Shown here: one piece after another, positions 1 through 64,000 of the stretch
Layout of the letters: each line of letters begins with the position of its first letter
Numbering within the stretch: the stretch's first letter is position 1
DNA from: a virus
IMG/VR virus record: IMGVR_UViG_3300040856_003274
Location: 1-64,000 of that record
Reading direction: 5' to 3' (one strand)
DNA: 64,000 bases
Notes under the pieces: model-generated
Databases searched by the model: none
What the model saw: the letters and a program-made list of their open reading frames with translations, nothing else
Told to the model about the DNA's origin: nothing
Position numbers and translations under genes: made by a program

Positions 1-304
1 CGGTCGCGTCTTTACTTCAAAGCTCTTGAAGAGTTTCGGAGATAATCCCTTCGCGCATAAAAATAAAAGCATGGACTGGTACATAAGGGAACAACTCAGC
101 GAGGTCGATGTTCCTGTCGATAGCAGGCTTGTTAGACTGTCTGACTTAAGTTATCTCCCGTTAGGGCTCAAGACAGAGGAAAACATTTGGGCTTATGACA
201 AGTATAAGATTACGGTGCTAGACCCGCAAGATAGTCTTGTAAACTGGTTGCCTCCTACGTTGAGGGCTAGGTATCTCTCTATTTCTTTTGATCAGAAAAC
301 TTAG
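1..304 (+). CDS. 3' part of a hypothetical protein entering from the left edge
   Basis: ORF track 26..304; converges on the glycosyltransferase gene; the real start is probably outside the window. Confidence 0.45.
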   Translation, partial: GRVFTSKLLKSFGDNPFAHKNKSMDWYIREQLSEVDVPVDSRLVRLSDLSYLPLGLKTEENIWAYDKYKITVLDPQDSLVNWLPPTLRARYLSISFDQKT

Positions 305-2522
305 AGAACATCTTAACATCGTGGTTTAGATTAACCGCGCTTAAAATCTTGTTTAACAAATATTCTCTAGCTTTATTAGTCGTAAACAGGTTCTCCCCCT
401 CTAAGTTTTGGTCGAAGATTAGAGGACGCTCTCTCGCGACATTAACGGCTTTAACTCCTTTAGCGGATAAGATAAAACCGAAAACAAGGTCTACCATACC
501 TGTCTGTGTTGCTTCAGGTATGCGCTCTAGGTCTTTTTTTATCTGAGAGCCCTCTGTCAGCCACATACAGGTAGTCCCTGTTCCTGCGATGGTGTTTTCT
601 TTATCTTCTGTTAGTATTTGGTTGAAATGCGTTAAGTCTCGGTTTTTAAACCCTGTAGTCTCGCTTCCGTTATAGCCATGTAAGCAGAGTGGAGTCTCTT
701 TAGGGTAATCTAACAGCTTAGAGAGCATATGTTCAAAGTAGTTTAAGGGGTAAACGAGATCGTCGTCCGTCCAAAAATTGACCCCCTCAAAGACATTAAG
801 AAACTTCCCATTGTCTTTTAAGTCTCTAACTGGAGTATAGAGATGGACGTTATCCTTGTCTTTGAAGGCTTCTCTAAAAGACTCAGGCACGCTTTGAGGT
901 GTCTCATTAAGGCAGATGTGTAAGTGTGCATTAAGACTCTCGCATACCTCCATTATGCTCTTTGCGGTTTTGAGAGCTTCTTCAAATCTCTTAGGGTATG
1001 TTGCCATGTGTACGTGAATAGGAGGGAGCGCCTTTATGTTTGAGGGCGTATTTCTTTGACAAGAGAAGGGTTGTTGAAACTCTTTTCTGTGTGTGAATAG
1101 GCTTGCATAAGAAGCTCTAAGAGGGCTCATAGTTTCCTTAGTGTTGTCTAGAGACATCTTAACCTTGTTTGTTAAGCTGTCAGGCAACACCTCAGCTTTG
1201 TATAGCGAGCTTTTGTTTACAGCAATCGTTTTACTGCCCAACATATTTTTTTGTCGGTTGAAAAACTCATCGTCAGCGCCGAAGCGTACAGGTTCGTAGT
1301 AGCCTATCTCATCTAAAAGTGCGTCTTTAAATAGGACACCTGCGTATATTCTTCTCGCATCTAACCCTCTATTACTGAGGATTTCGCCATTTTTGCGTAT
1401 GCGATTTCCGAAGGTGTACGAGCACAGTATATTATCATTAGAGCTTAAGTCTTCTAGCTGTACTTCTATTTTCTCACTGAGCACAAAGTCATCTGCATCT
1501 AACATAGTCCAATATTCATATAAGCCTTTGTATTTTTGTAGAACTCTGTTCTTTGATGCGTAAGGGCCTATATTGGTGTGGTTAGACAAGACTTCGATGT
1601 AGGTTACTGCGCTTGACAACGTGTCTCTAATGTTAAGAGCTGTCTCTAAAGTCTTGTCCGTAGAGCAGTCATCGACAAGAAAGATTGTGTGTGGGGGCTT
1701 TGTTTGATTTAGCAGACTTAATACTGCGCGTCTTAGAGTGTTCTCTGCATTGAAGCAGGGTATGATACATCCTATCCGCTTGTCGGCGGTTTTCCCCTTT
1801 TCTTTATATATCCGTACCCTCTCGATGAAGCCTCTACCACAGAGGCTCACAGCCACGGATTTTTTAGAGGTGACTTTTAGAGTCAGTTTGTGCTCACTGT
1901 GCCTCTCTTCTAATATTACGTTATCCCCTGTGCTCAGAGCGATGTGGCCAACCCCTGACCCTAAGACATAGAAGTTATAAGTACCTTTAAGTAGGCTTTT
2001 TTCAAACAGCGTGATTTGAGGGTTTTCGTATTCAATCGGCAAGTTAAAGGGGGTGAGGTATTGCTTCTCGTAGACCGCACTTACCTCTAGTAACTCTCTT
2101 GAGGGGGAGGTTTTCTTGGTACTAAGAGACGCATCCTTAATCGCAACCTTGTGTGCGTTGAGAATGGATTTTTGTATTACGAGCTTCACAAGAACGGGCA
2201 AAGGAGCAGAGTGTTTGAAAGAGACTCGGCACTCATAATCCCCTGATATATCTATAGCGTAGATTAGGGGATCGGAGAAATACTTTAACTTTGCTCCTAT
2301 CGTGTGAGCCTCAAGTGTTATTTCCGCGCTCTTTTCAGTCCTTGACTGTCCGAGGCTTAAAATAACACTAAAAGTGTGGTCACCTGGGTCTAGCATCCCT
2401 CTGTAAATCTCGACTTCTACGGTATGCTTCGTTGTTCTAGGGGGGACTTTTGGTGTTATGTTTTCTTTGTTTTCAAGCCTACAGTTTGTTAAGGCTTTTA
2501 AGCTAGATTTAAGATTAGTCAC
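279..2522 (-). CDS. multidomain glycosyltransferase (GT2 domain plus a second GT-A-like C-terminal domain)
   Basis: IIPCFNAE...VDDCSTD...LDADD GT2 motifs; second region HMATYPKR...DNGKF...TDDDLVYP with DxD. Confidence 0.85.
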   Translation of the reverse strand: MTNLKSSLKALTNCRLENKENITPKVPPRTTKHTVEVEIYRGMLDPGDHTFSVILSLGQSRTEKSAEITLEAHTIGAKLKYFSDPLIYAIDISGDYECRVSFKHSAPLPVLVKLVIQKSILNAHKVAIKDASLSTKKTSPSRELLEVSAVYEKQYLTPFNLPIEYENPQITLFEKSLLKGTYNFYVLGSGVGHIALSTGDNVILEERHSEHKLTLKVTSKKSVAVSLCGRGFIERVRIYKEKGKTADKRIGCIIPCFNAENTLRRAVLSLLNQTKPPHTIFLVDDCSTDKTLETALNIRDTLSSAVTYIEVLSNHTNIGPYASKNRVLQKYKGLYEYWTMLDADDFVLSEKIEVQLEDLSSNDNILCSYTFGNRIRKNGEILSNRGLDARRIYAGVLFKDALLDEIGYYEPVRFGADDEFFNRQKNMLGSKTIAVNKSSLYKAEVLPDSLTNKVKMSLDNTKETMSPLRASYASLFTHRKEFQQPFSCQRNTPSNIKALPPIHVHMATYPKRFEEALKTAKSIMEVCESLNAHLHICLNETPQSVPESFREAFKDKDNVHLYTPVRDLKDNGKFLNVFEGVNFWTDDDLVYPLNYFEHMLSKLLDYPKETPLCLHGYNGSETTGFKNRDLTHFNQILTEDKENTIAGTGTTCMWLTEGSQIKKDLERIPEATQTGMVDLVFGFILSAKGVKAVNVARERPLIFDQNLEGENLFTTNKAREYLLNKILSAVNLNHDVKMFSKFSDQKK

Positions 2523-2565
2523 AAGCGTTTCCTCTCTTGGCGCGTCGTTACATTAAGGACATAAG

Positions 2566-3792
2566 ATGGGTAATAATAAAGTCGGAATAGTAGGGCTCGG
2601 CTACGTCGGTCTACCTCTCGCAACTCTTTTCGCGGAAAGAGGGTTTAACGTAATCGCGTATGATAGAGATGAGTCTAAGGTAAGTCATCTAAAAAACAGC
2701 GTCAGCTACATCGAAGACATCTCCACCGAGAGGCTGTCTAAGATTATCTCTAAGATTAGCCCTACCCTAGATCCCTCAGACCTCTCTGAGGCAGATTGCA
2801 TCTCTGTGTGTGTCCCCACACCTGTAACATGGGATAAGAAACCTGACCTCAAACCAATCATGGGGGCTCTTGAAGACATTAAGGATCATGTCAAAGAGGG
2901 CGCGGTTGTCATTATCGAGTCTACGGTCTACCCTAACTTCACCAAAGAGATGGCTAGACCCCTCTTCCCCCAAGCTCATGTGGTCTTCTCATCCGAGAGA
3001 GTTGATCCTAATAATCAGCAGTTTGAGATTAAAGACATTCCTAAAGTCTTGGGTGCTGACAGCGAAGAAGCCCTAATCAAAGCTAGAGGCTTCTACTCAG
3101 AGCTGTTCACTTTGAAAGAGGTTTCTTCTACTGCGGTCGCGGAGTCAAGCAAGCTCCTTGAGAACACTTATCGAGCTGTAAACATCGCGCTCGCTAATGA
3201 CTTCTCCCGTATGTGTAAAGAGCTAGATATAGATGTGTGGGAGGTCATCGAAGCGGCTAAGACTAAGCCTTTTGGTTTTCAAGCCTTTTACCCGTCTTTA
3301 GGTGTCGGGGGACACTGCATCCCCGTAGACCCTTTCTACTTACTCCACAAGTCAGATAGTCGCCTTGTTCGCGAAGCCATGATGATTAATCAAGACATGG
3401 TTAAGCGGTGTGTCCGTATGGCTCAAAGTAATCTCTTAGGCAAGGTTTTGCTGTTAGGTGTTGCTTACAAGCCTGATATTTCAGATTACAGGGAGTCTCC
3501 GTCAATAAGACTTCTCGAAAGCCTTTTCCTCCTGAAGCACGACGATCTTAATCCTACAGGTGCTGGTTGTGAGGACATTTCTTATTATGATCCTCATGTG
3601 CCTAGCATCTCGGAGCATGGGCTAGAGATGGTGAGCCAGCCCTCTTTAGAAGAAGCTCTAGGCTGGGCTGATACAGTGCTGGTATGTACAGCGCACAAGG
3701 CTTTCGATAAAGATTACATTAAGTCTAACTCGAACGTCTTGTATGACTTCTGTGGGCTCTTTAGGGAAGACTCTAATGTTGAGGGTATTTGA
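2566..3792 (+). CDS. nucleotide-sugar 6-dehydrogenase (UDP-GlcNAc/ManNAc dehydrogenase family, WecC/WbpA-like)
   Basis: GLGYVG Rossmann motif, ESTVYP, KLLENTYRAVNIA, catalytic GGHCIPVDP, AYKPD..DYRESP. Confidence 0.92.
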   Translation: MGNNKVGIVGLGYVGLPLATLFAERGFNVIAYDRDESKVSHLKNSVSYIEDISTERLSKIISKISPTLDPSDLSEADCISVCVPTPVTWDKKPDLKPIMGALEDIKDHVKEGAVVIIESTVYPNFTKEMARPLFPQAHVVFSSERVDPNNQQFEIKDIPKVLGADSEEALIKARGFYSELFTLKEVSSTAVAESSKLLENTYRAVNIALANDFSRMCKELDIDVWEVIEAAKTKPFGFQAFYPSLGVGGHCIPVDPFYLLHKSDSRLVREAMMINQDMVKRCVRMAQSNLLGKVLLLGVAYKPDISDYRESPSIRLLESLFLLKHDDLNPTGAGCEDISYYDPHVPSISEHGLEMVSQPSLEEALGWADTVLVCTAHKAFDKDYIKSNSNVLYDFCGLFREDSNVEGI

Positions 3793-3872
3793 TAAAAAGT
3801 GCTTGCAAAGTCAGTTAGAGTGGTTAAGGATATGGCTTCCTAATCCTCTTTCCTCTCTACAGGAGAACCTAC

Positions 3873-4151
3873 ATGACAAGAAATGAACTGTCATCTAACA
3901 TCGCGGGCTCGTTCTCAGGGCTCGACAAGCAAATCGTCAAGGACATCGTGGCGCGTACTTTTGAGGAAATCTCAACCGCGCTCGCTAATGGTGAGAACGT
4001 ACAGCTCACAGGCTTTGGTACATTCGAGCTTCGCCAGCGTTCAGAGCGTCAAGGTGTTAACCCGCGCACTAAAGAGTCTATCACGATCCCTGCGTCTAAG
4101 ACGGTAGGGTTTAAGCCAGGCAAGGCTCTCAAGGAGAGCGTTAACGGCTAA
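3873..4151 (+). CDS. hup: HU/IHF family DNA-binding protein
   Basis: 92 aa, GFGTFE...R.GVNPRTKESITIPA...FKPGKALK signature; AGGAG RBS. Confidence 0.95.
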   Translation: MTRNELSSNIAGSFSGLDKQIVKDIVARTFEEISTALANGENVQLTGFGTFELRQRSERQGVNPRTKESITIPASKTVGFKPGKALKESVNG

Positions 4152-4176
4152 TCTTCTATCAGGGTTGATTGCTTAC

Positions 4177-4235
4177 CGATTGAGGGGGGTGTCGCTCTAG
4201 GCTAAGAAAGTCTAGTGAGGCATCTCCCTCAGTCG
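4177..4235. terminator. hairpin between convergent genes, probable bidirectional terminator
   Basis: GATTGAGGGGGGTGTC ... GGCATCTCCCTCAGTC imperfect inverted repeat. Confidence 0.55.
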
Positions 4236-4237
4236 TA

Positions 4238-4765
4238 TTAGGGCTTGTATCGGTTGACTACGTTTTCGATTAGAGTGGCTTTCTTCTTTAACCGTTTGCT
4301 CCAATAAAACTTTTGATACGCGTTATTAGCCTTGGGGTCTTTACTGAGTTTGGTGGGAGGAGCGCCTTCTAAATCTTCGTGCTTTCCAGGTGCAAACTCG
4401 TCTTTATGGTAACAGAGGCTATCCGCTCTATCGTCTACGGTTTCCTCTTTAAAGTATGCGTTGAAGTTTTTGTAGTTACGCCTGTCCTCGCTAGAGAGCT
4501 CTTTCCACTTAGCGTAATATTTCTTCAGGAGCGCAGGTCTTTTCTCAGACCAACACTTCCGTATCTTTTTCCGAGTCCATTTGTAACGCTTCTTATTTAT
4601 GCCACCGCCCCTATTTCCGTAGTTGCCCATGCTCTCTTTGCCTTTAGGACGTTCGCTTTTCGAGCTCGCAGGTATCCTCGCGCCGAGCACGTCCATATCG
4701 TCATCCTCATGAGCAGAAGCGGTGATTAACCACCGATCAACGATGTCGCTAGCCATCTTGTTCAT
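4238..4765 (-). CDS. basic hypothetical protein, paralog of 4782-5390; KxAS-signature protein
   Basis: N-terminus MNKMASDIVDRWLITAS, shared LGARIP/KRYxWT/LCYHK/DLEG blocks. Confidence 0.8.
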   Translation of the reverse strand: MNKMASDIVDRWLITASAHEDDDMDVLGARIPASSKSERPKGKESMGNYGNRGGGINKKRYKWTRKKIRKCWSEKRPALLKKYYAKWKELSSEDRRNYKNFNAYFKEETVDDRADSLCYHKDEFAPGKHEDLEGAPPTKLSKDPKANNAYQKFYWSKRLKKKATLIENVVNRYKP

Positions 4766-4781
4766 GGTGGGACTCCTAATC

Positions 4782-5390
4782 TTAGGGCTCGTATCGGTCT
4801 ATAATGTTAGCGACCATCTCTTCGTTCGCCGTTTTCTTGTTAGACTTGAGGCGAGCCTTCCAATATTTTTTATTGTAAGCGGGCTTGTTCCCACCGTTAA
4901 CGTCTTTGGTTTTCTTTACTTTAGGCATACCTTCGAGGTCAGGGTGTCTACCTGGCTTCGCAGGGTTTTTATGGTAGCAGAGGTGCTGCTGCCTAAGGCT
5001 AGCAGTTTCCTTGTTAAAATACGCAGTGAAGTTGTCGTACTTATCTTTTATATTATCCTCGTTTGCTTTCCATTTTTTCCAATGCTCTTTCAGCGCTTTT
5101 TCGCGAGGGCCGTCTTTCTTTTTCCCTTTAGCCGTTGTATATTTACCGCCTCCCCAACATTTGGGTTTCTTTTTCGGAGTCCAGTTATAACGCTTCTTGT
5201 CTACACTCTTACCATACAGAGGGTTACTCTCTTTACCTTTAGGTTTATCTGTGGTGGACTTATTTGGAATCCTTGCGCCGAGGACACCAACATCTCCATC
5301 TTCACTGAAATCGGCGCTGAGGATGTCCCCCTCTTCCTCTGAAGCGGTGAGGAGCCACCGATCTACAATGTTGCTAGCCATCTTGTTCAT
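4782..5390 (-). CDS. basic hypothetical protein, paralog of 4238-4765; KxAS-signature protein
   Basis: N-terminus MNKMASNIVDRWLLTAS, shared blocks with the downstream gene. Confidence 0.8.
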   Translation of the reverse strand: MNKMASNIVDRWLLTASEEEGDILSADFSEDGDVGVLGARIPNKSTTDKPKGKESNPLYGKSVDKKRYNWTPKKKPKCWGGGKYTTAKGKKKDGPREKALKEHWKKWKANEDNIKDKYDNFTAYFNKETASLRQQHLCYHKNPAKPGRHPDLEGMPKVKKTKDVNGGNKPAYNKKYWKARLKSNKKTANEEMVANIIDRYEP

Positions 5391-5536
5391 AGTAAGACCT
5401 CTACTTTAATCTTTAACTGTTTGTGAGTGTATGTTTATAGTCAACCTACCGAACTTGTATTTTTCTTGCATCGGTCTTACTTTCGGCTATCCTAAGCCAA
5501 ACTTCTAACCACCCTAATGACGGGAGACTTAATCTT

Positions 5537-6766
5537 ATGAGCGAGTTTAAGACATATCGCGCAGTCACCAAAATCCACCTCGGACAGATCGAGAGAGACT
5601 TGTACGAGGGAGACATCGTTGAGTTTAACGGCACTACCCTCAAGATTGGGGGCGAGTCTTTTCAGCTAGGTTCTCTACGAGCCGCTGTGTCTAAGAATTG
5701 GCTCGTAGACGCTAATGACTCTACTTCTAAATATGTGCCTCAATCCGCAAACATCGGTGTTCGTAAAGCTGCCGACGCTGGCTCAGAGAGCACTGAGAAG
5801 ACCGTCATTAAGACCGTTAATGATGAAGAGAAGGTTGTCGGCTCTTCTACCCGTATGAGCGTAGAGAACAAAGACACTAACGAAGACGCGGTTGAGATCG
5901 GTAAGGTTAAGACCGCAACGAAGCAAAAGTCTATCCTCAAGGACGGGGCAAGCGTAGACGCTGAGATTAACCGACTCGACAATACGACTCTTAAGTCAAC
6001 CGTGATTAAGCGTGAGGATCAAGAAATTGCTAAATCTCTCAGCGTAGACGAGGCTCAACAGGCTTTTGCTGAGGCTGAGCCCGTAGCTAATCAAGAGCTT
6101 GAGAGCGTTAAAGGTGAGGTCAATGAGATTAAGGGTCAGCTAGCGAGCATGATGGAGATGATGTCTCAGATGATGACCGCACAGCAGACTTTACTGATCC
6201 CCCCCGCGCCTGTACCCGCGCCCGTGATCGAAGAAGACGCATCGGCTAATGTTAGCGTAGATGACGCTAATGAGTTTCAAGACCTCCTCCCTGAGGCTGA
6301 GGTGCTCGGCTCTAATCTCCTAAAGACAGCTTCTGAAAAGCTTTCTTTCGATGACGGGTTTGACGACGAAGACTTTGATGAGAGCCTTGATCTCGACGGG
6401 AGTCTCAGTGACGACTTTGACTTCTTTGGCGACTTCGACGAGGGCGACTTAGTAGAGGTGGATGAAGAGTTTGAAGAAGAGCCTGCTTTCATAAATGAGG
6501 ACATGGAGCCTATCGACCTTCAAGAAACTCTCGATCCTTTAGAGGAAAACGAGGAAACCTCTGCTCCTGTCCCTAATTCTATATCTGACCGTATGATTAA
6601 GCTCAGTAACGGTGATGTTTGGGATATGACTCGCCATTACAACACTCGCGCTTCCGATTTGATTAACAACTATCTCGACAATCCGATCCTCGATGAGATC
6701 CTTTCTCTTGAGGTTAATGGTGTCCGTAAGCGCGTAGCTAATGCGATGAGTAGCGCCGTCTCTTAA
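5537..6766 (+). CDS. acidic hypothetical protein
   Basis: 409-aa ORF, GGGAG RBS, very D/E-rich C-terminal half. Confidence 0.75.
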   Translation: MSEFKTYRAVTKIHLGQIERDLYEGDIVEFNGTTLKIGGESFQLGSLRAAVSKNWLVDANDSTSKYVPQSANIGVRKAADAGSESTEKTVIKTVNDEEKVVGSSTRMSVENKDTNEDAVEIGKVKTATKQKSILKDGASVDAEINRLDNTTLKSTVIKREDQEIAKSLSVDEAQQAFAEAEPVANQELESVKGEVNEIKGQLASMMEMMSQMMTAQQTLLIPPAPVPAPVIEEDASANVSVDDANEFQDLLPEAEVLGSNLLKTASEKLSFDDGFDDEDFDESLDLDGSLSDDFDFFGDFDEGDLVEVDEEFEEEPAFINEDMEPIDLQETLDPLEENEETSAPVPNSISDRMIKLSNGDVWDMTRHYNTRASDLINNYLDNPILDEILSLEVNGVRKRVANAMSSAVS

Positions 6767-6818
6767 TCTCTTTATAATGCCTCTCTCATAAAGTCTAATA
6801 TGAGAGAGGTTAAGGATT

Positions 6819-7202
6819 ATGGACAAGAAAGCAAGCTCACAAGCAAGCTGGGCGCTCTTAGCTCAAGGTGTGACTACTGCTAGAGTTGAGGCGCATCGTC
6901 TTAGACATTTAGTCAACCGCGCTATGAAGATGATTGAGGCTTCTCCTCATAAAGATGCGTTTTATGAGTACGGCGGTGACATTATCGAGGGGATGCCTCG
7001 CAGACTAGATAACATCGAGTCTGAGCTTGACCGTACAAGTTACGCGCTCACGCAGATGGGCGACAAGTTTCTTAGAGGTCGTTTGAGCATAGATGACAGA
7101 GAGCTTGTTAAAGAGACTGTCACGACTCACCGTAACCGAGTCCGTATTAAGAAGATGGCTCAACAGGTTTGTGACCGTTATCTTGAAAACGATATGGAGT
7201 AA
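6819..7202 (+). CDS. hypothetical protein (KxAS signature)
   Basis: MDKKASS start, RBS, upstream TAATCTCTTTATA motif. Confidence 0.75.
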   Translation: MDKKASSQASWALLAQGVTTARVEAHRLRHLVNRAMKMIEASPHKDAFYEYGGDIIEGMPRRLDNIESELDRTSYALTQMGDKFLRGRLSIDDRELVKETVTTHRNRVRIKKMAQQVCDRYLENDME

Positions 7203-7208
7203 GCCGTT

Positions 7209-9071
7209 ATGTCATATCGCCCTGAGTTATTTGGTGTAAAAACTTATGTTGATGAGGGCTCTCAGAAGGGGATTGACACGCTTAATGCAGGAGGCGCGTC
7301 AGCCCTCCCTAACGGAGAGAGCCCTTACCATGAGTCTTACAGATCATCTCCCTCTTCGGTGCGGAGACGAGAGCAGGCTTTACCTATTACTAACGAGGGG
7401 CATCCTGAGGGTAGGGATCGTAAATCCATCCCCGCTCCAGGTGTTTTCTTGACTCCCTCAGACTCTTCTAATAACGGAGATCGACCTGTTCATCAGAGAG
7501 CGCGTATACAGCCGATGGAAGGCGAGCAGTATGGGCATCCTTACATTGATCAGGGGACACACCTTCATAAGAGGCGCACTATGACAGCTAGCGAGCACGA
7601 TATAATCTTAGCTAATATTATGGCTAGAGTCGCTTCTGATCTTGAGGCAGAGGATTTGGAAGCGGATTGGAAGAGCCCAGTTAAGCCTACGTTCAGAGAG
7701 AGACAGCAACCCCAAGCTGGCCCTGCGAAACTCTACCATCAGAGGTACTACCGCCGTCATCGAAATAAGAAAAAGCGCATGGCTAAGGTTAGGCATCGCC
7801 GTAATAAAAACAAAGGCGTTTACAAGCTAGACCGTAAAAGGCGCAACGAACACCCTGAATGGTACATTCGCAGGAAAGCGATTGGCTACCGTTCTAATGC
7901 AGAGCGTTCGAGAGATGATCGCCAAAAGAAGAAAGCCTCTGAGGAGGTTGTGAACAGGTGGCTCATTAAGACCGCAGACTTCTTGATTGAGAGAGGCCCT
8001 GCACATCGCCGTGAGAGTTTATTAGATTACGATTACCAAGACAGCTTACCTAGTGGGGAGCACACTGACTATGGGCTACCTTCACAGTATGCGCCTGTTG
8101 TTAAAGGTACTGCTCCTTTTAATAGGGAAGAGGATGTGATGCCGACTCAAGGGTTTACTCAGCCGACTGTGCGAGATAACCCGGGCTCTGCGAAGGTGAT
8201 CCCTAGCGGTAAGGGCTTTGTAAATAAGCTCGCGAGCAAGAAGGGCTCTAATCTTTTCCTTGAGTACAAGAAAGAGTTTATGAAGCTCCAAAAGGGCAAG
8301 CAACGCTACCGCTCTGAGGCAGGTAATAAAGTCACTTGGATCACTGCTTATAATCAAAAGAACCCTAAAGCGATTGAAGATTTTAAGAGGTTTGCTCAGG
8401 ATAAGGCTCAGAGGGAGCTGAAAGGGATCAAGGGTGCGGCTACGAGACTGAAGACGAAGGCAGGTCGAGTAGCAAGCGCCATTGTCAGCGCCACTAAGAA
8501 AGTTGCTAGTGTTGCTAAGTCTGAAGTCATGGGGATGGTAAAGACCCCTAAAGTCTTATTCGATATGGCGACAGGTAACTATGATTTTGATGACAAGAAG
8601 CAACTCAAAGAAGACTCTAAGATGATTTGGGGCTCTTTAGTTTATTACGGCGGTATCGCGCTTGCCTTATCTACAGGAGGCTTAGGGTCTACTGCGGTGG
8701 CTCTAGGTAAGAGCGTTGCGACCCATGCGACTTTAGGTGCAGTTTCTTCTGATCTCGACTTCTTTGGTTTTTTGAGTGTAGAAGCCGCCGAGACTGTTGC
8801 AGGCGCTGTAGGCAAAGGGAGTGATCTTCAAGAAGCATTGGGAGGGTTTGTCTCCACGGACTTATTTGACGCAGTGGCTTCAGGAGTCTCTACAGCTCTC
8901 TCCGCAGTTGTTGCTTCTTCAGGCGGTTCGGGTAAAGCTAAACCTGAGAGCCCTGATGCAGTTATGCAAGCGGTCTTGACTAAATATTTAGAGCGTATAG
9001 CAGATACGGCTTCGTCTCTAAGTAAGAAAGATGAGATTAAAGTCTTAAAAGGAGCCTTTAATGAAAGGTAA
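7209..9071 (+). CDS. hypothetical protein with basic segments, several KxAS motifs and a hydrophobic G/A-rich C-terminus (possible virion internal protein)
   Basis: 620-aa ORF; RVAS, KKAS, KTAD, KLAS, KVAS motifs; R/K-rich stretch. Confidence 0.75.
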   Translation: MSYRPELFGVKTYVDEGSQKGIDTLNAGGASALPNGESPYHESYRSSPSSVRRREQALPITNEGHPEGRDRKSIPAPGVFLTPSDSSNNGDRPVHQRARIQPMEGEQYGHPYIDQGTHLHKRRTMTASEHDIILANIMARVASDLEAEDLEADWKSPVKPTFRERQQPQAGPAKLYHQRYYRRHRNKKKRMAKVRHRRNKNKGVYKLDRKRRNEHPEWYIRRKAIGYRSNAERSRDDRQKKKASEEVVNRWLIKTADFLIERGPAHRRESLLDYDYQDSLPSGEHTDYGLPSQYAPVVKGTAPFNREEDVMPTQGFTQPTVRDNPGSAKVIPSGKGFVNKLASKKGSNLFLEYKKEFMKLQKGKQRYRSEAGNKVTWITAYNQKNPKAIEDFKRFAQDKAQRELKGIKGAATRLKTKAGRVASAIVSATKKVASVAKSEVMGMVKTPKVLFDMATGNYDFDDKKQLKEDSKMIWGSLVYYGGIALALSTGGLGSTAVALGKSVATHATLGAVSSDLDFFGFLSVEAAETVAGAVGKGSDLQEALGGFVSTDLFDAVASGVSTALSAVVASSGGSGKAKPESPDAVMQAVLTKYLERIADTASSLSKKDEIKVLKGAFNER

Positions 9072-9477
9072 TGTTAAGAGGTGGTGCTCAGACCTAATCA
9101 AAAAAACTGACCCCTCTGTCGTAGAAAAATCTAACTCTCTAAAGCCCATTCAAAGAGGTGAGACTCTTTTCAAAGTAGGTGAATATGAGATCAATGCTGT
9201 AGAGGGTGAAGACCTCGTACAGCTCAACTGCACCTGTAAGTATTGGCGGTGGCAAGGCCCTGAGTATTGGGCGAAGAAGGGCGGTTATCTGCTCGGAGCG
9301 CCTACGGGATCAGCATCTAAACCTAATGTTAGGGATACTAAAAGTAATCATTTTCTTTGTAAGCACACTGTAGCGGTGCTTAACGACCTAAAGTCTAGGC
9401 AGGAAGCCACTAGGACTAAGCGAGCTTCTATGGTAGAGAGGGTACTCAAATCTTTTGAGAAGAGGGAGATAAAATAA
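9061..9477 (+). CDS. SWIM-type zinc-finger protein
   Basis: CTCKYW ... LCKH (CxC...CxH) pattern. Confidence 0.65.
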   Translation: MKGNVKRWCSDLIKKTDPSVVEKSNSLKPIQRGETLFKVGEYEINAVEGEDLVQLNCTCKYWRWQGPEYWAKKGGYLLGAPTGSASKPNVRDTKSNHFLCKHTVAVLNDLKSRQEATRTKRASMVERVLKSFEKREIK

Positions 9478-9860
9478 TGCCTCAATACCCTTACCGATGT
9501 GATCAATGTGACGTGGACGAGATTCGTATTTTGCCTATGTCAGAGTGCAAGACTGAGCAGATGTGCGCCGTATGCGGCAACACTCTTCGCAAACTTTTGA
9601 CCGCCCCTAACGTGATCTTCAAAGGAGATGGGTGGTCTACTAAAAATGAGCGCATTAAGCGCCAAATGAGAGACAAGAATAAGAAGCTCACCGCTAAACA
9701 AAATGAAATGAAGCGCGATGCGCCTAATGTTGACCTAGCGCCTAATGTTGACGGGCAAAGAGTGGACTCATGGTCTGATGCGCAGAAGCTCGCCAAATCA
9801 AAAGGCAAAGATACTAAGAGCTACGAGCCCCTTATCGCCAAAGAGAAGTCTAACAAGTAA
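9477..9860 (+). CDS. FmdB-family zinc-ribbon protein
   Basis: MPQYPYRCDQC...CAVCG...FKGDGW. Confidence 0.85.
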   Translation: MPQYPYRCDQCDVDEIRILPMSECKTEQMCAVCGNTLRKLLTAPNVIFKGDGWSTKNERIKRQMRDKNKKLTAKQNEMKRDAPNVDLAPNVDGQRVDSWSDAQKLAKSKGKDTKSYEPLIAKEKSNK

Positions 9861-9871
9861 GGAGATCGCTT

Positions 9872-10648
9872 ATGAGACTGCCTAGAGACATGATGAGTCT
9901 AATCCAAAGGTCTAAGAACCTTGTCCATTTGAGTATCGCTCGGCGCGAGGGTGTCCTCAAGTACCGCCTCAGCGTAGCAGACACGCTTAACAATGCCTTT
10001 GGCGACCCTACCATTAGAGGAGTCGCTACGGACGTTGGCGGTCTAGGCTCTACGGTGCTCTTTGAAGTGGACGCAGGGGGTGAATACAAGAGCCGATCTG
10101 TGCGTCAAAAGAGGACAGGTTACACAGAAGAGAAGCAAGGCACTAGCACCCGTATCTTCTTTGACATAGATGACTTTGTTGACCCAGCGCCAGTGGGCGG
10201 CACGTCTCCTGTCACGGACGACACTAAAGCCTTTTACTTAAGATTAGAGGCTTTTGAGCAAGCCTCTAACAGCTATGTACTCCAAGAGCAGATACTGGTA
10301 GTGCCTCCGTATGATTTCTTCAATACGAAGTCACCTACGTTCACGATGTGGGGGTACGCTCCTATTTACGGGAAGCCTGCGGATTTCGCTAATGTGCCTG
10401 CTCATTTCCCTACGGAGATGATGAATGTGCATTTGCCCAACTACACCCACACGATTAGCCTTGAGCACTTACATGAGAACGGCAACCCTGTTTTCTTTAC
10501 AACCGCTAGAGGTTCGAGTCCTTCTATCCTGATGCCAGGTAAGACTGTGTTTGTATATTCGGCAGGAGTCCCTGAGCTTCATATTGCATCACTCGGAAAC
10601 GCCGCTGAGCCCTTCTCTCTGACTGCAAGTATTCAGTATTTGGGCTAA
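9872..10648 (+). CDS. hypothetical, probably virion structural protein
   Basis: 258-aa ORF with AGGAG RBS in a structural gene run. Confidence 0.65.
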   Translation: MRLPRDMMSLIQRSKNLVHLSIARREGVLKYRLSVADTLNNAFGDPTIRGVATDVGGLGSTVLFEVDAGGEYKSRSVRQKRTGYTEEKQGTSTRIFFDIDDFVDPAPVGGTSPVTDDTKAFYLRLEAFEQASNSYVLQEQILVVPPYDFFNTKSPTFTMWGYAPIYGKPADFANVPAHFPTEMMNVHLPNYTHTISLEHLHENGNPVFFTTARGSSPSILMPGKTVFVYSAGVPELHIASLGNAAEPFSLTASIQYLG

Positions 10649-10718
10649 TCTTTCTTTTCGTTAAAGGCTTTATTAACCTTATCTGTAGGTTATAACCAAA
10701 TTTCAACAGGAGTATCCC

Positions 10719-11315
10719 ATGCAAGGTCTTGCTATTAAGGTTACACATCTCGGACTCACCACTGAGTCACTTCTTCTCGCTGACATCTTCGACGGTACTG
10801 ACGGCCCTGATCACAACCGCCGTAAGCCAGGTGCTGTCTATGTGCCTGCAAACAGCTCAGTTGAGCTCGCTTACACAGATAGCGTAGCGCACTCTTTTGA
10901 GAGTGGCACTATCCGTGGGCTCATCAGCCAAGGTTACGTCTCAGCACGTTTTGTCCTCGGTGATGCTTTCCCTGCTCGCTCACTTAATGTTACGATCCCT
11001 GTCGTTGCAGGCGATGACTCTATCGCGGCAATCGCAGTCCCTGCTGACGGCACTGTTTCTTCAATCACCGCAAGCGTGAACGTTGTCGCTGACGCAGGTA
11101 CGGTTGTTGTTGCTCTCACGGGTGACGGTAACAACCTCCTCGATGCGGCTAACACAGGTGACCTCGCCGCAGGTACTAACACCGCTTCACTCACCGCAAC
11201 CTCTGCTGACCTCGACCTCAGCGCAGGCGACTCTATCGTAGCGACTGTCACCTCTGATAATGGTGGTCTTACTGAGCCTACTCTCGTCACTCTTCAGATT
11301 GAGATTGCAGGCTAA
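10719..11315 (+). CDS. putative virion structural/decoration protein
   Basis: A/G/T/V/D-rich beta-type composition, strong RBS, followed by a terminator. Confidence 0.6.
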   Translation: MQGLAIKVTHLGLTTESLLLADIFDGTDGPDHNRRKPGAVYVPANSSVELAYTDSVAHSFESGTIRGLISQGYVSARFVLGDAFPARSLNVTIPVVAGDDSIAAIAVPADGTVSSITASVNVVADAGTVVVALTGDGNNLLDAANTGDLAAGTNTASLTATSADLDLSAGDSIVATVTSDNGGLTEPTLVTLQIEIAG

Positions 11316-11365
11316 TCTTACAGAGTGAGAGTGGCTTGAGCCTCCTTTAGGGCTCTGCTAAGATT

Positions 11366-11400
11366 AAGGGGAGTTTCTTCAATAGAAGGACTCCCCTTTC
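11366..11400 (+). terminator. rho-independent terminator
   Basis: AAGGGGAGTTTCTTC-AATA-GAAGGACTCCCCTT hairpin followed by a pyrimidine run. Confidence 0.7.
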
Positions 11401-11420
11401 TCGTATTAGGAGACACTGCT

Positions 11421-11651
11421 TTGCGAACCTCCGACTTATATCTCAGCGCGTTCCTCATTACATCAGGTATGAGGCTTCAAGGCAGTCTTCTTGAAGAGGG
11501 CAAAGTAGTATTTGAGTTTGAGGCGCACCGAGATATGAGTCTGTTAAAGCGTGTATATTATAATAAGACAGGAAAGATCCCTGCACGCGAGTACGCAGAG
11601 AATATTAGGCTTCTTAAGAAGAGAGTACATGAGGAGATGAGAAATGGCTGA
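11421..11651 (+). CDS. small hypothetical protein (DUF5659-like)
   Basis: TSDLYLSAFL...KVVFEF pattern, AGGAG RBS, TTG start. Confidence 0.55.
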   Translation: MRTSDLYLSAFLITSGMRLQGSLLEEGKVVFEFEAHRDMSLLKRVYYNKTGKIPAREYAENIRLLKKRVHEEMRNG

Positions 11652-12939
11652 CTTTACTGGCAACCCGTTATTTCTTGTCGGGGGTTCTATCACCGCTCCC
11701 GACACGGGCGATAATATTGTTTTTGATGCTAACAACTTTTCGCTCGACGTAAGCGGTAATGTGACGGTGACGGGTAACCTCGTCGTACAAGGCACGACGG
11801 TTACCGCCAACGCTCAGGATTTAATCGTTGGTGATGATTACCTGACTCTTAACTCAGGCTATACGAGCATGATGGACGCTCAGAGCGGTATCGTGAGCGT
11901 TCTAAGGGCGGGTAACATTTCCTTTAATATTTCTCAGCTAGAGAGCCAAGCTACCACAGGAGGTTTGGCTAAGATTACGCTCACTACAAACAACAGTGCG
12001 GATTTAAGCTTCACCTTTGACGTTGACTATGTGATCCAAATCTCAGGCACAGAGAGTAATGACGGACTTTACATGGTGAATACCGTCACGGGTGGCACTC
12101 CTGATACGTTAGAGATCAGTAGCTCCCCTGCTAACGATTTTGCAGGCGGGGACTTCACAGATGAGACTCCAGCTTCAGGCACTGTTAATGTGGTAGATGT
12201 GAGCGTTCTTAGAACAGCTATGGGCGCGGGTAGCGGTTATGAATATGGGTCTTTAGCAAGTGCGTCAGCGAGTCAGACGGGTTCGATTAGCTACACTTCT
12301 CTTAGCGGGGGAGGGGGCTCTACGCCTACCTTTGACACGGTGTTCTTAGCAGGTCTTTCGGAGTCAGATCGAAACGGCTTAACCGCTCGCGATTATTATG
12401 CTGGGACAGGGATTACTTTCCCTCTTAATCTTGAGTTTAGTAACGGGGATACAGGCTGGGGTGTCGCCCTTAAAATGAAGACAGGTTCTTCTATCTCGAC
12501 ACGAATGAGCAACTCCAACAATGACACCGCGACCTATTACCTTGTAGCAGGTGAGAACATCTCCAAAGGTGACGTTGTTGCGATTAAGAATGACGGGTCG
12601 GGCAACGCTAAGCTCTACGTCGCAGACAATACTACTTCAAACGGCAAAACAGAGGTTGTCGGTATGGCGGTAGAGGATGCTTCTAGCGGTGGCTTCGTCC
12701 ATATGATTTGTATTCAAGGTCAGCTCGCATACTCTAACACAGACACAAGCGCTTTCCTCGCCACTACAGTAGGCGCTCCGCTCTATTTGGGTGCTACAGG
12801 GGACGTGACCTCAACTGCGCCTACAGTGTCGGGCTCAACGGTTGTGAGAGTAGGGTATCTTGTTCAGCGTTATGACGTAGCAAACTCGATTGAGACTACC
12901 TTATTCTTCTCACCTCAGACCATCGGTGTGAACAACTAA
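11644..12939 (+). CDS. putative virion fibre/decoration protein
   Basis: G/S/T-rich; VTGNLVVQGTT motif; C-terminal AGENISKGDVV...VGMA cement-like domain. Confidence 0.6.
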   Translation: MADFTGNPLFLVGGSITAPDTGDNIVFDANNFSLDVSGNVTVTGNLVVQGTTVTANAQDLIVGDDYLTLNSGYTSMMDAQSGIVSVLRAGNISFNISQLESQATTGGLAKITLTTNNSADLSFTFDVDYVIQISGTESNDGLYMVNTVTGGTPDTLEISSSPANDFAGGDFTDETPASGTVNVVDVSVLRTAMGAGSGYEYGSLASASASQTGSISYTSLSGGGGSTPTFDTVFLAGLSESDRNGLTARDYYAGTGITFPLNLEFSNGDTGWGVALKMKTGSSISTRMSNSNNDTATYYLVAGENISKGDVVAIKNDGSGNAKLYVADNTTSNGKTEVVGMAVEDASSGGFVHMICIQGQLAYSNTDTSAFLATTVGAPLYLGATGDVTSTAPTVSGSTVVRVGYLVQRYDVANSIETTLFFSPQTIGVNN

Positions 12940-13835
12940 TGGCTACGTCTTTTCACCCTACACAAGAACTAAGCAGGGGCGACCTTGATATTTACTTAGT
13001 GGATAATCAAGACGCGCCCGTAAACGCTTACGAGATTTCTTTTGCGCTCTACTTCGTAGACCCTGCAACCCAGCAAGAGGTCTTAATCGGTGGAGCACAA
13101 CGAGTACCAGCTAACCCTTCGATAGGTGAATATTACGCGCCTTTGCTTATACCGCCCTCGGCGCAGTTTGGCTCTTACAGGATCAGGTGGGTTTTTAAAC
13201 AGCTCGCTAACACTCCTGAGCAAACCGTGGTTCAGGAGTTTACGGTTGTAGATAAGGGGCTCAGGAACATCTCTAATGTTATGTCGGCTAATCAACGTAG
13301 CATGGTTGATAAGCTGAGGCTTTTGATTAGAGATCAGAACCCTGACAAATATTATCATTTCCGCCCGCCTACCTCAGAAGAAAACATCTCTCAGTTTAAC
13401 CGAGTGTTCGGTCAGATATGGGAAGATGAGGAGCTACTAGAGTATCTTGAGCGGTCTTTAGATTGGTTCAATATGTTTCCTCCTGAGACTGAGACACTCA
13501 ATACGATAGACAAGCTCGTACAGAACAAACCTGCGTGGCGCACTGCAATCTTATGGGGCGCGATTAGCCATGCTATGTATGCCTTAAGCGCTAACTGGAC
13601 TGCCGATGAGTTTGACTACTCCATCGGAGGGATTTCTTTGAACCTAGAGAAGTCTTCTAAATATGAGAGCCTCAAACAGAGCGCGGAGACGTATTTTGAT
13701 AAGGCTACCGAGGCTAAGGCTCGCACCACTAAGATTATACGAGGTCTTCAGCAACCTAAGTACGGGATCGGTGTGAGAAGCGCCTTCGGCCCGAACGTGG
13801 GGCGCGGTGTTCTTTCTCCCCGTAACTTTATTTGA
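12939..13835 (+). CDS. putative head-tail connector/neck protein
   Basis: Ig-like N-part then LRLLIRD...DEEL helical part; translationally coupled in a structural operon. Confidence 0.5.
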   Translation: MATSFHPTQELSRGDLDIYLVDNQDAPVNAYEISFALYFVDPATQQEVLIGGAQRVPANPSIGEYYAPLLIPPSAQFGSYRIRWVFKQLANTPEQTVVQEFTVVDKGLRNISNVMSANQRSMVDKLRLLIRDQNPDKYYHFRPPTSEENISQFNRVFGQIWEDEELLEYLERSLDWFNMFPPETETLNTIDKLVQNKPAWRTAILWGAISHAMYALSANWTADEFDYSIGGISLNLEKSSKYESLKQSAETYFDKATEAKARTTKIIRGLQQPKYGIGVRSAFGPNVGRGVLSPRNFI

Positions 13836-13877
13836 TGCCGCTACGCCAGGTGGTTAAATTCTATAAGGATTGACGTA

Positions 13878-14318
13878 ATGACTCTCGTAATCTTATTCGA
13901 CAAGCTCCCTAAGAAAAGACAACGCATATCTCCAGCCGACTTAATCGGCGCGGGCTCTCTGCGTAGGAGGCGCAAGCGTGCGTCTTCTACAGGAGGGGAC
14001 TGTTATGAAGCCAACGGCAAATACTTTATGGAGCATTGCCATAAAAACCCTAATCTTAGGCTTGTGCATGGCGAGGTGAGCGGGCAAGGTGAGCTCCACG
14101 ACACGACTTTCGGACATTGTTGGGTAGTAGAGGGCAATCAAGTGCTTGACTTTTCTAATGGAAGAGAAGTTAAACTACCTAAGATGATCTATTACGCGAT
14201 AGGTAACGTCGAGTGGATCAACAACTTTTACGAATATGACGCTCAGTCTTTCCACGATAACATTAGCCGTTATGGTCATTGGGGGCCTTGGGACTTGAAG
14301 ACTCGTAGCGGGCTCTAA
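13878..14318 (+). CDS. hypothetical protein (RKRASS motif followed by a Cys/His-containing domain)
   Basis: GDCYEAN...LVHG...HCWV; possible transglutaminase-like triad, unverified. Confidence 0.6.
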   Translation: MTLVILFDKLPKKRQRISPADLIGAGSLRRRRKRASSTGGDCYEANGKYFMEHCHKNPNLRLVHGEVSGQGELHDTTFGHCWVVEGNQVLDFSNGREVKLPKMIYYAIGNVEWINNFYEYDAQSFHDNISRYGHWGPWDLKTRSGL

Positions 14319-14331
14319 GAAAGGTAATCTA

Positions 14332-14529
14332 ATGCCGACTTATCCTTACAAATGCCATGAGTGCGGGAAACGCTTTGAGGTAATCCAAAAGATCAGTGCT
14401 GAGAAGCACACTCAGTGCGCTCAAGTGAACCCTTCCTGTGAAAAAAAGACAGCTCCTGTTGAGCGTATGATCGCTAACCCTAGCTTCGTCTTAAAAGGCG
14501 GAGGCTGGTATAAAGATGGGTACAGCTAA
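14332..14529 (+). CDS. FmdB-family zinc-ribbon protein
   Basis: MPTYPYKCHECG...FVLKGGGWYKDGY. Confidence 0.9.
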   Translation: MPTYPYKCHECGKRFEVIQKISAEKHTQCAQVNPSCEKKTAPVERMIANPSFVLKGGGWYKDGYS

Positions 14530-14809
14530 GAAAGCGCCCAAAAAGAAGAGCACTGATAGTAGACAGCAGGTAAAAAAATATCGGCTTTGTGTTGTCTGTA
14601 ATGAGCTGTTCTTCTCCGTTAAGGTGGATAACCTTACATGCTCTAGGGAGTGCCTTAAAAGAGGCAGGCTTTATAAAGAGGCGCGAGAGAGGGTAGAGGG
14701 GAAGCGTGACAGCGGTGAGCTAGATGTAAGGTTTGAGAACACCCCTAGCACATCTATTATGCTCTCAGCTATCAGCCACCTCATCCCCGCCGAAGAGGAA
14801 AAAAAATAA
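14516..14809 (+). CDS. hypothetical zinc-binding protein
   Basis: CVVC...TCSREC. Confidence 0.6.
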   Translation: MGTAKKAPKKKSTDSRQQVKKYRLCVVCNELFFSVKVDNLTCSRECLKRGRLYKEARERVEGKRDSGELDVRFENTPSTSIMLSAISHLIPAEEEKK

Positions 14810-14902
14810 AAAAATGGCTTCCCTATCCCATTTTTTAGTGTAGATTGGTTGCAAGGGCGCTATTGGAGCACCCTACAACACTATCCACGCTAAGGGGATA
14901 AC

Positions 14903-15469
14903 ATGAGCACATATGCAGAGATTAACAGGGCTGATTTAGAGGGCTTTCTCGACTCTACAGGCTTGTCTTGGTACAGGAAGGAAGATACCGCAGGTGTCTA
15001 TCTCTTGTGCGTGAGCCCAAAGGTCGCGATCCGACTCTCTTCCACACTCAAAGGTGACGGTTCGGAGTGCGGTGTCGCCTGTGGAGGCGCGTCAATGAAG
15101 CTAGACTTAGTGTCGCGTCTTGACGGCACTTGTCTTAACCGTAAGGCGAGCAAGCAGTCTCGTTACCATCGGACTCTCCAATGGGAGAAAAACTGGGGTC
15201 GAGGGGTCAAGCATTGGGAGAAGGTTTACGCTGAGAAAGCTGACTTTTATGATCGTATCGCTCAGAAGCGTAAAGACCTCGCTACGATTGATGCCCAGGC
15301 TCTCCGTGACCTTTACAAGAAAACGAGAGCCTTAGCGCGTCAAGCAGGGGCGCTTAACTCAGTGCAGGTGTCTGAGACGCTTAGTTTCATCACTCAGATT
15401 GGGAGGGCGCGTGTCGCAGGCAATCCTCTCAAGCCTTGGGAGTGTGTGAAGCTGAGCTATCTTGTTTGA
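14903..15469 (+). CDS. hypothetical protein
   Basis: 188-aa ORF with RBS; first gene of a run of small accessory genes. Confidence 0.7.
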   Translation: MSTYAEINRADLEGFLDSTGLSWYRKEDTAGVYLLCVSPKVAIRLSSTLKGDGSECGVACGGASMKLDLVSRLDGTCLNRKASKQSRYHRTLQWEKNWGRGVKHWEKVYAEKADFYDRIAQKRKDLATIDAQALRDLYKKTRALARQAGALNSVQVSETLSFITQIGRARVAGNPLKPWECVKLSYLV

Positions 15470-15489
15470 TTGGTAGAGAGGAGCATAAG

Positions 15490-16254
15490 ATGATCTGTAA
15501 TATTTGTAATGACACTGGTATATATCACGCTAACACAGGCTCAGGCACATTTGATGAAATATTATACAACATTTTCGCATCGCCTTCGTCTATATTCCAT
15601 GAGCAGTTTGTTGGTCACAATTATACCTGTTCTCACTGTACTAAAGGTGCTCAAGTGCGCAGAGATCGTGATCGACGTGTACAAGCTGAGAAGAGGCGCA
15701 AGGCTCAGGCGGAAGAAAAGGCTCAGGAGGAAAAAAGACGGAGGCGGGAGGCTGAAGCTAAGTGGAGACGTGAGATTTGGAAAGTAATACAGGATTTAGT
15801 AGCACCTTGTGAGGAAGCCTTAAAATACGGAAACCTTGATCACATTGACCATCTACATAAGCGAAACCACCTTGTGAGATTAAAGGATAAGGTGCATTTA
15901 GCTCAGGAGTGGGCGCTTAATGAAGCTCTTGATATACCTGATGACGGTACTGCTTGGTCGAGGTCACACCCTAATATGCTAGGGGTTAAGATTGTGAGCC
16001 TTGATGACCGAGAGGAGAGGCTTAAGTGGGTCAAAGAGAAAGTGCCTTTCGCATTGAAAGCGCATGAGGACTATTACCATGCTCTTGATAACTACCCTGC
16101 TCTTTATCAGATCGAAGATATTCTTGTTCCTCTTCGTATGTATGTGCTCAAAAGCCTTCCTGCTTACGCTAATGACGACATTTATATTAACCAAGAGTAT
16201 CAGAAGCTCTCGTCTCTCGTAGAGGCTTACAAGAGCGGAGAGGTTGAAAAATGA
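15490..16254 (+). CDS. hypothetical protein, N-terminal Zn finger and coiled coil
   Basis: CNIC...CSHC; GAGGAG RBS before the ATG at 15490. Confidence 0.7.
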   Translation: MICNICNDTGIYHANTGSGTFDEILYNIFASPSSIFHEQFVGHNYTCSHCTKGAQVRRDRDRRVQAEKRRKAQAEEKAQEEKRRRREAEAKWRREIWKVIQDLVAPCEEALKYGNLDHIDHLHKRNHLVRLKDKVHLAQEWALNEALDIPDDGTAWSRSHPNMLGVKIVSLDDREERLKWVKEKVPFALKAHEDYYHALDNYPALYQIEDILVPLRMYVLKSLPAYANDDIYINQEYQKLSSLVEAYKSGEVEK

Positions 16255-16619
16255 TCCATTTCTCTAAAGTACATAAGTCGGACGATTTTGGTGGTCGCGA
16301 TTGGACAATCTACTATTCTCACAACAACAATCCCGTAGGGGCTATTAAAAAGACCGTAACGAGCACATCTACCTTTTACACGATAGAGGCGATGGACACA
16401 GTGCTCACTGAGCGAGAACACGTTTTCCGATTTAACTACAGCGACGGGACGGAGGGAGTCCATTTTGTCAGGCTAGAGGATAGCTATAGGACTCTCCGTA
16501 TCGCGAAAGAGAAGGCTAGAGAAGTTTTCAACAAGGATAGAGACTTTCTCATCTACGTCTTAACTAACCAAATGACTCATAAAATAACCCGCAGGGTCAA
16601 CCGAGCGTGGTCTAAGTGA
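16251..16619 (+). CDS. hypothetical protein
   Basis: ATGA overlap with the previous gene, RBS. Confidence 0.65.
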   Translation: MIHFSKVHKSDDFGGRDWTIYYSHNNNPVGAIKKTVTSTSTFYTIEAMDTVLTEREHVFRFNYSDGTEGVHFVRLEDSYRTLRIAKEKAREVFNKDRDFLIYVLTNQMTHKITRRVNRAWSK

Positions 16620-16635
16620 GAGGGAAGGTAAACGA

Positions 16636-16989
16636 ATGAGCGCAACGGCTACTGTTATAACTCCGATACAGATAAGCTCAAACTCAAAAGAGTTTTTGAG
16701 AACGAGAAAAATCCCTAGGACAGACTACGGTCAAATCATTGAGGTAACCTGGGTCGAGGAGTGGGTGAAGGGAGAAGACTCCAAGACTGAGGTTGCGTTT
16801 ACGAGACTATTCGACGGTTATAAGACTGTGAAGTGGGATCGCGCAACGAGCTTCGCTTTTAAGTTAGCGGTAGGTAACTGCTCTAGTTTAGACAGAAGAA
16901 AGGCATGGGAGATGACAAAGGATAACGCTTTAGACGGCGGGGCTTTCCTCAAGGTTATCAGTGTAGAGCTATCCGTGAGGTTTACATGA
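16636..16989 (+). CDS. hypothetical protein
   Basis: ORF with RBS in the operon. Confidence 0.65.
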   Translation: MSATATVITPIQISSNSKEFLRTRKIPRTDYGQIIEVTWVEEWVKGEDSKTEVAFTRLFDGYKTVKWDRATSFAFKLAVGNCSSLDRRKAWEMTKDNALDGGAFLKVISVELSVRFT

Positions 16990-17291
16990 GTACAATGACA
17001 GGACTCTCTTTGATGCTTATGGTCGTAACCTTCTTGGCGACTGTCTGCTACTACCGTAGAGAGATTATGTTAAAAGAAAGGCTCAGACGAGAGTGTATCT
17101 TTCTTCATAAGGACATCCTTGAGCTCCAGCTCCAGCTAGGAGAGCCTTTGTACGGAGCTAACCTTTTCGACACAGAGTTAGAGCAATACTCCAAGAGCGT
17201 GACTAACTTATCGTGGTTTAAAGATAGACTAAAGAGGCACGAAGCAACCTTGCTAGACAAGATAGATAGCAAGGAGTGCAATGTGCTCTAG
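16986..17291 (+). CDS. hypothetical membrane-anchored protein
   Basis: N-terminal hydrophobic helix, ATGA overlap. Confidence 0.6.
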   Translation: MSTMTGLSLMLMVVTFLATVCYYRREIMLKERLRRECIFLHKDILELQLQLGEPLYGANLFDTELEQYSKSVTNLSWFKDRLKRHEATLLDKIDSKECNVL

Positions 17292-17399
17292 GACGAGATT
17301 TAGTGATGACCCGTGAGAACGTAGAGACACTATCATCTAGAGGTAGGGAACAATACTTTCAAATGCTCCACTGACCATATCGTTAGACTTTAGTGACTC

Positions 17400-17777
17400 T
17401 TAGCCCTCTCGCCAGTCTTGGATTTCTAGGGTCTGCCCTTTTCTCTCAACAAACTTTTTTACGTAGAGAGCAAGAGACATTCCATCTTTCGTCATGACTC
17501 TTAGATTACCAATACTCCCACCACCAAAGAAATGAGTATTATGAAACATAGCCTCATCATCCTCTACTGTCACACGATTAAATTTCGACTCAAGAACCAA
17601 GTTAACGATTTGCCTGTGAGAGAGTAGTTTATTAGTGTATGTAGGTCTTTCTCTCGCTCCTAGAGGGTATTCAGTGTGGATGACTTGTTCTTTAGCGGAA
17701 GCGGTTCTTTTAAGACGAGCGACTCTCATCTCAAGATCGTTAAGATCGTTAAGGATTTCTGAAGCTGTTCTTCTCAT
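17400..17777 (-). CDS. hypothetical protein with MRRTASEIL leader (KxAS signature)
   Basis: GGAGA RBS before the ATG at 17777; leader shared with 39685-40170. Confidence 0.7.
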   Translation of the reverse strand: MRRTASEILNDLNDLEMRVARLKRTASAKEQVIHTEYPLGARERPTYTNKLLSHRQIVNLVLESKFNRVTVEDDEAMFHNTHFFGGGSIGNLRVMTKDGMSLALYVKKFVERKGQTLEIQDWREG

Positions 17778-17950
17778 GGTCTTTCTCCGTTCATGAGTGG
17801 TTATGGACACCTAACCTATAGGCATATAACCTATAGGCATATAAAGAGAATAAAAAAATAAATTACTATGATTGACACCAATAGCTCAGTCGGGAGAGCA
17901 GGGTCGCTCCCATATGATCTCCCGACTTTCCCAAGAAAGGGGTTAAACAG

Positions 17951-18394
17951 ATGATACTGAAAGTTGAGCTAGTCCCTGCAACCTCATGGGGCAATAACCT
18001 CAGAAGTGAGGCTAATCTCTCAAAGGCTCAGTGGGATAAGCTGAGAAAACAGTGTTACCGAGACGCTAACTACAAGTGTGAGGTGTGTAACGGCAAGGGC
18101 GACAAGTGGCCCGTAGAGTGCCATGAGATATGGCATTACGATGACGTTAATAAAGTGCAGACTCTAAGAGGGCTCATCGCCCTTTGCCCGACTTGCCACA
18201 AAGCGAAGCATCTAGGGCGCACCTTGTCTGTTGAGAGTCAAGAGGTTCAAGACAAGGTGCTCCGTCAACTGATGAAGATCAACGACATCGACGTTGATGA
18301 GTTGGAAGAATATATCGTTGAGGTCTTTCAGAAACACGCGGAGAGATCGCAACATAGGTGGTCATTAGACTTAAGCTGGCTTAAGGCTCTCTGA
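17951..18394 (+). CDS. HNH endonuclease family protein
   Basis: W..LR...CEVC...ECHEIW...LCPTCHKAKH. Confidence 0.8.
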   Translation: MILKVELVPATSWGNNLRSEANLSKAQWDKLRKQCYRDANYKCEVCNGKGDKWPVECHEIWHYDDVNKVQTLRGLIALCPTCHKAKHLGRTLSVESQEVQDKVLRQLMKINDIDVDELEEYIVEVFQKHAERSQHRWSLDLSWLKAL

Positions 18395-18920
18395 GTATCG
18401 CTAAACAGTCACCCGATGAAGGAAAAGTGCGTGCTAAGGAAGCCCAAACCCTGCGAGCTTCTGTAGAAGTGCTTCCCATGTTGCAGTAGTTGGGGATGAA
18501 GATGAAAGGTTTATTCCCATTTACACTCCACATTCTTTTAGCAAAATTTAGATACATGGAGAGCCCTACACCCTGATTGTGGAAGTCTTTTTTTAGCATA
18601 GTAGCTTCAACTTCAACTACACTAAAGAAGCTGTCCTTAACGATGAGATCGGAGTAGGTTTCAGCGAGTGTTCTCATGTCTTCTCTACAGTCATCGTAAT
18701 TGTAATCTTCATAATCGTACAAGACGAAATCATTTACACTTTTAAGAGTCCCTAAAATCTTGCCTACAGGCTCTAAGTCTTCGTTCATATTAGAGCGGTG
18801 TTGTACGATGAGTTGGTAAGCCTCTTTCCAATATTTGAACTTAGAGTAGTCGAAGAGGGGGGATGAAGCATGGCGACTAGTCCATGCCTTTAATACGTTG
18901 TTAACCATGTCTCTTTTCAT
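18381..18920 (-). CDS. GNAT-like domain protein behind a short KxAS-type leader
   Basis: FHNQGVGLSMY (acetyl-CoA motif A-like) and TSTEARRVW; leader VNNVLKAWTSRHASS. Confidence 0.55.
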   Translation of the reverse strand: MKRDMVNNVLKAWTSRHASSPLFDYSKFKYWKEAYQLIVQHRSNMNEDLEPVGKILGTLKSVNDFVLYDYEDYNYDDCREDMRTLAETYSDLIVKDSFFSVVEVEATMLKKDFHNQGVGLSMYLNFAKRMWSVNGNKPFIFIPNYCNMGSTSTEARRVWASLARTFPSSGDCLAILREP

Positions 18921-18996
18921 AAGGTGTTCCTTAAGTCGTGATCAATAGGTTCTTTATAGACCATATCTAATAAACTCTTTAGAGGGGGCTTTAGAC

Positions 18997-19626
18997 ATGG
19001 AAGATACAGCTAAGAAGATCGCTAGTTTATATGCTGAGCGCATGGGTGAAGATGACCATTTTGCAGGGCGAGATTGGGGCATCAACAACGTGCAAGGTCA
19101 GTACAACGCTAAGCCTGGGTACAAGCAAGAATACGGCTCAAAGGTCAAAGAGTTTCTGAAAGACCTCGGTAAAGATGAGATTTCATGGACAGAGCGCGAC
19201 CGTAAAAACTACCGAATGTTTTGGGGCGCGAAACACTCAAACCCGCCTCGTTACATTAAGTACAGGAACATGAGCAACCCTTGGGTAGAGGACTACTGCA
19301 AACGCTCAGGGCGCACTAACGGTATTTGCGGCAAAGAGGGGAAGAAAGCTAGCAGTGTTCTCCCTGCGGATACCCTGTCTCCCGATGTCGCTGTGCTCCT
19401 CAACAGAGAGCTAGCTCGCACTTGTACCCATTTAAGGTGTAGCAAAGGTGAGGTGCTCAACGCAGTCAACAGCGTGTTGAGTCCTTTCGGTTTGCGTGTT
19501 GTACCTACTCAAAACCCTCACGTCTTTAATGTGGGGGCTATGTGCTCTGTTGGTTGTATGCCTCTTAAGGGCGCAGAGCTTATTTTGAAGAATAGTGCGG
19601 AAGGCTGGGGTGCGCGAGTTGAGTAA
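18997..19626 (+). CDS. hypothetical protein (KIAS/KKAS motifs)
   Basis: 209-aa ORF, upstream TAGGTTCTTTATA motif. Confidence 0.7.
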   Translation: MEDTAKKIASLYAERMGEDDHFAGRDWGINNVQGQYNAKPGYKQEYGSKVKEFLKDLGKDEISWTERDRKNYRMFWGAKHSNPPRYIKYRNMSNPWVEDYCKRSGRTNGICGKEGKKASSVLPADTLSPDVAVLLNRELARTCTHLRCSKGEVLNAVNSVLSPFGLRVVPTQNPHVFNVGAMCSVGCMPLKGAELILKNSAEGWGARVE

Positions 19627-19924
19627 CAACACTAATGAGACTAACAACACGGTAGATAAGTTTAAGGTTACCGATATACTTTTGAAGGTGCTCTCTGCGC
19701 TGGTAGTCCCTATCCTTTTGTGGGCGGCAGGAGTCAACACTGAAATCGCTCTGCTTAAGAAAGAGGTAGCGAGATTAGAGCAACAGGCTAACACCTTTAA
19801 TGATAAAGAACAGAAGCTCATCGAAAAACTCTCTAAGCAAGCGCAAGACCTTGCTCTCCTAACTCAAAAAATCGGTCAAATTAAGGAGGACTCTGATGAG
19901 CTCAGAAAAACACTTGGGAAGTAA
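19595..19924 (+). CDS. membrane protein with coiled coil
   Basis: one TM helix (ILLKVLSALVVPILLWAAGV) then heptad repeats; start uncertain. Confidence 0.6.
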   Translation: MRKAGVRELSNNTNETNNTVDKFKVTDILLKVLSALVVPILLWAAGVNTEIALLKKEVARLEQQANTFNDKEQKLIEKLSKQAQDLALLTQKIGQIKEDSDELRKTLGK

Positions 19925-20129
19925 AGCACTCTTGATAGTTGTTTCAATATCCGTTCTTCTGAGCGGAGGGTCTTACGCAGAGAAGCAAAAGCCAGTCTCT
20001 GCGGGCAGTCGTAAAGACCCTCTCCTAGAGTGTCTCAACACAATAGACGCACGTTACAAGATCGCGATTAAAGAAGTTACTCAGGTAGAGGAAAACTTTA
20101 AGGCGCTCTTAGGTAAAGAAACGCCTTAA
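19896..20129 (+). CDS. small exported/membrane hypothetical protein
   Basis: signal-peptide-like N-terminus, AGGAGG RBS. Confidence 0.55.
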   Translation: MSSEKHLGSKALLIVVSISVLLSGGSYAEKQKPVSAGSRKDPLLECLNTIDARYKIAIKEVTQVEENFKALLGKETP

Positions 20130-20206
20130 CGGTCTTGACGGTTGTCTTTAGCTAGTGCTATCTCTGATTACCCTTTGTAACCTCCAATCTTAAAGGAAAT
20201 AAGATT

Positions 20207-20449
20207 ATGTCAGAGATGAAACTTACCGCTGAAGAGATGGCTCAAATCCAAGAATATCGAAGCCGCATCAACTCCTTGTTGGCTGAGGTGGGCTCTCTCG
20301 AAATGCGTAAGGCGCAAACGCTCGACCTCGTAAATCAAAACGACAAGCTCGCTTCAGAGTACGTCCGTAATGTTCGAGCTCGCCTCGGCATTGCTGAGAA
20401 CGCCCGTATGGAGATCAATCCTGAGGGTAATGTTACGGTTACTGAGTAA
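20207..20449 (+). CDS. hypothetical protein
   Basis: 80 aa helical, AAGGA RBS. Confidence 0.7.
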   Translation: MSEMKLTAEEMAQIQEYRSRINSLLAEVGSLEMRKAQTLDLVNQNDKLASEYVRNVRARLGIAENARMEINPEGNVTVTE

Positions 20450-20823
20450 TGAGACACCTCAAGCCTCTATTCTTTGAGCACTCCAAGATACCTGTGTGGT
20501 TATCGAAGGTGTCTCCGATAGAGATAGAGGCGATCACGCTCTTTTGCTTTGTATTCTCTAGGGGTGAAGCAGAAGAGCGCCTGAGAAGGCATGAGACGAT
20601 CCATTTCCAGCAATACCTAGAGACGTTCGTAATAGGCTTCCTCTTAATCTACCTGTTCGAGTTTCTCTACCTCGCGATCATTAAGCGCATGGGCTTCACA
20701 AAAGAGGCTTACAGAGCGATCCGCTTCGAGCAAGAAGCGTATGACTGCGATGTGTATATAAACTATTTAGAATGTAGAAACCGCTATGCGTGGAAAAGTG
20801 TATATAAGCTAGGCGGAGAGTAG
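20449..20823 (+). CDS. hypothetical membrane protein with HExxH motif
   Basis: RHETIHFQQ...FEQEAY zincin-like pattern. Confidence 0.65.
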   Translation: MRHLKPLFFEHSKIPVWLSKVSPIEIEAITLFCFVFSRGEAEERLRRHETIHFQQYLETFVIGFLLIYLFEFLYLAIIKRMGFTKEAYRAIRFEQEAYDCDVYINYLECRNRYAWKSVYKLGGE

Positions 20824-20824
20824 C

Positions 20825-20947
20825 TTGACCTCTCACCCTGCGCTATACGCTTTCTTTAGCGAGGTATCTCCTGAAGACTTCATCGCCCTTGTCTTCATAG
20901 CGTTAATATTTTGGGCTTTTTACATTATCCTTGAGAGGAAGATATGA
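20825..20947 (+). CDS. 40-aa single-TM protein (below the ORF-track cutoff)
   Basis: TTG start after GGAGAG, MTSHPALYAFFSEVSPEDFIALVFIALIFWAFYIILERKI, ATGA overlap with the next gene. Confidence 0.55.
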   Translation: MTSHPALYAFFSEVSPEDFIALVFIALIFWAFYIILERKI

Positions 20948-21222
20948 GCGTTTACGGTCAAAAGCTGAATACAAGGCTGTATTGTAAGGATGGTTTCAGT
21001 TTCTCTATCCAGGCATCTGCGAGTCACTACTGCAAACCTCGTGAAGATAACCCAGCCCCGTACCCCTACATTCAGTATGAGATTGGTGATCCGACTAAGT
21101 ATGAGCCGTTGCTTGCACCTTACCACAGTAAGAATGATGGGAGTGGTATTTATGCGTGGGTTCCCGTTGATGTGATCAATGACATGATTGACAAGCATGG
21201 AGGTTTGCGGGAATGGGTATAG
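20944..21222 (+). CDS. conserved phage-type hypothetical protein
   Basis: CKDGFSFSIQAS..HYC.PR...YAWVP...I.KHGG. Confidence 0.7.
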   Translation: MSVYGQKLNTRLYCKDGFSFSIQASASHYCKPREDNPAPYPYIQYEIGDPTKYEPLLAPYHSKNDGSGIYAWVPVDVINDMIDKHGGLREWV

Positions 21223-22199
21223 TTAAGAAACTAGGCACTCTAGCCACTACATTCAAAAAAGAAGATCACAATGAGTTTGAGCTGAATAAAATCAGAGCCT
21301 CTCTTGAGGTGCTTTTAGAGAAGATTGAGGGGGAAGCCCCTGCTCCCAGTGATGGTGAGAAAGAGCAGGCTCAACGTGAACGCTCTTTCAACTCTTTAAC
21401 TGCTAAAGAGTGGGCTCGCCTCAGCAGAAATGTATGGCGAGACTTGTCTCCCCTTAGGTCAAGAGAGAAGAAGTTACACGGGGCGACTTTCCCCAAGCCT
21501 TTGTCAGACCGCCTAATTAAAATGTATAGCAAAGAGGGTGATCTTGTTTTCGACCCTTTCTTAGGTACTGGTACTACCCTTATCTCGGCTAAACAGCTAA
21601 ATCGTCATGGTGTAGGGATTGAGCTAAATGAGACATACTTCAGTTATGCTTCTAACTTGATCGGTATGCCTGACTTGTTCTCTACCTCTAATATTTGCGC
21701 CCATAATGACGACTGTCGGCATCTTGAAAAGTATTTAGAGGATGGGTCGGTTCAACTGACGGTGACCTCTCCCCCATACGCTGACTTCATCCAAAAGTCA
21801 TTAGAAGATAGGGAAAAGGTGCATAAGACCTCTTTAATCAAAACTAAAAACAACTCCACAGTGAGGCAGTATTCAGACTCCGAAAACGACTTCGGTAACC
21901 TATCTTACCAAGACTTTTTGTGTCAGATAGAGGGTGTCTTAAGCTCCCTTTATAAGAAAACAAAAACAGGTGGGTACGGCGCATGGGTGGTGAAGGATTA
22001 TAGGGACACAAAAAATGGTATCTCCTACATCGACTTCCACTCAGATTTGGCGAGGGTGGGTCAGTCTGTGGGGTTTGAGTACCACGACCTTATTGTTTGG
22101 GATCAAAACGAAAATAGGAGCTTGGTGCTCTTAGGGTATCCCTCTACTTTTTATACCAATCAAAACTGTAGTTTCATCGTAGTGTTCAGGAAGAAATAA
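21213..22199 (+). CDS. amino-DNA methyltransferase (N4-C/N6-A family, SPPY type)
   Basis: H.ATFP...DPFLGTGTT (motif I), GIELN, TSPPY (motif IV). Confidence 0.88.
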   Translation: MGIVKKLGTLATTFKKEDHNEFELNKIRASLEVLLEKIEGEAPAPSDGEKEQAQRERSFNSLTAKEWARLSRNVWRDLSPLRSREKKLHGATFPKPLSDRLIKMYSKEGDLVFDPFLGTGTTLISAKQLNRHGVGIELNETYFSYASNLIGMPDLFSTSNICAHNDDCRHLEKYLEDGSVQLTVTSPPYADFIQKSLEDREKVHKTSLIKTKNNSTVRQYSDSENDFGNLSYQDFLCQIEGVLSSLYKKTKTGGYGAWVVKDYRDTKNGISYIDFHSDLARVGQSVGFEYHDLIVWDQNENRSLVLLGYPSTFYTNQNCSFIVVFRKK

Positions 22200-22512
22200 T
22201 CTCCCTCCCTCTACACCACTGCGAGTCCTCAAGCGTCCAATGTAACCTTTGGCGACCTCTTTTGCGCTTCAGGGCTCTCTCAGCTTTCATCGCCTCAGAG
22301 CGGTCTGCATATGTGCCATAAGTACACATGAGCTTCCAGGGACGGTGCTTTGCCGTATAGCGCCCACCTCCTTTGATCTCACCGTTGTGTTGCCTCAAGC
22401 GTCGATGCACATCTGTGGTACAGCCCACATAGAAGAAACCTTCGGCAGGCTTCCCGCTTGCGGTTTTTCTCATCTGCTGGCTCTGTATTACGTAGACAAC
22501 CCATTCGCTCAT
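22186..22512 (-). CDS. GIY-YIG nuclease (SLX1-like)
   Basis: VYVIQS...YVGCTTD..RRLRQHNGEIKGG..YT...RPW. Confidence 0.88.
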   Translation of the reverse strand: MSEWVVYVIQSQQMRKTASGKPAEGFFYVGCTTDVHRRLRQHNGEIKGGGRYTAKHRPWKLMCTYGTYADRSEAMKAERALKRKRGRQRLHWTLEDSQWCRGREIISS

Positions 22513-22568
22513 ACCTTTTCCTCCTATAAGCCACACTTATTTGAACCCTCTATAAGTGGAGTGCTCTT

Positions 22569-23984
22569 ATGGCAGATCATGGTTGGACTAGTGACAGTGC
22601 GGGCTACGTAGGTCTTTCTTACCCTTTGCCCCCTCAGAACGTAAACCTAATCAATCCTCTCATCAAGGGAGCTTTTGATTTGAGGTGGGATGACCCTAAT
22701 CTTATCTCCTCTAATACTTCTTTTGAGGTTATCGGTGTTAACATCTATCGTTCAGTTGCCAGCGACAGAGGCCCCTATGATATTGTTAACGCTCTTCCCG
22801 TAGGCGGTAACTACTACCGAGATCAGACAGAGGAGTTTCTTGTCGAAGATGAGGAGATCATTTGGGACAGTAGTTACGTCTCGAAAGGGGAGGCGAAAGA
22901 CCACCACGTCTATAAGATTAGGACAGCACATAAGATTAGTAAGCGAGGCTTTAATGAAGTCTACGCTAACTCACCTGACGATGTAGTCTTGAAGATAGAC
23001 GGGCGCGTCGTCCCTGTCCATGCGGTGTTTGGTGTTACTTGTGAGATTACGCTCATCAACACAACCTTCCTCGATCCGATCACCCAAAAGCATATAGGGC
23101 CTTTCTTACCTGATGAGAATACTTCGGTTACGGTCACTTATTACGCTAAAGGTAATATTATCAGTACGGTGCTCGACAGGAAGACCTTTTACCGCATCTC
23201 TACCGTGGCGCGTGACCCTAATGACCAGCAAAGCACCGTCGAGACTCCTTTAGAGCTATGCCAGCCTGTCAACAATATGGACGTGGAGAAGGTTGATTGG
23301 ATATGGAGAGAGGCGATTAGGCGCAACGCTTATATTCTTGACCAAGGCGGGGAAAGAGCGATGCTGTTTGTCCGTAAGACTTCAGGCACAAAGTGCTATT
23401 GTGGTTGGGATGAGGAGACTGTTGAATACTCCAAACAACCTTCTCAAAGGTGCATGATATGTTTTGGGACAGGGATTGAAGGAGGCTACGAAGGGCCTTA
23501 TGAGATACTCATCGCACCCGATGACACTGAGCGTAGGATTAGTCAAAGCGACAGAGGGAGGCGTAAAGAGCACACTTATGAAGTATGGATCGGCCCCACT
23601 CCTGTGGTGAGTCAGCGCGACTTTATCGTGAAGCAGACCAATGAGAGGTACTCCATTGGCCCTGTCCGTAGACCATCTAATCGTGGTGTTTTCTTACAAC
23701 AACATTTCAATATTGCTTATCTTGATGAGCAGGACATACGCTACTCTATCCCAATAGACTTGAGCGCCCTCAAGTTTCCTCAGACAAGGACAATGGACAC
23801 ACCTGAGGGTGTAGAGGGTTATTACGCGACACCGCTTAGACCTGATGGTTATGAGTACCCTCCTGTAGTTGGTATAGGAGAGAACATTGTCGCTCCTATG
23901 ATTACAGATGATAGTAAGCAGAGCATTGAGAACGCCAAGCGCGGGCGCACGCCCGCGTGGGCGCACACGAATAAGAATAACTGA
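22569..23984 (+). CDS. putative virion neck/head-completion protein
   Basis: 471 aa, FN3-like N-terminus, CxC...CxxC motif; first gene of the morphogenesis cluster. Confidence 0.5.
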   Translation: MADHGWTSDSAGYVGLSYPLPPQNVNLINPLIKGAFDLRWDDPNLISSNTSFEVIGVNIYRSVASDRGPYDIVNALPVGGNYYRDQTEEFLVEDEEIIWDSSYVSKGEAKDHHVYKIRTAHKISKRGFNEVYANSPDDVVLKIDGRVVPVHAVFGVTCEITLINTTFLDPITQKHIGPFLPDENTSVTVTYYAKGNIISTVLDRKTFYRISTVARDPNDQQSTVETPLELCQPVNNMDVEKVDWIWREAIRRNAYILDQGGERAMLFVRKTSGTKCYCGWDEETVEYSKQPSQRCMICFGTGIEGGYEGPYEILIAPDDTERRISQSDRGRRKEHTYEVWIGPTPVVSQRDFIVKQTNERYSIGPVRRPSNRGVFLQQHFNIAYLDEQDIRYSIPIDLSALKFPQTRTMDTPEGVEGYYATPLRPDGYEYPPVVGIGENIVAPMITDDSKQSIENAKRGRTPAWAHTNKNN

Positions 23985-23994
23985 GGTTAATATT

Positions 23995-24600
23995 ATGGGG
24001 TCGTCGTATAAGATTATACGCAAGAAGATTAACTTTTATGAGGTGCTCTTAGACTTCGAGAATGAAGCGGAGCGCGATAAAACCTTTCTGTACATCCTCA
24101 GAGAGACTTTAGATCAGGTGATCAGTATTGACCAAGTGAAGGGGAAGCTCCCTAGAGATAAAAACTTTAAGTTTGTCACTTATATGAGAGACGGCACTTT
24201 CCTATTTGAAAGCTCCGACGAGTCTCTGAATGCGTACCTAAGTGACGGTGGGGGGCAGAGAACAGGGTCTTGGGAGATCGGCCCCAAGACAGGTCGGGTC
24301 ATGCGTAGGAGGCGAGCTTTTAAGGATAAGAAAAGTGGAAAGTGGCGCATGGTAGATGGCCCGACTCGGATGAACCGTGTGCCTATTAGGATTAAGGCTC
24401 GCGACGGTAGGATGATATGGCGCATGGCTCCTCTTCAGATTGGGGAAGGGAAGAGGAAGCGATGGGTACATCCAGGCATTAACAAAAACAATTTTATCGA
24501 CCGATCAATCGACCTTGCCACAAGAATATTTTACACTAACCCGATTGCGAGGCGGAAGGCTTTAGGTCAAGTTAGAGGCTCTTCTATTACAATGAGGTAA
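23995..24600 (+). CDS. basic hypothetical (possible neck) protein
   Basis: GAGG RBS before the ATG at 23995; WVHPG motif. Confidence 0.6.
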   Translation: MGSSYKIIRKKINFYEVLLDFENEAERDKTFLYILRETLDQVISIDQVKGKLPRDKNFKFVTYMRDGTFLFESSDESLNAYLSDGGGQRTGSWEIGPKTGRVMRRRRAFKDKKSGKWRMVDGPTRMNRVPIRIKARDGRMIWRMAPLQIGEGKRKRWVHPGINKNNFIDRSIDLATRIFYTNPIARRKALGQVRGSSITMR

Positions 24601-24604
24601 GATT

Positions 24605-25309
24605 ATGAAAGTTAAGATTAGGTGTGAGTGTGTCTCTCTAAGAATACCTGACTTAGGTATCATTATGATTAGAGGCGAAGACAGAATAGTAGACAGCCAC
24701 TCGTTTACGACCTCTAAGTTTTTATCTAGGGCTTTAGACAGCGGGGCGGTGAGAGTCTTAGACGGCTCGAAACCAATAGAGAAGATACAAAACACTAAAG
24801 ACCTGATGGAGTACCTAAACTTGAGTAAAGATATGAGAGCACAGAGGTTAAATGAAGCTCCTACGCTTAGAGAGTTAGGGCGCTTACAGGACACCGTAAA
24901 GATGTTGTCTGATAAGCTAGACCAGCTACAACAAGCTCCAGCAACCGTTGAGGTTAGGGAGAAGGTTGTTGTTAAAGAAGTCCCTGCACCTCAGCAAGAG
25001 AGCGCATTAAGTATAGAATTACTACAGGCGCTGATGGATAAGGTGGATAAGATTAGCTCAGCCCCCCCTCAAGTGGTAACTCAGTATGTGACAGCACAAG
25101 AAACACAAGCCTCCCTCAGTCCTGATGTGGTAGACGAAGGTGATATGGTTTTTATACCTAAAACTATAAGCAATAGTAGTCTTGAGGCTGACGTTAAGGT
25201 ATCTTCTAACAAGTCTGAGGCAAGCTCATCTTTTGAAGAGGCTTCTAAGGCTCTGAAATCTCGACCCAAGCGTAGTAAACGCAAGAAAAATACAGGAGAC
25301 TCTAAATGA
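24605..25309 (+). CDS. hypothetical protein with coiled coil and basic tail
   Basis: 234-aa ORF coupled (ATGA) to the actin-like gene. Confidence 0.7.
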   Translation: MKVKIRCECVSLRIPDLGIIMIRGEDRIVDSHSFTTSKFLSRALDSGAVRVLDGSKPIEKIQNTKDLMEYLNLSKDMRAQRLNEAPTLRELGRLQDTVKMLSDKLDQLQQAPATVEVREKVVVKEVPAPQQESALSIELLQALMDKVDKISSAPPQVVTQYVTAQETQASLSPDVVDEGDMVFIPKTISNSSLEADVKVSSNKSEASSSFEEASKALKSRPKRSKRKKNTGDSK

Positions 25310-26343
25310 GTGACGACAACAGCAACAGCAAGGGTAAAACCCGTAAGTTTTCTTTAGGTGTTGGACTCGATGTAGGAACGATGAACCTTGTGTCTGCAAG
25401 GAAATACGCGTCAGGCATTGAGACTAAGCGCATCCGAGACGCTTTTCTCGATCTCCCTCCAACCTCTAAGAAGATGCTCAAGCTCTCAGGCGTGAGCTAC
25501 GTAGAGCGAGAGGATGAGCTTCTAATCTTAGGAGATGCGGCTCTCGACACCGCTAATATATTTGGTAAAGAGGCTCGTCGCCCTCTCCAAGACGGGCTTG
25601 TTTCTTCTAACGAGGTAGACTCACTTGAGGTACTTGCCCTTCTCGTTAAGAATGTGCTTGGCGACCCGATGGATGAGGATGAAGTTTGCTACTTCTCAGT
25701 ACCAGCCGCACCTATTGACCAACCTAATCGCGACGTAATCTACCACCAAGGTGTGTTTGAGCGTATCATTAGCGAGTGTGGATTTGAGCCGATTGCATCT
25801 AATGAGGCAATGGCGGTAATCTTTGCCGAGACTGCAAAAGAAAACTTCAGCGGTATTGGCATCTCGTTTGGTAGCGGTATGACTAATGTGGCGCTTGCGG
25901 TAAACTCTATTGAGGGGCTCAGCTTCTCAGTAGCTCGCGGTGGCGATTGGATTGACAAGGGCGCAAGCTCATCTATCGGCTCAACAGCGGCGCGTATTTG
26001 TTCAATCAAGGAGAGCGGGATTGACTTGAGCAATCCTCAAAACCGCGAGGAAGAGGCGATTGCGTTTTATTACCGTAATCTTATCTCTTACGCGATTGAT
26101 AACATCGCCAAGCAGTTTAATCTTATAAAGAACCAGTTTGCTTTGCCCAAGCCGATCCCCATCGTCGTATCAGGCGGTACGAGCTTGGCAGGGGGCTTCA
26201 TGGAGCTCTTTGAGGAAGTGTTTAATAAGAAAAAGAAACGCTTCCCTATTGAGATCACTGAGGTGCGCCATGCGTCTGATCCTTTCAACGCGGTGGCTCA
26301 CGGTATGCTTATCCAAGCTGTGCAAGAGTACGACGAGGATTAA
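25306..26343 (+). CDS. actin-like ATPase (MreB/FtsA/ParM superfamily)
   Basis: phosphate-1 GLDVGT, FSVPA, NEAMA, phosphate-2-like SFGSGMT, GGD, adenosine VVSGGTS, AVAHG. Confidence 0.8.
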   Translation: MSDDNSNSKGKTRKFSLGVGLDVGTMNLVSARKYASGIETKRIRDAFLDLPPTSKKMLKLSGVSYVEREDELLILGDAALDTANIFGKEARRPLQDGLVSSNEVDSLEVLALLVKNVLGDPMDEDEVCYFSVPAAPIDQPNRDVIYHQGVFERIISECGFEPIASNEAMAVIFAETAKENFSGIGISFGSGMTNVALAVNSIEGLSFSVARGGDWIDKGASSSIGSTAARICSIKESGIDLSNPQNREEEAIAFYYRNLISYAIDNIAKQFNLIKNQFALPKPIPIVVSGGTSLAGGFMELFEEVFNKKKKRFPIEITEVRHASDPFNAVAHGMLIQAVQEYDED

Positions 26344-26346
26344 GAT

Positions 26347-27462
26347 ATGTATTATCAGCTAACAGGGGCGGTTAAGCGTAGGTTTATTGAGGAGCTTCGC
26401 AACTATTGGAAGCACCATCCGAAGTACCCTGATCTAGCTGATAACATACAGGGGAAGTACAGTTTTAACGAGCGCCCTCAACATGGGATGATTATTAAGA
26501 CTGGGAGCGCGAGCCGTAATAGTTTATCTGCGGATAACTTTATGGGTAGCGTCCACTCTTATGTGACTCTAGCCGCTTTACAGGGCTCTAAAAGCCAATT
26601 CTTAGAGTGGGTGAGAGAGAACACTCAGATGCTTGCGAAGGGCGCTCCTTTCCCGTCTCCTCCAGGTGTCTACTATCTTGAAATCGCGGATAACTACGAG
26701 TTTTATGTAGACCCTTTGCTGTCTGTGTATGACGAGTCCGTGTTAATGTCTTCGCCTACTGAGGGGGTGTTGTTAAACACTCCTATAGATGGGACTTTGA
26801 GAGTCTTTGAGCTACCCTCTAACCAACCTGTCGAGTTTACTAGAGACGGTGATAAGATTACGTTGGCTCAGCCTTTGACTGCTGGCACGTCTATCTCAGC
26901 GGATTACCGCTACGCAGGTGAGTCTAGAGGGCCGTTCAAATATAAAGAAAACTACTCTAATGTTGATGCGATCCCTGGAGCTATCCTTGTCTTTGGGCGC
27001 AGGGTAGAGGTCGGAGATAAAATGGCTGTGATTGTACAGCCTAAGCGCGACCTCGCTTATCAGGAGTATGGTGGTAAGTGGGAAATGTCTGTAGATATTG
27101 AGGTGCTTGCAAGAGATGTTTATGCTCAGCAAGAAATCTCAGACCAGTCTCTTGTTTATTTGTGGGCGATCTTAAGGACGCTCTTATCTAAAGAGGGGAT
27201 CGAGATCACGGACGTGAGTCTCGGAGGGGAGTCCGAAGAGGTATATGACGAGAACGGAGATGACTACTTTTATAACGGCAGTCTCTCCATCAGCTTGACA
27301 ACGGAATGGGCGATACAGTTACCTGTTTACGCTGAGATTAAGTCTGTCAGTGAGACGTACACTCCTTATAAGGACATGCAGGATTTGAGTGCTTTTGGGC
27401 TCAAACCTTTCTCAGACCCTTTCATTAGGACAACTAAGTTTTCACAAGAGACGATTAGATAG
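26347..27462 (+). CDS. putative tail completion/structural protein
   Basis: 371 aa, position upstream of the sheath; no catalytic motif. Confidence 0.5.
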   Translation: MYYQLTGAVKRRFIEELRNYWKHHPKYPDLADNIQGKYSFNERPQHGMIIKTGSASRNSLSADNFMGSVHSYVTLAALQGSKSQFLEWVRENTQMLAKGAPFPSPPGVYYLEIADNYEFYVDPLLSVYDESVLMSSPTEGVLLNTPIDGTLRVFELPSNQPVEFTRDGDKITLAQPLTAGTSISADYRYAGESRGPFKYKENYSNVDAIPGAILVFGRRVEVGDKMAVIVQPKRDLAYQEYGGKWEMSVDIEVLARDVYAQQEISDQSLVYLWAILRTLLSKEGIEITDVSLGGESEEVYDENGDDYFYNGSLSISLTTEWAIQLPVYAEIKSVSETYTPYKDMQDLSAFGLKPFSDPFIRTTKFSQETIR

Positions 27463-27897
27463 ATGCCGACATATTCTTACTTGTGCCAGCAGTGTGGTTT
27501 ACGATTTAAGAAGAGAGCTCCTAGAGGCTCTAATGAAATGCCGTGTACTAGTTGTAAGTCTAATGCAGAGAGAGAGATGCCTGTTTCCTTTAGTGCTTCT
27601 GTAGAGGTCGCCACTGAAGGCACAGACCCTCAAAACACAGGCAGTAGCTTAGACTATGATTACGACACACTCATTGCGGTAGACAGCAAGAAAAGATGGG
27701 AAGCCGTACATGAGCGCAACATGGCAAAAGAGCAGGTTTTGAGAGATAACCCAAATGCGGATAGGGGAGCACTCTCTCAAAACACTGACGGGTCTTATCG
27801 AGTGATGGACACCTCAGAGAGAGCCTTAAAAGATAAGGTTAGAGAGTCCCATAATCAATTCGTTAAAGATCATCTTCAAAGTCGCAAGCCTCATTAA
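27463..27897 (+). CDS. FmdB-like zinc-ribbon protein with C-terminal extension
   Basis: MPTYSYLCQQCG...CTSC. Confidence 0.75.
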   Translation: MPTYSYLCQQCGLRFKKRAPRGSNEMPCTSCKSNAEREMPVSFSASVEVATEGTDPQNTGSSLDYDYDTLIAVDSKKRWEAVHERNMAKEQVLRDNPNADRGALSQNTDGSYRVMDTSERALKDKVRESHNQFVKDHLQSRKPH

Positions 27898-29170
27898 ACG
27901 CTTCCCTCACTTCTGCGAGGAAGCTACGCTCCTCTGAGGCTTTCTTAGCGACAGGTTTTTTCGATGCCTTTTGAAGGGTCTTCTCAAACTTGTATTGTAG
28001 CTCGATCTCTTTGACTTGCTCAGGAGTGAGGTTTTTGAGGTCATCAAAAGCCTGCTCGACAGCTTCCCCGTATGCTACGTACATCTTTAAGATTAGAGCG
28101 AAAAGCTCAGCTTCATACTTCTCTTGCTCGGTCTTAACACCAGCTTTTTTGAAGCAGTTTTTCTTTTGAAGGTCTGTAATCCCGCTACAGTCTACTCCCA
28201 TTAACTCGTCAATCTTTTGGACTTTCTCTTTAGCATAGCGCCCTACGGCATTTGTAATGAATGCACCTACCGCACCTCCGAGAGGGCCAAAGGCTACAGT
28301 ACAGCCTACACCGACAGCAACGTCAGTATATTTCATCAAAACATCGGAGACTGCCCTAAGAGAAGCTCTTTTCTTCTCTACAGTCTCTTTGTGTTTTTGA
28401 AATTTGTCTCTAGCTTCATCAAGCGTTCGCTTTGCACCTTTAGGCCCCGCTCTCTGAGCTTTCGTCAGCTTCTTGTCCTTCTTTTTAGGTCTAGCCGTGT
28501 TTAATGCCGTGTCTAATAGGAAAGAGGCGAACTGCATCCACTGCTTGCCTTCTTCCTTGACGGCTTTCTTTAGGTCTTTTGCGCTGAAGAGGTTTTTAGC
28601 TTCTTTAGCCGCTTTTTCATATGCCTTAGCGTCCTCAAAGCCTAGTGCTCTACTCGTAGCCTCTTTAGCAAATTGGCTTGCTGTACCTAATCCGCGTCCT
28701 CTAAGCCTTTTGGCGGCATCCCCTTTTAGTTTGTATTTTATACGTTTACCTTTGCCCTTACCTCTACCGCCTACAGTGACCTTTACCTCGCTCTTTTTTC
28801 CTTCGCCCTCCTTTCCTTCGCTCTTCTTTCCTTCACCCTCCTTTCCTTCGCCTCCCTCACCTTCAGAAGATTTACCTTTCTTCTTCTGTTGTTTTTTCCA
28901 CCGATCATACCACTTGTCCATGATCTCTTTGTGTTTCTCGTTCGTATAAGGGTCTAAAGAGGTGATGAGCACTTCGTTACCTGTGTCAGGGTTGCGCTCT
29001 TTAATCTCCATCTTCCTTACGTCTTGAAGAAAGTCTGTAGGGTAAGTGACTCCACTTTTCCCTCTACCCTTGGAGCCTTTAGATTTAGAGCCTTTTCCTA
29101 TATAGTACCGCTTGAGCGATGAGGGTGCTCTCATTCTCTTGGGGGTAGTCTTTGCTGTTCTTTCAAACAT
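27863..29170 (-). CDS. lysine-rich hypothetical protein (possible internal virion protein)
   Basis: K/G-rich, GEGKEGEGKKSE repeats, glycine-zipper-like hydrophobic segment, RTAK/KKAS motifs. Confidence 0.7.
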   Translation of the reverse strand: MFERTAKTTPKRMRAPSSLKRYYIGKGSKSKGSKGRGKSGVTYPTDFLQDVRKMEIKERNPDTGNEVLITSLDPYTNEKHKEIMDKWYDRWKKQQKKKGKSSEGEGGEGKEGEGKKSEGKEGEGKKSEVKVTVGGRGKGKGKRIKYKLKGDAAKRLRGRGLGTASQFAKEATSRALGFEDAKAYEKAAKEAKNLFSAKDLKKAVKEEGKQWMQFASFLLDTALNTARPKKKDKKLTKAQRAGPKGAKRTLDEARDKFQKHKETVEKKRASLRAVSDVLMKYTDVAVGVGCTVAFGPLGGAVGAFITNAVGRYAKEKVQKIDELMGVDCSGITDLQKKNCFKKAGVKTEQEKYEAELFALILKMYVAYGEAVEQAFDDLKNLTPEQVKEIELQYKFEKTLQKASKKPVAKKASEERSFLAEVREAFNEACDFEDDL

Positions 29171-29297
29171 TCCGACCTCTCTTTAAGCTACTTCATTCAC
29201 TATTCGTTATATTCTCACGCCATTATTAAATGACTAAGGCATACTCCTTAGAGAGCATCACCACACCGCGCTTAACCTTACATAATGGAGTCGAAAG

Positions 29298-32200
29298 ATG
29301 GCTAATGTCGGTAATGGGTACGCTTCACCTGGCGTTTACACCCAAACAAACTATGATACGTCGGTGGCAGGTACACCTAGCGTAACGAACCTTCCTGTTC
29401 TTATTGGCACAGGCAATGAGATCCTCACCCGTACAGGGCTAGAGGTTGTCCGTGGTAGCTCTTCGGTAGTGGATCAGCGTGTTCCTCTTGAGAATATCGC
29501 AGATCGAGCCGTAGTGATGACTACACCTGCTGGCGAGATCGTGCTTGGTGCTTTTGAAGGCACTCGTACAAAGTTTCAGGTAAGAAACTTCCCTATTGTT
29601 GACGGGACGGGTCGTGGCTTGACCGCTACAAAGTCCTCTGCCGTAAGTGTCTTCATTAATGATGAGCCTCAAGTGGTTCTCGGCTTGGACAGTGCAAACG
29701 GTATCGTTGAGCTCGCTGTAGCGCCTAAAGCTACAGATGAGGTTCGTTGTACTTACTACTTCAACCGTACTGATACGCTTCAGACTGATAACCTTAGCGA
29801 TCAGGTTACGTCAGGTAATGCTGAGATTAGGTCTTCTCTCGGAGGCTCTTATGACCTTAGCGGGCTCGCTGATGACGGCACTCTTATTCTTACAGTGGAT
29901 GGGGTTGAGCTTACTATTACGATCCCTGCCGACACATGGACTCCTAGTCAGATTGTTGCGTTCATTAACGCTGGCGCAGGGACGACTGACCTTGAGGCAA
30001 GCCTCTTCACCAATAACCTTGGGGACTCAAGCGTTCTTCTCAGCGCTCCTCAAGAGATTATCGTGGGTGCGGGTACGGCGAACACTGCTCTTGGTTTCAT
30101 TACGGGAAGCACTACTGTAAGAAACAGGGTCTTCTACACCTTTAACGGCCCTGTCGTTGATGGCTCTAATGGGGGTATCGTTACGACTGACCCTGCTAAG
30201 GTTACAGTTAAGGTTAACGGAGCGCAGGTTGTCGCAGAGGCTCTTGACGGGCTCAATCGTGCAATCACGCTTCCTCTCCCCCCCGCTTCAGGTTCTGTTG
30301 TTGAGGTTACTTACTTCTACAATACTTGGGAGAACACCTTCGACTACCTCGCTGACGTAGGAGTTACTAACGCGATCCGCGCAGGGCTCACTCCTGAGCG
30401 CGAAGACTACTTCGAGGGCGCTGATTTTGTGATCAGTGAAGATAAGATTTATTGGGGTACGTCTGCGTCTGTATCATCAGGCAACACTGAGCAAGGTACT
30501 CGGTCTTTCGATGAGACTCAGATCAGCCTACAGCTTGCTGATAACCGTCTTTTCTTAGCTCCTTGTACGGCAGGGTCTAACTCAAAGACTTTCAAGCTCC
30601 CTTACGTCCCCACGGTGGGTAATGGGCGCAACAGTCCTCTCGGTTCAGACCTTTATCTTAAGGTGTCTAACGGTAAGTCAGACGTGGTTACCAACCGTCC
30701 TGATCTTGTTATCGCATATGCAGGTTATAACCCACAAGACGCGCTCAACAGAGGTCGCCTAACGGTGACTCGCGTAGGTGGTGATTACAGCGCCGATGCA
30801 CCTGCTGCGGTGGAGTTTACTCTTAAGGAAGCTCCTGCCGTAGGTATGCGTGTTTACGCTACGTTCTACCATAACATTCTTACTGACAACACTTACACGA
30901 TATCGGTTGTCAGCGCAGGAGCTTCTAATGTCGGCTCTTATAATGTTATCGACAAGGACGGAGACGCGGTAATCTACCCAACCTTTACGGGTAAGGGTGA
31001 TCTTCTCGCTAACACGACAATCCAGTTTCCAAGTGGTTCTGAGCTGATCAGCGATGCTAAATATGTGATCCCGACCACGACAGCTAACTACAGAGGCGCG
31101 GTTGAAGAGATCATCACTGTGACTTTCGCTAGCCGTGATCCTGAGCCCGCTGTGTTTGTATTCGGCCCTAATAACTACTTCACTGTAACAGGGCAGAGTG
31201 ACCGCATCAGCATGACCGTAGACGGTTCTGATGCTCAGACCGCAGGTGAAGGTATTTCTTTGACTGATCCTTCAGGGCTCGGCACAGGCTTCCTTGCACA
31301 CCTTGTATCTGAGCCTGTCATCTATGAGGTTGGCTACAGCAGTCAGGCTCTTGATATTGTTGAGGGCATCAACGACGAGCTCCAGCTTAACATTGATGGT
31401 CAAAGCCTTGTTGTTACTGCTACCGCTCAGGATCAAGTCACTGCTCAAGTGTATGTTGACGCAATCAATGCTGAGGCGAGAGCACTTGCACCAAGAATGG
31501 CTTCACCTGCTCGCTTCAACCAAGGGATTGAGATCACTACAGGTTTGTATGATCAAATCACCTTTGGTTACACAGGTGACAAGACAGGGGCTACAGGTGC
31601 TATCGTCGCTACCATCGCAGAAGATGCTTATGTTACGGCAACTACTGTAGCAGAGGCTGTGCAAGAAGCCGTTACCAACGCAGTTACCGACTTCGTGGCG
31701 GATAACTCAAACTTTGAGGGTCTTAATATCGCCGTGACTGCTTCTACAGAGGGTCGCCTTGTATTTACCCTCTCTGAGATCCCTAATGTTGCGCCGTTCA
31801 ACGACAACTCAGGTTTCTTTGAGATGTTGGAGAGCACCTCTGCGACAATCGACGCGACCTCTACGCTTACTGTAGACACTCCTCCTGTAGTAGAGCCAGC
31901 CGCAATCCTGATTGATGAGATTAGACTCTCTGCGAGCACTGAGCGTGTCTCAGGTGAGGATAACTTTAAGGGAGACTTTAACGTGTCTGCTACAGCGGCA
32001 CTTAGAGTCCTTGAAGCACCTCTTACAGATGCCGCAGGTCTTAAGATTACGATTGACGGTGTTGAGCTTACAGGTGTAGACGGAGCACGTACTTCAGGCA
32101 GTGCTGACTTCAACCTTTCTTTGGAGACTCCTTTCGCAGTAGCGCGAGAGATCGCTGAGGCAATCAACGATCCTGCTAACGGCTTCAATGGTATCTGTAC

Positions 32201-34982
32201 GGCAACTGTGGGCTCACAGCCTGTCGTAAGTTTCACATCAACACAGGTAGGCGCTGAAGGTAACGGTATTGCTCTTACGAGCACCTTTACTGATCCCTCA
32301 GGCCCGTCTATCGTTGTCGGTAATGATGAGCTGTTCGAGGACAGCACAGGGTTTACTGACCTCGACGCTTTCTTTGCAGGTGGCTACACTACGTCGGCTG
32401 ATGACGTAGCAGAGAGCATCGTCTCTGCGATCAATGATGCTAATAATAGCTTTGGCGGTGTTGTCACGGCTTCTCTTGGTGAAGGTGCTGGTGAGGTTAT
32501 CCTCACTTCAGTGTTCTCAGGCACTGCGGGTAACGGCACAACTGTTTTCCTTGAGACAGGTGCGATTTCTTCAACAGGTGACCTCAGTGGTGGCGTATCA
32601 GGTTTTGCGCGAGACTTTAACATCCTCACAGGGTTTGACGTGGATGCTCAGGGCGGTGCTCAAACTAAGCTCTTACAAGCACCTATCGCACGTCTCGCTA
32701 GCACTTCTTCAACAGGTACGGCTCGCACTGACCGCGTTGTGTTAAGAAACCGTATTCTCCCAGGCTCTCGCTCACATGGGATCGCTAACCAAACGGGAGT
32801 CCGTGTTGTTGGTGGCAATGCTAATCTTACGCTTGGCTTGGCGACTAACAGCTTTAGAGGTGCGAACACCTCTGCAACTGTTAAGAACCCTAGCCTCTCC
32901 TCTAAGATTGGCTTTACGGAGCTCGTTGATGGTCAGCCTTCGCTCAAATTCTATAATGGAGCAGGGTCAAACTCGGCTAATAACCAACTTGTGTTTACTT
33001 CTTTCGCTTCTCCAGGTGTTACTGTTACAGTTAACTTCAACTCAAGCGCAGAAGGTACGGCAACACCACTTGGCCCTGTAGACGTTCAAGGCACGATCCT
33101 TAATCAGATTGCTGAGGCGATGGTAGATGCGGGTCTTGCAGATAATGTCGCTGAGGTTATCAGTGAGGGTCTTGTTGTACAGGCTGGCGATAGCTTCCTC
33201 GTCTTTAATGCGAGTGCTAGCTCTACGTCTCGCCTTGTTGTTGGTGGCGGTAGCTCAAACACTCTCTTTACTCTCACTGAGAACCAAGAGAGCGTCCGTA
33301 CCCCTACCTCAGCAGACGAGATTTCTTCTGCTCTCCTTAACCACACAGGTACAGGGCTCTCTTACCTCCTCGACCCCTCTGATGTCTCGACAGACTTCTT
33401 TGCTGGTCGGGCGCTCTCGTTTGTTGTCACGGATGATGAGGGTGTGAGACAGCTCGGTTTAGAGTCACTTACCGCAGGTCTTGGCGGCGGCATCCTGCTT
33501 AACAATGCTCCTAATGCTAACGCGCTTAATATTGGCACAGGACTTATCGCTGACGTTAATCAACAGGTAATAGGCGCTGATCCTATCGTTGGTTTCTTCG
33601 TGACCTCTAATGTGGCTAATGGTAGCGGTAGTGTTAATAACTCCGCGCTTAATAACGGTGTGGGTCAAGACGGCATCATCGGTCAAACTTATGTTGATGA
33701 GGTAACAGGCTTCTCATTCACCATTCTTCCTGCGGAGGGTGGGATTGATTATCCTGAGGGAGCGACTGCGACCCTTACCTTTACCTCAAGTAAGACTATT
33801 CTTGCCGATGCTAATGTCCCTGTTCATGTGATCCCAGGTCTTCAGATGGTCGTTACAGACACTCTTCAGACTGCACAGGGTAACACGGCAGAGATTACGA
33901 CTTTTGAGAAGGGTGGCGCTGAGCCTGCTCTTGGAGACAGTTTCTTTATCTCTTACGAGTATGCAAAGCGTGACTTCTCTACGCAGATTTACACTAAGCT
34001 CTCAGCGGTTGAGGCTTCTTTCGGTAGTGCTGATCCTAATCACCCGCTCAGCCTCGCGGCTCGCCTCATGTTCCTTAACGGAGCGAGCGCGATTGCGATT
34101 AAGCAAGTGCCTAAAGCTATAGGGTCTACAGATGGTTCGCTTGAGTCTTACCTTGAGGCGATTGACTCTCTTGAGGGTCAGATCGCACCGAACGTCTACC
34201 CTCGCACGATTGTGCCTCTGACTCCAGCGACGAGTAACTTGCTTAACTACCTCGCTCGCCACTGTGACGTGCAGTCGAGCTTGCGCTTTAAGGCGGAGCG
34301 TACAGCGGTACTTGGCTTTACTGCGGGTACTCAACCGAGTGAGGCGCGGGCTCTCGCTGAGGAAGTTTCTTCTTCACGCGTGCGTGTTGTTTATCCTGAT
34401 ATGGCTCGTATTAATCTTACAGATGCTTTGGGGAACACTCAGGAGTATCTCGTAGACGGACGTTATGTGGCTTCTGCGCTTGTCGGTAACTGCGTAGCTT
34501 CTACTAACGATGTTGCGACTCCTTGGACGGGTAAAGAGATCGTAGGGTTCTCAAGTCTCGCACGTACTCTCGATCTTGTTGAGCAGAATAGAGTGTCTTC
34601 AAGCGGTATCACTGTCCTTGAGGATCGCCCTCCTTTCTTGCGTGTCCGTCATGGGCTCACAACAGACATGAGTAACGTCCTCACGCGTACACCTACTGTG
34701 AACACGATTGCTGACCTCGTACAGGCGCAGGCGCGAGCTGTGCTTGAGCGTTACATTGGCAATAAGTTTATCGCGTCATCGACCTCTCAGATCGAGATCA
34801 GCCTCTCTCGTATGTTTGCTGAGCTTCAGCGTCAGCAGATCATCAATAACTTTACAGGCATCACCGTTGAGGCAGACCCTAACGATCCAACTGCGATTAA
34901 TGTCGAGGCTTATTACCAGCCCGTGTTCCCTCTCCTCTACATCGTGATTAACTTCAACGTGAGAGCGGGTAGCCTGAGCTAA
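29298..34982 (+). CDS. giant contractile tail sheath protein
   Basis: N-terminal YASPGVYT; C-terminal sheath core ER.AVLG...RVRVVYP...VRHGLTT...YQPVFPLLYIVINF. Confidence 0.85.
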   Translation: MANVGNGYASPGVYTQTNYDTSVAGTPSVTNLPVLIGTGNEILTRTGLEVVRGSSSVVDQRVPLENIADRAVVMTTPAGEIVLGAFEGTRTKFQVRNFPIVDGTGRGLTATKSSAVSVFINDEPQVVLGLDSANGIVELAVAPKATDEVRCTYYFNRTDTLQTDNLSDQVTSGNAEIRSSLGGSYDLSGLADDGTLILTVDGVELTITIPADTWTPSQIVAFINAGAGTTDLEASLFTNNLGDSSVLLSAPQEIIVGAGTANTALGFITGSTTVRNRVFYTFNGPVVDGSNGGIVTTDPAKVTVKVNGAQVVAEALDGLNRAITLPLPPASGSVVEVTYFYNTWENTFDYLADVGVTNAIRAGLTPEREDYFEGADFVISEDKIYWGTSASVSSGNTEQGTRSFDETQISLQLADNRLFLAPCTAGSNSKTFKLPYVPTVGNGRNSPLGSDLYLKVSNGKSDVVTNRPDLVIAYAGYNPQDALNRGRLTVTRVGGDYSADAPAAVEFTLKEAPAVGMRVYATFYHNILTDNTYTISVVSAGASNVGSYNVIDKDGDAVIYPTFTGKGDLLANTTIQFPSGSELISDAKYVIPTTTANYRGAVEEIITVTFASRDPEPAVFVFGPNNYFTVTGQSDRISMTVDGSDAQTAGEGISLTDPSGLGTGFLAHLVSEPVIYEVGYSSQALDIVEGINDELQLNIDGQSLVVTATAQDQVTAQVYVDAINAEARALAPRMASPARFNQGIEITTGLYDQITFGYTGDKTGATGAIVATIAEDAYVTATTVAEAVQEAVTNAVTDFVADNSNFEGLNIAVTASTEGRLVFTLSEIPNVAPFNDNSGFFEMLESTSATIDATSTLTVDTPPVVEPAAILIDEIRLSASTERVSGEDNFKGDFNVSATAALRVLEAPLTDAAGLKITIDGVELTGVDGARTSGSADFNLSLETPFAVAREIAEAINDPANGFNGICTATVGSQPVVSFTSTQVGAEGNGIALTSTFTDPSGPSIVVGNDELFEDSTGFTDLDAFFAGGYTTSADDVAESIVSAINDANNSFGGVVTASLGEGAGEVILTSVFSGTAGNGTTVFLETGAISSTGDLSGGVSGFARDFNILTGFDVDAQGGAQTKLLQAPIARLASTSSTGTARTDRVVLRNRILPGSRSHGIANQTGVRVVGGNANLTLGLATNSFRGANTSATVKNPSLSSKIGFTELVDGQPSLKFYNGAGSNSANNQLVFTSFASPGVTVTVNFNSSAEGTATPLGPVDVQGTILNQIAEAMVDAGLADNVAEVISEGLVVQAGDSFLVFNASASSTSRLVVGGGSSNTLFTLTENQESVRTPTSADEISSALLNHTGTGLSYLLDPSDVSTDFFAGRALSFVVTDDEGVRQLGLESLTAGLGGGILLNNAPNANALNIGTGLIADVNQQVIGADPIVGFFVTSNVANGSGSVNNSALNNGVGQDGIIGQTYVDEVTGFSFTILPAEGGIDYPEGATATLTFTSSKTILADANVPVHVIPGLQMVVTDTLQTAQGNTAEITTFEKGGAEPALGDSFFISYEYAKRDFSTQIYTKLSAVEASFGSADPNHPLSLAARLMFLNGASAIAIKQVPKAIGSTDGSLESYLEAIDSLEGQIAPNVYPRTIVPLTPATSNLLNYLARHCDVQSSLRFKAERTAVLGFTAGTQPSEARALAEEVSSSRVRVVYPDMARINLTDALGNTQEYLVDGRYVASALVGNCVASTNDVATPWTGKEIVGFSSLARTLDLVEQNRVSSSGITVLEDRPPFLRVRHGLTTDMSNVLTRTPTVNTIADLVQAQARAVLERYIGNKFIASSTSQIEISLSRMFAELQRQQIINNFTGITVEADPNDPTAINVEAYYQPVFPLLYIVINFNVRAGSLS

Positions 34983-35023
34983 GAAAGCTGAAAAGCATAG
35001 CGCCGATGGTTGAGGCGAGAAGA

Positions 35024-36406
35024 TTAAATAATGAAGCCCTTTGAGATTAGGGTAATCTCACCTAACATTACAGAGTGGATGTCTTCGACAAACTTCGATA
35101 TTAACCGCTCGTCTTCTCCCTCAACCATGATCCGAGCTTTCTGTTCCGTACCAGAGTAACGGATAAGGACTCTCCCTCTGTCGGCTAATCTTTTCTCGAT
35201 GGATGCGATTATAGCGTTCGTCTTTAGGAGGCTCTCAAGGGGAGGCTTGGAAGACACCTTGAAGCTCTTTAGCACCTGAGGGTAACGCACCATCTCAGAC
35301 CCTAAAGCGTTTAGGGTTTTCTTCTCAGTAACCATAATGTTGAGGATAGCGAGGGCGGTGGCAAGACCGTCCCCTGTGGTCGAGAAATCTTTAAGGATGG
35401 TGTGTCCTGATTGCTCGCCTCCAAGATTAAGCCCTTCCTCTATCATCTTTGCCATAACGTGACGATCCCCTACCTGTACCCTCTCTACAGTCACGTTGTG
35501 CTTCCTTAAGGTAGTGTCGAGTCCTAGATTACTCATTACAGTTGCGACAACACGGTTACCTTTTAGCTGTCCGTTAGCATTCATCGTCCTGCCCAAGATT
35601 GCGAGCACTTGATCCCCGTCTAATACGGATTGCGTTTCATCAACAAGAATGACTCGATCTGCATCTCCGTCTAGAGCAATGCCGATATCCGCACCTTCTC
35701 GGCCTACTCTCTCGATTAGCTTCTCGGTGTTTGTAGCTCCACAGGAGTCGTTAATGTTAGACCCGTCAGGCGTAACGCCGATTGCAATTACTTCTGCGCC
35801 GAGGTCTTTTAACAGATTAGGGGCTATGCGGTAAGCCGCGCCGTGGGCGCAGTCCACGACTACTTTAAGACCCTGTAAAGAAAAGCTCTCAGGAAGGCTT
35901 TGTTTTATCTTCTTAGCGTAGAGAGAGATAGCATTGTCTATATGAGAGGTTCTACCGATATTCCTACCTGTGAGGCGAAGCTCCTCGCTACCTAGCTTGA
36001 GAGTATGGATGATGCTTTCAATCTTTCTCTCAGCGCCTTCTGTAAGTTTAAGTCCGTTTTGATCGAAGACTTTCACACCGTTCTCCTCAAAAGGGTTATG
36101 GGAAGCAGTGACCATAAGCCCTGCGTCTGCATAAAGACTTTGAGTGATGGTAGCTACCGCAGGAGTAGGGACGATCCCTGCAAAGAGAACATCCACTCCA
36201 GCCGAACAGAGCCCAGCAACTAGAGCGTGTTCTATGAGACATCCTGATAACCGTGTATCTCTTCCTAAAACAACCTGTGGTCGCCTCTCTTCGATGTGTT
36301 GATAGAGACTAAGCCCTATAGCGCGTCCTAATAAAAGTGCTGCCTCAGGGCTCATTACGCCAACATTAGCGAGCCCTCTAATACCATCTGTACCAAACAA
36401 CCGCAT
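35024..36406 (-). CDS. glmM: phosphoglucosamine mutase
   Basis: FGTDGIRG, GRDTRLSG, TASHNP, DGDADR, GEQSGH, RYSGTE. Confidence 0.95.
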   Translation of the reverse strand: MRLFGTDGIRGLANVGVMSPEAALLLGRAIGLSLYQHIEERRPQVVLGRDTRLSGCLIEHALVAGLCSAGVDVLFAGIVPTPAVATITQSLYADAGLMVTASHNPFEENGVKVFDQNGLKLTEGAERKIESIIHTLKLGSEELRLTGRNIGRTSHIDNAISLYAKKIKQSLPESFSLQGLKVVVDCAHGAAYRIAPNLLKDLGAEVIAIGVTPDGSNINDSCGATNTEKLIERVGREGADIGIALDGDADRVILVDETQSVLDGDQVLAILGRTMNANGQLKGNRVVATVMSNLGLDTTLRKHNVTVERVQVGDRHVMAKMIEEGLNLGGEQSGHTILKDFSTTGDGLATALAILNIMVTEKKTLNALGSEMVRYPQVLKSFKVSSKPPLESLLKTNAIIASIEKRLADRGRVLIRYSGTEQKARIMVEGEDERLISKFVEDIHSVMLGEITLISKGFII

Positions 36407-36410
36407 TGAA

Positions 36411-37478
36411 TCACCTTCTCTTAGAAGCTATTTTCTTAACACCTTTGATTAAGTTATTTTCTAGAAGAGTCGGGCTTATATACCTTTTCCAAAAGTATGG
36501 TGTGAACACTGTCTCGAAGTTAAAAGAGCGGTCATGGTGGCTAATTTGTATTTCCTTAAGGGGACGTTGAAGACCCCAAGGTAAAAAAAGAATTACGTAT
36601 TTGGTTGTATGCTGGGCGAGAGGATCTTCTAAAAGGATTTTTATCTTAAGAGTTTGTTTTAAAACGGGGGATACAATCTCATAAGTACGAGATCGGGTTG
36701 TACTTCTAGAGAGCGTAGCTTTCCACATGTTGGGTTTAGGGGGGTCGCCCCACATCACTTCAATAGGGCTCTCGTCAGAGGCGATTTTTGTGCTACCGCT
36801 CCTTGGCTTTATCCTTATTACGCTACTTATTTCTTTCCAACCCTCACGGCTTTTAACCTTTTCAAACCATGCTTCTGCGGCATGAGTTAAGGTGGCTCCT
36901 GCATTGAACTCAAGCAACTCTGAATAGTAGTAGACCTGTAACTCCCACAGGTAGCTCTCTCTATCCATTGTGTGTATCTGAACCTTTAAGTATTTAGTAC
37001 CGCCTACATTTTTTCGGAAGTCTTTCGCGGTTATCCTTATCGGGCGCTCTATTAGTGGGCTATCTACGGTAAGGCTGAGTTCGTATTCGTCGTAAGAGGC
37101 TTTCCATATATTAGGTTTGGGTGGGTTTCCCCATTGGAGCTCAATCTTAGAAGAAGCGACTTTGTTAGGTGTCTTAAGCTCGTTGTGCTTCACTAGCATT
37201 CTTTTAACGGTGCTCCAAAACGCATGGGAGAGCACCGCTTCTCCATCATCAAGGTCTTCTGTAGGCGCATAGAGACTTTCTTTCCAACTGCCCTGAGCGC
37301 CATAAACAGCAACGAGAGAGATACCCTCTGAGGTACTTTTTTCAAGGGTAATAAAAATAGTCTCATGCCGAAGCGCGGGAGATTGGATGGTATAGGCTTT
37401 CCATCCAGTTTTTAGCTCTCTTACGGTAGCTTTCCACATGTTGGGTTTAGGGGGGTCGCCCCACATCACTCTTAACAT
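36411..37478 (-). CDS. WGxPPKPNxWK-module repeat protein A (3 modules)
   Basis: three motif copies separated by KVAS/KIAS; ends KIASKRR; AGGAG RBS. Confidence 0.85.
   Translation of the reverse strand: MLRVMWGDPPKPNMWKATVRELKTGWKAYTIQSPALRHETIFITLEKSTSEGISLVAVYGAQGSWKESLYAPTEDLDDGEAVLSHAFWSTVKRMLVKHNELKTPNKVASSKIELQWGNPPKPNIWKASYDEYELSLTVDSPLIERPIRITAKDFRKNVGGTKYLKVQIHTMDRESYLWELQVYYYSELLEFNAGATLTHAAEAWFEKVKSREGWKEISSVIRIKPRSGSTKIASDESPIEVMWGDPPKPNMWKATLSRSTTRSRTYEIVSPVLKQTLKIKILLEDPLAQHTTKYVILFLPWGLQRPLKEIQISHHDRSFNFETVFTPYFWKRYISPTLLENNLIKGVKKIASKRR
36715..36759. repeat. 45-bp exact direct repeat (second copy at 37426-37470) encoding VMWGDPPKPNMWKAT
   Basis: GTAGCTTTCCACATGTTGGGTTTAGGGGGGTCGCCCCACATCACT present twice. 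Confidence 0.85.
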
Positions 37479-37535
37479 TAGTATTCTCCTTATGCTTAAG
37501 TAAAGTTAACACTTCTGAGTTATATGGAGATTATC

Positions 37536-38507
37536 ATGTCCCAACTAGCGTTACTAAAAGCCCTCCCAAACATCATCCTGGGGCTTTGGATGTCTTTCTT
37601 AAGTTATAAAGCCTACGTGTATTACGGCGACTTAACAGCCCAAAAAACTATCTTGAGGCAGACTCAAGGGCTCTTGAATGAGAAAGAGCGAGAGATGCAA
37701 AAGGAGCACCGAGAGATAGGAGTGTTAAAGTCTAAACTGGTCAAAGACCTCAAAAGCCTAGAAGAAGATGCTTCCCGTCTTAGGCAAATGTATGGAGAAA
37801 GCTCTGAGAAGCTAGACAAGTTTATTGCGAAGCACAACCTGAGGCTCAAATCCTATCAGCGAGCTAACTTCTCCCTGAGGCAGAGGATTGAGTCTGCTAA
37901 GTCTAAACCAAAGGTGACTGTGGTTACCAAAGCGGGGTCGTGTGAAGAAAACACCGAGGTGTATTATCGTTATGAGGAAGAGAATGGGCGCGTAATCTTA
38001 GAGACTCCCAACTGCCTTAAGAATGGTGAAGAGGTCTTGACTCTTAACCAGTCCTTTGTGGTGTATGGAGAGGTTTTCCAACAAGATGGCGGGGCGCTTG
38101 AGGTATCCAGGTTAGTCTTAAAAGAGGTAGACCCTGACAACCCTAAGATCATTCTCGCAAAACCAAAGTTAGTAACAGGTGATTTTAAGTACCATCCTTT
38201 TACGCCTAAACCTAAGCCTGCTAAGCCCTTCAACATAGTGGCTGGAGTCGGGTTTGATAAAGACGGGTTCGCTAACGTCTCTTTAGGTATCTCTCCGCTC
38301 AGGTATCGCCAAGGGTTCTTATCTCTGTCCTATCAAATGTTTGAGCAAGCTAAGGGGATTGATAGGCACGCGATCTCAGCGCGAGTCGGCTGGCGACCTA
38401 AACTCTTTGAGGGAGATTTAAACTTCGGAGTCTCTTTGGGCGTTGGCACACCTGTAACAAGGCTAATCCCTCAATATACTCTGTCTTTTGATTTCTTTGT
38501 TTGGTGA
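37536..38507 (+). CDS. membrane-anchored coiled-coil protein with beta-strand C-terminus (spanin-like candidate)
   Basis: N-terminal TM, long coiled coil, amphipathic strands ending YTLSFDFFVW. Confidence 0.55.
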   Translation: MSQLALLKALPNIILGLWMSFLSYKAYVYYGDLTAQKTILRQTQGLLNEKEREMQKEHREIGVLKSKLVKDLKSLEEDASRLRQMYGESSEKLDKFIAKHNLRLKSYQRANFSLRQRIESAKSKPKVTVVTKAGSCEENTEVYYRYEEENGRVILETPNCLKNGEEVLTLNQSFVVYGEVFQQDGGALEVSRLVLKEVDPDNPKIILAKPKLVTGDFKYHPFTPKPKPAKPFNIVAGVGFDKDGFANVSLGISPLRYRQGFLSLSYQMFEQAKGIDRHAISARVGWRPKLFEGDLNFGVSLGVGTPVTRLIPQYTLSFDFFVW

Positions 38508-38520
38508 GAGGCAAGTTGTT

Positions 38521-39612
38521 ATGGGTGATCTAAAAGCGCAGTGGGGTAATCCTCCTAAACCTAATATGTGGAAAGTGAGAGAGTACAACCACTCTTCAGA
38601 CAAAGACTACGTGGCTGTTGTCTCTCCTATCTTAAAGAACAACGGTGAGTTTTACGTAATGCGTAACGAAAAGCGAGAGTGGGAAATACGTTACCATGAC
38701 CGCTTCCACATATATATCTCCATTAAGCGTCTGAAAGAAACTCACAGCTTTTTAGAAGTGCGACATTACTTCTTAAGCTCTGTATGCTGGTCAAAAGATA
38801 TCGGGCCGTTCTTAAGAGACAACCGAAACTTCTTCGCAGACGGCTTTTCGACAAAAGTCGCGTCTTCTGTCCTTAAGGCAAAGAAGATTAAGCATCGAGC
38901 TATGTGGGGTGACCCTCCTAAGCCTAACATGTGGAAGGTCGATTTTAGGTGGTATGCTGGAGGTGGCGAGGAGTTTTCTTATTGCTCGGTAGAGTCCCCT
39001 GTCTTAAAAGAGGGGTCTTTTTTCCAGTTGATGTTCGACACCTCAAGTAAAAAATGGACTATTCAATACAGCGGGTCTACTACTTTCCACGTCCACACCT
39101 TTCATAATACAAATAAATTTTTAGAGGCGCGGGATATCTTTTTAAGTCGAAAGGGCTGGAAGATTATCAAGACCTTTGCGCTTATCGCGGGGACAGATTT
39201 CTTCCGCACTAAGGTAGCGTCGTCTTCTTCTAAACTCGAAGCGCATTGGGGTACTCCAGCCAAACCTAATATGTGGAAAGTTGAGGAGTACGAGGAGTTT
39301 GTAGAGGTCACTTCTCCTGTGTTAGGAGACGGTTCTCTTTTGTTAACCTCTCCTGCATATAATGGCACAATCAAATATCACATAGAGTATCACAATAAAA
39401 AACGACATCTTCGGAAACTAGTGATGGAGGTAGACAACTATCCGTATGAGAATGCTTTAAAATGGTTCTTAGGGAGTATGTTTTGGGATAGGAAGTTAAA
39501 AGAGTGGGCGAGTAAGCAACCTTTCCCAGTATTCACAAAAAATAAGATAGCTTCCTCTAACTTGCGGGTGATGTGGGGCAACCCCGTCAAATCTAATCTA
39601 TGGAAGGTCTGA
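38521..39612 (+). CDS. WGxPPKPNxWK-module repeat protein B (3 modules plus terminal stub)
   Basis: motifs at 38542, 38905, 39247, 39574; KVAS/KIAS linkers; GAGAGG RBS. Confidence 0.85.
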   Translation: MGDLKAQWGNPPKPNMWKVREYNHSSDKDYVAVVSPILKNNGEFYVMRNEKREWEIRYHDRFHIYISIKRLKETHSFLEVRHYFLSSVCWSKDIGPFLRDNRNFFADGFSTKVASSVLKAKKIKHRAMWGDPPKPNMWKVDFRWYAGGGEEFSYCSVESPVLKEGSFFQLMFDTSSKKWTIQYSGSTTFHVHTFHNTNKFLEARDIFLSRKGWKIIKTFALIAGTDFFRTKVASSSSKLEAHWGTPAKPNMWKVEEYEEFVEVTSPVLGDGSLLLTSPAYNGTIKYHIEYHNKKRHLRKLVMEVDNYPYENALKWFLGSMFWDRKLKEWASKQPFPVFTKNKIASSNLRVMWGNPVKSNLWKV

Positions 39613-39684
39613 GGACGAGCTTAGGATTTCTTTATTCCACTTATACCCGCCTTTAGGTAGGATCTACCTAACAAGGAGAAAAAA

Positions 39685-40170
39685 ATGAGAAGAACAGCTT
39701 CAGAAATACTATCTGACATTAAGGACCTTAAGATCAGAGTCGCTAACTTAAATTATTCCTCTATGGTTACGATTTCATCGGAAGCGCGGAAGCTCCTCGA
39801 CCATGCGCGTACTATACCTGATCTTGCTGCCTCGAATAAGAGTGATCTAGGGACTCTGATGCACATCGGGTTGCCCCCTATAATAACGAGGTTGCATAGA
39901 GCACTTAAGGCTAAGGCTAAGGGTGGTGAGTCCGTGACAGAAATGGATTTAGAGTTGCTTCAGTTCTGTGTGTATCTACACAACGAGCTGGCAAATGGCG
40001 GGGCGTGGACTCTTGAACCTGCACCTGTCAATCAGCAGTTGAACCCTAGAGCTTTTGATGAGGTTTCAGGGGCTCGGTCAGGTTGGGTAGTTGAGACTAT
40101 CGTTCCTAGCATCCCACAAGTAAGCGCACTTAGGGGGCTAGTCAAAGTGACAGCGCGTCGTCCTCAATAG
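39685..40170 (+). CDS. hypothetical protein with MRRTASEIL leader
   Basis: AGGAG RBS, upstream TATTCCACTTATA, leader shared with 17400-17777. Confidence 0.75.
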   Translation: MRRTASEILSDIKDLKIRVANLNYSSMVTISSEARKLLDHARTIPDLAASNKSDLGTLMHIGLPPIITRLHRALKAKAKGGESVTEMDLELLQFCVYLHNELANGGAWTLEPAPVNQQLNPRAFDEVSGARSGWVVETIVPSIPQVSALRGLVKVTARRPQ

Positions 40171-40214
40171 TTGTTCACCTTTCTATTCGTTCATTAAGAG
40201 CGACACTAGAAAAG

Positions 40215-40508
40215 CTAAAGACTCTTGAGTAGGTGAGGAGGGATCTCTTTCCCATAGATTTTCCTGAGTCTAAAAGATACGTCCTTGTGCGCGTCTTTAT
40301 ACTCAGTAAAGAATAAAGGGGCTCTTTGTTCCCATGCCTTGTAGCCGATTTCTTTGACGAGCTCAGCGATCTTGTAAGCATCTACTTGGTGTATGCAATC
40401 TTTAATCGCCTCAGAGCCTTTTACGGGCTCTAATGTTACAAACAGCATGAAGATTTGATTAGCCTGCTTGTATCTCTTAGCTACTCTGCGTGCTTGCTCT
40501 TTTCGCAT
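40215..40508 (-). CDS. hypothetical protein (RVAKRYKQAN leader)
   Basis: 97-aa ORF with GAGAGG RBS. Confidence 0.6.
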   Translation of the reverse strand: MRKEQARRVAKRYKQANQIFMLFVTLEPVKGSEAIKDCIHQVDAYKIAELVKEIGYKAWEQRAPLFFTEYKDAHKDVSFRLRKIYGKEIPPHLLKSL

Positions 40509-40629
40509 AGACTTCTAGCCTCTCAGTCATGGTGTTTATCAAAAGCTAATATCAGAGGTTTAGTGTTTGACAAGCGTAATCCCTTCCGATGTTATGAGCT
40601 TTATCAAGCCACGTCGGAAAGGAAAAAAA

Positions 40630-41214
40630 ATGGCGCTCACCTTTTATTACTCTACCGTTAATGCGGGTAAGACCGCGAAGCTCATCTTAGACGCGCACGC
40701 GCACAAGAGTCGAGATGTTAAGACTCTTGTCTTGCTACCTGAGATCGCGCTCTCAAGAGAAAACGGTAATACTCTCTCATCAAGAGCAGGGCTTTCTTGT
40801 GAGATTACATCTTTGCCTGACGGTGGTTGCCCTCACAGCCTTGTGAGCGATCTTAATGAGCTACCTGAAGTGGTCTTCATTGACGAGGCGCAGTTTCTCA
40901 CCCCAGCTCAGATTAGAGGTCTTTGTAATATTACAGACCTCCTTAACATCCCTGTATTTGCTTTTGGACTACGTACTAACTTTTACGGTGAGCCTTTTGA
41001 GGGGAGCATTTATCTCATGGCATGGGCAGATAGGATCGTAGAGATACCTACACCGTCAACGAGAGAAAAGCATGTTTTCGCGACAATGAACATTAGAGTG
41101 TGTCCTGAGACTAAAGAGCGCGTATCAGGAGAGAACGGGATTGAGGTAGGCTTTAACTTTGAGCCTGTAAGCAGAAGGTATTTTAATCTTAATGAGAGAT
41201 GGGAAGAAAAATGA
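40630..41214 (+). CDS. tdk: thymidine kinase
   Basis: YSTVNAGKT P-loop, SRAGL, DEAQF, GLRTNF.GEPFEGS. Confidence 0.9.
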   Translation: MALTFYYSTVNAGKTAKLILDAHAHKSRDVKTLVLLPEIALSRENGNTLSSRAGLSCEITSLPDGGCPHSLVSDLNELPEVVFIDEAQFLTPAQIRGLCNITDLLNIPVFAFGLRTNFYGEPFEGSIYLMAWADRIVEIPTPSTREKHVFATMNIRVCPETKERVSGENGIEVGFNFEPVSRRYFNLNERWEEK

Positions 41215-41699
41215 TTGCACTAATCGCCGCTGTCGGCGCAAAACTAGGTATCGGCTTTAATGGTCAGCTCCCTTGGGGGCATATTAAGAAAGACATGTCG
41301 CACTTTAAGCGTGTGACAAAAAACAGCACGCTCATTATGGGACGCGCTACCTACGAGTCGATAGGCAGACCCCTCCCTGATAGAGAGATGTTTATTGTGT
41401 CGAGCACATTAGAGCCTAATGACCATATTCGAGTTTTTAAGGATATACCCACAGCATTAGAGGCTTGTAAGACCGAAGACATATTCTTTGCTGGTGGTGT
41501 CCGTATTTACGAGGAGGGTGCTAAATACGCAGATAGGATATACCTTACTATGCTCTCTTCAGAAGCTGAGGCAGACACTTACTTCCCTAAGCAAATACTT
41601 ACTCCTGAAGAGTGGGTAGTCATAGATCATTCGCATGATTATGACTCCGACTCAGATGTGAGGCTCAGCTTCTTCACATTTGAGCGAGAGGTGGCTTAA
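41211..41699 (+). CDS. folA: dihydrofolate reductase
   Basis: IAAV...IG..GQLPW...DM.HFK..T....IMGRATYESI..PLP.R...GG..IY...DTYFP. Confidence 0.95.
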   Translation: MIALIAAVGAKLGIGFNGQLPWGHIKKDMSHFKRVTKNSTLIMGRATYESIGRPLPDREMFIVSSTLEPNDHIRVFKDIPTALEACKTEDIFFAGGVRIYEEGAKYADRIYLTMLSSEAEADTYFPKQILTPEEWVVIDHSHDYDSDSDVRLSFFTFEREVA

Positions 41700-41702
41700 G
41701 GT

Positions 41703-42497
41703 ATGTCAGAGCAAGGTTACATTAACTTAGCTAAGAAAGTGCTCTCAGAGGGCGAATACCGCGCTGATCGAACAGGTGTGGGTATTTATTCTCTCTTCGG
41801 TGAGCAAGTCAAGTATGATCTCACAGAAGGCTTCCCGTTGCTCACCTCAAAGAAAGTCTACTTTAAAGGTGTAGCATACGAGCTGATTTGGTTTTTGAGC
41901 GGAGATACTAATATTAAATTTCTGCAAGAAAACAAAGTGCGGATATGGGACGAGTGGGCTGACTCCGAAGGTAATTTAGGGCCTGTCTATGGCAAGCAGT
42001 GGAGAGATTGGAGCGGTGTAGATCAGATCGCTAATCTTATAGAAGAGCTTAAGTCTAATCCGACTTCGCGTAGGCATCTAGTGAGCGCATGGAATGTTAG
42101 TGAGTTAGCAGAAATGGCGCTCCCCCCTTGCCACATGACCTTTCAGTTTTATGTGCGCCGAGGAGAGTATTTAGACTGCCAGCTTTATCAGAGGTCTGCT
42201 GATCTTTTCTTAGGCGTACCTTTCAACATCGCCTCCTACGCGCTCTTAACTCATGTGATCGCTAAGCTAACAGGACTTAAAGCTGGCGTGTTTACGCATA
42301 CAATGGGTGACGTACATATCTACTCCAATCACCTAGATCAGATTAAGGAACAGATTAGAAGATTTGAGAACGAGCCTAGACCCCTCCCTCAGATAGAGCT
42401 TCAGCCGATTGATAACATAGACTCATTTTGCTACGGAGACATAAGAATAGCGGGGTATGATCCTCACCCTCCTATCAAAGGTACGGTGGCGGTCTAA
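41703..42497 (+). CDS. thyA: thymidylate synthase
   Basis: [54 protein letters not shown]. Confidence 0.97.
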
Positions 42498-42547
42498 ATT
42501 CTATATACCTTCGATAGTCACAGACTAGTAAAAGACTAGGAGGTACT

Positions 42548-43624
42548 ATGAGACACCTGACAGCTCGACAAAGAAAATCAAAACTTAGGCTTCACTTAGA
42601 CACTCACGTTAGTAGGCTTGTGCGGGAGTTTAGAAGTCATCTTGATATGTACATTATGAGCAACAAGGACGCTCTGATTAAGAGTATAGGGGATAACTTC
42701 GACTCTCGTATCTCTCCCATCATTGACTCGATCCCTAGCCATGAGACAGACAGTGATTTTTTTAGAGGCGGTGTTTATGTGTCTCTCTCTTACTTCAACT
42801 CAAGAGATCCTATCCAATCTTACTTTAAAAACGGTTACGGGGTTGAGGAGACTCTTGCTAATCTAATAGAGCAGACCACAGATCGAGGAGATTTTTCTTT
42901 AAGCGATGCTTACGACAAGTGGTTTTACTATTACAGCCCTCTCTTAGCGCGGGCATTAGGTAAGGTTAAGATACAAACTAACCCTTTCCTTGTAGATGCT
43001 TACAAAGGTAAGGCGCTTAACTTCTTCTCTCATAGCGCACTCTCTGCCTTTTCGATTTTAAGCCACCTGCTGAGATTTTTTAAAGCACCTGGACTTGTGG
43101 TAGAGGCGGCTCTTGTTGCGCTCTTCGCACCTAAGAAGAAAGCTGTAGAGAGACACCTTAATATTAAGACTGCTTCTGTAAAGGTAGCCCAGCGATACCT
43201 AATCGCTAAGGCTCTCGAAGATGACGAGAAGCGAGACATCTATAACAGGTGGCATAAGCTCATCAACATGACACAGAAAGAGCTAGAGGATTGGGGGGAC
43301 AACCCTGAGCGCCTAAAAGCCTCTCTCAACAGGCAGAGAGCCAAAGAGGAAGGGGGCATACAGAGCGGTTATGACTCTTTCCGAAGAATAGTGCGTCGTA
43401 AGTCGAAGCCCTTCAAAGATTGGTCGCCACAAGACTTCCAAAACGCTCAACAAGAGATAAACTTTAACACTCGTATGCTTGGGAACAACCCGGGTCAACC
43501 TGTGAACAAAGACATTATGAAATCTAAGTGGGAGATTAGCCTGCTTAACTGGGGGCATGACCCGTCTAAGAAAAGCTCACCCTCATATGGTAAATGGAAG
43601 GCATGGAAAGATGACCTTGAATGA
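42548..43624 (+). CDS. two-domain protein with C-terminal DUF3140-like domain after a KTAS/KVAQRY linker
   Basis: INMT..ELEDW...SG..S...W.ISLLNWGHDP. Confidence 0.65.
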   Translation: MRHLTARQRKSKLRLHLDTHVSRLVREFRSHLDMYIMSNKDALIKSIGDNFDSRISPIIDSIPSHETDSDFFRGGVYVSLSYFNSRDPIQSYFKNGYGVEETLANLIEQTTDRGDFSLSDAYDKWFYYYSPLLARALGKVKIQTNPFLVDAYKGKALNFFSHSALSAFSILSHLLRFFKAPGLVVEAALVALFAPKKKAVERHLNIKTASVKVAQRYLIAKALEDDEKRDIYNRWHKLINMTQKELEDWGDNPERLKASLNRQRAKEEGGIQSGYDSFRRIVRRKSKPFKDWSPQDFQNAQQEINFNTRMLGNNPGQPVNKDIMKSKWEISLLNWGHDPSKKSSPSYGKWKAWKDDLE

Positions 43625-43994
43625 GTATATCGAAAACTTTTACGAGCCCCGTGTAATCTTATCGCACAGCGAGACGGATTTTCCTGTGACTTATAACTTT
43701 CGAGACATCACGTTAGACCTCCTGAAAGATTACGATAAGATTGTCTTTTCGACAAAGCGTATGCGCACGCTGTCTGATGACGCTGTGTGGCAAGCGCAGG
43801 CTCTTCGTAAAGAGATTGAGGGTACACAAATAATAACTGACCGCTACGGACTTGCGCTTGTTTCTTCAAACCCGCAGAAGGTGGTTATGGGTTTCCTTGA
43901 CCTTATCTCCACAAGAGGGGAGTACGTAGATTACTTAAACAGCCTAAAAGCTCCGACCAAAGCTGTAAACGCCCTATTTTTTGATAAACCTTGA
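43611..43994 (+). CDS. hypothetical protein
   Basis: GGAAAG before the ATG at 43611. Confidence 0.6.
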   Translation: MTLNEYIENFYEPRVILSHSETDFPVTYNFRDITLDLLKDYDKIVFSTKRMRTLSDDAVWQAQALRKEIEGTQIITDRYGLALVSSNPQKVVMGFLDLISTRGEYVDYLNSLKAPTKAVNALFFDKP

Positions 43995-44020
43995 ACCCGC
44001 ATAGCTAGGAGGAAGTAGCT

Positions 44021-44671
44021 TTGATTACCTACAAAAACAAGAATAGACGGTTATTCTCCGCAGATGATAATGAGAATGTGATCCTAATCTCCGCACCTCA
44101 GCAGAGTGGGGGAGGTGAGCCTAAGGCAAGAGAGATTGTGACGGAGGGGACTCACATCTATTTCTTCCAAGACGTGACCACGGAGAGTGTACAAGATTTA
44201 GTGGTGACTCTTAGAAGGATGACCGCGAGCATCTTAGAGTTTACGACGGATTTAGAGCTCCCTGAACCCCCTCCTATCCATCTCCACATCAACACCAACG
44301 GCGGGGACGCTTTCGCTGGTTTTTCAGCATCTTTCTCTATCGCTTCTAACCCGATCCCTGTTTACACCTACGTAGACGGTCAAGTTGCTTCCGCAGGTAC
44401 GTTTATGTCTCTCGCGGGCGCGAAGCGGTTCATGCAACCTCAGTCCTTCATGCTTATCCATCAAGTCTCATCGGGTGTGTGGGGTACTTATGCTGACATT
44501 GTGGACGAGAAGGAGAGCCTTGACCGCATCATGGAGAAGGCTAGAGAGCTCTACAAGAAATACACTAAGATTAGCGATGAGAGGCTCGATGATCTCCTTA
44601 ACGGCAACCTTTGGCTTAACGCAGAAGAGTGCTTAGAGCTGGGCTTCGTTGATGAGGTACAAAAAAGTTAG
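44021..44671 (+). CDS. ClpP-like serine protease
   Basis: HINTNGG, VASAGT (catalytic Ser), MLIHQ (His), WL.AEECLELGFVD. Confidence 0.88.
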   Translation: MITYKNKNRRLFSADDNENVILISAPQQSGGGEPKAREIVTEGTHIYFFQDVTTESVQDLVVTLRRMTASILEFTTDLELPEPPPIHLHINTNGGDAFAGFSASFSIASNPIPVYTYVDGQVASAGTFMSLAGAKRFMQPQSFMLIHQVSSGVWGTYADIVDEKESLDRIMEKARELYKKYTKISDERLDDLLNGNLWLNAEECLELGFVDEVQKS

Positions 44672-44727
44672 TGTAGCTTTTGGGAGAGGTAGTGTATAGG
44701 GGACACTCTTAAGAAAGGAGTCCCAAT

Positions 44728-45321
44728 ATGCTACCGCCTATCGAGGCTATCAAAAACTTTGTCTTAATGACTCAACTCTTGTCTTCAAGCTGGGGTGTAC
44801 CTCCTCAGCAGATTGATGACGCACAATGTTACCTCTTTGAGCTAAGCCATGCTATCGCTCATTACTCTGAGGACAAAAACCAACAACTCATGTATTTGAC
44901 TATTGCGGCTCAGGAGTCAAAGTTTAGCTTTGACCACCCAAACGACGAGCCCTCAGTTAACCCGAAGTCAGGTGCTTGTGGCCCTTATCAAATCGTCCCG
45001 AAGTGGGCTGTACCTAAAGATTTACCTGCTGATTGCAACGAGCTTCACGACCCTTATGACGGCACTTGGAGACTCCGAGAGGCGCTCTCAGCCATAGCAA
45101 AGATGGTGAAGCCTAAGAATGTGATGTGCTATTATGCTACAGGTGACCTTGAGTGTACCCATGAGAAGACTCCTTACTCACGCGTACACTCAAGACTAAA
45201 GGAGAAAATACGCAGAGAACGTGCTAAGATAGATAAATACGGCAAGTACGCTTTAAAGATCGTAAGACTCACGCTTCAAAACAAGTGTTCGCGTGGGCAA
45301 AATTCAGAGCCACTCAGGTAA
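44728..45321 (+). CDS. SLT-type lytic transglycosylase-like protein
   Basis: IAAQESKF (catalytic Glu) and SGACGPYQI motif. Confidence 0.7.
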   Translation: MLPPIEAIKNFVLMTQLLSSSWGVPPQQIDDAQCYLFELSHAIAHYSEDKNQQLMYLTIAAQESKFSFDHPNDEPSVNPKSGACGPYQIVPKWAVPKDLPADCNELHDPYDGTWRLREALSAIAKMVKPKNVMCYYATGDLECTHEKTPYSRVHSRLKEKIRRERAKIDKYGKYALKIVRLTLQNKCSRGQNSEPLR

Positions 45322-46143
45322 TATCTGAGCCTCTAAATCTAAAGCGTAAAGCAAGTCAGCAGTGCGCTTCCCATAGCCTTTATTTAAGACTTTCTTAGGG
45401 TCGTTGACAAAATCATGTGACCCTAGCTTCGACGTGTACTTGTCAAAGCTCCAAATGTTCGTCTGAGTCTTAATGTCTAAAGGTACAAAGTTAAAGTCCT
45501 TACAGACGACTTTCCGCTCTCCTTTAGAGAAGCCTTCAAGTAGCGGATTGAGCTTCCTTGTCATCTTGATGTCCATGTTGCGGTTAATGTCATCAGGCCA
45601 CAGCTTCCAGTCTGCTTTATCAAGAAGAGCTCTACTCACACATCTACCTAGACCTAAAGTTACACCGTAGTTGGAGTGACCTTTAGGGTAATAGAAGTGG
45701 ATCATCTTCTTTGTAGAGGACTCAAAGAAGTAAATGTCTTGTATACCAATGTACGGGTATCCTTGAAATAGGAACCTAGCGTAGAGAGCGATCAGATCAA
45801 CAGGGAGCAAGTCATCGGTGTCTACAAACAGCACCGCGTCTATCTCTACTTGCCAATCTCTAATCTTTTCGAGCGCCTGATTACGTTTAGCAGACACGGG
45901 AGTATTAGGGCGCTCCATATAGTTGTAGTTGTGCCTCGATGCCAAGGAACGACTGTACTCACCTTCAGACCCAACCGCGAAGAGATAGAGCCCTATATTT
46001 TTCTTTAAGAGCTCTTTTTGAACATGGTTAAACCACTTAAATGTAAAGTCCGTCAGCACTTGCCTGCGCCACATCGTGGTAAGTATTGCGATGTTGGTTT
46101 TTTGAGGCGCAGGGTTCTGTTCGGCGTGAGTATATTCAATCAT
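45304..46143 (-). CDS. GT-A fold glycosyltransferase-like protein
   Basis: ILTTMWRR...KRNQAL...VDTDDLL...LGLGR. Confidence 0.65.
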   Translation of the reverse strand: MIEYTHAEQNPAPQKTNIAILTTMWRRQVLTDFTFKWFNHVQKELLKKNIGLYLFAVGSEGEYSRSLASRHNYNYMERPNTPVSAKRNQALEKIRDWQVEIDAVLFVDTDDLLPVDLIALYARFLFQGYPYIGIQDIYFFESSTKKMIHFYYPKGHSNYGVTLGLGRCVSRALLDKADWKLWPDDINRNMDIKMTRKLNPLLEGFSKGERKVVCKDFNFVPLDIKTQTNIWSFDKYTSKLGSHDFVNDPKKVLNKGYGKRTADLLYALDLEAQILPEWL

Positions 46144-46226
46144 GTCTTCGCCTTTATAAAAAATTGGGTGGTTTCTGAGATTTAAAGTGTAGATAGGTTG
46201 ACCCTATCACAATATGGAGAAAAGAA

Positions 46227-46610
46227 ATGGGTAACAACTTCCTCACCATCCAAAGACCTGTCGAGATCACAGAAGAGAGGTTTGAAGACCTTCTTTGCAA
46301 CGCTCTCGAAGGCGGAGTCTCTTACTGGGCTGACATCGACACGTCGATCCACCCTCCTCAAGAAGGCGATGAGAACATCGAGTTTCCTCACCTCGCGTTC
46401 ACTCATCCTAAGTACGTCATTCATGTCGTTGACCGTGAAGATGATGGGAACACCTTTAGGTTGAAGCTCGAAGACCTTAAGAAGGGTTTTGAGATTTGGG
46501 CTAAAGACTGTCCTTATCACTTTGAGAATTTTCTCAAAGAGGAAGATGACGCGATCACCGCAGATACTTTCTTCCAATGTTGTGTTTTTGGAGAGGTCAT
46601 TTACGGGTAG
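46227..46610 (+). CDS. conserved phage-type hypothetical protein
   Basis: ALEGGVSYWA...DAITAD..FQ...FGEVIYG; GGAG RBS. Confidence 0.75.
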   Translation: MGNNFLTIQRPVEITEERFEDLLCNALEGGVSYWADIDTSIHPPQEGDENIEFPHLAFTHPKYVIHVVDREDDGNTFRLKLEDLKKGFEIWAKDCPYHFENFLKEEDDAITADTFFQCCVFGEVIYG

Positions 46611-48168
46611 TCTTAGTCCTCTTAGTCCTCTTAGTGGACTTGGTACGCTTTGTCCTCTTAGTGGACTTGGTACGCTTTGTCCTCTTAGTGGACTTGGTAG
46701 CCTTAGTCCTCTTAGTGGACTTGGTGGACTTGGTAGTCTTAGTCCTCTTGGTGGACTTGGTAGTCTTAGTCCTCTTGGTCGCTTTTGGCGAGCCCCCTGC
46801 GCTCTGCAAGGCTTTTGTCAGAAAGACCTCAGGATCAAACCTAAGCTCAGTTTTCTGTTGAGTAAGTAAATCCTCTAGGTTGTCTTCTACAGCGCCCTCA
46901 GAGAGGAAACGCAAGAGCACCTGAGGGTTGATATAAGAAGAGTAAGTAGTCTTGACGCTCCTATGGCTCAAGTCTTGTTGTGATTTAGCATACGCTCTCT
47001 GTACCGCTTCCAAAACAGCAGTTGTGATCTCTTGCTTCATCTTCTTCTTAGCGAGCGCCTTAAAAGAGCCTACTTTGACATAGAGGTCAGCCTGCTCCTC
47101 TTTAAGGCTTTCCAAGATAGATCGAGTCGCCTTGAGCTTACGGAAGTCGGTCATCCTCAACCTACGGAGTTTCTTCTTTAAATAGGTGTTGACGATGGAC
47201 TGAGTGAGTACCTTTCCGTCATCAAAGACGAAGATAAACTTGCTACCTGCATCGCTACCCCTCTTTGTGCTCACTCTCCCTACCATGTCTTTTAAGACTT
47301 TGACGATCTGAGCGTCTCTCAGCTCAGCGACGTTGACTGTTGTCCTCTTCCCCACAAACTTGAGTTGGGCGACGTTAGCCCTCACAAACTTAATGTGTTT
47401 GGGCATAAGGGTGATCGCACCAAAAGTCTCCTCATACTCATCAGTGTCTGACTTGTAAACTTGGTTACCATGCTCACCTGGGCGGATACCAGTCTCCATA
47501 AGAATTGACACAACAAGCGCCTTAATCTTAAGAGAGCTGTCTGCGCTCCTAAGGTCTTTCAAGACGCTCTTTCTAATCTTAGCGTAGTTAGCTACCAGCT
47601 CCTTCTGCACCTCGATCTTCTCGCCTAAGTTTTCAAACTTCTCCCTAAAGCGATTGTAGAGCTTCGTGATCTTACCCGATCTGTCCGTCTCAACAACAAG
47701 ACTATCAGGAAGAAACTCAAAAAACTCTTCGCCTAGCTTCGCTTTGATATTGCGTGCGCTCTTCTCATTCTCCATGTCCCTATAGTTATTCTTCATGGAC
47801 GGAGCGATGCGCTGGAGCTCATCGTCTATGCTGAGCTCCCTAAAGTGGACGTTCCTGATCACATACGCGCACGCGCTTGTGCGACTAGACGCGCCCTTGT
47901 AGCCCTCACCGATATATCTCTTAGCGAAGTTGAGGAAATCTCTCTGCGTCACAAGATGCTTAGTGAAGATACGCTCTGCTTGACTAGGGGTCTTACCGAT
48001 TTTTTTCGCCGCTTGTAAGGTTTTCTTAGCGACAGGCTTGTACTTGTTAGAGAGCGTCTTCAGCGCCCTTAGCATAGCCTGATGGTGTCTCTCCCGCGCT
48101 TTCTCGTCGCGAGTATACATACGGCTATATTCTGTCTCTTCTCTAGCTAGTAAGTCCATCATTTGCAC
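46597..48168 (-). CDS. DNA topoisomerase IB with basic repetitive tail
   Basis: TGIRPG (R), FGAITL..KH, FVGK (K), DFRK..AT (R), LSH (H), SSYINP (Y) match the topo IB catalytic pentad. Confidence 0.85.
   Translation of the reverse strand: MQMMDLLAREETEYSRMYTRDEKARERHHQAMLRALKTLSNKYKPVAKKTLQAAKKIGKTPSQAERIFTKHLVTQRDFLNFAKRYIGEGYKGASSRTSACAYVIRNVHFRELSIDDELQRIAPSMKNNYRDMENEKSARNIKAKLGEEFFEFLPDSLVVETDRSGKITKLYNRFREKFENLGEKIEVQKELVANYAKIRKSVLKDLRSADSSLKIKALVVSILMETGIRPGEHGNQVYKSDTDEYEETFGAITLMPKHIKFVRANVAQLKFVGKRTTVNVAELRDAQIVKVLKDMVGRVSTKRGSDAGSKFIFVFDDGKVLTQSIVNTYLKKKLRRLRMTDFRKLKATRSILESLKEEQADLYVKVGSFKALAKKKMKQEITTAVLEAVQRAYAKSQQDLSHRSVKTTYSSYINPQVLLRFLSEGAVEDNLEDLLTQQKTELRFDPEVFLTKALQSAGGSPKATKRTKTTKSTKRTKTTKSTKSTKRTKATKSTKRTKRTKSTKRTKRTKSTKRTKRTKTTRK
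46609..46779. repeat. 9-bp-unit coding tandem repeat (TK[R/S/T/A] tripeptides)
   Basis: CTTAGTCCT/CTTAGTGGA/CTTGGTACG/CTTTGTCCT units. Confidence 0.9.
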
Positions 48169-48203
48169 TCTCCTTTTGATGAGAGCACATTAGAGAGAGA
48201 TTA

Positions 48204-49418
48204 TTAAAACAAGCTCCCTTGTATGCCCCCTCCTGCTCTCATCTCGCCCCTGACCTCACTAAAGCGTGGTAAGTAGAAGTCGAGGCGGGGCTTCCACCCC
48301 ATATTGTCCTTGATGTATTGAGGCTCAGTCACTTCTTGCTTAGAGAAAGTCCCCCAAAAACGACATATGCTCATATAACGAACACCTCTGTTAACGTTAA
48401 GAACATAGCCGTTGTCATTTGCCTGCTTCAACACCCACCCTAAGAAATAGTACGGTAGCGTGTCTTGGTAAGGTTTAAACTCTAAGTGGTCTGCATCAAA
48501 ACCGTATCTGTTCCTAATGCTTATTCGGTTACGGAAGAGGGGGGCGTTGAGATATTCACCTCCAAAAGTCAGGAAGAATACACCCTTTTTGCGGAGGCGC
48601 TTCCATATAAGCTGGAGGAGGTCATACGAGTTAGAGAAAGGGTCGAGGTCTATGAAGTCATAAGTGCGCTTTGTGCTCTTAATAAACTCTATGTTGTCTC
48701 CCAAATGCCAAACCGCGCTAGGGCATCTCTGCTTACCTTCGTTATAAAACTCTTCCTTGATCTCTACTACGTCGATGTGAGCTTTAGGGAACGCTTGCCT
48801 GACAATCTCAGCAGAGTGTCCTAATCCTCCATAAGCATCTAAAGCAGACCGTATCTTAATGGGAGTGTCTTTTAGCTCCAGCTCGTTTACAAACCACTTA
48901 TGGTCTGTGGAGACTTGATTTCTCTTCTTGCCATGCCCTCGGTTGATCATCCTCTCCGAGACAAAAGTCAGCTCACAGTTTAGAGCGATAGAGATTTTCC
49001 ACAGAGGTAAGCCTGCTTCGTAGAGCTCATCGGCGCAGTCTTTGTTCCAGTTTTCTTTACTGTCGATACGGGCGCACTTAGTGTTTTTGAAAGTGTCCCC
49101 TCTAACCTTACAGATTGCGCTGATCGCCATTTGTAGGTCTTTAGGGTTACGGTTGTATTTACACACAAGGTCGAAAGAAGACATGCCTGCCTTCCAATCC
49201 GCGTAAGCGCCCTCTCGCTCAGTATTCGTCCACCGTTTTCTTGTCGGCGCGACCTTGAGCAGGTGCTCTTTCCCTGAGTACGGAATTCTATACTTATCGA
49301 GTATCTGTAAGACCAAAACTCGGCTCTCCTCTAAGATTAGGGCGTTTGAGACATCGCTTAAAAGCATAATAAACCAAGACCTGTAGCCTGTATAGCCTTT
49401 TAGAGAGGATGCTACCAT
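48204..49418 (-). CDS. HTH-like N-terminus fused to a SAM-dependent methyltransferase
   Basis: LDAYGGLG (motif I), VVEI, DNIEF, YDFIDLDPF; start uncertain. Confidence 0.7.
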   Translation of the reverse strand: MVASSLKGYTGYRSWFIMLLSDVSNALILEESRVLVLQILDKYRIPYSGKEHLLKVAPTRKRWTNTEREGAYADWKAGMSSFDLVCKYNRNPKDLQMAISAICKVRGDTFKNTKCARIDSKENWNKDCADELYEAGLPLWKISIALNCELTFVSERMINRGHGKKRNQVSTDHKWFVNELELKDTPIKIRSALDAYGGLGHSAEIVRQAFPKAHIDVVEIKEEFYNEGKQRCPSAVWHLGDNIEFIKSTKRTYDFIDLDPFSNSYDLLQLIWKRLRKKGVFFLTFGGEYLNAPLFRNRISIRNRYGFDADHLEFKPYQDTLPYYFLGWVLKQANDNGYVLNVNRGVRYMSICRFWGTFSKQEVTEPQYIKDNMGWKPRLDFYLPRFSEVRGEMRAGGGIQGSLF

Positions 49419-49638
49419 GAAGAGAATAACTCTAATACTCCTAATCTCGTTAGGCGCTTGCGACGAGAGCGCCCAGCTTGAAGAACCTAAGACACTCTGC
49501 GAACAAGTGTCTGATAAACTCTACGAGTGTATCGGAGGCAGAGTACCTATTACCTACTGCTCACAAGAAACTGCGGATTATATACTCAACGCACCCTGTG
49601 AGGATGTGCTTGAGTTTATTAGAGGCTCTCAGCGGTAA
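49417..49638 (+). CDS. small Cys-rich lipoprotein
   Basis: MKR + hydrophobic + LGAC lipobox; GAGGA RBS. Confidence 0.7.
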   Translation: MKRITLILLISLGACDESAQLEEPKTLCEQVSDKLYECIGGRVPITYCSQETADYILNAPCEDVLEFIRGSQR

Positions 49639-52115
49639 TACCAAATATTAGGCTTAGCAGAAGTACCCCACATAGCTTTTAAGCCCTCAGAGGAAGCCAC
49701 CTTACGTCTCAGGTGAATATGAGGCTCTATTTTGCGCCAAAATGCTGTGCTCTTGAGAAGATACTCTATCTTGTGCTGTGGAGCATTTATATCGAACGCA
49801 TAGAGCTTTACATCAGCCTTACCTGGAGCGCCGTGATAGATCACATTGCCGTATTCAGCATAGTAAACAATGACCCCTACCATAAGAGGTGAGGTAATCG
49901 CCCAATTCCCGTAATCGTTAACATTGACTTTCCAAACGTTAGGCTTAGGGGGAGTACCCCATTTGAGCTCAATCTTTTTCTTATTTGGTGACGCTATGCT
50001 AGCAACCTTAGGGATAGTGAGATTAATCTTCCCTGACTGGATAGCAGGCTTAATGACATTCTTCCAAAGTGCAGGATGCGCCATTAGCTCTACGCTAAGC
50101 TTAAGACTATGCTTATCTAAGAGTTTGAGCGTAACTACTTCCCCGCCTCTCTCCATATACTCTAGCTTAGAGTAAGAGCCTTGCTTAAACGTGAGGAAGA
50201 TGCTCCCAACCATCGCAGGTGAGTGTACCACGTAGCCCTCTTCACCTCTACCCGTAAACTGTAGGAGCTTGTTCTCTACCACCTTCCACATATTAGGTTT
50301 AGGAGGGTCGCCCCATTGGAGCTTAATGTCTGTCGGAGGCGCAAGCCAGTCATTCGCGATCTTCATGGATTTCCACCCGCCAGTCATTTTTTCAGGATGC
50401 CTTTTCTTAAACAGTTTTACTAACTCCCAACCCTTAGGGCTCAAATAAAAATCAACGGCGCTCTGAAAGTCATCCTTAGTCCTGTGTCTTGAGAGGACTT
50501 CTCTCCCATAGCGGCTCTGATAACTGAGCTCCCAAGCACCTTGCCACCTGCCGATGCTAAACACGCTCTTATCAAACGCTGAAGAGATGATTAAACCAAT
50601 AGGTTGGCCTGCCTTTTCAGGGTTAGGGCTGTAGACTATCTTAGTCTTCCACATGTTAGGTTTAGGAGGATCGCCCCACTGAACCGTATAACTTCCGCTG
50701 TCAGAAGCTACTTTGGTATTAAACGCTTCTATCGAGAAGTTGCCTAGGGCGCTCTTTATCTGAGCCCAACCCTTTTCGCTCAAGAAGAAGTCTAGCGCCT
50801 CTTCAAAGTTAACACGCTCGCTCAGAAAACTATGTAAATCTTCATATGGGTCGCCGTCGTCTCCTTCAAAAATGATGTACCACCGACCACGAAACTTAGA
50901 CAAAGTAATAGATGTGTGGGGGAGGAGAACAGGAGAAGTTACCACTGCTTGCCCGTCATTCTCGCTAATCTTAATTACAGACACCTTCCACAGGTTAGGC
51001 TTAGGAGGGTCACCCCACATAGCTTTTAAGCCGTTAGAGGAAGCCACCTTGGTTTTAAAGATACCACCCTTCTTTCGCATAAAATCTTTAATCCAACTCC
51101 AGCCCTCTTGACTTAAGAAACGATCTCTCGCCCTCTCAAAAGTGTTAGCTTCAAACTCTATAATATGGTGCTCTTCGTTGTAAGGATTAAAAGATACCTC
51201 CCATGTACCCTCCGCTAGCTCCGTGAGCGTAATGTTCGACATATTTCCGCCGTAAAGATTAGGGCAAGTGACCTCCATCCACTCCCTCTCCCGATAAGCA
51301 CTATCACGATAAGTACCCGTTTTGACTTTCCACATGTTAGGTTTAGGCGGGTCACCCCACATAACTTTTAAGCCACTAGAGGAAGCTACCCTTGTTTTGA
51401 AGACCTGCTTTCCACCTCTCGATGACCTTATCGCTAACCAACGACCTATCATGTCCCAACCCTTTTCGCTTAAGAAAATAGATAACGCTTTCTCAAAGTC
51501 AGGAGCCGAAAACGTACCTATCCTTTCATAAACGTCGTCCATGCTAGGGGAATACTCTATCGACCACTTATCTAATCCTTCGAGCCACCGTAAATAAAAA
51601 GAAGTGTCTTCCCCCTCAAGGAGAGGCGACTCAACAACCGCTTGCCCTCCCCCAAGATCAGATCTGTCTACCCAAACCTTCCACGCATTAGGCTTAGGCG
51701 GATTACCCCAACGAGGCTTAAGATTAGGCGCAATATCCATAGATGCCACCTTCGAGCCCCCATGCGTTAACTTGATCCTCCCGTCAAAAATCTTAGGCTC
51801 GACGTAGGCTTTATAAAACTCATGGGACGTGATCTCGCTAAGAGGCATATTAGGATGGTTTCTAGGCTCTAAAGAGATCACGTCTGAGTAGTAATCCTCA
51901 ACGTATCCGCTACAAGCAGAGGCTCGCACCTTAGGGTCATGTACGATCCTAATGTAACCCTTTATCAAAGGGGAGCTCACTCGAAGCGTCTCGCTAATAA
52001 CAATGTGTCCAGGAGGCTTTAATTCTTGCTCCACTTTCCAAATGTTAGGCTTAGGGGGATCTCCCCATTGAAACTTAATGTCGTGTCTCGGCTTGAGCTT
52101 AGTATCATCCATCAT
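49629..52115 (-). CDS. WGxPPKPNxWK-module repeat protein C (7 modules plus terminal stub)
   Basis: eight motif copies; linkers KVASM, RVASS, KVASS, KVASD, KIAND, KVASI, KVASS; GAGGAG RBS before 52115. Confidence 0.88.
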   Translation of the reverse strand: MMDDTKLKPRHDIKFQWGDPPKPNIWKVEQELKPPGHIVISETLRVSSPLIKGYIRIVHDPKVRASACSGYVEDYYSDVISLEPRNHPNMPLSEITSHEFYKAYVEPKIFDGRIKLTHGGSKVASMDIAPNLKPRWGNPPKPNAWKVWVDRSDLGGGQAVVESPLLEGEDTSFYLRWLEGLDKWSIEYSPSMDDVYERIGTFSAPDFEKALSIFLSEKGWDMIGRWLAIRSSRGGKQVFKTRVASSSGLKVMWGDPPKPNMWKVKTGTYRDSAYREREWMEVTCPNLYGGNMSNITLTELAEGTWEVSFNPYNEEHHIIEFEANTFERARDRFLSQEGWSWIKDFMRKKGGIFKTKVASSNGLKAMWGDPPKPNLWKVSVIKISENDGQAVVTSPVLLPHTSITLSKFRGRWYIIFEGDDGDPYEDLHSFLSERVNFEEALDFFLSEKGWAQIKSALGNFSIEAFNTKVASDSGSYTVQWGDPPKPNMWKTKIVYSPNPEKAGQPIGLIISSAFDKSVFSIGRWQGAWELSYQSRYGREVLSRHRTKDDFQSAVDFYLSPKGWELVKLFKKRHPEKMTGGWKSMKIANDWLAPPTDIKLQWGDPPKPNMWKVVENKLLQFTGRGEEGYVVHSPAMVGSIFLTFKQGSYSKLEYMERGGEVVTLKLLDKHSLKLSVELMAHPALWKNVIKPAIQSGKINLTIPKVASIASPNKKKIELKWGTPPKPNVWKVNVNDYGNWAITSPLMVGVIVYYAEYGNVIYHGAPGKADVKLYAFDINAPQHKIEYLLKSTAFWRKIEPHIHLRRKVASSEGLKAMWGTSAKPNIWYYR

Positions 52116-52461
52116 TAGACTCCTCTTTAGGTTCAGTAGGTTCTTTAGGTTCAGTAGGTATAACACCTGACACTATTAAGACTTTCTTCTTTAACACCTT
52201 CACTAAAAAAGCATTAAGCGCCCCCGCAGAAGCCCCTAACCACAAGTCAAGTACGTCATAGCTCAATGACCAACCCACAAAACCCCCCACAAACACAGCG
52301 GCTAATCTAATCACTGCGTCAGCCTTCTCATTACATGTCCTGAAGATAAAAGGCTTCACTGCCTGAGTCACCGCAAAACTCAACACCGAGGCTATACACA
52401 CTAAGTATACATGCCCCATGTGCGGCTCAACTGGCGCTGCCGATATGCCTGCTAATAACAT
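52105..52461 (-). CDS. small multi-TM membrane protein (holin-like candidate)
   Basis: three hydrophobic helices, charged C-terminus with TEPKEP repeat. Confidence 0.5.
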   Translation of the reverse strand: MLLAGISAAPVEPHMGHVYLVCIASVLSFAVTQAVKPFIFRTCNEKADAVIRLAAVFVGGFVGWSLSYDVLDLWLGASAGALNAFLVKVLKKKVLIVSGVIPTEPKEPTEPKEESNDG

Positions 52462-52566
52462 CTCATTCCCCTTTCTTAACATTAAGGTCGTCTTTAACCC
52501 TTATATAGATATAACACTATTAGAGACACCTACCCCCAACACCACGCTAAGAAAAGACCCTCCCAC

Positions 52567-53268
52567 ATGATTGACAACCTCAAAATATCTATACACGGGT
52601 CATGCGTCACTAGAGATGCCTTCAACTACCCTCCCTTCGGTAAAGAACATATCCATTACTATCAGGCTCGGTCTTCTCTCTGTACAAAACATCTCCCCCC
52701 CGCTCAACCTCCCCAAGCCCTCTTAGACGCGCTCTCTAATAAGTTTAAAACAAAAATGCTCACCTTTGACCTCTCAAGAGCACCTATACCAAACCAATAC
52801 CCTGTCATCTTCGACCTCATAGATGAACGCTTTGAGGTATGTGAGTATCAAGGTGTCTCATACACCCAGTCTGAGAACCCACAAGGGATCACACCCTCCA
52901 TCATACACCCAAAACACTCTCAAGAGAGATTAGACCTCTTCTCTCAAGGTGTCTCTCACATATATCACCGACTCAAAGAAACTCCCGTTCTACTCCATAA
53001 AGCCCATTACGCTACACAATACCGTTGCTCTGTAGACTCTACCCTTAAACCCCTGCCTACAGATAAAGAACACATCAAAGCTATGAACGCATACCTCGAC
53101 ACCCTACACGACGCTTTCTTACAAGCTGTCCCACACGCTATCCCCATAGAGGTAGACCAGTCCCTTAGAGTCGCTAACCCAAACCACATATGGGGACTCG
53201 CACCCTATCACTACATAGATGACTATTACGCGTCCTTACAAAGGCTCATACTCGACGCTCTAAAATAA
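52567..53268 (+). CDS. DUF6270-like protein (polysaccharide-associated SGNH-like)
   Basis: IHGSCVTRD, Y.ARSS, DLIDERF, H.WG.APYHY..DYY. Confidence 0.7.
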   Translation: MIDNLKISIHGSCVTRDAFNYPPFGKEHIHYYQARSSLCTKHLPPAQPPQALLDALSNKFKTKMLTFDLSRAPIPNQYPVIFDLIDERFEVCEYQGVSYTQSENPQGITPSIIHPKHSQERLDLFSQGVSHIYHRLKETPVLLHKAHYATQYRCSVDSTLKPLPTDKEHIKAMNAYLDTLHDAFLQAVPHAIPIEVDQSLRVANPNHIWGLAPYHYIDDYYASLQRLILDALK

Positions 53269-53329
53269 CCCTCCGCCAGCCCCCCCCCTGCTCACTTCTC
53301 GCTTCTGACGAAATGTTTACAGCTAGGGC

Positions 53330-53530
53330 GCAAATTGTTTTCAAATTAATTTGACCCTCCGAGCAAATTAATTTGGGATCAGAGCAAATTGTTTTCAAAT
53401 TAATTTGACCGAGAACCCGCTTTAGTAAGCTATTCTTGCCCAAATTAATTTGGAGTAAGAGCAAATTGTTTTCAAATTAATTTGGGTTTTGGGGCAAATT
53501 AATTTGGGCTTAAGGCAAATTGTTTTCAAA
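53330..53530. repeat. AT-rich iteron array, candidate replication origin
   Basis: 6x palindrome CAAATTAATTTG and 4x GCAAATTGTTTTCAAA in a non-coding gap; G/C skew flips here. Confidence 0.75.
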
Positions 53531-53765
53531 CCCCAGTCAAAATGTTTTTAAAAACCTGTGTCCTGAGAGAGCCTCTTAGGGGGGTTTGTCCTTACCGCGT
53601 CTCAACGAGACGTAGGTCAGACCTTGAAAACCTTAAATCCGCAAGAAAAACGAAAAGGCGAAGAGTCTTGCGGATTTTGGGGTCTAGATTTCTTAGGGGA
53701 GAGCATGGGCTCGAAAAGCGCCGACTCAATTCTATATTTTGAGGTCTAAGGAAGCCTTGCAGGGG

Positions 53766-54320
53766 TCAGCGTTTGCGCCTCTTGTGGTTAGAGGTGAGGT
53801 TAGCGAGCGCCTCATAGGGTATGACGACCATTTGCGGATTTCTTGTGTCCCCTCGCGAGGGCTTTTGCTTAGGTTTATTGCTACGGTGAGGATAGACGTT
53901 GAGCTCCCATGATCTCCTCTTAGAGCTTATGGCTCTCTTGCGCCATCCGTTGAGACTAATCTCCTCAAGCTGGGTGTCATTCATCCCGCCGTCGAACATA
54001 GAGATGACCCTAACAGACGCGCCATGTTTCTCTGCGAGATCGAAGTAGGGTTTACACTCGTATTGGGTAGCGAAGATGTTGTGTACGATGACGGTAGAGA
54101 TTGTGTCGTCTTGTAGGGAGTCCTCAACGCGCTTTAAGCAGTCAGCGTATGCTTCAGGGAGCTTGTTAGGGTCGAAGATCGTTTCCTCACTCTCCTCGTC
54201 GTAGAAGAAATCTTCAATAGCGTGAGCTACGCAGTCATCGTTTCCCTGAACCATGATATCGGCTACCTCAGTTTTGCCTGCGGAGGGTAGCCCTCTTAAT
54301 ATGTAAAGTTGCTTGTCCAT
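53766..54320 (-). CDS. P-loop kinase (AAA_33/N4BP2-like)
   Basis: ILRGLPSAGKT Walker A, VIVHN. Confidence 0.8.
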   Translation of the reverse strand: MDKQLYILRGLPSAGKTEVADIMVQGNDDCVAHAIEDFFYDEESEETIFDPNKLPEAYADCLKRVEDSLQDDTISTVIVHNIFATQYECKPYFDLAEKHGASVRVISMFDGGMNDTQLEEISLNGWRKRAISSKRRSWELNVYPHRSNKPKQKPSRGDTRNPQMVVIPYEALANLTSNHKRRKR

Positions 54321-54376
54321 AATATCGTCCTTGGTTTGTGATTGGAGGGCGATTTTATGGGCGAGCTATCGGTAAG

Positions 54377-54940
54377 TCAAGGGTGCTGTTGCAGGTTACA
54401 GAGGGCTCCGAGCATATCTAAGAGAGTAGGGTCTTGGGAATTGAAGCCGTTGTTACGGACATACGTTTTGAGCTTTTCTTGAACCATTGCGATATTGTCG
54501 GATCGCTCGATTTGCTCCTGAGTGAGGATCTCTTTAATCTCCCATGTACGGAGATTAAAGGTAGCCTCGTTTCCGTGGAAGTCTTTGAGGAGGAAGACAT
54601 TTTCTTCGTCAGTGGCTTCCCAAGAGATTTGGGCTTGCTCTCCGCAGATTGTTGTACGCATGAACCCATTAGATGAGGGTACGAAGGGGTGTTCAGTGAG
54701 AAGGGTTTCCTCTCCGAGGTATGGGTAGGTAGTTGAGGGGTTGTATTTAGGGAGGTTAGCGCCTTCAGTCTCTACCTTAAGGGGCTTGATTGACTTTAGA
54801 GCTTCTTTAAAAGGGTCTTTGGTCGGGTAGGCTTGGAAGACTTTGAAGAAGAAAGGAGCGCCGTGGGTGTTTGGGAGCTCAAGGCTGACTTCAGCCTCAT
54901 AGTTTTTAGAGTTAACGGTGTCGGTGGCGAACAATCGCAT
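54377..54940 (-). CDS. hypothetical protein
   Basis: 187-aa ORF. Confidence 0.65.
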   Translation of the reverse strand: MRLFATDTVNSKNYEAEVSLELPNTHGAPFFFKVFQAYPTKDPFKEALKSIKPLKVETEGANLPKYNPSTTYPYLGEETLLTEHPFVPSSNGFMRTTICGEQAQISWEATDEENVFLLKDFHGNEATFNLRTWEIKEILTQEQIERSDNIAMVQEKLKTYVRNNGFNSQDPTLLDMLGALCNLQQHP

Positions 54941-55035
54941 GGTTTCTCATCTTTCTTGATAAGTGAATGTGCGGTATAGATGGTGTCGAGCTTGTCTTAC
55001 TTGCTCTACACTTACTTAACGGGGGAGAGCCCAAA

Positions 55036-55548
55036 ATGATAACGCTGAATCGTAAAAAATATGTTGAAGACCTGATGGAGCTCTCTTTGAGCTTCGCAGA
55101 AAATTGTATAGGTCAAGTGACTTTACCCTTCGTTTTGTATGTGAACGAGGTGGAAGACCTGGACAACTATATTCTTAGCTCAAGTGTGCGGGTTTTTAAC
55201 TTTGAGGACGACGCGTGCCTCGAAGAGGACTGCCCCGTGTGTAAAGGGGAGGCGCTTCCTCATGCTTATTATGAGAGATTAGAGATTAAAGAGGTGTGTG
55301 AGAGCTCTTACGTGTATGGTTACTTGTTTGGAGCGACAGCTCGCGCTGAGATCGCGGGTCAAGAAGGGGAGATTTTGATTATAATCTACGAGGGGGAGTT
55401 TGAGCCTGCTGTTTTAGCGGTGATTTTAGAGGATGACGGGAGTCTAACCCCCTTACCGCCACTTGTAGGGGAAGAGGCGATCAAGACATCAGGAGAAGTG
55501 ACGAGTTGTTTTCTTGGGACATACACAAAAGACCTGACAGTACACTAA
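55036..55548 (+). CDS. acidic hypothetical protein
   Basis: GGAGAG RBS before the ATG at 55036. Confidence 0.65.
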   Translation: MITLNRKKYVEDLMELSLSFAENCIGQVTLPFVLYVNEVEDLDNYILSSSVRVFNFEDDACLEEDCPVCKGEALPHAYYERLEIKEVCESSYVYGYLFGATARAEIAGQEGEILIIIYEGEFEPAVLAVILEDDGSLTPLPPLVGEEAIKTSGEVTSCFLGTYTKDLTVH

Positions 55549-55561
55549 CAGGAGCACGTAC

Positions 55562-55744
55562 ATGAGCTTTAAGATTAAGACAGAGCACTCAACAGGCCAT
55601 CAAATCGTGACATTCGGCGGTAAGAAAGCCTTAATTCGAGACGAATGGGTGCTTATTTGCGCTTTTGACGAGTCTAAGAAAGCATGGATACCGAAAACTT
55701 ATGATATCCAAGCGATCTTAGACTACTTTAACGGCTTAAGTTAG
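55562..55744 (+). CDS. small hypothetical protein
   Basis: AGGAG RBS, 60 aa. Confidence 0.6.
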   Translation: MSFKIKTEHSTGHQIVTFGGKKALIRDEWVLICAFDESKKAWIPKTYDIQAILDYFNGLS

Positions 55745-56305
55745 GTAGCGGAGGGAGTCGAGGGTTTCAGAGGTAGCTCTCCACACGTTTTTAGGCACTT
55801 TAGATACGAGAGGAAGACCTCCTGCCTCTCTCTCGTTAAGAATACGGTTACGAGCGTGGTATTGAGCCCTTTGATGGGTTCTCTCGCGCTCAACACCTGG
55901 ATCATCGACGAGAGCATTAAATAATACGAACAAGATTAGAGCGATGCCCGCGCCAGGGATGAAATAGGCGAGTGTAGCCGCGACGACTGCAATGCCTAAA
56001 ACAGAGTTGCTGATCCCCAGCTCTTTACGGAAAAAGTGGGTAAAGAACTCCTTAACCTTCTGAAAAGAGCTCCGTGGAGGTACTTTTTCGAGGGATTTCA
56101 TAAACTCAGGGTTTCTTTGGAGCTCTCGGACAGCCTTTTTGATGTCTCGCTCAGGCATGTAGAGAAGAGCTTTCTCAACGCCTTTGCCAAAGGAGCTGAG
56201 CATAGACAGCACCTTTTCTTTAAGCCTTTGGAGGGCGGCTTCTTTCTCAATGTGGGCAACTCTGTGTTGGAGGCTAGCGAGCCTCATCATTTGTTGATTG
56301 TTCAC
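55736..56305 (-). CDS. membrane protein with RLAS leader
   Basis: MRLASLQHRVAHIEKEAA leader, two TM helices; upstream TAATGTCTCTATA. Confidence 0.65.
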   Translation of the reverse strand: MNNQQMMRLASLQHRVAHIEKEAALQRLKEKVLSMLSSFGKGVEKALLYMPERDIKKAVRELQRNPEFMKSLEKVPPRSSFQKVKEFFTHFFRKELGISNSVLGIAVVAATLAYFIPGAGIALILFVLFNALVDDPGVERERTHQRAQYHARNRILNEREAGGLPLVSKVPKNVWRATSETLDSLRYLT

Positions 56306-56355
56306 TATCTTAATCTTTCTTAAGTGGGTGTTTGAGGGGGATACAGCTACTAATC

Positions 56356-57123
56356 TTATAGAGACATTACTAATCTAGCGTAATCTTCTGCTTTAGCGAG
56401 CTCTACGGCGGTATTTACTCCGTGGAGCTCGCGAACGGCTTCTCCTCTCAAGATCGGACAAAGTATTTTAATTTTTTTCCTGTACGCGTATTCGATCATA
56501 TCTGTGAGGTAATACTCCCCCTGCGCGTTGTCTGTCCCTACCGTGTCGAGCGCCTCGAAAAGGAGCTTAGCGTCTACACGGTACAAGCCTGTATTGACCT
56601 CTTTGACTTCCAACTCTTCATGTGAGCAGTCTCTCGCTTCGCGGATAGCGCAGAGGTTACCTTTCTGATCTCTCAGTAACCGCCCACACATATAAGAGTA
56701 TTGGTCCCTCTCAGCGCCCACCACTAACATCTTACAGTCCTCAGAAGGTTTCTTAAGATCGAGCATAAGCTGTGCAGACAGGTTAGGTGTATCTCCTGAG
56801 ATGATCCACACATCGCCGTTAAGATTACCTAGCTCCTTACGAGCACTCATTACAGCATCTGCTGTCCCCCTCTGTTCTTCCTGTAGAGCCCATGAGATTA
56901 CATCGCTCTTAATGTGCTTTTGTACGGTGCGGATTACAGCATCTGCTTCATGTCCTACGACGATGATCACTTTCTCCATACCTGCTTTAAGGGCTGAGCG
57001 GGCAACTCTTACGATCATAGGAACACCGAGGACAGTATGTAAGACTTTAGGTTTGCTTGAGCCCATACGAGTACCTTTACCTGCGGCAAGAATAATCGCG
57101 GTTTGGGGTTGGGTTGTTTTCAT
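56356..57123 (-). CDS. glmU: GlcNAc-1-P uridylyltransferase (GlmU N-terminal domain only)
   Basis: LAAGKGTRM.S.KPKVLH, Q.EQRGTADAV, GDTP, EVNTG, NAQGEYYLTD, GVNT; no hexapeptide domain. Confidence 0.88.
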   Translation of the reverse strand: MKTTQPQTAIILAAGKGTRMGSSKPKVLHTVLGVPMIVRVARSALKAGMEKVIIVVGHEADAVIRTVQKHIKSDVISWALQEEQRGTADAVMSARKELGNLNGDVWIISGDTPNLSAQLMLDLKKPSEDCKMLVVGAERDQYSYMCGRLLRDQKGNLCAIREARDCSHEELEVKEVNTGLYRVDAKLLFEALDTVGTDNAQGEYYLTDMIEYAYRKKIKILCPILRGEAVRELHGVNTAVELAKAEDYARLVMSL

Positions 57124-57183
57124 GCGGTTACTCCAAGATTAGGTTTACTAGAGCCTAAATAAGAAAAGTAGTAAACTCCAGGC

Positions 57184-57236
57184 AGAAAGCCCCCCGCCGT
57201 AGCAATCCTAAGATCACTAGGGCGGGGGGCTTTCCT
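57184..57236 (-). terminator. terminator of the leftward cassette operon
   Basis: GAAAGCCCCCCGCC...GGCGGGGGGCTTTC 14-bp stem. Confidence 0.75.
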
Positions 57237-57237
57237 T

Positions 57238-57480
57238 TTAATCGTCTGACTCTTCCTCGTCCTCACCATCGTGGTCGTGGTCGTTCCACTCTTCGAGTGT
57301 ATCGACCATGCTACAGCCACAGCCACCCATGTAGCCGTGGTCGTTGTCGAGGATCATTTGCAGTTGCGCGACCCAATACGCGTTAGCGCGGGCTTGCGCG
57401 TGGTCAGGTACGAGGCTCGTAGCCTCTGAAGCGAGCTCTCTCATCTCTTGGATGATTTGCTCAAAACGATATGCGCTCAT
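57238..57480 (-). CDS. small acidic hypothetical protein
   Basis: AGGAG RBS directly after a hairpin repeat. Confidence 0.7.
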   Translation of the reverse strand: MSAYRFEQIIQEMRELASEATSLVPDHAQARANAYWVAQLQMILDNDHGYMGGCGCSMVDTLEEWNDHDHDGEDEEESDD

Positions 57481-57502
57481 AGTAGTCTCCTATGTGTGAG
57501 CT

Positions 57503-57590
57503 TTTAAGATTAAGGGAGTCTCTAGGACTCCCGACACCTTATCCCCCCACCGTCTGATCTGCACTAGGGCATCTCAGAGGGTGAGGGTTT
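57503..57590 (-). repeat. intergenic double-hairpin repeat, copy 1
   Basis: 50 bp identical to 58028-58077; GGGAGTC-N5-GACTCCC hairpin plus long CCCTCACC/GGTGGGG stem. Confidence 0.9.
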
Positions 57591-57626
57591 AAGATTAGGG
57601 TGAGGGTTTCCTCGTAGAGGAAAAGG

Positions 57627-58010
57627 TTAAGGCTGTGTCGCCAACCTAACCTTGTCGATCTCTACGAGTATGGAAAAGCCTTCCTCAGCGATCTCCTCAA
57701 CGCTCTTGACTTGCTTGAGCGCGAGGTCTTCACGCTCAAAAGTCACCGTATCTGAAGATTTCGTGACTTTATAACCGACACAGAGCGCACGAACGCGCCC
57801 CATTACGGTTGCGCTCGCCCCGTTCCAACAGTCACCCTTGAAGGTGACTTTGAGTCCACCTTTAAGGGGCTCAATCACCGCCAAACGGCATTGGTAACAG
57901 TTGACGTAGATGACCTTATCAAGAGGTAAAACCTCTAAGTTGCCTTTCGCAAGGGAACCTGAGGTTTTACCCAAGATGTGTCTCCACATCTCTTTTTCCA
58001 CTTTTCGCAT
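57627..58010 (-). CDS. hypothetical protein
   Basis: AAGGAG RBS directly after a hairpin repeat. Confidence 0.7.
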   Translation of the reverse strand: MRKVEKEMWRHILGKTSGSLAKGNLEVLPLDKVIYVNCYQCRLAVIEPLKGGLKVTFKGDCWNGASATVMGRVRALCVGYKVTKSSDTVTFEREDLALKQVKSVEEIAEEGFSILVEIDKVRLATQP

Positions 58011-58027
58011 TTGATCTCCTTAAATGC

Positions 58028-58121
58028 TTTAAGATTAAGGGAGTCTCTAGGACTCCCGACACCTTATCCCCCCACCGCCCAACCTGCTTAGAGCAGATTA
58101 GAGGGTGAGGGTTAAGGTGTT
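58028..58121 (-). repeat. intergenic double-hairpin repeat, copy 2
   Basis: as copy 1, with outer ACACCTTA/TAAGGTGT stem. Confidence 0.9.
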
Positions 58122-58160
58122 TTAGACTCGGTAGCGGGCGCGGGTTAGAGGAGGTGCGTT

Positions 58161-58679
58161 TTACTTAACTTCCTTCACCCATAGGTTACCATCGCGAAGG
58201 TAACCTCGAATTTGAAAAAAATCCGAGGTTACCTTCACTTGGTACGTCCCCCTCTTGGTGAGTTGCTCACCTGGAGGAAGATCCTTCCTCACCATGTGCA
58301 AGACTGTCCCCCCTCGCGGAGTAACAAGCCTTTCACACATCTCTGCTATATCGGAAGCGATAGCTAATGTTGTTGTGTTCAAAACGTAGGTGCTGAACAC
58401 AATCTCAAACGAGTTTACAGGGAGCTTGTTAGAGACTCCCTCCCACCCACTCACATCATCTTCCCCGTTGAACGGGTCATACGCGTAAACGCGATGACCC
58501 ATCTTGCGGAGCGCATCAGCATGGCGACCATGCCCTGCGCCGAAGTCCAAGATGTACATACTGTCATCATAGTCTCCGAAAAACTCTAACAGCTCTTTAT
58601 TGGGCTTCGCATTTTTCATTGCGGTCTTGGCTGATGCCGCTTCAGAGTACAACTCCGAGTCCGTTTTTTGCTCGCTCAT
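58161..58679 (-). CDS. class I SAM-dependent methyltransferase
   Basis: LDFGAGHGR, AYDP, FEIVFSTYVLN, T.RGTYQ. Confidence 0.8.
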   Translation of the reverse strand: MSEQKTDSELYSEAASAKTAMKNAKPNKELLEFFGDYDDSMYILDFGAGHGRHADALRKMGHRVYAYDPFNGEDDVSGWEGVSNKLPVNSFEIVFSTYVLNTTTLAIASDIAEMCERLVTPRGGTVLHMVRKDLPPGEQLTKRGTYQVKVTSDFFQIRGYLRDGNLWVKEVK

Positions 58680-58706
58680 AGTAACTCCTATTAATGTGAG
58701 CGTTTT

Positions 58707-58734
58707 AGATTAAGGGAGTCACTAGGACTCCCGA
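58707..58734 (-). repeat. partial hairpin repeat, copy 3
   Basis: AGATTAAGGGAGTCACTAGGACTCCCGA. Confidence 0.85.
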
Positions 58735-58760
58735 AAACGATGGGGAGCGACCGCCCCCCT

Positions 58761-59029
58761 TTACTAACATTACGGATTACTTTTTTCCCCCGACATTACA
58801 GTTTCTCGCCACGGCCCACGCGCATACGCGCACGCGTGTACATGTGTGCGTCATGTACGCGAACGCACGCCAGCGACATGACGCTCAAGCGCGAGCGCGA
58901 GCCCCCCACGACGTATAGAATTCAGACAGGCAATCCGTTTTAGAATTCTATACGCGGTATAGCAGGCGCACCTACGCGTACACGCGTGTGGTTTTGTCGG
59001 GGGAAAAAAGTAATCCGTAATGTTAGTAA
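58761..59029. repeat. 35-bp perfect inverted repeat (58761-58795 / 58995-59029) between divergent genes
   Basis: TTACTAACATTACGGATTACTTTTTTCCCCCGACA and its reverse complement; inner IR CGTATAGAATTC/GAATTCTATACG. Confidence 0.92.
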
Positions 59030-59093
59030 GGGGAGGCACTGAGCTTCCCATAACTTTAATGGCTCTCTGAGCCCATTTATGAAAGGTATTCGC

Positions 59094-60140
<1,047 letters not shown>

Positions 60141-60182
60141 GAGCGGAGCTGAGCTGAGCTAAGGTCGCGTGTGTTTGAGTGA

Positions 60183-60274
60183 GACACCTTAACCCTCACC
60201 TTCTGAGATGTCCTAGACAGATCAGACGGTGAGGGCTTGAGGTGTCGGGAGTCCTAGAGACTCCCTTAATCTTA
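60183..60274 (+). repeat. intergenic double-hairpin repeat, copy 4 (inverted relative to copies 1-3)
   Basis: GACACCTTAACCCTCACC...GGTGAGGG...GGTGTCGGGAGTCCTAGAGACTCCCTTAATCTTA. Confidence 0.9.
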
Positions 60275-60315
60275 GCTGAGGCGCGTGCTTACGATTACTG
60301 AACCTCCCACGAAAA

Positions 60316-60365
60316 CAGAAAGCCCCTCACCCTCTAATCTGCTCTAAGCAGGTCAGAGCGGTGAG
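60316..60365 (+). terminator. terminator built on a partial copy of the hairpin repeat
   Basis: CAGAAAGCCCCTCACC...GGTGAGGGGCTTTCTG; its interior is the reverse complement of 58082-58110. Confidence 0.75.
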
Positions 60366-60481
60366 GGGCTTTCTGTCGGGACTCGTTGCTTTTCTTACGT
60401 TACCGCGCCCCAATAATCTTTTGACTTTAATATTAAGAGTATGACCGCGAGGGGGATAGACTAGCTGAAAAGAGTGCTCTA

Positions 60482-61288
60482 ATGAAACCGACCTTTGTTA
60501 TTCTTGTGCTTATCGACATAGTAGACTCGACCAAGTTTATTGAGCGAGTAGGGGATATGCACGCCTCTGAGGTGATGAGAGTATATGACCGTATCTTTAG
60601 AGGTCTTCTTATCAAGTACGAGGGGCTAGAGATTGACAAGACGGACGGGGCGCTGTTGCTATTTGAGACAATGAAAGATGCGCTTAACTACATCCAAGCC
60701 TACCACAGTATGGTGGAGAGACATCTAGGGCTAAAGTCTAGGGCAGGTATTCATTGTGGTTATGTCATCATGCACTCTAACTCACAGTTGTTTGTATCTA
60801 GGGGAGCTAAGCCCATTGAGGTTGAGGGGATACAGAAGGCTATCGCGGCTCGGATTATGAGCTTAGCTGGGGGAGGTCAGACCTTTCTTAGCAAGCGTGC
60901 AGGTGAGTATGCCGCATCGGTGCGCGGTAAGCTCTTAATGAGGGATTTAGGTATGTGGAAGCTCAAGGGAGTTAAAGACCCTATGCAGTTGTACGCTATA
61001 GGTGATGATATCAACCGCCTCGCCCGCCCCAAAGAGACAGAGAAGGTTAAGCTAGTGAAACCTCCTAAGCTAACCCCTAGAGAGCGCCGTGATAGGTTTC
61101 TTAGGCGCTACGTATACTTCCCTATCGCCGTCTTTTCTTTTTACGTTTGGGTGTCGTGGTTAGCTTTCTTAGAGTATTTCGGCGCTTTCGGCTACGGGTG
61201 TGAAGTGTTCAAGACCACGAAGCTCGTTATGGACTATATGACGCTACCATTTTACAAAGCCTTTTGGGTGTGGCTGTTCAACCTGTAG
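60482..61288 (+). CDS. class III adenylate/guanylate cyclase-like protein with C-terminal membrane anchor
   Basis: DIVDST, EIDKTDG, RAGIHCG, EVEG...AARIMSLA..GQ, LKGV..P; hydrophobic C-terminus. Confidence 0.85.
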   Translation: MKPTFVILVLIDIVDSTKFIERVGDMHASEVMRVYDRIFRGLLIKYEGLEIDKTDGALLLFETMKDALNYIQAYHSMVERHLGLKSRAGIHCGYVIMHSNSQLFVSRGAKPIEVEGIQKAIAARIMSLAGGGQTFLSKRAGEYAASVRGKLLMRDLGMWKLKGVKDPMQLYAIGDDINRLARPKETEKVKLVKPPKLTPRERRDRFLRRYVYFPIAVFSFYVWVSWLAFLEYFGAFGYGCEVFKTTKLVMDYMTLPFYKAFWVWLFNL

Positions 61289-61334
61289 GCTCGTATTCTT
61301 TTTATAAGATTAGAGTGATAAAAGGAGTCTTTAG

Positions 61335-61856
61335 ATGAATAACAAGCAGTTTACTCAGAGCGAGAAAGCCAAGAGAGGCTGGTGGGCTAGTGTGGTGTTC
61401 ATGCTACTCATAGTCGTACTGATCGTTTTCTTATCTTACGTGGAGATACAGAAAGAGAACCGTGACATACTTATAGGTATTATTGGTATGTTGACGGGTT
61501 CGATTAGTTCAATGTTAGCCATCGCATCAGGCCGTGACCCGTCTGAGGTAGAGGAGCTAAAAGACAAGCTCGCGAGCGCCAATGCAGACAGGGAAGCCCT
61601 CATCGCGAGGCTCAGGGACGCTCAGATACAGATGCAACTCCTAAGAAGTCAGATTTTCGAGCTTCAAAACGCGGTAATCGAGAAGCTTTCTGTCTTCATG
61701 GGTAACTCCCCTATAAAAACAAAAGATGTTGGTGATGTGGAAGTCCCTGAAGTGGTTAAGGAGTGGCTACCGAAACCCACAAAAGAAACACCTCCTCCCC
61801 CTAAAAAGGAACAATCTAAGGAACAACCTAAGGAACCTGCTAAGAAAGGTAAGTAA
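61335..61856 (+). CDS. two-TM coiled-coil membrane protein
   Basis: two TM helices, coiled coil, P/K-rich tail; upstream TATTCTTTTTATA. Confidence 0.7.
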   Translation: MNNKQFTQSEKAKRGWWASVVFMLLIVVLIVFLSYVEIQKENRDILIGIIGMLTGSISSMLAIASGRDPSEVEELKDKLASANADREALIARLRDAQIQMQLLRSQIFELQNAVIEKLSVFMGNSPIKTKDVGDVEVPEVVKEWLPKPTKETPPPPKKEQSKEQPKEPAKKGK

Positions 61857-61859
61857 GAC

Positions 61860-62843
61860 ATGGATCGCACAGCATATATGATGAAGAGAGCCTCTGCTCA
61901 GAACGAGTTAGCCTTTAAGATAGCCAACGGGCTATTTCTTACAGAGGCTGACAAGGCTTCTAATGAGATTTCCGACGAAGCTAAACAGGGCTTGGCTCTT
62001 ATCCGTAAGGGCGCTGGGTGCAACTCACTCTCTGCTTTCCTTAAGCAGACTGAAGGTAAGCAAGACATTGACGACACTGACCCAATACAGAAGCTCATAA
62101 AGGCACGTCTTCAAGGAGTCACTTCACCTGAAGAGGCTCAAGAGGTCATTGGCACTTTTGCAGTTGCTTATCAGAAGAAAGACATCGTGAAGATGGCTAA
62201 GATCGTGGAGATTGAAGCCAAGGTAATGTCTCTCATCTTGTTGTGGTACGTAAGAGATGATCAGAGCTTGTGGCAGAACAACTCTCCTATGGCAAGAACC
62301 GCCGCTAGTCGAGGCTATAACCGTCGTTATCGGTCACTTAAGAAAGTGCTCACCCTAATCTTAAAGGTTTCAGAGGGTACGCTTAGCTTTGTAGAGAAGA
62401 TTACAGGCGGTGTATCAGACTGGATCGTGCGTTTTCTTCCTGCTACTGCTGGCAAGTTAATCGGTAAGCCTATCAAGTGGGCTCTCTTGACAGGGATCGC
62501 TCTAAAAGCGTGGCCTACGATTACTCAGCTTGTAGCACTTAGTAAGCCTCTGTTCGCTCTAGCGGTGCTCAAGCTGAAGCTCTTAGTAGGGCCTATCGCT
62601 TTCGGCTCTGTAGTGTCTACCGCAGGGTTCGCTTTGGCGGTCTTGGCGGTCGCTTGGTTTGGTTACCAAGTCAAAGAATACCTCGCATGGGCGAAAGGTA
62701 AGCTCCTAGAGGCTATCAAGCTCCCTTTCGCATCGCTCCTGTTGATCCTTAAGACGGTGTTTAAGGGTGGCTACAGCCTTCTTAGATGGGCTTTTAGGGA
62801 CATTAAGGGCTACATTAGAGAGAACCGCGCTCTACTCACCTAA
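61860..62843 (+). CDS. hypothetical protein with KRAS/RTAAS motifs and a hydrophobic C-terminal half
   Basis: 327-aa ORF, multiple TM-like segments. Confidence 0.7.
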   Translation: MDRTAYMMKRASAQNELAFKIANGLFLTEADKASNEISDEAKQGLALIRKGAGCNSLSAFLKQTEGKQDIDDTDPIQKLIKARLQGVTSPEEAQEVIGTFAVAYQKKDIVKMAKIVEIEAKVMSLILLWYVRDDQSLWQNNSPMARTAASRGYNRRYRSLKKVLTLILKVSEGTLSFVEKITGGVSDWIVRFLPATAGKLIGKPIKWALLTGIALKAWPTITQLVALSKPLFALAVLKLKLLVGPIAFGSVVSTAGFALAVLAVAWFGYQVKEYLAWAKGKLLEAIKLPFASLLLILKTVFKGGYSLLRWAFRDIKGYIRENRALLT

Positions 62844-62864
62844 GAAACTTCAGGAGTCGAGGCT

Positions 62865-64000
62865 ATGGACAAGCGATCAGGCTTAATCAGACCCCCTCAA
62901 GGCTTAGTAGACCGTCTCACCGTTATCGGGCGAGGCGCGACGGCTAAATATTGGCTCGACAGGGAAGAGAGGGAGAGGGGTCAGAAGTGCCTCGATCAAG
63001 AAGATGTAGACGGCTTTGAGTGGGTTATCGAGGACATTGACGACCTCTGTCGTAACATAAGAAAAGGCGAGGTCAGCTTAGATGACGTTAAGTGGACTTT
63101 CCAAGCTAGTTTAAACACCACTAAACTTATCTTAGACAAGTGCGCCAGCATAGGGCTGACAATCCCTGCTCTTACTACAGAGCGCGTAATCTTAGCGCAT
63201 AAGAAACAGGAAGCGGCGCTAATCTTTGAAGACGAGCGGAGCTACCGCAATGAGCTTGCTGGGCTTGTGTCGAGGCTTGAGGCTATTCTTACAAAGACCC
63301 TTAAAACGCTAGTAGGTGAGCCTCTCTTCTCTGAGACTATGAGGGAGCAATACTTAGAGGCGAGTGCTCAAGTCGAACACAACGACCAGCAGTCATGGGT
63401 TGTCTTTGACTCTTTCTTAGGTGAGGTTAGACTTAATCTTATCATTAAGCGCACACCAACCTTAGGGAGCTATGTTTACAGGGGCTCTCAACATACGCTC
63501 CTGCTTTACGTGCATCCAGGTCGTGTAGGGTTTGACTTAGGAGAGATTAGAGACGTAGTGAGGCATGAGCTAGTCCACGCTATGCAAAAGCAGATCAGCC
63601 TTAATAACGAAGTCTCTCAAGCAGGGTTGCCACGCTCTAAGAGTGGCGTTTATCGCCAAGGTATGAGGGAGAAAGAGAAGGAGCTCAAAGTCGAGTACGC
63701 AAGAAAAGGGCTCGACCCTGAGGATGTGTCTATCCATGCGCTCGATGACATTGAGTTTTACTCGCGGCTACTTGATGAGGTGGTCAACTTCCAGCGTATT
63801 ATGGGCAGTAATCCGAGTAACGCCGATATACACAACCACATCTCTCGAAGGCTGTTCTTTAAGAGCCTCAAGCGCCAGCCTAAGAAATGGCGTAAAGCGG
63901 TAGGTATCTTCTCTTCTGAGGTGATGTCTCGTAATGTTAGGCGAGCCTCTGAGTTTAAGACTCCGCGCAAATGGAGTAAGGCTCATTGTGAGTCCAAGAG
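62865..64000 (+). CDS. HExxH-motif protein, runs off the window (absent from the ORF track)
   Basis: AGGAG/GAGG RBS, MDKRSGLIRPP start; in-frame VRHELVHAMQ (His codon at 63564), downstream EF motif and RRASE. Confidence 0.7.
   Translation, partial: MDKRSGLIRPPQGLVDRLTVIGRGATAKYWLDREERERGQKCLDQEDVDGFEWVIEDIDDLCRNIRKGEVSLDDVKWTFQASLNTTKLILDKCASIGLTIPALTTERVILAHKKQEAALIFEDERSYRNELAGLVSRLEAILTKTLKTLVGEPLFSETMREQYLEASAQVEHNDQQSWVVFDSFLGEVRLNLIIKRTPTLGSYVYRGSQHTLLLYVHPGRVGFDLGEIRDVVRHELVHAMQKQISLNNEVSQAGLPRSKSGVYRQGMREKEKELKVEYARKGLDPEDVSIHALDDIEFYSRLLDEVVNFQRIMGSNPSNADIHNHISRRLFFKSLKRQPKKWRKAVGIFSSEVMSRNVRRASEFKTPRKWSKAHCESK

What the first reader, a model, noticed from the sequence alone, without database searches (positions are those of the whole stretch)
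205..63441. The 8-mer TAAGATTA/TAATCTTA occurs at least 50 times
Seen: a manual scan found 50 copies on the two strands, for example 205, 2510, 2739, 2751, 4777, 5530, 7603, 11313, 11359, 13730, 20200, 22913, 22931, 24598, 24613, 26076, 26118, 32042, 37993, 42032, 47523, 47574, 51719, 55570, 57505, 58030, 60267, 61305 and 63434. A simple base-composition estimate (assuming about 54% AT) predicts roughly 3. It is a quasi-palindrome (TAA-GA-TTA). It occurs in coding DNA in both orientations, often at gene borders, and at the end of the cassette hairpin repeat. Inference: a HIP1/Chi-like genome signature, such as a binding site for a packaging, nucleoid or recombination protein, or the footprint of modification-linked mutation or repair.
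Basis: partly seen in the sequence, partly recalled or inferred. Interest (0 to 1): 0.7.

Follow-up and report, generated by a model that had tools for sequence, protein, structure and literature searches.

The report
Highly iterated octamer in huge phage
An uncultured huge phage carries one 8-base near-palindromic DNA word about ten times more often than chance, codon choice or restriction-site avoidance can explain, and its relatives keep the copies in place, so it is a real genome-wide recognition signal whose reader is still unknown.

Summary
Confirmed. TAAGATTA/TAATCTTA occurs 51 times in the window (shuffles give 2.9) and 114 times in the 168-kb contig, a fragment of a huge myophage. It is the commonest 8-mer there.

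- **Nulls:** the excess survives synonymous-codon shuffling (95 against 10.9 in coding DNA), shuffling that also keeps 102 avoided words out (15-17), and Markov orders 0-4.
- **Anatomy:** it heads a degenerate palindrome, TAAB|VTTA (256 sites, one per 657 bp). Only inverted TAA/TTA arms two bases apart are enriched.
- **Layout:** no strand polarity (58/56), no link to gene direction (47/48), random spacing, no flank information.
- **Relatives:** phages down to about 70% protein identity have the same top word. Against a relative about 5% diverged per base, 89% of sites stay in the family (background 8-mers 64%). The arms are constrained and the centre drifts.
- **Other lineages:** four more distant huge-phage lineages each have their own hyperabundant word. 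All have lost palindromes to an extreme degree.

Best reading: a selected recognition site for a dyad-symmetric protein that binds or modifies duplex DNA, comparable to cyanobacterial HIP1. Promoter and compositional readings are rejected; classical Chi is disfavoured. The reader protein and the function are not shown. This scan earlier noted a similar selected tag in an unrelated flavobacterial phage (e1-3265446).

The parts
205..212 (+). main word, coding
2510..2517 (+). main word, at divergent gene starts
2739..2746 (+). main word, coding; GG-centre variant in relative L001
2751..2758 (+). main word, coding
4777..4784 (-). main word, its TAA lies at a gene border
5530..5537 (-). main word, overlaps start codon at 5537
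7603..7610 (-). main word, coding
10239..10246 (+). main word, coding
11313..11320 (-). main word, gene border
11359..11366 (+). main word, intergenic, next to a hairpin
11970..11977 (+). main word, coding; intact in L002, L004, L006
13730..13737 (+). main word, coding
13888..13895 (-). main word, coding
14051..14058 (-). main word, coding; intact in L002, L004, L006
20200..20207 (+). main word, last A is the A of the start codon at 20207
22697..22704 (-). main word, coding; GG-centre variant in L002
22913..22920 (+). main word, coding; intact in L004, L006
22931..22938 (+). main word, coding; intact in L004, L006
24009..24016 (+). main word, intergenic
24598..24605 (+). main word, stop codon plus start codon at 24605
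24613..24620 (+). main word, coding
25048..25055 (+). main word, coding; intact in L004, L006
25523..25530 (-). main word, coding; intact in L004, L006
26076..26083 (-). main word, coding
26118..26125 (-). main word, coding
26853..26860 (+). main word, coding
28088..28095 (+). main word, coding
32042..32049 (+). main word, coding (sheath gene)
32822..32829 (-). main word, coding (sheath gene)
34412..34419 (-). main word, coding (sheath gene)
37993..38000 (-). main word, coding
41184..41191 (-). main word, coding
42032..42039 (-). main word, coding
43654..43661 (-). main word, intergenic
44566..44573 (+). main word, coding
47523..47530 (-). main word, coding (topoisomerase IB gene)
47574..47581 (-). 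main word, coding (topoisomerase IB gene)
49332..49339 (+). main word, coding
50966..50973 (-). main word, coding
51719..51726 (+). main word, coding
55570..55577 (+). main word, coding
56351..56358 (-). main word, gene border
56820..56827 (+). main word, coding
57505..57512 (+). main word, intergenic, abuts the shared hairpin repeat
57590..57597 (+). main word, intergenic
58030..58037 (+). main word, intergenic, abuts the shared hairpin repeat
60267..60274 (-). main word, intergenic, abuts the shared hairpin repeat
61305..61312 (+). main word, intergenic
62356..62363 (-). main word, coding
63187..63194 (-). main word, coding
63434..63441 (-). main word, coding
1628..1635 (+). family copy, TG centre
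1911..1918 (.). family copy, TA centre (perfect palindrome)
4802..4809 (+). family copy, TG centre
5902..5909 (+). family copy, GG centre
6247..6254 (+). family copy, TG centre
7613..7620 (.). family copy, TA centre
7784..7791 (+). family copy, GG centre
9069..9076 (+). family copy, TG centre
9324..9331 (+). family copy, TG centre
10674..10681 (-). family copy, GG centre, intergenic
10736..10743 (+). family copy, GG centre
10985..10992 (+). family copy, TG centre
13274..13281 (+). family copy, TG centre
14258..14265 (-). family copy, TG centre
14629..14636 (-). family copy, GG centre
19663..19670 (+). family copy, GG centre
20428..20435 (+). family copy, TG centre
23153..23160 (.). family copy, TA centre
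23988..23995 (.). family copy, TA centre, intergenic
27834..27841 (+). family copy, GG centre
29273..29280 (-). family copy, GG centre, intergenic
29789..29796 (-). family copy, GG centre
30197..30204 (+). family copy, GG centre
30209..30216 (+). family copy, GG centre
30941..30948 (+). family copy, TG centre
35063..35070 (-). family copy, TG centre
35752..35759 (+). family copy, TG centre
37473..37480 (-). family copy, TG centre, gene border
40431..40438 (+). family copy, TG centre
40926..40933 (.). family copy, TA centre
41909..41916 (.). family copy, TA centre
42961..42968 (+). family copy, GG centre
43159..43166 (.). family copy, TA centre
49103..49110 (-). family copy, GG centre
52477..52484 (-). 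family copy, TG centre
58765..58772 (-). family copy, TG centre
59018..59025 (+). family copy, TG centre, intergenic
59342..59349 (+). family copy, GG centre, first of a run of four inside a repetitive gene
59360..59367 (+). family copy, GG centre, run of four
59372..59379 (+). family copy, GG centre, run of four
59390..59397 (+). family copy, GG centre, run of four
60428..60435 (.). family copy, TA centre, intergenic
63932..63939 (+). family copy, TG centre
3873..4151 (+). HU/IHF-family DNA-binding protein gene; a candidate reader only, with no evidence linking it to the word
   Evidence: PF00216, E 5.9e-30; syntenic in relatives
21213..22199 (+). N6/N4 DNA methyltransferase gene; a candidate reader only. 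It is absent at this place in L004 and L006, which keep the word

Best explanation
TAAGATTA is the commonest form of a highly iterated, degenerate 8-bp palindrome, TAAB|VTTA. It is two inverted 4-bp half-sites, TAA followed by any base except A. The CG and GC centres are missing because they would create the strongly avoided AACGTT and AAGCTT. I read it as the recognition site of a dyad-symmetric, sequence-specific protein that acts on duplex phage DNA whatever the gene or replication direction. The protein could be a DNA-binding protein or an enzyme with restriction-modification-type recognition, such as a methyltransferase or a nickase. Selection holds the site at high density, about 1 per 650 bp, mostly through synonymous codon choice, so the whole phage chromosome carries a lineage-specific mark. 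Shown: the excess, its independence from codon usage and from site avoidance, the strict arm geometry, the lack of polarity, and the retention of sites in relatives with constrained arms and a freely drifting centre. Inferred: that a protein reads the site, that the protein is phage-encoded, and what the mark is for (self-marking, chromosome organisation or protection).
For: - **Excess:** 51 against 2.9 in the window. 114 copies in the contig, where it is the top 8-mer and first of 280 words with the same composition.
- **Nulls:** 95 against 10.9 +/- 3.1 under synonymous shuffling, and 15-17 under shuffling that also forbids 102 avoided words.
- **Occupancy:** 39 of 72 amino-acid contexts compatible with x-Lys-Ile-(codon starting with A) actually carry the word.
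- **Grammar:** the enriched centres are GA/TC 114, TG/CA 67, GG/CC 42 and TA 33. The other centres give 1-13 copies.
- **End bases:** the outer T and A depend on each other. Of 252 AAGATT cores, 114 have T_A flanks; no other flank pair exceeds 26.
- **Geometry:** only TAA-N2-TTA is enriched, 285 against 74. Spacings of 0, 1 and 3-7 bases and the other arm arrangements are at or below expectation.
- **Flanks:** there is almost no information outside the 8 bp.
- **Orientation:** 58 + and 56 -; 47 co-oriented with genes and 48 opposed; spacing fits a Poisson process.
- **Relatives:** it is the top 8-mer in relatives down to about 70% identity of a 431-aa putative head protein and in G001 (50 copies in 72 kb, reversed word 0).
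- **Site retention, deeper relatives:** 10 of 16 aligned sites are intact in L004 and 6 of 14 in L006, against 13% and 10% of background 8-mers, while the flanks are at background.
- **Site retention, G001:** 104 of 117 family sites stay in the family, against 64% of background 8-mers. 13 of the 26 changed sites are centre-only switches within the family, and no centre-only change leaves it.
- **Prior odds:** the chance that a random 8-mer has 3-bp arms that are reverse complements of each other is 1 in 64, which favours a symmetric duplex reader over one that reads single-stranded DNA.
Against: - No reader protein has been identified, and neither binding nor modification has been measured.
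- The methyltransferase in the window is missing from two relatives that keep the word.
- The HU-like gene was not found in the other word-rich fragments, though those fragments are only 17-46% complete.
- The hyperabundant words of four other lineages are asymmetric. If one mechanism explains all lineages, dyad symmetry is not essential to it.
- Retention of sites cannot separate selection from a repair or conversion bias.
- No established biology explains why a phage would need hundreds of such sites.
Confidence: 0.4

Rival explanations
1. The word is a Chi-like signal that tames a nuclease. A host RecBCD/AddAB-type helicase-nuclease, or a phage-encoded one, recognises it and switches from degrading DNA to recombinational repair. 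Dense copies in both orientations would then rescue phage DNA after a two-ended break made by restriction or another defence nuclease.
For: - It is an 8-base word, sharply defined, with no flank information.
- Its density is in the range of Chi-rich phages, about 1 per 1.9 kb in phage LLS (PMC12315714).
- Related huge-phage lineages of different GC content each have a different word, as expected if the host sets the word.
- The genome is under exceptional pressure from DNA-cutting defences, with 27 of 64 hexamer palindromes absent. Two-ended breaks would call for both orientations.
Against: - Documented Chi-rich phages are strongly one-oriented: 20 of 23 sites in LLS and 32 of 32 in MD8. Here the split is 58/56, with 21/19 to the left of the putative origin near 53.4 kb and 37/37 to the right.
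- The word is dyad-symmetric with strict arm spacing, which a reader of single-stranded DNA does not need.
- Known Chi sequences are G-rich; this word has one G. That comparison rests on my own knowledge.
- No RecB/AddA-like gene was seen among about 40 large ORFs scanned, although the contig covers only about 40% of the genome.
Confidence: 0.2
2. The word is the product of a molecular drive rather than of selection for a function. A sequence-specific repair or gene-conversion bias would convert near-matches into the word, or shield the word from mutation, so that it piles up passively. A methyltransferase-linked very-short-patch type of repair is one example. This has been suggested for HIP1, and uptake bias drives uptake sequences in a comparable way.
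For: - The recognition grammar looks like that of restriction-modification enzymes: a compact, degenerate palindrome.
- N6/N4 methyltransferase genes or gene pieces are present in this phage and in all five other word-rich fragments examined.
- A small GIY-YIG nuclease gene lies beside the window's methyltransferase gene.
- Placement is random and occupancy of freely available synonymous contexts is very high.
Against: - One-mismatch neighbours of the word are not depleted. They occur 5-26 times against roughly 5-10 expected, which looks like decay from the word rather than conversion into it.
- Known repair biases of this kind give modest skews, not a tenfold excess. That comparison rests on my own knowledge.
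- The window's methyltransferase is dispensable for keeping the word, since L004 and L006 lack it.
Confidence: 0.15
3. The word is a compositional by-product. Codon and codon-pair preferences, together with the removal of more than a hundred restriction-type words, would funnel coding sequence into a few safe words, of which this is the commonest.
For: - The genome avoids at least 102 words of 4-6 bases.
- Many 7-mers are about threefold above the synonymous-shuffle expectation.
- Forbidding the avoided words raises the expected count from 10.9 to about 16.
Against: - The observed 95 copies are still about six times the constrained expectation.
- Words that differ only in an end base are neither avoided nor favoured, at 14-26 copies against 114.
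- The excess holds in both orientations, in both usable reading frames including one that needs rare codons, and in non-coding DNA.
- The specificity for one arm spacing and the retention of sites in relatives are not expected from composition alone.
Confidence: 0.05
4. The word is a transcription or translation signal, such as a short late-promoter element like that of T4, a terminator tail or a translation-coupling box.
For: - It is twice as dense in non-coding DNA and at gene borders as elsewhere.
- Several copies link a stop codon to the next start codon, and three copies abut a terminator-like hairpin.
Against: - Orientation relative to genes is 47 against 48, and the intergenic copies also point both ways.
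- 83% of copies lie inside genes.
- A different word, GTATAGAATT, which often occurs in divergent pairs in non-coding hubs, looks like the phage's promoter element.
Confidence: 0.03

Closest known systems
HIP1 (GCGATCGC), the highly iterated palindrome of cyanobacterial chromosomes
   Same: Both are palindromic octamers present about once per 0.3-1.2 kb. Both lie in coding and non-coding DNA whatever the gene orientation, both are conserved above background, and the function of both is unresolved. HIP1 is recognised by DNA methyltransferases (abstract of bioRxiv 10.64898/2026.06.24.733823), and this phage and its word-rich relatives carry N6/N4 methyltransferase genes.
   Different: This word sits in a virus, not a cellular chromosome. 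It is AT-rich, and its central two bases are degenerate. The perfect-palindrome forms with CG or GC centres are almost absent. No cognate methyltransferase has been shown. Spacing is random here, whereas the same abstract describes HIP1 as quasi-periodic.
Chi sites accumulated in lambdoid phages that lack a recombination module (LLS, MD8; PMC12315714; Bobay et al. 2013, PMC3784561)
   Same: Both are octamers that a phage has accumulated far above chance, at about one per 1-2 kb, in coding DNA.
   Different: Chi in those phages is asymmetric, over 85% in one orientation and clustered towards one genome end. It is also the known Chi of the host. Here the word is dyad-symmetric, unpolarised and evenly spread, and the host is unknown.
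DNA uptake sequences (USS of Pasteurellaceae, DUS of Neisseriaceae)
   Same: Both have about one copy per kb in both orientations and inside genes in preferred reading frames, and some copies lie beside terminator hairpins. Both belong to one lineage. This comparison rests on my own knowledge.
   Different: Uptake sequences are 9-12 bp with flanking preferences. They belong to naturally competent bacteria and are driven by biased DNA uptake. No comparable uptake step is known for a phage genome.
Stoperators of Cluster A mycobacteriophages (repressor sites scattered through the genome)
   Same: They are a precedent for a phage-encoded DNA-binding protein with dozens of sites spread over the whole phage genome, about 1 per 2 kb. 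This rests on my own knowledge.
   Different: Stoperators are 13-bp asymmetric sites, lie mostly in short intergenic gaps and are co-oriented with transcription. This word is 8 bp, symmetric, mostly inside genes and neutral in orientation.
Selected 9-bp tag in a marine flavobacterial phage
   Same: That phage also has a hyperabundant short word, strand-symmetric and independent of reading frame, shared only with close relatives and with an unknown reader.
   Different: The word and the phage lineage are different. I did not re-examine that genome.

Membership tests
Chi (recombination hotspot / nuclease attenuator) | A short word in statistical excess over composition and coding expectations | tested here: met
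   114 observed against 6.7-28.7 expected. 95 against 10.9 in coding DNA.
Chi (recombination hotspot / nuclease attenuator) | Orientation bias relative to the DNA end or the direction of replication | tested here: not met
   58 + and 56 -. The range of the cumulative strand count is 14, against 12.3 +/- 3.0 in the null. The split is 21/19 left and 37/37 right of the putative origin near 53.4 kb. Chi-rich phages show 20 of 23 and 32 of 32.
Chi (recombination hotspot / nuclease attenuator) | Recognised by the host's RecBCD/AddAB and in skewed excess in the host chromosome | not testable with these tools
   The host is unknown. Homologues of the phage's metabolic genes gave no host clue.
HIP1-type highly iterated palindrome | A palindromic octamer | tested here: met
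   The family is the degenerate palindrome TAAB|VTTA. Only inverted arms two bases apart are enriched.
HIP1-type highly iterated palindrome | Hyperabundance of about 1 per kb or more across coding and non-coding DNA | tested here: met
   256 family sites in 168 kb, one per 657 bp.
HIP1-type highly iterated palindrome | Sites retained between related genomes above background | tested here: met
   89% of sites stay in the family against 64% of background 8-mers in G001. 16 of 30 aligned sites are intact against 10-13% of background 8-mers in L004 and L006.
HIP1-type highly iterated palindrome | A cognate DNA methyltransferase recognises the word or its core | tested here: inconclusive
   PF01555 methyltransferase genes are present but their specificity is unknown. 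One of them is absent from relatives that keep the word.
DNA uptake sequence (USS/DUS) | Belongs to a naturally competent host and is bound by its uptake receptor | not testable with these tools
   The host is unknown, and the element lies in a phage genome.
Promoter or other transcription signal (for example the T4 late-promoter type) | Co-oriented with the downstream gene and concentrated upstream of genes | tested here: not met
   47 copies run with the gene and 48 against it, 83% lie inside genes, and the intergenic copies point both ways.
Dispersed repeat or mobile-element fragment | Copies share sequence beyond the core | tested here: not met
   Flank information is 0.21 bit or less per position. 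Only 3 of the 51 window copies share a hairpin repeat.
By-product of restriction-site avoidance | The excess is reproduced once the avoided words are forbidden | tested here: not met
   Constrained shuffles give 15-17 copies against 95 observed.

The most novel reading that the evidence does not exclude
Huge phages of this group mark their chromosomes with lineage-specific 'self' words: TAAB|VTTA here, and WWYGGATA, TGAYCYC, AGAAATA and CGCGCTC in four other lineages. A dedicated phage-encoded reader with exchangeable specificity would use these words to tell phage DNA from host DNA. It might spare phage DNA from a phage or host nuclease, or direct modification, packaging or organisation. This positive tagging would be the counterpart of the extreme loss of restriction sites in the same genomes. 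It would be a new kind of self/non-self system built on word enrichment rather than on modification or avoidance.
Probability: 0.2. Interest if true: 0.9.

Novelty: new variant of a known kind. Interest (0 to 1): 0.72.

Why it matters
Only a few kinds of short word are known to be held at very high copy number across a genome: Chi, uptake sequences, HIP1 and the KOPS orienting sequences. Each of the first two revealed a DNA-handling machine. HIP1 is still unexplained after three decades.

Here a comparable word sits in a virus. The evidence for selection is unusually clean: about half of all freely available synonymous contexts are occupied, the arms are constrained and the centre drifts. The word appears alongside the most extreme loss of palindromes I have seen in a phage genome. 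Several related huge-phage lineages each have a different word.

If a reader protein exists, comparing word and protein across these lineages is a direct route to finding it. If the words mark 'self', they would also give a new sequence signature for grouping uncultured phages, and possibly for assigning hosts.

Tried and rejected
- **Compositional explanations.** Markov orders 0-6, codon permutation, synonymous shuffling and shuffling with 102 avoided words forbidden do not account for the excess.
- **Promoter or terminator role.** Rejected on orientation. GTATAGAATT is the better promoter candidate.
- **Repeat-family origin.** Rejected because the flanks carry no information.
- **Strand polarity, spacing and clustering.** There is no polarity, the spacing fits a Poisson process, and the only clusters are a few tandem runs.
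- **Decay from an ancestral perfect palindrome with a CG or GC centre.** Rejected because the single-step products with AC/GT and AG/CT centres are not enriched.
- **Selection for off-frame stop codons.** Rejected because TAA..TAA and TTA..TTA arrangements are not enriched.
- **Host identification.** Closest bacterial homologues of the UDP-glucose dehydrogenase and PEP carboxykinase genes gave no clear host and no locus rich in the word.
- **Search of viral contigs for close pairs of the word.** The densest hits were local tandem clusters in unrelated phages with no tblastx match to this contig, so it says nothing on whether unrelated phages share the word.
- **Close homologues of the 431-aa putative head protein among viral contigs.** None were found by single-protein search, and the exhaustive protein search gave only distant partial hits.
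- **Literature.** No paper treats this word as a biological motif.
- **Not attempted.** I did not test whether the exchangeable DNA-reading piece of the split methyltransferase changes with the word, because divergence between these lineages is too general for that to be specific evidence.

Full report
**What the window is.** The window is the first 64 kb of a single 168,266-bp contig with 47.7% GC. It is an IMG/VR virus record that CheckV rates about 40% complete. The contig encodes:
- a 1,894-aa tail-sheath-like protein, a family-2 glycosyltransferase, a phosphoglucomutase and a type IB topoisomerase;
- baseplate proteins and a DnaB-like helicase;
- PEP carboxykinase and a GlmS-like protein;
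- an SNF2 helicase;
- an HU-family protein, an N6/N4 methyltransferase, a GIY-YIG nuclease and an actin-like protein.

This is a fragment of an uncultured huge myophage. Most of its large proteins match no phage family.

TAAGATTA and its complement occur 51 times in the window, against 2.94 +/- 1.53 in dinucleotide-preserving shuffles. In the whole contig there are 114 copies, making it the most frequent 8-mer. It ranks first of the 280 words with the same base composition, whose median is 4. The reversed word occurs once.

**The excess is not compositional.** Expected counts under Markov orders 0 to 4 are 6.7 to 28.7. Orders 5 and 6 approach the observed count only because they are fitted to the word's own sub-words.
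- In coding DNA, 95 copies compare with 10.9 +/- 3.1 after shuffling synonymous codons within genes, and with 6.9 after permuting codons.
- The genome avoids many short words, so I repeated the synonymous shuffle while forbidding any increase in 102 strongly avoided 4-6-mers. The expectation rose only to 15-17.
- Of 72 places where the protein sequence allows the word in its commonest frame (codon ending in T, Lys, Ile, codon starting with A), 39 carry it.
- The word is also enriched in the frame that needs rare codons and on the antisense strand.

**Anatomy of the motif.**
- The word belongs to a family. Among TAANNTTA words, the centres GA/TC (114), TG/CA (67), GG/CC (42) and TA (33 palindromic sites) are enriched. 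AC/GT (8) and AG/CT (13) are at expectation. AA/TT, AT, CG and GC give 1-3 copies, and each of those contains a strongly avoided word: AATT, AACGTT or AAGCTT.
- This is the degenerate palindrome TAAB|VTTA, two inverted half-sites of TAA plus a base other than A.
- The outer T and A depend on each other. Of 252 AAGATT cores, 114 have T_A flanks and no other flank pair exceeds 26.
- Geometry is strict. TAA-N2-TTA occurs 285 times against 74 expected, while spacings of 0, 1 and 3-7 bases and the arrangements TTA..TAA, TAA..TAA and TTA..TTA are at or below expectation.
- Flanking positions carry 0.21 bit or less. The copies are therefore not pieces of a longer repeat, apart from three that abut a shared hairpin.

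The family has 256 sites in the contig, one per 657 bp, of which 94 lie in the window.

**Distribution.**
- Strands are used equally, 58 + and 56 -.
- Orientation relative to the gene is 47 with and 48 against.
- Spacing fits a Poisson process, with a gap coefficient of variation of 1.00.
- Density is about twofold higher in non-coding and border positions. There the TAA often serves as a stop codon, but those copies also point both ways.

This rules out a transcription or RNA-level signal. A different word, GTATAGAATT, often in divergent pairs in non-coding hubs, looks like the promoter element.

**Relatives.**
- A 431-aa putative head protein has homologues at 96-70% identity on other metagenomic contigs. 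In all four loci fetched, TAAGATTA is again the most frequent 8-mer by raw count.
- A 72-kb relative, G001, has 50 copies and none of the reversed word.
- At about 75% and 73% nucleotide identity, 10 of 16 and 6 of 14 aligned sites are intact, against 12.8% and 10% of all aligned 8-mers. The 20-bp flanks are at background identity.
- Against G001, where 64% of background 8-mers are identical, 91 of 117 family sites are identical, 13 have switched to another family member by a change in the centre alone, and 13 are lost. No centre-only change leaves the family.
- With a per-base identity of about 0.946, about 33 arm losses and about 9 centre-only changes would be expected if nothing constrained the sites. 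The arms are therefore constrained to about 40% of that rate, while the centre drifts freely among the allowed states. These expectations are approximate because substitutions cluster.
- Sites also turn over, with gains and losses in both directions.

**A wider pattern.**
- The SNF2 helicase is conserved at 40-65% identity in hundreds of huge-phage contigs.
- In 21-kb loci from 80 of them, only the close relative shares TAAGATTA.
- Several lineages have their own dispersed word that exceeds every synonymous shuffle.
- Four such records fetched in full show ATTGGATA (95 in 108 kb; family WWYGGATA), TGACCCCA (108 in 205 kb; TGAYCYC), AAGAAATA (127 in 84 kb) and ACGCGCTC (87 in 143 kb). All are dispersed and unpolarised. 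Three lie about equally in both orientations relative to genes, while AAGAAATA leans towards the gene's direction (71 against 44).
- All these genomes have lost palindromes to an extreme degree. This contig lacks 27 of 64 hexamer palindromes, against 31 of 2,016 non-palindromic hexamer pairs, and has 5 CCGG. One relative has no CTAG, AGCT or AATT in 205 kb. Another has no GCGC or ACGT in 108 kb.
- This scan had also noted a selected tag in an unrelated flavobacterial phage. I did not re-examine it.

**Interpretation.** Four things point to a selected recognition site read on duplex DNA by a dyad-symmetric protein: the compact, sharply bounded palindromic grammar, the strict spacing, the indifference to orientation and the constraint on the arms. 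Restriction-modification enzymes have this grammar, but other small DNA-binding dimers are possible. I put this at about 0.4. The candidates below are only candidates:
- the N6/N4 methyltransferases, which are present in every word-rich fragment; the one in the window is absent from two relatives that keep the word;
- the HU-family protein.

The rivals, in order:
- **A Chi-like role, about 0.2.** Enrichment of a host octamer is the one documented reason for a phage to accumulate a word. However, documented Chi-rich phages are over 85% one-oriented, and this word is symmetric and unpolarised. Protection after two-ended breaks could still explain both orientations.
- **A repair or conversion drive, about 0.15.** This cannot be separated from selection with these data. 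One-mismatch neighbours are not depleted.
- **Composition or avoidance by-product, about 0.05**, and **transcription signals, about 0.03**. Both are largely excluded.

**Limits.** The host is unknown, so host enrichment could not be tested. My gene calls are simple longest-ORF calls. Nothing here measures binding, modification or function.

Noticed in passing
whole window and contig; relatives G002, G003: Loss of palindromes is extreme. 27 of 64 hexamer palindromes are absent from 168 kb, against 31 of 2,016 non-palindromic hexamer pairs. CCGG occurs 5 times (544 expected), and AATT, GGCC, GCWGC, GAWTC and GGWCC are strongly depleted. Relative G003 has no CTAG, AGCT or AATT in 205 kb, and G002 has no GCGC or ACGT in 108 kb. 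Each lineage has lost a different set.
   Followed up: partly
loci L093-L125 (records G002-G005): Four other huge-phage lineages that share the SNF2 helicase each have their own hyperabundant, dispersed, unpolarised word: WWYGGATA, TGAYCYC, AGAAATA and CGCGCTC. Densities are about 1 per 270-720 bp. The G002 word TTATCCAA(A/T) resembles a DnaA box.
   Followed up: partly
window 58914-58952; contig 75170-75208 and 94543-94581; 13 single copies elsewhere in the contig: GTATAGAATT is a dispersed word that keeps the otherwise avoided AATT (its 8-base core AATTCTAT occurs 21 times against 0.5 expected). It often occurs as divergent pairs about 30 bp apart in non-coding hubs, so it is probably the phage's promoter element.
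   Followed up: partly
contig-wide: Dipeptide use looks shaped by word avoidance. Lys-Leu occurs 215 times against 298 expected and Lys-Phe 69 against 132, while Lys-Val and Asn-Ile are in excess. This fits avoidance of AAGCTT and AATT reaching the protein level.
   Followed up: no
contig-wide: In a genome that has lost most palindromes, a few hexamer palindromes are enriched: CTTAAG 112 copies (2.5 times expectation) and GAGCTC 78 (2.1 times). TAAGAAA is a second, weaker word that is neutral in orientation (141 against 50 expected under a third-order Markov model).
   Followed up: no
window 59342-59397: Four GG-centre family copies are spaced 18, 12 and 18 bp apart in one frame of the gene at 59079-60140. 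Its product is a low-complexity acidic repeat protein. The Pfam PARP-like hit is below the family's cut-off.
   Followed up: no
window 25306-26343: This gene encodes an actin-like protein of the volactin family (PF25216, E 1.8e-76) and is conserved in relatives L004 and L006. It may be a phage cytoskeletal element.
   Followed up: no
contig 90329-91966, 96526-98274, 69977-71314; window 2566-3792, 35024-36406, 279-2522: The phage carries an unusual set of metabolic genes: ATP-dependent PEP carboxykinase, a GlmS-like amidotransferase, a PIN-PhoH protein, UDP-glucose 6-dehydrogenase, phosphoglucomutase and a large family-2 glycosyltransferase.
   Followed up: no
window 21213-22536: The N6/N4 methyltransferase has its Pfam motifs in permuted order and overlaps a convergent 116-aa GIY-YIG nuclease gene. 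L004 and L006 keep the nuclease gene but lack the methyltransferase gene.
   Followed up: partly

Follow-up and report, generated by a model that had tools for sequence, protein, structure and literature searches.

Lys/Arg-x-Ala-Ser as a probable recognition site of the head-maturation protease in a huge phage

Herpesvirus assemblin (MEROPS S21) acts on a scaffold that is cut between Ala and Ser at two places, the release site and the maturation site. In phage T4, whose prohead protease is gp21 (MEROPS S77), the motif is L/I-x-Glu, and short leaders ending in this motif are common to the otherwise unrelated small proteins IPI-III and Alt. In the systems of phiKZ gp175 and SPN3US gp245, many head and ejection proteins are processed at [AGS]-x-Glu (PMC5694885, PMC10052503, PMC7411985). 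The Glu-specific motifs of T4, phiKZ and SPN3US were the only ones found in our literature search; the papers on phage G and the Tunturi phages hold no cleavage data, and no cleavage specificity was found for the proteases of Tunturi_5, Rhodococcus phage E3 or cluster C mycobacteriophages.

We analysed a window of 64,000 nt (the whole stretch of DNA under study, positions 1-64,000 of IMGVR_UViG_3300040856_003274) for the motif [KR]-x-A-S (Lys or Arg, any residue, Ala, Ser), for which the same literature search found no paper describing a code. The window's contig (G000) is overlapped at both of its ends by a bridging contig (G001) from a strain 94-97% identical, giving a phage map of ~259 kb. 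The head module and the protease were read from G001, not from G000. The 91-kb unique part of G001 encodes terminase, portal, protease, a scaffold-like protein and the major capsid protein, and the order portal ... protease, scaffold-like protein, 223-residue protein, major capsid protein is found in G001 and in its relatives.

The protease matches phrog_18299 "head maturation protease" (7.8e-12) and phrog_2774 (4e-26). In its AF2 model, the protease domain (residues 30-250) has pLDDT > 90, and the best PDB match is T4 gp21 (5JBL; Foldseek probability 0.99; VIA Z 11.7, rmsd 3.3, 147 of 165 residues), followed by the VZV protease 1VZV (Z 7.8) and the HCMV protease 8J3S (Z 6.3). The catalytic domain, as modelled, has the T4 gp21/herpesvirus assemblin fold (MEROPS clan SH). 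Among the sequence columns of 72 homologs, the candidate catalytic residues H56, H128 and S179 (in S-M-G) never vary, and H230 hardly ever does. The protease has no Pfam family, so it falls outside S77 and S78; a PDB sequence search gave no match, with no detectable sequence match to gp21, and PF04586 had no match in G000 in the profile search. Because it has no Pfam family and its matches are limited to the two PHROGs, it forms a sequence family of its own, in which 2035 homologs reach E <= 1e-3. Homologs with 31-38% identity are found in Tunturi_5 (gp331), Rhodococcus phage E3 and cluster C mycobacteriophages, where they are annotated as head maturation proteases.

This locus resembles T4 in the protease fold, in the position of the protease gene within the head module, in short motif-ending leaders common to otherwise unrelated small proteins, and in a scaffold with many predicted cut sites, while the tail proteins would stay untouched. 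It differs from T4 in the motif itself, in the size of the protease (511 residues) and its Cys/His insert and long, helical extension at the C-terminus, in tags that are also C-terminal, and in a major capsid protein with neither the motif nor a delta domain. The likeness to herpesviruses lies in the fold (with middling Z scores), the Ala-Ser core, the conserved site that links the protease to a scaffold-like extension, and a scaffold site ~25 residues before a conserved C-terminal tail. However, P3 is Lys/Arg here and hydrophobic in herpesviruses ([VLI]-x-A|S), the Ala|Ser cut is here a predicted one, and the scaffold is mainly a separate gene. With phiKZ and SPN3US the locus would share a large head-internal and ejection set processed at one short motif with removal of propeptides, although these belong to another phage lineage with a Glu motif. 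We know of no polyprotein arrays in the phiKZ and SPN3US systems.

It is evident that the motif is concentrated in the head module, where its density is 5.4 sites per 1000 residues (18 observed, 2.6 expected). Within the gap, the 73-78-kb cluster reaches 8.2 per 1000 residues; the arrays have 8.1 (40 occurrences) and the non-array window proteins 1.9, whereas tail and replication proteins stay at background (0.64). The scaffold-like protein contains eight sites and the C-terminal extension of the protease two, one of which is 25 residues from the end. Of the head proteins in which the preliminary description had proposed to look for the motif, the scaffold carries it abundantly and the portal once, at residue 15 (a site not conserved in relatives), but the major capsid protein does not carry it. 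A complex prediction for the major capsid protein with the last 60 scaffold residues scored 0.00, which is uninformative either way. Directly after the catalytic domain, homologs of 33-93% identity show K/R in 66 of 72, Ala in 65 and Ser in 36, and this conserved [KR]-[AVT]-A-[S/x] sits in a linker that is disordered in AF2. In many of the protease homologs there is a further site around residue 25. Since the phage's own release-like site is K-V-A-F, Ser is not obligatory. Some [KR]-x-A-S sites fall inside predicted helices.

Similarly, 77 related head loci (protease 40-63% identical) contain 759 motifs against 203 expected, a pooled count that includes orthologous positions and so does not represent independent events. 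Among 8000 patterns of the form a.bc, R.AS and K.AS rank first and second in these loci. In all, the code is common to hundreds of huge phages related to this one. Relatives' scaffolds keep [KR]-x-A-S 22-28 residues ahead of the conserved C-terminal tail, and in 24 aligned scaffolds the site stands ~25 residues before this putatively capsid-binding tail; such a fixed distance fits release by cleavage. In the cultured phage Tunturi_5, K-V-A-S follows the protease catalytic domain, four sites lie in the protein at the scaffold position and five in the "DNA ejection protein"; Myrna gives a weak signal. Non-head loci of the same clade (L008-L012, L017-L025), which served as negative controls, show no motif excess. 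Outside the head module, the distant relatives lack any excess, so the reach of the motif into orphans and arrays of the window, as indicated by the motif itself and by partial synteny, is specific to this lineage. An apparent enrichment in L026-L028, L033 and L034 was rejected as wrong-frame ORFs in GC-rich DNA. A comparison of fused and split head genes in relatives was likewise discarded, as the "separate" forms are genes truncated at contig ends and no motif lies at the junction.

Within the window, the proteins not encoded by the three array genes contain 35 [KR].AS sites where shuffling predicts 12.2 (z 6.6-7.1), a count equalled in none of 400 shuffles. AS ranks first or second among the 400 [KR]-x-a-b patterns, and it does so even when shuffling is confined to blocks of 12 or 20 residues (z 6.5-7), whereas [KR].SA, the permuted control, stays at the expected level. 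Given 35 sites against 12.2 expected, about one third of the individual sites would be due to chance, for example the three in the volactin homolog. The preliminary description had placed the motif on orphan proteins rather than metabolic enzymes, at protein ends and beside a helix. These features hold up: orphans have 29 sites (8.0 expected) and Pfam-family proteins seven (4.0 expected), which is background level and includes no N-terminal site; nine of the 68 window proteins have the motif within their first 20 residues (1.2 expected), an excess that survives shuffling of the N-terminal segment alone; and the neighbouring helix [VIL]-x-x-R-[WY]-[LK] occurs nine times (2.3 expected), seven of them at protein ends. 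Every motif instance quoted there was also found in place on re-reading the sequence. The [KR]-x-A-S mark on many proteins of unknown function is therefore real. Most orphans have no PHROGs or Pfam match in profile searches.

Table 1. Location of the protease, leaders, tags, internal sites and array genes (window coordinates unless a contig is given)
Feature	Position	Strand	Remark
511-residue prohead protease, head module	L040:10528-12063 (G001)		
ORF 4238-4765, N-terminal leader: K-M-A-S, short helix to R-W-L, I-T-A-S	4715..4765	-	
ORF 4238-4765, C-terminal basic tag: K-K-A-T, then helix to N-R-Y	4241..4291	-	
ORF 4782-5390, leader	5340..5390	-	tandem paralog; same leader as ORF 4238-4765
ORF 5537-6766, K-T-A-S within acidic stretch	6323..6334	+	
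ORF 6819-7202, leader M-D-K-K-A-S	6819..6836	+	
ORF 7209-9071, five sites	7626..8510	+	sites at 7626, 7929, 8226, 8466, 8499
ORF 9061-9477 (SWIM-like), C-terminal K-R-A-S and helix	9418..9474	+	kept in 57%-identical ortholog
ORF 13878-14318, K-R-A-S behind Arg run	13974..13985	+	L014 ortholog keeps it, one-residue shift
ORF 17400-17810, leader from internal Met: R-T-A-S, heptad helix, R-T-A-S	17697..17777	-	
ORF 18381-18920, leader: helix then R-H-A-S	18864..18920	-	homologs in four relatives' head loci
ORF 18997-19626, leader to K-I-A-S	18997..19026	+	kept in 51%-identical ortholog
ORF 27863-29170, K-K-A-S 27 residues short of C-terminus	27935..27946	-	
ORF 27863-29170, second site	28361-28372	-	
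Array gene, three WG-x-P-P-K-P-N modules	36411..37478	-	each module closed by K-[VI]-A-S
Array gene, three modules	38488..39612	+	each module closed by K-[VI]-A-S
ORF 39685-40170, leader M-R-R-T-A-S and helix	39685..39750	+	
ORF 40215-40508, N-terminal tag R-R-V-A-K-R-Y-K	40458..40508	-	without Ser
ORF 42548-43624, K-T-A-S and helix to R-Y-L	43166..43219	+	between N-terminal part and DUF3140 domain
Array gene, eight WG heads	49629..52166	-	six K/R-V-A-S junctions
ORF 55736-56305, leader to R-L-A-S	56273..56305	-	
ORF 61860-62843, leader to K-R-A-S	61860..61895	+	
ORF 62865-64598, two of four sites	63138..63950	+	

Leaders and tails are the most conserved parts of several window orphans (Table 1). 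The leader of ORF 4238-4765 is invariant in 13 homologs, and in the family formed with its paralog ORF 4782-5390 (the instance that the preliminary description had quoted at 5390) both leader and tail are invariant, with bodies of 56% identity on average. Some paralogs read K-T-A-S in the C-terminal tag, and the product of ORF 4782-5390 is lysine-rich with its C-terminal tag at 4785-4838. ORF 6819-7202 has a further C-terminal tag at 7152-7199, and its [KR]-A-S-S-Q start is kept in five of six distinct distant homologs from relatives' head loci. ORF 17400-17810(-) and ORF 39685-40170 have a 22-residue leader alone in common; this leader type also starts many small genes in relatives' head loci, several per genome. 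ORF 62865-64598 has its other two sites just beyond the window end, including a C-terminal K-I-A-S with an R-Y tag. Homologs of the window genes 5537, 6819, 7209, 17400(-) and 18381(-) are found inside relatives' head loci, and those of ORF 5537-6766 directly follow the major capsid gene in eight relatives.

Individual positions are less stable. ORF 5537-6766 shows site turnover between strains, and ~5-6 of 16 sites are at the same position between window genes and their L014 orthologs, approximately the level left by drift alone. The overall excess is kept up by site turnover. ORF 7209-9071 presents K-K-A-S, helix and K-T-A-D in series (7929-7982); its sites 140 and 241 persist at 67-72% identity, and the block to N-K-x-A-S at 340 down to 30% identity. 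Its AF2 model is mostly of low confidence (mean pLDDT 39.7), so the sites are not placeable at domain borders. A seemingly natural split of this ORF at the tag in L016 was rejected as a probable frameshift error in a contig with numerous fragmented genes.

These results suggest, with a probability that we put at roughly 0.6, that the phage's own prohead (head-maturation) protease, a serine enzyme with the gp21/assemblin fold, recognises [KR]-x-A-S; together with the adjoining short helix this motif most likely also serves as a loading signal. Proteins bound for the prohead interior would carry the site at an N-terminal leader, at a C-terminal tail or between modules, and a basic amphipathic helix (approximately [KR]-V-A-S/x-R-[YW]-L), overlapping or abutting the site, would serve to load or anchor them. 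Cleavage, probably at the Ala-Ser bond, would follow assembly: the protease would free itself from its own C-terminal extension, chop the scaffold and take off its capsid-binding tail, trim the leaders and tails of cargo proteins and separate the array modules. The core of the preliminary description, a prohead-protease signal with Ala at P1 plus a targeting peptide, is well supported by comparison, through the protease in the head module, the motif peak in scaffold and head proteins, the flanked catalytic domain, the ~77 loci and Tunturi_5. Its "large packaged proteome" is a prediction, since about one third of the listed sites are probably chance. How array polyproteins are loaded into proheads is left unaccounted for by the prohead-protease model.

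A wider extrapolation is possible, though we offer it tentatively. The huge-phage protease family of ~2000 homologs may cut Ala|Ser after a basic P3, with assemblin-like release and maturation sites, and in this lineage the code may have come to cover dozens of additional proteins, which would be loaded and then cut apart. Among them would be lysine-rich proteins associated with DNA, and the arrays, from which ~40 hypervariable mini-proteins would arise; all would enter the host together with the DNA.

Alternatively, a different, dedicated cytoplasmic protease might cut the motif, either the ClpP-like product of 44021-44671 or a protease encoded next to the arrays at the far end of G000, and the head enrichment would then be separate or secondary. 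The ClpP-like gene, which the preliminary description had named as a possible agent, does encode a true Clp-family protein (PF00574, 2e-25), and the head module is remote from the arrays and from many orphans. However, this gene sits outside that module amid nucleotide-metabolism genes of the thymidylate/folate type (TK, DHFR, ThyA), G001, the bearer of the head module, has no Clp match, and Clp proteases are, to our knowledge, not site-specific; it is an unlikely processing enzyme. The ORF adjoining the arrays encodes the end of an SNF2/helicase-like protein of 2493 residues, for which protease-family profiles gave no match, a result that is not decisive, and PF03412 (C39) has no match in G000 in the profile search. 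A separate protease, which would also leave the sites flanking the head protease domain, the scaffold sites and the clade-wide head enrichment unexplained, is unlikely.

It is improbable, too, that the motif and helix form an uncleaved docking or address peptide only, for prohead loading or for binding to a hub protein. Such a role would suit the full 17-residue leader and the tail, whose invariance exceeds the need of a four-residue cut site, the existence of a tag without Ser (ORF 40215-40508), and the abundance of the tag [KR]-[VIL]-A-x-[RK]-[WYFH]-[LM] in relatives (41 observed, 0.4 expected). But the bare motif without helix punctuates the scaffold, the arrays and the linker behind the protease domain, and the placing of the scaffold site matches release by cleavage.

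Modification of the Ser is a far weaker candidate. [KR]-[KR]-A-S is similar to R-x-x-S, the consensus for basophilic kinases found in Kemptide, and the window holds glycosyltransferase, UDP-glucose dehydrogenase, GlmM-like and nucleotidyltransferase genes that would suit glycosylation. Yet Pkinase (PF00069) has no match in G000 or G001 in profile searches, at the protease boundary conservation is highest for Ala and lowest for Ser, and the motif tracks the head module, not surface proteins. Finally, chance, composition or, in disordered Lys-rich proteins, a generic helix N-cap with Ser ahead of the helix would account for the chance third of the sites, for the many sites that precede helices and for the modest positional conservation between strains, but is disfavoured by the local block shuffles, the flat permuted controls, the module-specific enrichment and the top rank of the pattern in relatives, and is scarcely credible as the whole explanation.

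If [KR]-x-A-S is indeed the prohead-protease site, a four-residue pattern and a short tag would predict from sequence which proteins are loaded into the capsid, and probably injected, in hundreds of uncultured huge phages, and the pattern would also predict where they are trimmed. The cultured relative Tunturi_5 makes this prediction directly testable. Many orphans would become a defined head-internal or ejected class, searchable for anti-defence functions, and the tag and site pair would offer a handle for loading foreign cargo into large capsids. Furthermore, a phage protease that shares with herpesvirus assemblin its fold as well as its Ala-Ser logic would strengthen the link between phage and herpesvirus capsid assembly.

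Every [KR]-x-A-S instance quoted in the preliminary description was found in the window, the one at 5390 belonging to a tandem paralog of the neighbouring gene. Eight genes are arrays of ~115-residue modules that each end in K-[VI]-A-S; three of these genes lie in the window, and together the eight hold 40 sites against 3.4 expected. Without the arrays, window proteins contain 35 [KR].AS sites against 12.2 expected (z 6.6-7.1). Of the 400 [KR]-x-a-b patterns, AS holds first or second place, also when shuffling is confined to 12- or 20-residue blocks, and the permuted control [KR].SA shows no excess. Sites lie within the first 20 residues of 9 of the 68 proteins (1.2 expected when only the N-terminal segment is shuffled). 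The 57 orphans, which lack a Pfam family, have 29 sites against 8.0 expected, and the carriers show no mutual relatedness by BLASTP. The motif had not been noticed at such positions in metabolic enzymes. Proteins assigned to a Pfam family (enzymes acting on sugars and nucleotides, HU, methyltransferases, volactin, topoisomerase, sheath and the ClpP-like protein) are at background, with 7 sites against 4.0 expected and none N-terminal. About one third of the individual sites must be chance, but the z score outside the arrays, the first or second rank under block shuffling and the flat permuted control rule it out as the source of the excess. The neighbouring helix ([VIL]-x-x-R-[WY]-[LK]) is also a real signal (9 against 2.3 expected), with 7 of the 9 at protein ends. 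Among the Pfam-family proteins is a phage-encoded actin homolog that belongs to Volactin, described from haloarchaea; the three [KR]-x-A-S sites in it seem to reflect chance or conservation of the fold.

The source record, G000, is linear and 168,266 bp long, with the window as its first 64 kb. A 105-kb contig from a different sample, G001, is 94-97% identical to it and overlaps both its start and its end, and the genome therefore closes at ~259 kb, positions 8160-99355 of G001 supplying 91 kb absent from G000. This map is well below the ~400 kb implied by completeness estimates. The head module lies in G001 and encodes the large terminase, the portal, a 511-residue protease (phrog_18299 'head maturation protease', 7.8e-12), an acidic scaffold-like protein of 544 residues, a 223-residue protein and the 292-residue major capsid protein (phrog_2522, 4e-50). 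It contains 18 sites against 2.6 expected. Capsid, scaffold and portal had been named as places where a capsid-targeting and prohead-protease signal should be sought; the scaffold-like protein has eight sites, the portal has one, at residue 15, and the capsid protein has none. The protease has two in its C-terminal part (one of these 25 residues before the end), a 286-residue protein has three close to its start, a 107-residue protein has one in its C-terminal tag, and a nearby 817-residue protein has ten. A motif read by an enzyme that is active only inside the prohead would be expected to be distributed in this way. Beyond the window, the non-array part of G000, with tail, baseplate and replication genes, has 17 sites against 16.5 expected, which is exactly background. 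The major capsid protein is unusually frozen, being 85-91% identical across relatives (alignment A3) that share only 40-63% identity in their proteases and ~45% in their scaffold tails.

Using the protease alignment to scan IMG/VR, we identified 80 loci, 77 of which are from phages with proteases 40-63% identical. Co-directional head-locus proteins of these relatives, with GC contents from 0.33 to 0.69, contain 759 [KR].AS sites against 203 expected. R.AS (282 against 66) and K.AS (266 against 81) are the top two of 8000 a.bc patterns, although these counts are inflated by orthologous positions and are not independent events. There is no excess in non-head loci of the same clade, which include loci on the same contigs. 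The relatives repeat both the gene order and the site pattern: the protease has sites around residues 25 and 270-300 and towards its end, the scaffold has 4-10 sites and the capsid protein usually has none. At the scaffold C-terminus, [KR]-x-A-S precedes a strongly conserved tail by 22-28 residues, with one or two more sites just upstream, the arrangement also seen at the maturation site of herpesviruses. In the cultured phage Tunturi_5 the protease domain is directly followed by K-V-A-S, the scaffold-position protein has four sites (one of them 18 residues before its end) and the 'DNA ejection protein' has five; the capsid protein lacks the motif.

The protease has 2035 homologs at E <= 1e-3 in a full HMMER search. 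In an AlphaFold model built with an alignment of 72 homologs, residues 30-250 form a confident domain (pLDDT >90), residues 253-364 are a disordered linker and the C-terminal part is helical. The closest solved structure to the domain is T4 gp21 (5JBL; Foldseek probability 0.99; VIA Z 11.7, rmsd 3.3 over 147 residues), followed by the varicella-zoster (Z 7.8) and cytomegalovirus (Z 6.3) proteases. Among the homologs, invariant residues include His and Ser. In an insert at residues 189-230, C189, C192 and C203 are invariant and C228 and H230 are each shared by at least 90% of the sequences; this cluster is probably a zinc site. In the linker after the catalytic domain, four alignment columns hold K/R in 66, Ala in 65 and Ser in 36 of the 72 homologs; the studied phage has K-V-A-F there. 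Another [KR]-x-A-S occurs around residue 25 in many homologs. Because Ala and the basic residue are constrained and the following residue is looser, we infer that the scissile bond would lie after Ala.

Coordinates of the features discussed (G000, the source record, whose first 64 kb is the window; L-numbers, loci or contigs used in comparison)
Feature	Position (strand)	Observation
Lysine-rich protein	window 4238-4765 (-)	
Tandem paralog	window 4782-5390 (-)	True gene, supported by 13 homologs
Rejected ORF	window 4722-5342 (+)	Spurious; true gene on opposite strand
Orphan	window 5537-6766	Homologs <8 kb from protease in relatives
Orphan	window 6819-7202	Homologs <8 kb from protease in relatives
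Orphan	window 7209-9071	Homologs <8 kb from protease in relatives
SWIM-like ORF	window 9061-9477	Directly before first FmdB-type gene; domain fused to 7209-9071 family in distant homologs
FmdB-type zinc-ribbon proteins (PF09723), three among orphans	window 9477-9860, 14332-14529, 27463-27897	
Orphan	window 17400-17810 (-)	Homologs <8 kb from protease in relatives
Orphan	window 18381-18920 (-)	Homologs <8 kb from protease in relatives
Phage actin homolog	window 25306-26343	Volactin family (PF25216, E 1.8e-76)
Type IB topoisomerase (PF01028)	window 46597-48168 (-)	Lys/Thr-rich tail
Repeated short words	G000 ~77000-85300	Few genes; ORFs spurious and repetitive
ATP-dependent phosphoenolpyruvate carboxykinase (PF01293, E 2e-206)	G000 90329-91966; L002:6329-7966 (-)	Full-length; directly after three array genes
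796-residue ORF	G000 165742-168266	C-terminal part of protein in next row
SNF2/helicase-like protein, 2493 residues	L043:6399-13880	
Protease	L040:10528-12063	On G001
Major capsid protein	L040:14603-15481	On G001

Several window orphans have homologs close to the protease in relatives, and in the relative L086 those of 5537-6766, 6819-7202 and 7209-9071 come directly after the capsid gene. Of six distinct distant homologs of the 6819 family, five keep its start, [KR]-A-S-S-Q. For the 7209-9071 ORF, homologs with 67-72% identity retain a site-helix-site unit, and a block ending in N-K-x-A-S does not vary even at 30% identity. The lysine-rich family has an invariant 17-residue leader (13 homologs) and a nearly invariant C-terminal tag around a body of 56% mean identity. 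The genes at 17400(-) and 39685 share a leader with a heptad helix between two sites, and in relatives this leader starts several different small genes per genome. In T4 internal proteins the targeting leader is the only conserved part, and there too one leader is found on otherwise different proteins. It is possible that the tag serves only for docking, a role that may coexist with cleavage. On the other hand, between the window and its orthologs in the relative L014, only about 5-6 of 16 sites stay in place; the excess (17 against 4.4 expected in L014) is maintained largely by turnover. Such behaviour is consistent with short linear motifs in proteins that are disordered, but it is weaker evidence than strict conservation. 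The type IB topoisomerase has homologs within the head loci of 19 relatives, a hint that this enzyme may be a component of the virion.

Two other proteases are less likely agents. One would be a cysteine protease encoded beside the distal arrays: no C39 match was found in G000, and the ORF beside the arrays is the end of the SNF2/helicase-like protein, without a protease family hit; the head protease explains more with less. The SNF2/helicase-like protein is reminiscent of packaged DarB-type proteins. The ClpP-like gene at 44021, put forward earlier as an alternative processing enzyme, does encode a true Clp family member, yet its neighbours are nucleotide-metabolism genes, and the Clp family is not known to be site-specific. 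For a reading of the motif as a kinase site, no kinase gene (PF00069) was found in G000 or G001.

Processing of head-internal proteins with targeting leaders by the prohead protease is textbook knowledge for T4. It is also documented for phiKZ and SPN3US, and the enzymes of all three phages cleave after Glu (PMC5694885, PMC10052503, PMC7411985). Within a limited literature set, we found no report of Lys/Arg-x-Ala-Ser specificity for any phage protease and no cleavage data for phage G or Tunturi_5. The head protease belongs to a large uncharacterised family with a putative assemblin-like Ala-Ser logic, which in this lineage would have spread to many orphans and to polyprotein arrays.

Follow-up and report, generated by a model that had tools for sequence, protein, structure and literature searches.

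What is made from three phage genes that consist of tandem, strongly diverged copies of one small domain joined by the same short peptide? The genes lie in the window, the 64,000 nucleotides of DNA analyzed here, which form the start of a 168-kb IMG/VR contig (IMGVR_UViG_3300040856_003274, record ~40% complete) from an uncultivated, large marine phage. Our recount of the WGxPPKPNxWK motif agreed with the initial annotation, with three, four, and eight copies in the ORFs at 36411-37478(-), 38521-39612(+), and 49629-52115(-), spaced 97-127 aa apart and giving 13 full modules and two C-terminal stubs. The 15 matches to WG...K.N.W in these genes (A, B, and C) compare with a shuffled expectation of 0.005 (200 shuffles). 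The genes and their parts are:

36411..37478, minus strand: array gene A, 355 aa, three modules, ends in KIAS followed by KRR; identical to database protein P0015
37134..37463, minus strand: module A1, 110 aa
36753..37133, minus strand: module A2, 127 aa
36414..36752, minus strand: module A3, 113 aa
38521..39612, plus strand: array gene B, 363 aa from the ATG at 38521, three modules and a stub; equals P0009
38542..38904, plus strand: module B1, 121 aa
38905..39246, plus strand: module B2, 114 aa
39247..39573, plus strand: module B3, 109 aa
39574..39612, plus strand: stub B4, degenerate motif WGNPVKSNLWKV, then stop
49629..52115, minus strand: array gene C, 828 aa, seven modules and a stub; equals P0001
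51711..52067, minus strand: module C1, 119 aa
51360..51710, minus strand: module C2, 117 aa
51018..51359, minus strand: module C3, 114 aa, the module modelled alone
50679..51017, minus strand: module C4, 113 aa
50316..50678, minus strand: module C5, 121 aa
49962..50315, minus strand: module C6, 118 aa
49671..49961, minus strand: module C7, 97 aa
49629..49670, minus strand: stub C8, WGTSAKPNIWYYR, then stop; exactly at this point, a related contig carries an additional 930 bases

The WG family extends beyond the region described in the initial annotation, with five further array genes on the same contig outside the window (at 85365-90332 and 160278-165382). Across the whole contig, 38 WGxPPKPNxW-type motifs were found in eight genes, with ~39 very different domain copies, and the array genes occupy 8.7% of the contig DNA. 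The eight genes are spread over four scattered loci. The array genes are surrounded by genes for nucleotide metabolism and others without a structural role; a giant tail-sheath gene is 1.4 kb away from gene A.

In the AF2 model, the module (~110 aa) is an alpha/beta domain. Its sequence has WGxPPKPNxWK and a nearby S-P conserved at the N-terminus, a hypervariable body, and K-[V/I]-A-S in a flexible C-terminal tail. In an alignment of 35 modules, W1, G2, P4, K6, N8, W10, and the Ala of KVAS are invariant, S-P and the Ser of KVAS are nearly so, and the mean column identity is 22%. The weak skeleton noted initially (VxSP and a later S..xW helix) is visible in this alignment, and the modules are mostly basic (median pI 9.3). 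Modelled alone, module C3 has five strands and two helices (pLDDT 81.5, pTM 0.72). A two-module model gave two separate globules (pTM 0.56), with pLDDT below 50 only at the three KVAS motifs (residues 7-12, 122-126, and 234-241) and at the first three residues of the construct. A single-module stand-alone gene also exists (P0034, 111 aa). The domain had not been recognized in the initial annotation, and our searches assigned it to no Pfam or PHROG family and to no convincing fold: Pfam gave sub-threshold matches only, PHROGs none with E < 0.02, Foldseek against PDB and BFVD none with E <= 0.001, the ESM Atlas unnamed clusters only (best TM ~0.5), and the atlas feature search no usable match, while the best VIA Z of 6.0 fell inside the tool's stated noise range. 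A search of 1.84 billion cluster representatives turned up only 39 relatives of the module, and none of 50,697 GenBank phage records matched gene C in tblastn. In literature on the WG motif or on phage polyproteins with C39 peptidases, we could find no account of the WG family. Modelled as separate units, and matching no known repeat family that folds as one continuous structure, the modules are supported as autonomous, very divergent copies of one previously undescribed domain.

All 13 full modules in the window end in [K/R][V/I]A[S/N], as checked by translation, at the following positions:

37152..37163, minus strand: KVAS joint A1/A2
36777..36788, minus strand: KIAS joint A2/A3
36423..36434, minus strand: terminal KIAS of gene A
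38854..38865, plus strand: KVAS joint B1/B2
39211..39222, plus strand: KVAS joint B2/B3
39544..39555, plus strand: KIAS joint B3/stub
51741..51752, minus strand: KVAS joint C1/C2
51381..51392, minus strand: RVAS joint C2/C3
51039..51050, minus strand: KVAS joint C3/C4, pLDDT < 50 in the two-module model
50703..50714, minus strand: KVAS joint C4/C5, within the two-module model
50352..50363, minus strand: KIAN joint C5/C6
49998..50009, minus strand: KVAS joint C6/C7
49692..49703, minus strand: KVAS joint C7/stub

The joint is located 5-24 residues upstream of 12 of the 15 motifs in the window, the remaining three being the first motif of each gene. The earlier claim that it marks every junction holds for the WG family as a whole, since the joint is present in all homologues and the 88 internal junctions have K (81) or R (7), V (71), I (13), or L (4), Ala in 88 of 88, and S (78), N (5), or T (2). 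KxAS also separates modules from unrelated domains, namely the D-type N-terminal and the H-type C-terminal domain, and a KKRKxNPKS domain is flanked by two KVAS sites in gene H and in its homologue on contig G001; the heterologous domains fused to the arrays gave no Pfam match. A conserved short site is present at every domain boundary, including those of unrelated domains, which is the pattern expected of polyprotein cleavage sites. Array proteins ending in a module stop 2-14 residues past KxAS and never at KxAS itself. The natural N-terminal leaders are 5-9 aa long, most often seven, which is the length that a cut between Ala and Ser would leave, and joint-like motifs were found in the leaders of gene G (RVAT), P0024 (KIAS), and L022 (RKLAS). 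Because the synonymous sites of both motifs vary freely among the 38 copies, selection acts on the peptide, for the WG motif as well as for KVAS.

Free synonymous variation in the 38 copies also rules out the joint as a DNA-level recombination hinge as a general explanation; an exact 45-bp repeat is common to A1 and A3 only. An internal translation start at the Val of KVAS was ruled out as well, its codon being mostly GTA and in 4 of 38 cases GTG. A genome-wide KxAS signature was dropped, as [KR][VI]AS is barely enriched outside the arrays of this genome (6 observed vs 3.6 expected) and no clear excess of N-terminal [VIM]AS was seen. Two single non-array proteins are enriched in KVAS-like sites.

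Both the number and the order of modules differ in relatives. In a syntenic relative, where the neighbouring genes are 77-100% identical, arrays B and C share 32-42% and 34-52% identity, respectively, and differ in module number from this contig. The module order here is [4,13,1] in gene B and [14,.,2,.,5,6,7] in gene C, and it is [4,13,2,5,6] in the related protein P0002. Protein P0020 joins the E5 and F1 module types across a boundary that is a stop/start here, and the KKRKxNPKS domain is in L022 a free gene with the start MATKAKKRK. Related phages shuffle, add, and delete modules in a cassette-like manner, and the fused and split forms are equivalent. An IMG/VR pattern scan identified one further contig, G001, with at least seven modules; no peptidase was found within its 27%-complete fragment.

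A peptidase gene was identified outside the window, 6 nt upstream of array gene G:

159717..160271 of the contig: Peptidase_C39_2 (PF13529), 184 aa, 39.9 bits against a gathering cut-off of 24

No peptidase domain was found inside the array proteins, and this candidate is a separate gene. Peptidase and array are paired in only three contigs, this one, L013, and L022, the last with a 90% identical peptidase and a different array; the three are fairly closely related. Across 71 homologues, Q24, Cys30, His116, and Asp133 do not vary. A [V/I]MAS motif comes after the domain in more than 45 homologues and leads into a variable extension. The short form of the peptidase stops exactly at the [V/I]MAS position (...TQAMR-stop), and in L016 neighbouring genes start with MAS-NQKENKMSR, the sequence found after IMAS in the fused form. 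The peptidase is kept at 63-99% identity over hundreds of phage contigs. Several observations speak against its being the enzyme of the arrays. Its homologues form more than 319 clusters at >=63% identity, compared with 39 for the WG family. In other relatives the gene directly follows the tail sheath, within the structural block, so that the peptidase has a different and more ancient function. Among solved structures it is closest to the wall-cutting endoisopeptidase PeiR (PDB 8z4h, E 2e-5), and PF13529 is catalogued as a lysin domain (PMC8223927).

The WG arrays are probably polyprotein precursors. From the joints and the neighbouring peptidase we infer, at about even odds, that they are cut at KVAS into separate modules, most likely by the phage's C39_2-type peptidase. 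The cut would fall within or beside K-V-A-S, most simply between Ala and Ser, and would set free dozens of individual proteins, 12-14 kDa in size and for the most part basic, together with any foreign domains inserted between KVAS sites. The enzyme would be the phage's own papain-like C39_2 cysteine peptidase, whose gene directly precedes an array gene, acting in trans, and the invariant WG patch may serve as a common handle, either as a docking or targeting surface or as a protease exosite. The fast turnover of modules suggests a repertoire facing variable host or competitor targets, and the phage is predicted to make a small-protein library from few precursor genes. A more far-reaching proposal, in which a clade of marine huge phages makes homotypic polyproteins, the peptidase cuts K-V-A|S, the WG handle brings every module to one shared place (the virion interior or a host hub, for example), and the modules are a shuffled binder repertoire against host defences, is doubtful as a whole; if true, the arrays would be the phage equivalent of a diversified effector library, and tailed phages would have a new way of expressing genes. 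The general view of tailed phages is that each gene gives one protein, and proteolytic maturation in phages is known mainly for head proteins. If the arrays are cut, polyprotein expression would be added to tailed-phage biology, the WG modules would form a new family of domains, and a peptidase type that is kept in hundreds of uncultivated large phages might have a protease specificity (hydrophobic-Ala|Ser) that is new. The large, quickly renewed set of small proteins would then provide good candidates for host-interaction or counter-defence functions.

Binding or modification would account for a conserved, disordered KVAS motif equally well, and it is possible, if somewhat unlikely, that the arrays are uncleaved 'beads on a string' in which KVAS is a linker motif that serves for docking of a partner or for modification. 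The pattern K/R-x-x-S is similar to basophilic kinase sites, uncleaved repeat proteins, too, typically vary in their number of domains, the disorder of KVAS in the model is like that of short binding motifs, and the candidate peptidase may be a lysin. However, a plain linker need not persist at C-termini, where 2-14 residues follow, or in N-terminal leaders, and uncleaved arrays leave unexplained both why genes start and stop at the joint and why foreign domains are bracketed by KVAS. That the modules are instead the structural repeat of one continuous virion fibre or decoration protein is hardly credible: tandem small domains are common in fibres and gene A is close to the tail-sheath gene, but no fixed interface is seen between the two modules modelled together (pTM 0.56 vs 0.72 for the single module), modules change their order, are lost, and occur as genes of their own, the eight genes are scattered, and no match to Ig-like or fibre folds was obtained in the searches.

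Cleavage by other means was also considered. In the version put forward in the initial annotation, a head-maturation protease would cut the arrays in the prohead, and the modules would be packaged and injected as are T4 IPI and the phiKZ inner-body proteins. Candidates for this enzyme would be the ClpP-like protease at 44021-44671 and a prohead protease not seen in the contig. The basic character of the modules is consistent with the prohead version, as are a 620-aa protein of the putative structural region (7209-9071), itself very basic, with four KVAS-like sites against 0.2 expected, the C39-like peptidase in the tail/structural block of relatives, and the position of the ClpP-family protease between arrays B and C, with Ser and His active-site motifs present and 97% conservation. 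We nevertheless consider the prohead version unlikely, as the array genes sit among non-structural genes, KVAS is unlike the gp21 (L/I-x-E) and gp175 (S/A/G-x-E) rules, and no match to an S77/S78 prohead protease (PF03420, PF04586) was found in the contig, a record that is ~40% complete. The cleavable polyprotein of the initial annotation has thus gained from joints that are conserved and disordered and also border unrelated domains, but its gp21/gp175-type enzymes are not supported, and capsid packaging and an anti-defence role of the modules found no direct support. Self-cleavage, in which the Lys of WGxPPKPN and the Ser of VxSP would form a Ser-Lys dyad cutting the upstream Ala-Ser in cis, is very unlikely. 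Ser-Lys dyad proteases such as LexA, signal peptidase, and birnavirus VP4 take small P1 residues, with Ala|Ser being typical. K6 is invariant and S32 nearly so. Judged by the strand order of the model, S32 comes after strand 2, the partner of strand 1, which itself starts right after W10; the conserved residues should therefore cluster. A dyad would also explain an invariant motif in otherwise hypervariable domains. Against it, conservation extends to terminal KVAS sites that have no module downstream, the distance from site to motif varies from 9 to 35 residues, and structure searches gave no fold similarity to any Ser-Lys protease.

As putative polyproteins, the WG arrays can be compared with several known systems. 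T4 gp21 and phiKZ gp175 are serine prohead proteases that cut after Glu, and T4 IPI is an anti-restriction protein. The T4/phiKZ internal proteins resemble the WG modules in being small, fast-evolving phage families with short motifs, but they are single-domain genes with an N-terminal targeting peptide, whereas the WG modules form tandem arrays with a joint, [K/R][V/I/L]A[S/N], that has no conserved Glu at P1. Classical C39 peptidases cut after Gly-Gly, not Ala-Ser. The 184-aa neighbour resembles C39/C39_2 peptidases in scoring above the PF13529 cut-off, in its Cys and His residues, and in its alignment to PeiR, but it has no ABC transporter, Gly-Gly substrate motif, or wall-binding domain and, unlike the classical members, carries [V/I]MAS at its own C-terminal border; no Gly-Gly was found at the joints, and the peptidase occurs alone or with non-transporter extensions.

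Polyvalent proteins, known from phages and conjugative elements, are mosaic, multi-domain proteins thought to be delivered, or processed into separate effector domains, with peptidases proposed as releasers (Iyer et al. 2017, PMC5512222). They share with the WG arrays extensive mosaicism in long multi-domain proteins of mobile elements. Their domains, however, are different and mostly enzymatic, and their peptidase is usually zincin-like and in cis, whereas the arrays repeat one small, non-enzymatic-looking domain up to ~8 times with one invariant joint motif, and the candidate peptidase, papain-like, has a gene of its own. Genes A-C contain WG modules only; D, H, and several homologues add unrelated domains. 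Homotypic tandem polyproteins are also known from eukaryotes, among them the nematode polyprotein allergens. Profilaggrin, the precursor of filaggrin, is another (PMC2113300), and pp220 and pp62 of ASFV are polyproteins of a large DNA virus (PMC10308890). Like the WG arrays, these are repeats or strings of units with short conserved linkers, which in these systems are cut by a dedicated protease, but their folds and sites are unrelated to those of the arrays, and filaggrin units are near-identical whereas WG modules share ~22% identity.

The initial annotation had described three open reading frames, here genes A (window 36411-37478, -), B (38521-39612, +) and C (49629-52115, -), with 3, 4 and 8 copies of a WG...K.N.W motif. 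This was borne out, with a spacing of 97-127 residues and 15 matches observed compared with 0.005 in shuffled sequence, and the count of 13 full modules and two C-terminal stubs was confirmed. The [K/R][V/I]A[S/N] site, reported at every junction, was verified by translation at the end of all 13 modules. The WG family is bigger than these three genes. Five further array genes (D-H) were identified outside the window, at contig positions 85365-90332 and 160278-165382, giving a contig total of 38 motifs in 8 genes that occupy 14.7 kb (8.7% of the contig). In gene H, a foreign domain and one or more modules with a degenerate motif are also present.

The source contig, an IMG/VR virus record of 168,266 bp with the window as its first 64 kb, originates from estuary and marine metagenomes and has a CheckV completeness of about 40%. 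Since the closest GenBank match of its giant tail-sheath protein (1894 aa, window 29298-34982, +) is in the 485-kb uncultured phage LR745208 (42% identity), the contig is a piece of a large myophage. A 327-aa protein (window 37524-38507, +) combines a membrane helix at its N-terminus with a coiled coil and a C-terminal part rich in beta structure, whose last residues, FDFFVW, resemble the end of an outer-membrane barrel; it is conserved beside WG arrays in the contigs from which L004, L005 and L006/L007 derive. A DUF6270 gene adjoins a WG array both here (window 52567-53268, +) and in a rather different contig (L014:9281-9961), and this proximity may be a conserved association. Auxiliary metabolic genes are represented by a GlmM-type phosphoglucosamine mutase (window 35024-36406, -), 4 nt downstream of gene A, and by a full-length ATP-dependent PEP carboxykinase (contig 90329-91966, -) adjoining gene F. 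The type IB topoisomerase (window 46597-48168, -) carries a C-terminal K/T/S/R repeat tail (TKRTKSTK...), and the repeat DNA yields spurious long ORFs on the opposite strand.

In an alignment of 35 modules, mean column identity was 22%; W1, G2, P4, K6, N8, W10 and the Ala of KVAS were invariant, and the S-P of VxSP and the Ser of KVAS nearly so. With this alignment as input, AlphaFold2 predicted a confident single domain (pLDDT 81.5, pTM 0.72) in which five beta strands precede two helices. The modules have a median pI of 9.3; most are basic and a few acidic. The domain had not been recognised from the sequence, and our searches likewise found no convincing relative: profile searches of Pfam and PHROGs with the module gave noise only, Foldseek of the model against PDB and BFVD gave no match at E <=0.001, the best VIA hit (Z 6.0) was within the range that the tool calls common, and ESM Atlas returned only unnamed clusters at TM ~0.5. 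Searched with a profile, 1.84 billion cluster representatives yielded 39 proteins only, several of them from the contig itself; nearly all are multi-module and all contain both motifs.

Conservation of the KxAS linker extends to the homologues, where the site was present at 88 internal junctions across the family (K81/R7, V71/I13/L4, Ala always, S78/N5/T2). The distance from the Lys of the joint to the next Trp is most often 10 residues (range 9 to 35). A model of two modules with flanks, built on an alignment of 72 two-module segments, gave two well-folded globules whose relative orientation was not fixed (pTM 0.56). With the construct's first three residues set aside, pLDDT fell below 50 only at 7-12, 122-126 and 234-241, which are the three KVAS motifs; KVAS is thus an invariant motif inside a segment modelled as disordered. 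The joint also occurs beyond module-module boundaries. It was found as KYAS between the N-terminal domain of gene D and its module, between the last module and a C-terminal domain (gene H and the database proteins P0033, P0026, P0038, P0007 and P0024), and on both sides of a KKRKxNPKS domain that is foreign to the family and lies between modules in gene H and in its homologue in G001, a 105-kb IMG/VR contig. N-terminal leaders contain it as RVAT (gene G), KIAS (P0024) and RKLAS (the array in the relative L022), and module-ended array proteins stop 2-14 residues past it, never at it.

Gene boundaries and KVAS joints are interchangeable in evolution, because the same units are found fused and separate. 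In the related protein P0020, the types of modules E5 and F1 (fifth of gene E, first of gene F) are fused through a normal KVAS linker; on the contig studied here, one reading frame stops and the next begins at the corresponding point. The KKRKxNPKS domain is a free-standing gene in L022, starting MATKAKKRK, and P0034 is a free-standing single-module gene. Natural N-terminal leaders have 5-9 residues, most often 7 (MSDLKAM-WG, MGNLKAQ-WG), the length expected from cleavage at Ala|Ser with the most frequent joint spacing. Such interchangeability would be expected if the separate units were the end products.

Two explanations at the nucleic acid level were considered. Among the 38 copies on the contig, every synonymous choice is used in the WG motif (GGC/GGT/GGA/GGG, CCN, AAA/AAG, AAC/AAT), and KVAS is similarly free (GCN; TCN or AGY). 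Since synonymous codons vary freely in both motifs, selection acts on both at the peptide level, and a role of the motif as a DNA recombination hinge was rejected as a general explanation. An exact 45-bp repeat (window 36715-36759 and 37426-37470), spans the motif region in modules A3 and A1, whose bodies are unrelated, and suggests recent conversion or recombination inside gene A. Internal translation starts at the Val of KVAS are unlikely because its codon is mostly GTA.

The arrays differ strongly between relatives. In L006, a syntenic contig of 45 kb, neighbouring genes are 77-100% identical (sheath, 95%; ClpP-like protease at window 44021-44671, 97%; thymidylate synthase, 91%); the counterpart of array B has 4 modules at 32-42% identity, that of array C 5 modules at 34-52%, and a one-module gene stands in place of gene A and the adjacent GlmM gene. 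Clustering of module bodies gave the orders B=[4,13,1] and C=[14,.,2,.,5,6,7] (cluster numbers) on this contig, and [4,13,2,5,6], [2,4,7,6,7], [27,2,.,1], [1,1,1] and [14,1,1] in relatives, which shows cassette shuffling. The stubs are best read as scars of module loss, because a contig from another sample has 930 extra bases precisely at the gene C stub.

Enrichment of the site was also seen in certain proteins lacking WG arrays. A 620-aa protein (window 7209-9071, +), with an extremely basic centre, a Gly/Ala/Ser-rich hydrophobic C-terminal part and no match in Pfam or PHROG, has four [KR][VL]AS sites compared with 0.2 expected (p about 5e-5); it could be an internal or ejection protein, and the same protease might cut it. 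In G001, an 817-aa, mostly helical protein (L003:10938-13391, +), directly 3' of a two-module WG gene, has 7 K[VL]A[SN] sites compared with 0.31 expected (p about 5e-8) and is a second kind of KVAS-punctuated protein. In addition, a short element recurs in unrelated proteins of the clade, at N-termini, C-termini or domain borders, where K-x-A-S precedes an amphipathic helix that reads (D/E)-I-V-x-R-W-L or (K/R)-V-A-x-R-Y-L (MNKMAS-DIVDRWL, KKKAS-EEVVNRWL, KTAS-VKVAQRYL, KTAS-LRVACRHL, KMAS-RVAQRYM). It could serve as a processing or targeting peptide common to these proteins.

Occurrences of the K-x-A-S/helix element
Window 4238-4765, - strand, at the N-terminus
Window 7209-9071, + strand, at residues ~243-256
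Window 42548-43624, + strand, at residues ~207-222
Relatives L024 and L026
Peptidase extensions

A 404-aa protein with weak methyltransferase-like matches (window 48204-49418, -) starts with MVASS, which resembles the KVASS joint and is kept in L006.

The candidate enzyme is a 184-aa cysteine peptidase encoded outside the window (contig 159717-160271, +; L010:6717-7271). It matches Peptidase_C39_2 at 39.9 bits (cut-off 24), with weaker similarity to C70/AvrRpt2 and C39. The stop codon of its gene precedes array gene G by 6 nt. The pair recurs in L013 (peptidase 99% identical) and in L022 (90%), where a quite different array begins with the RKLAS leader, continues with two modules and ends in an H-type C-terminal domain. 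Across 71 homologues, Gln24, Cys30, His116 and Asp133 never vary. The peptidase family is distributed far more broadly than the WG family (>319 clusters, 63-99% identity, contigs up to 267 kb), and in these uncultivated large phages the gene immediately follows the tail sheath, as part of a conserved block. More than 45 homologues have unrelated, variable C-terminal extensions after a peptidase domain whose end reads ...EITPDGRQ[V/I]MAS; the short form beside arrays ends exactly at the [V/I]MAS point (...TQAMR-stop), and flanking genes in L016 start MAS-NQKENKMSR, the sequence after IMAS in the fused peptidase. The border of the peptidase's own domain thus carries a hydrophobic-Ala-Ser site that, like the array joints, occurs both fused and split, which is the best argument that the enzyme may cut such sites. 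Against this, classical C39 enzymes cleave after Gly-Gly, the closest solved relative is the pseudomurein endoisopeptidase PeiR (E 2e-5), and the adjacency to arrays is seen in three contigs only, which are fairly close kin. PF13529 is also catalogued as a lysin domain in phages of Gram-positive hosts (PMC8223927), which likewise counts against a joint-cutting function.

The proposed reading of the arrays as cleavable polyproteins is the best explanation of what was confirmed, though still a hypothesis; the absence of general [KR][VI]AS enrichment in the rest of the contig's proteome (6 compared with 3.6 expected) argues against it. Overall, we put the chances that the array proteins are cleaved at the joints at even or slightly better, and regard the C39-like peptidase as a tentative choice of enzyme, somewhat more likely wrong than right. 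The gp21-/gp175-type prohead processing and capsid packaging that the initial annotation invoked find no support in the chemistry of the site, nor in the proteases detected in the ~40%-complete contig; they count as unlikely, not as rejected. Hypervariability and cassette turnover are the only grounds for the anti-defence role. Literature searches found no description of the WG family or its motif. The closest described concept is that of polyvalent proteins (Iyer et al. 2017; PMC5512222), from which the WG arrays differ by being homotypic, by their invariant joint and by having a candidate peptidase in trans.
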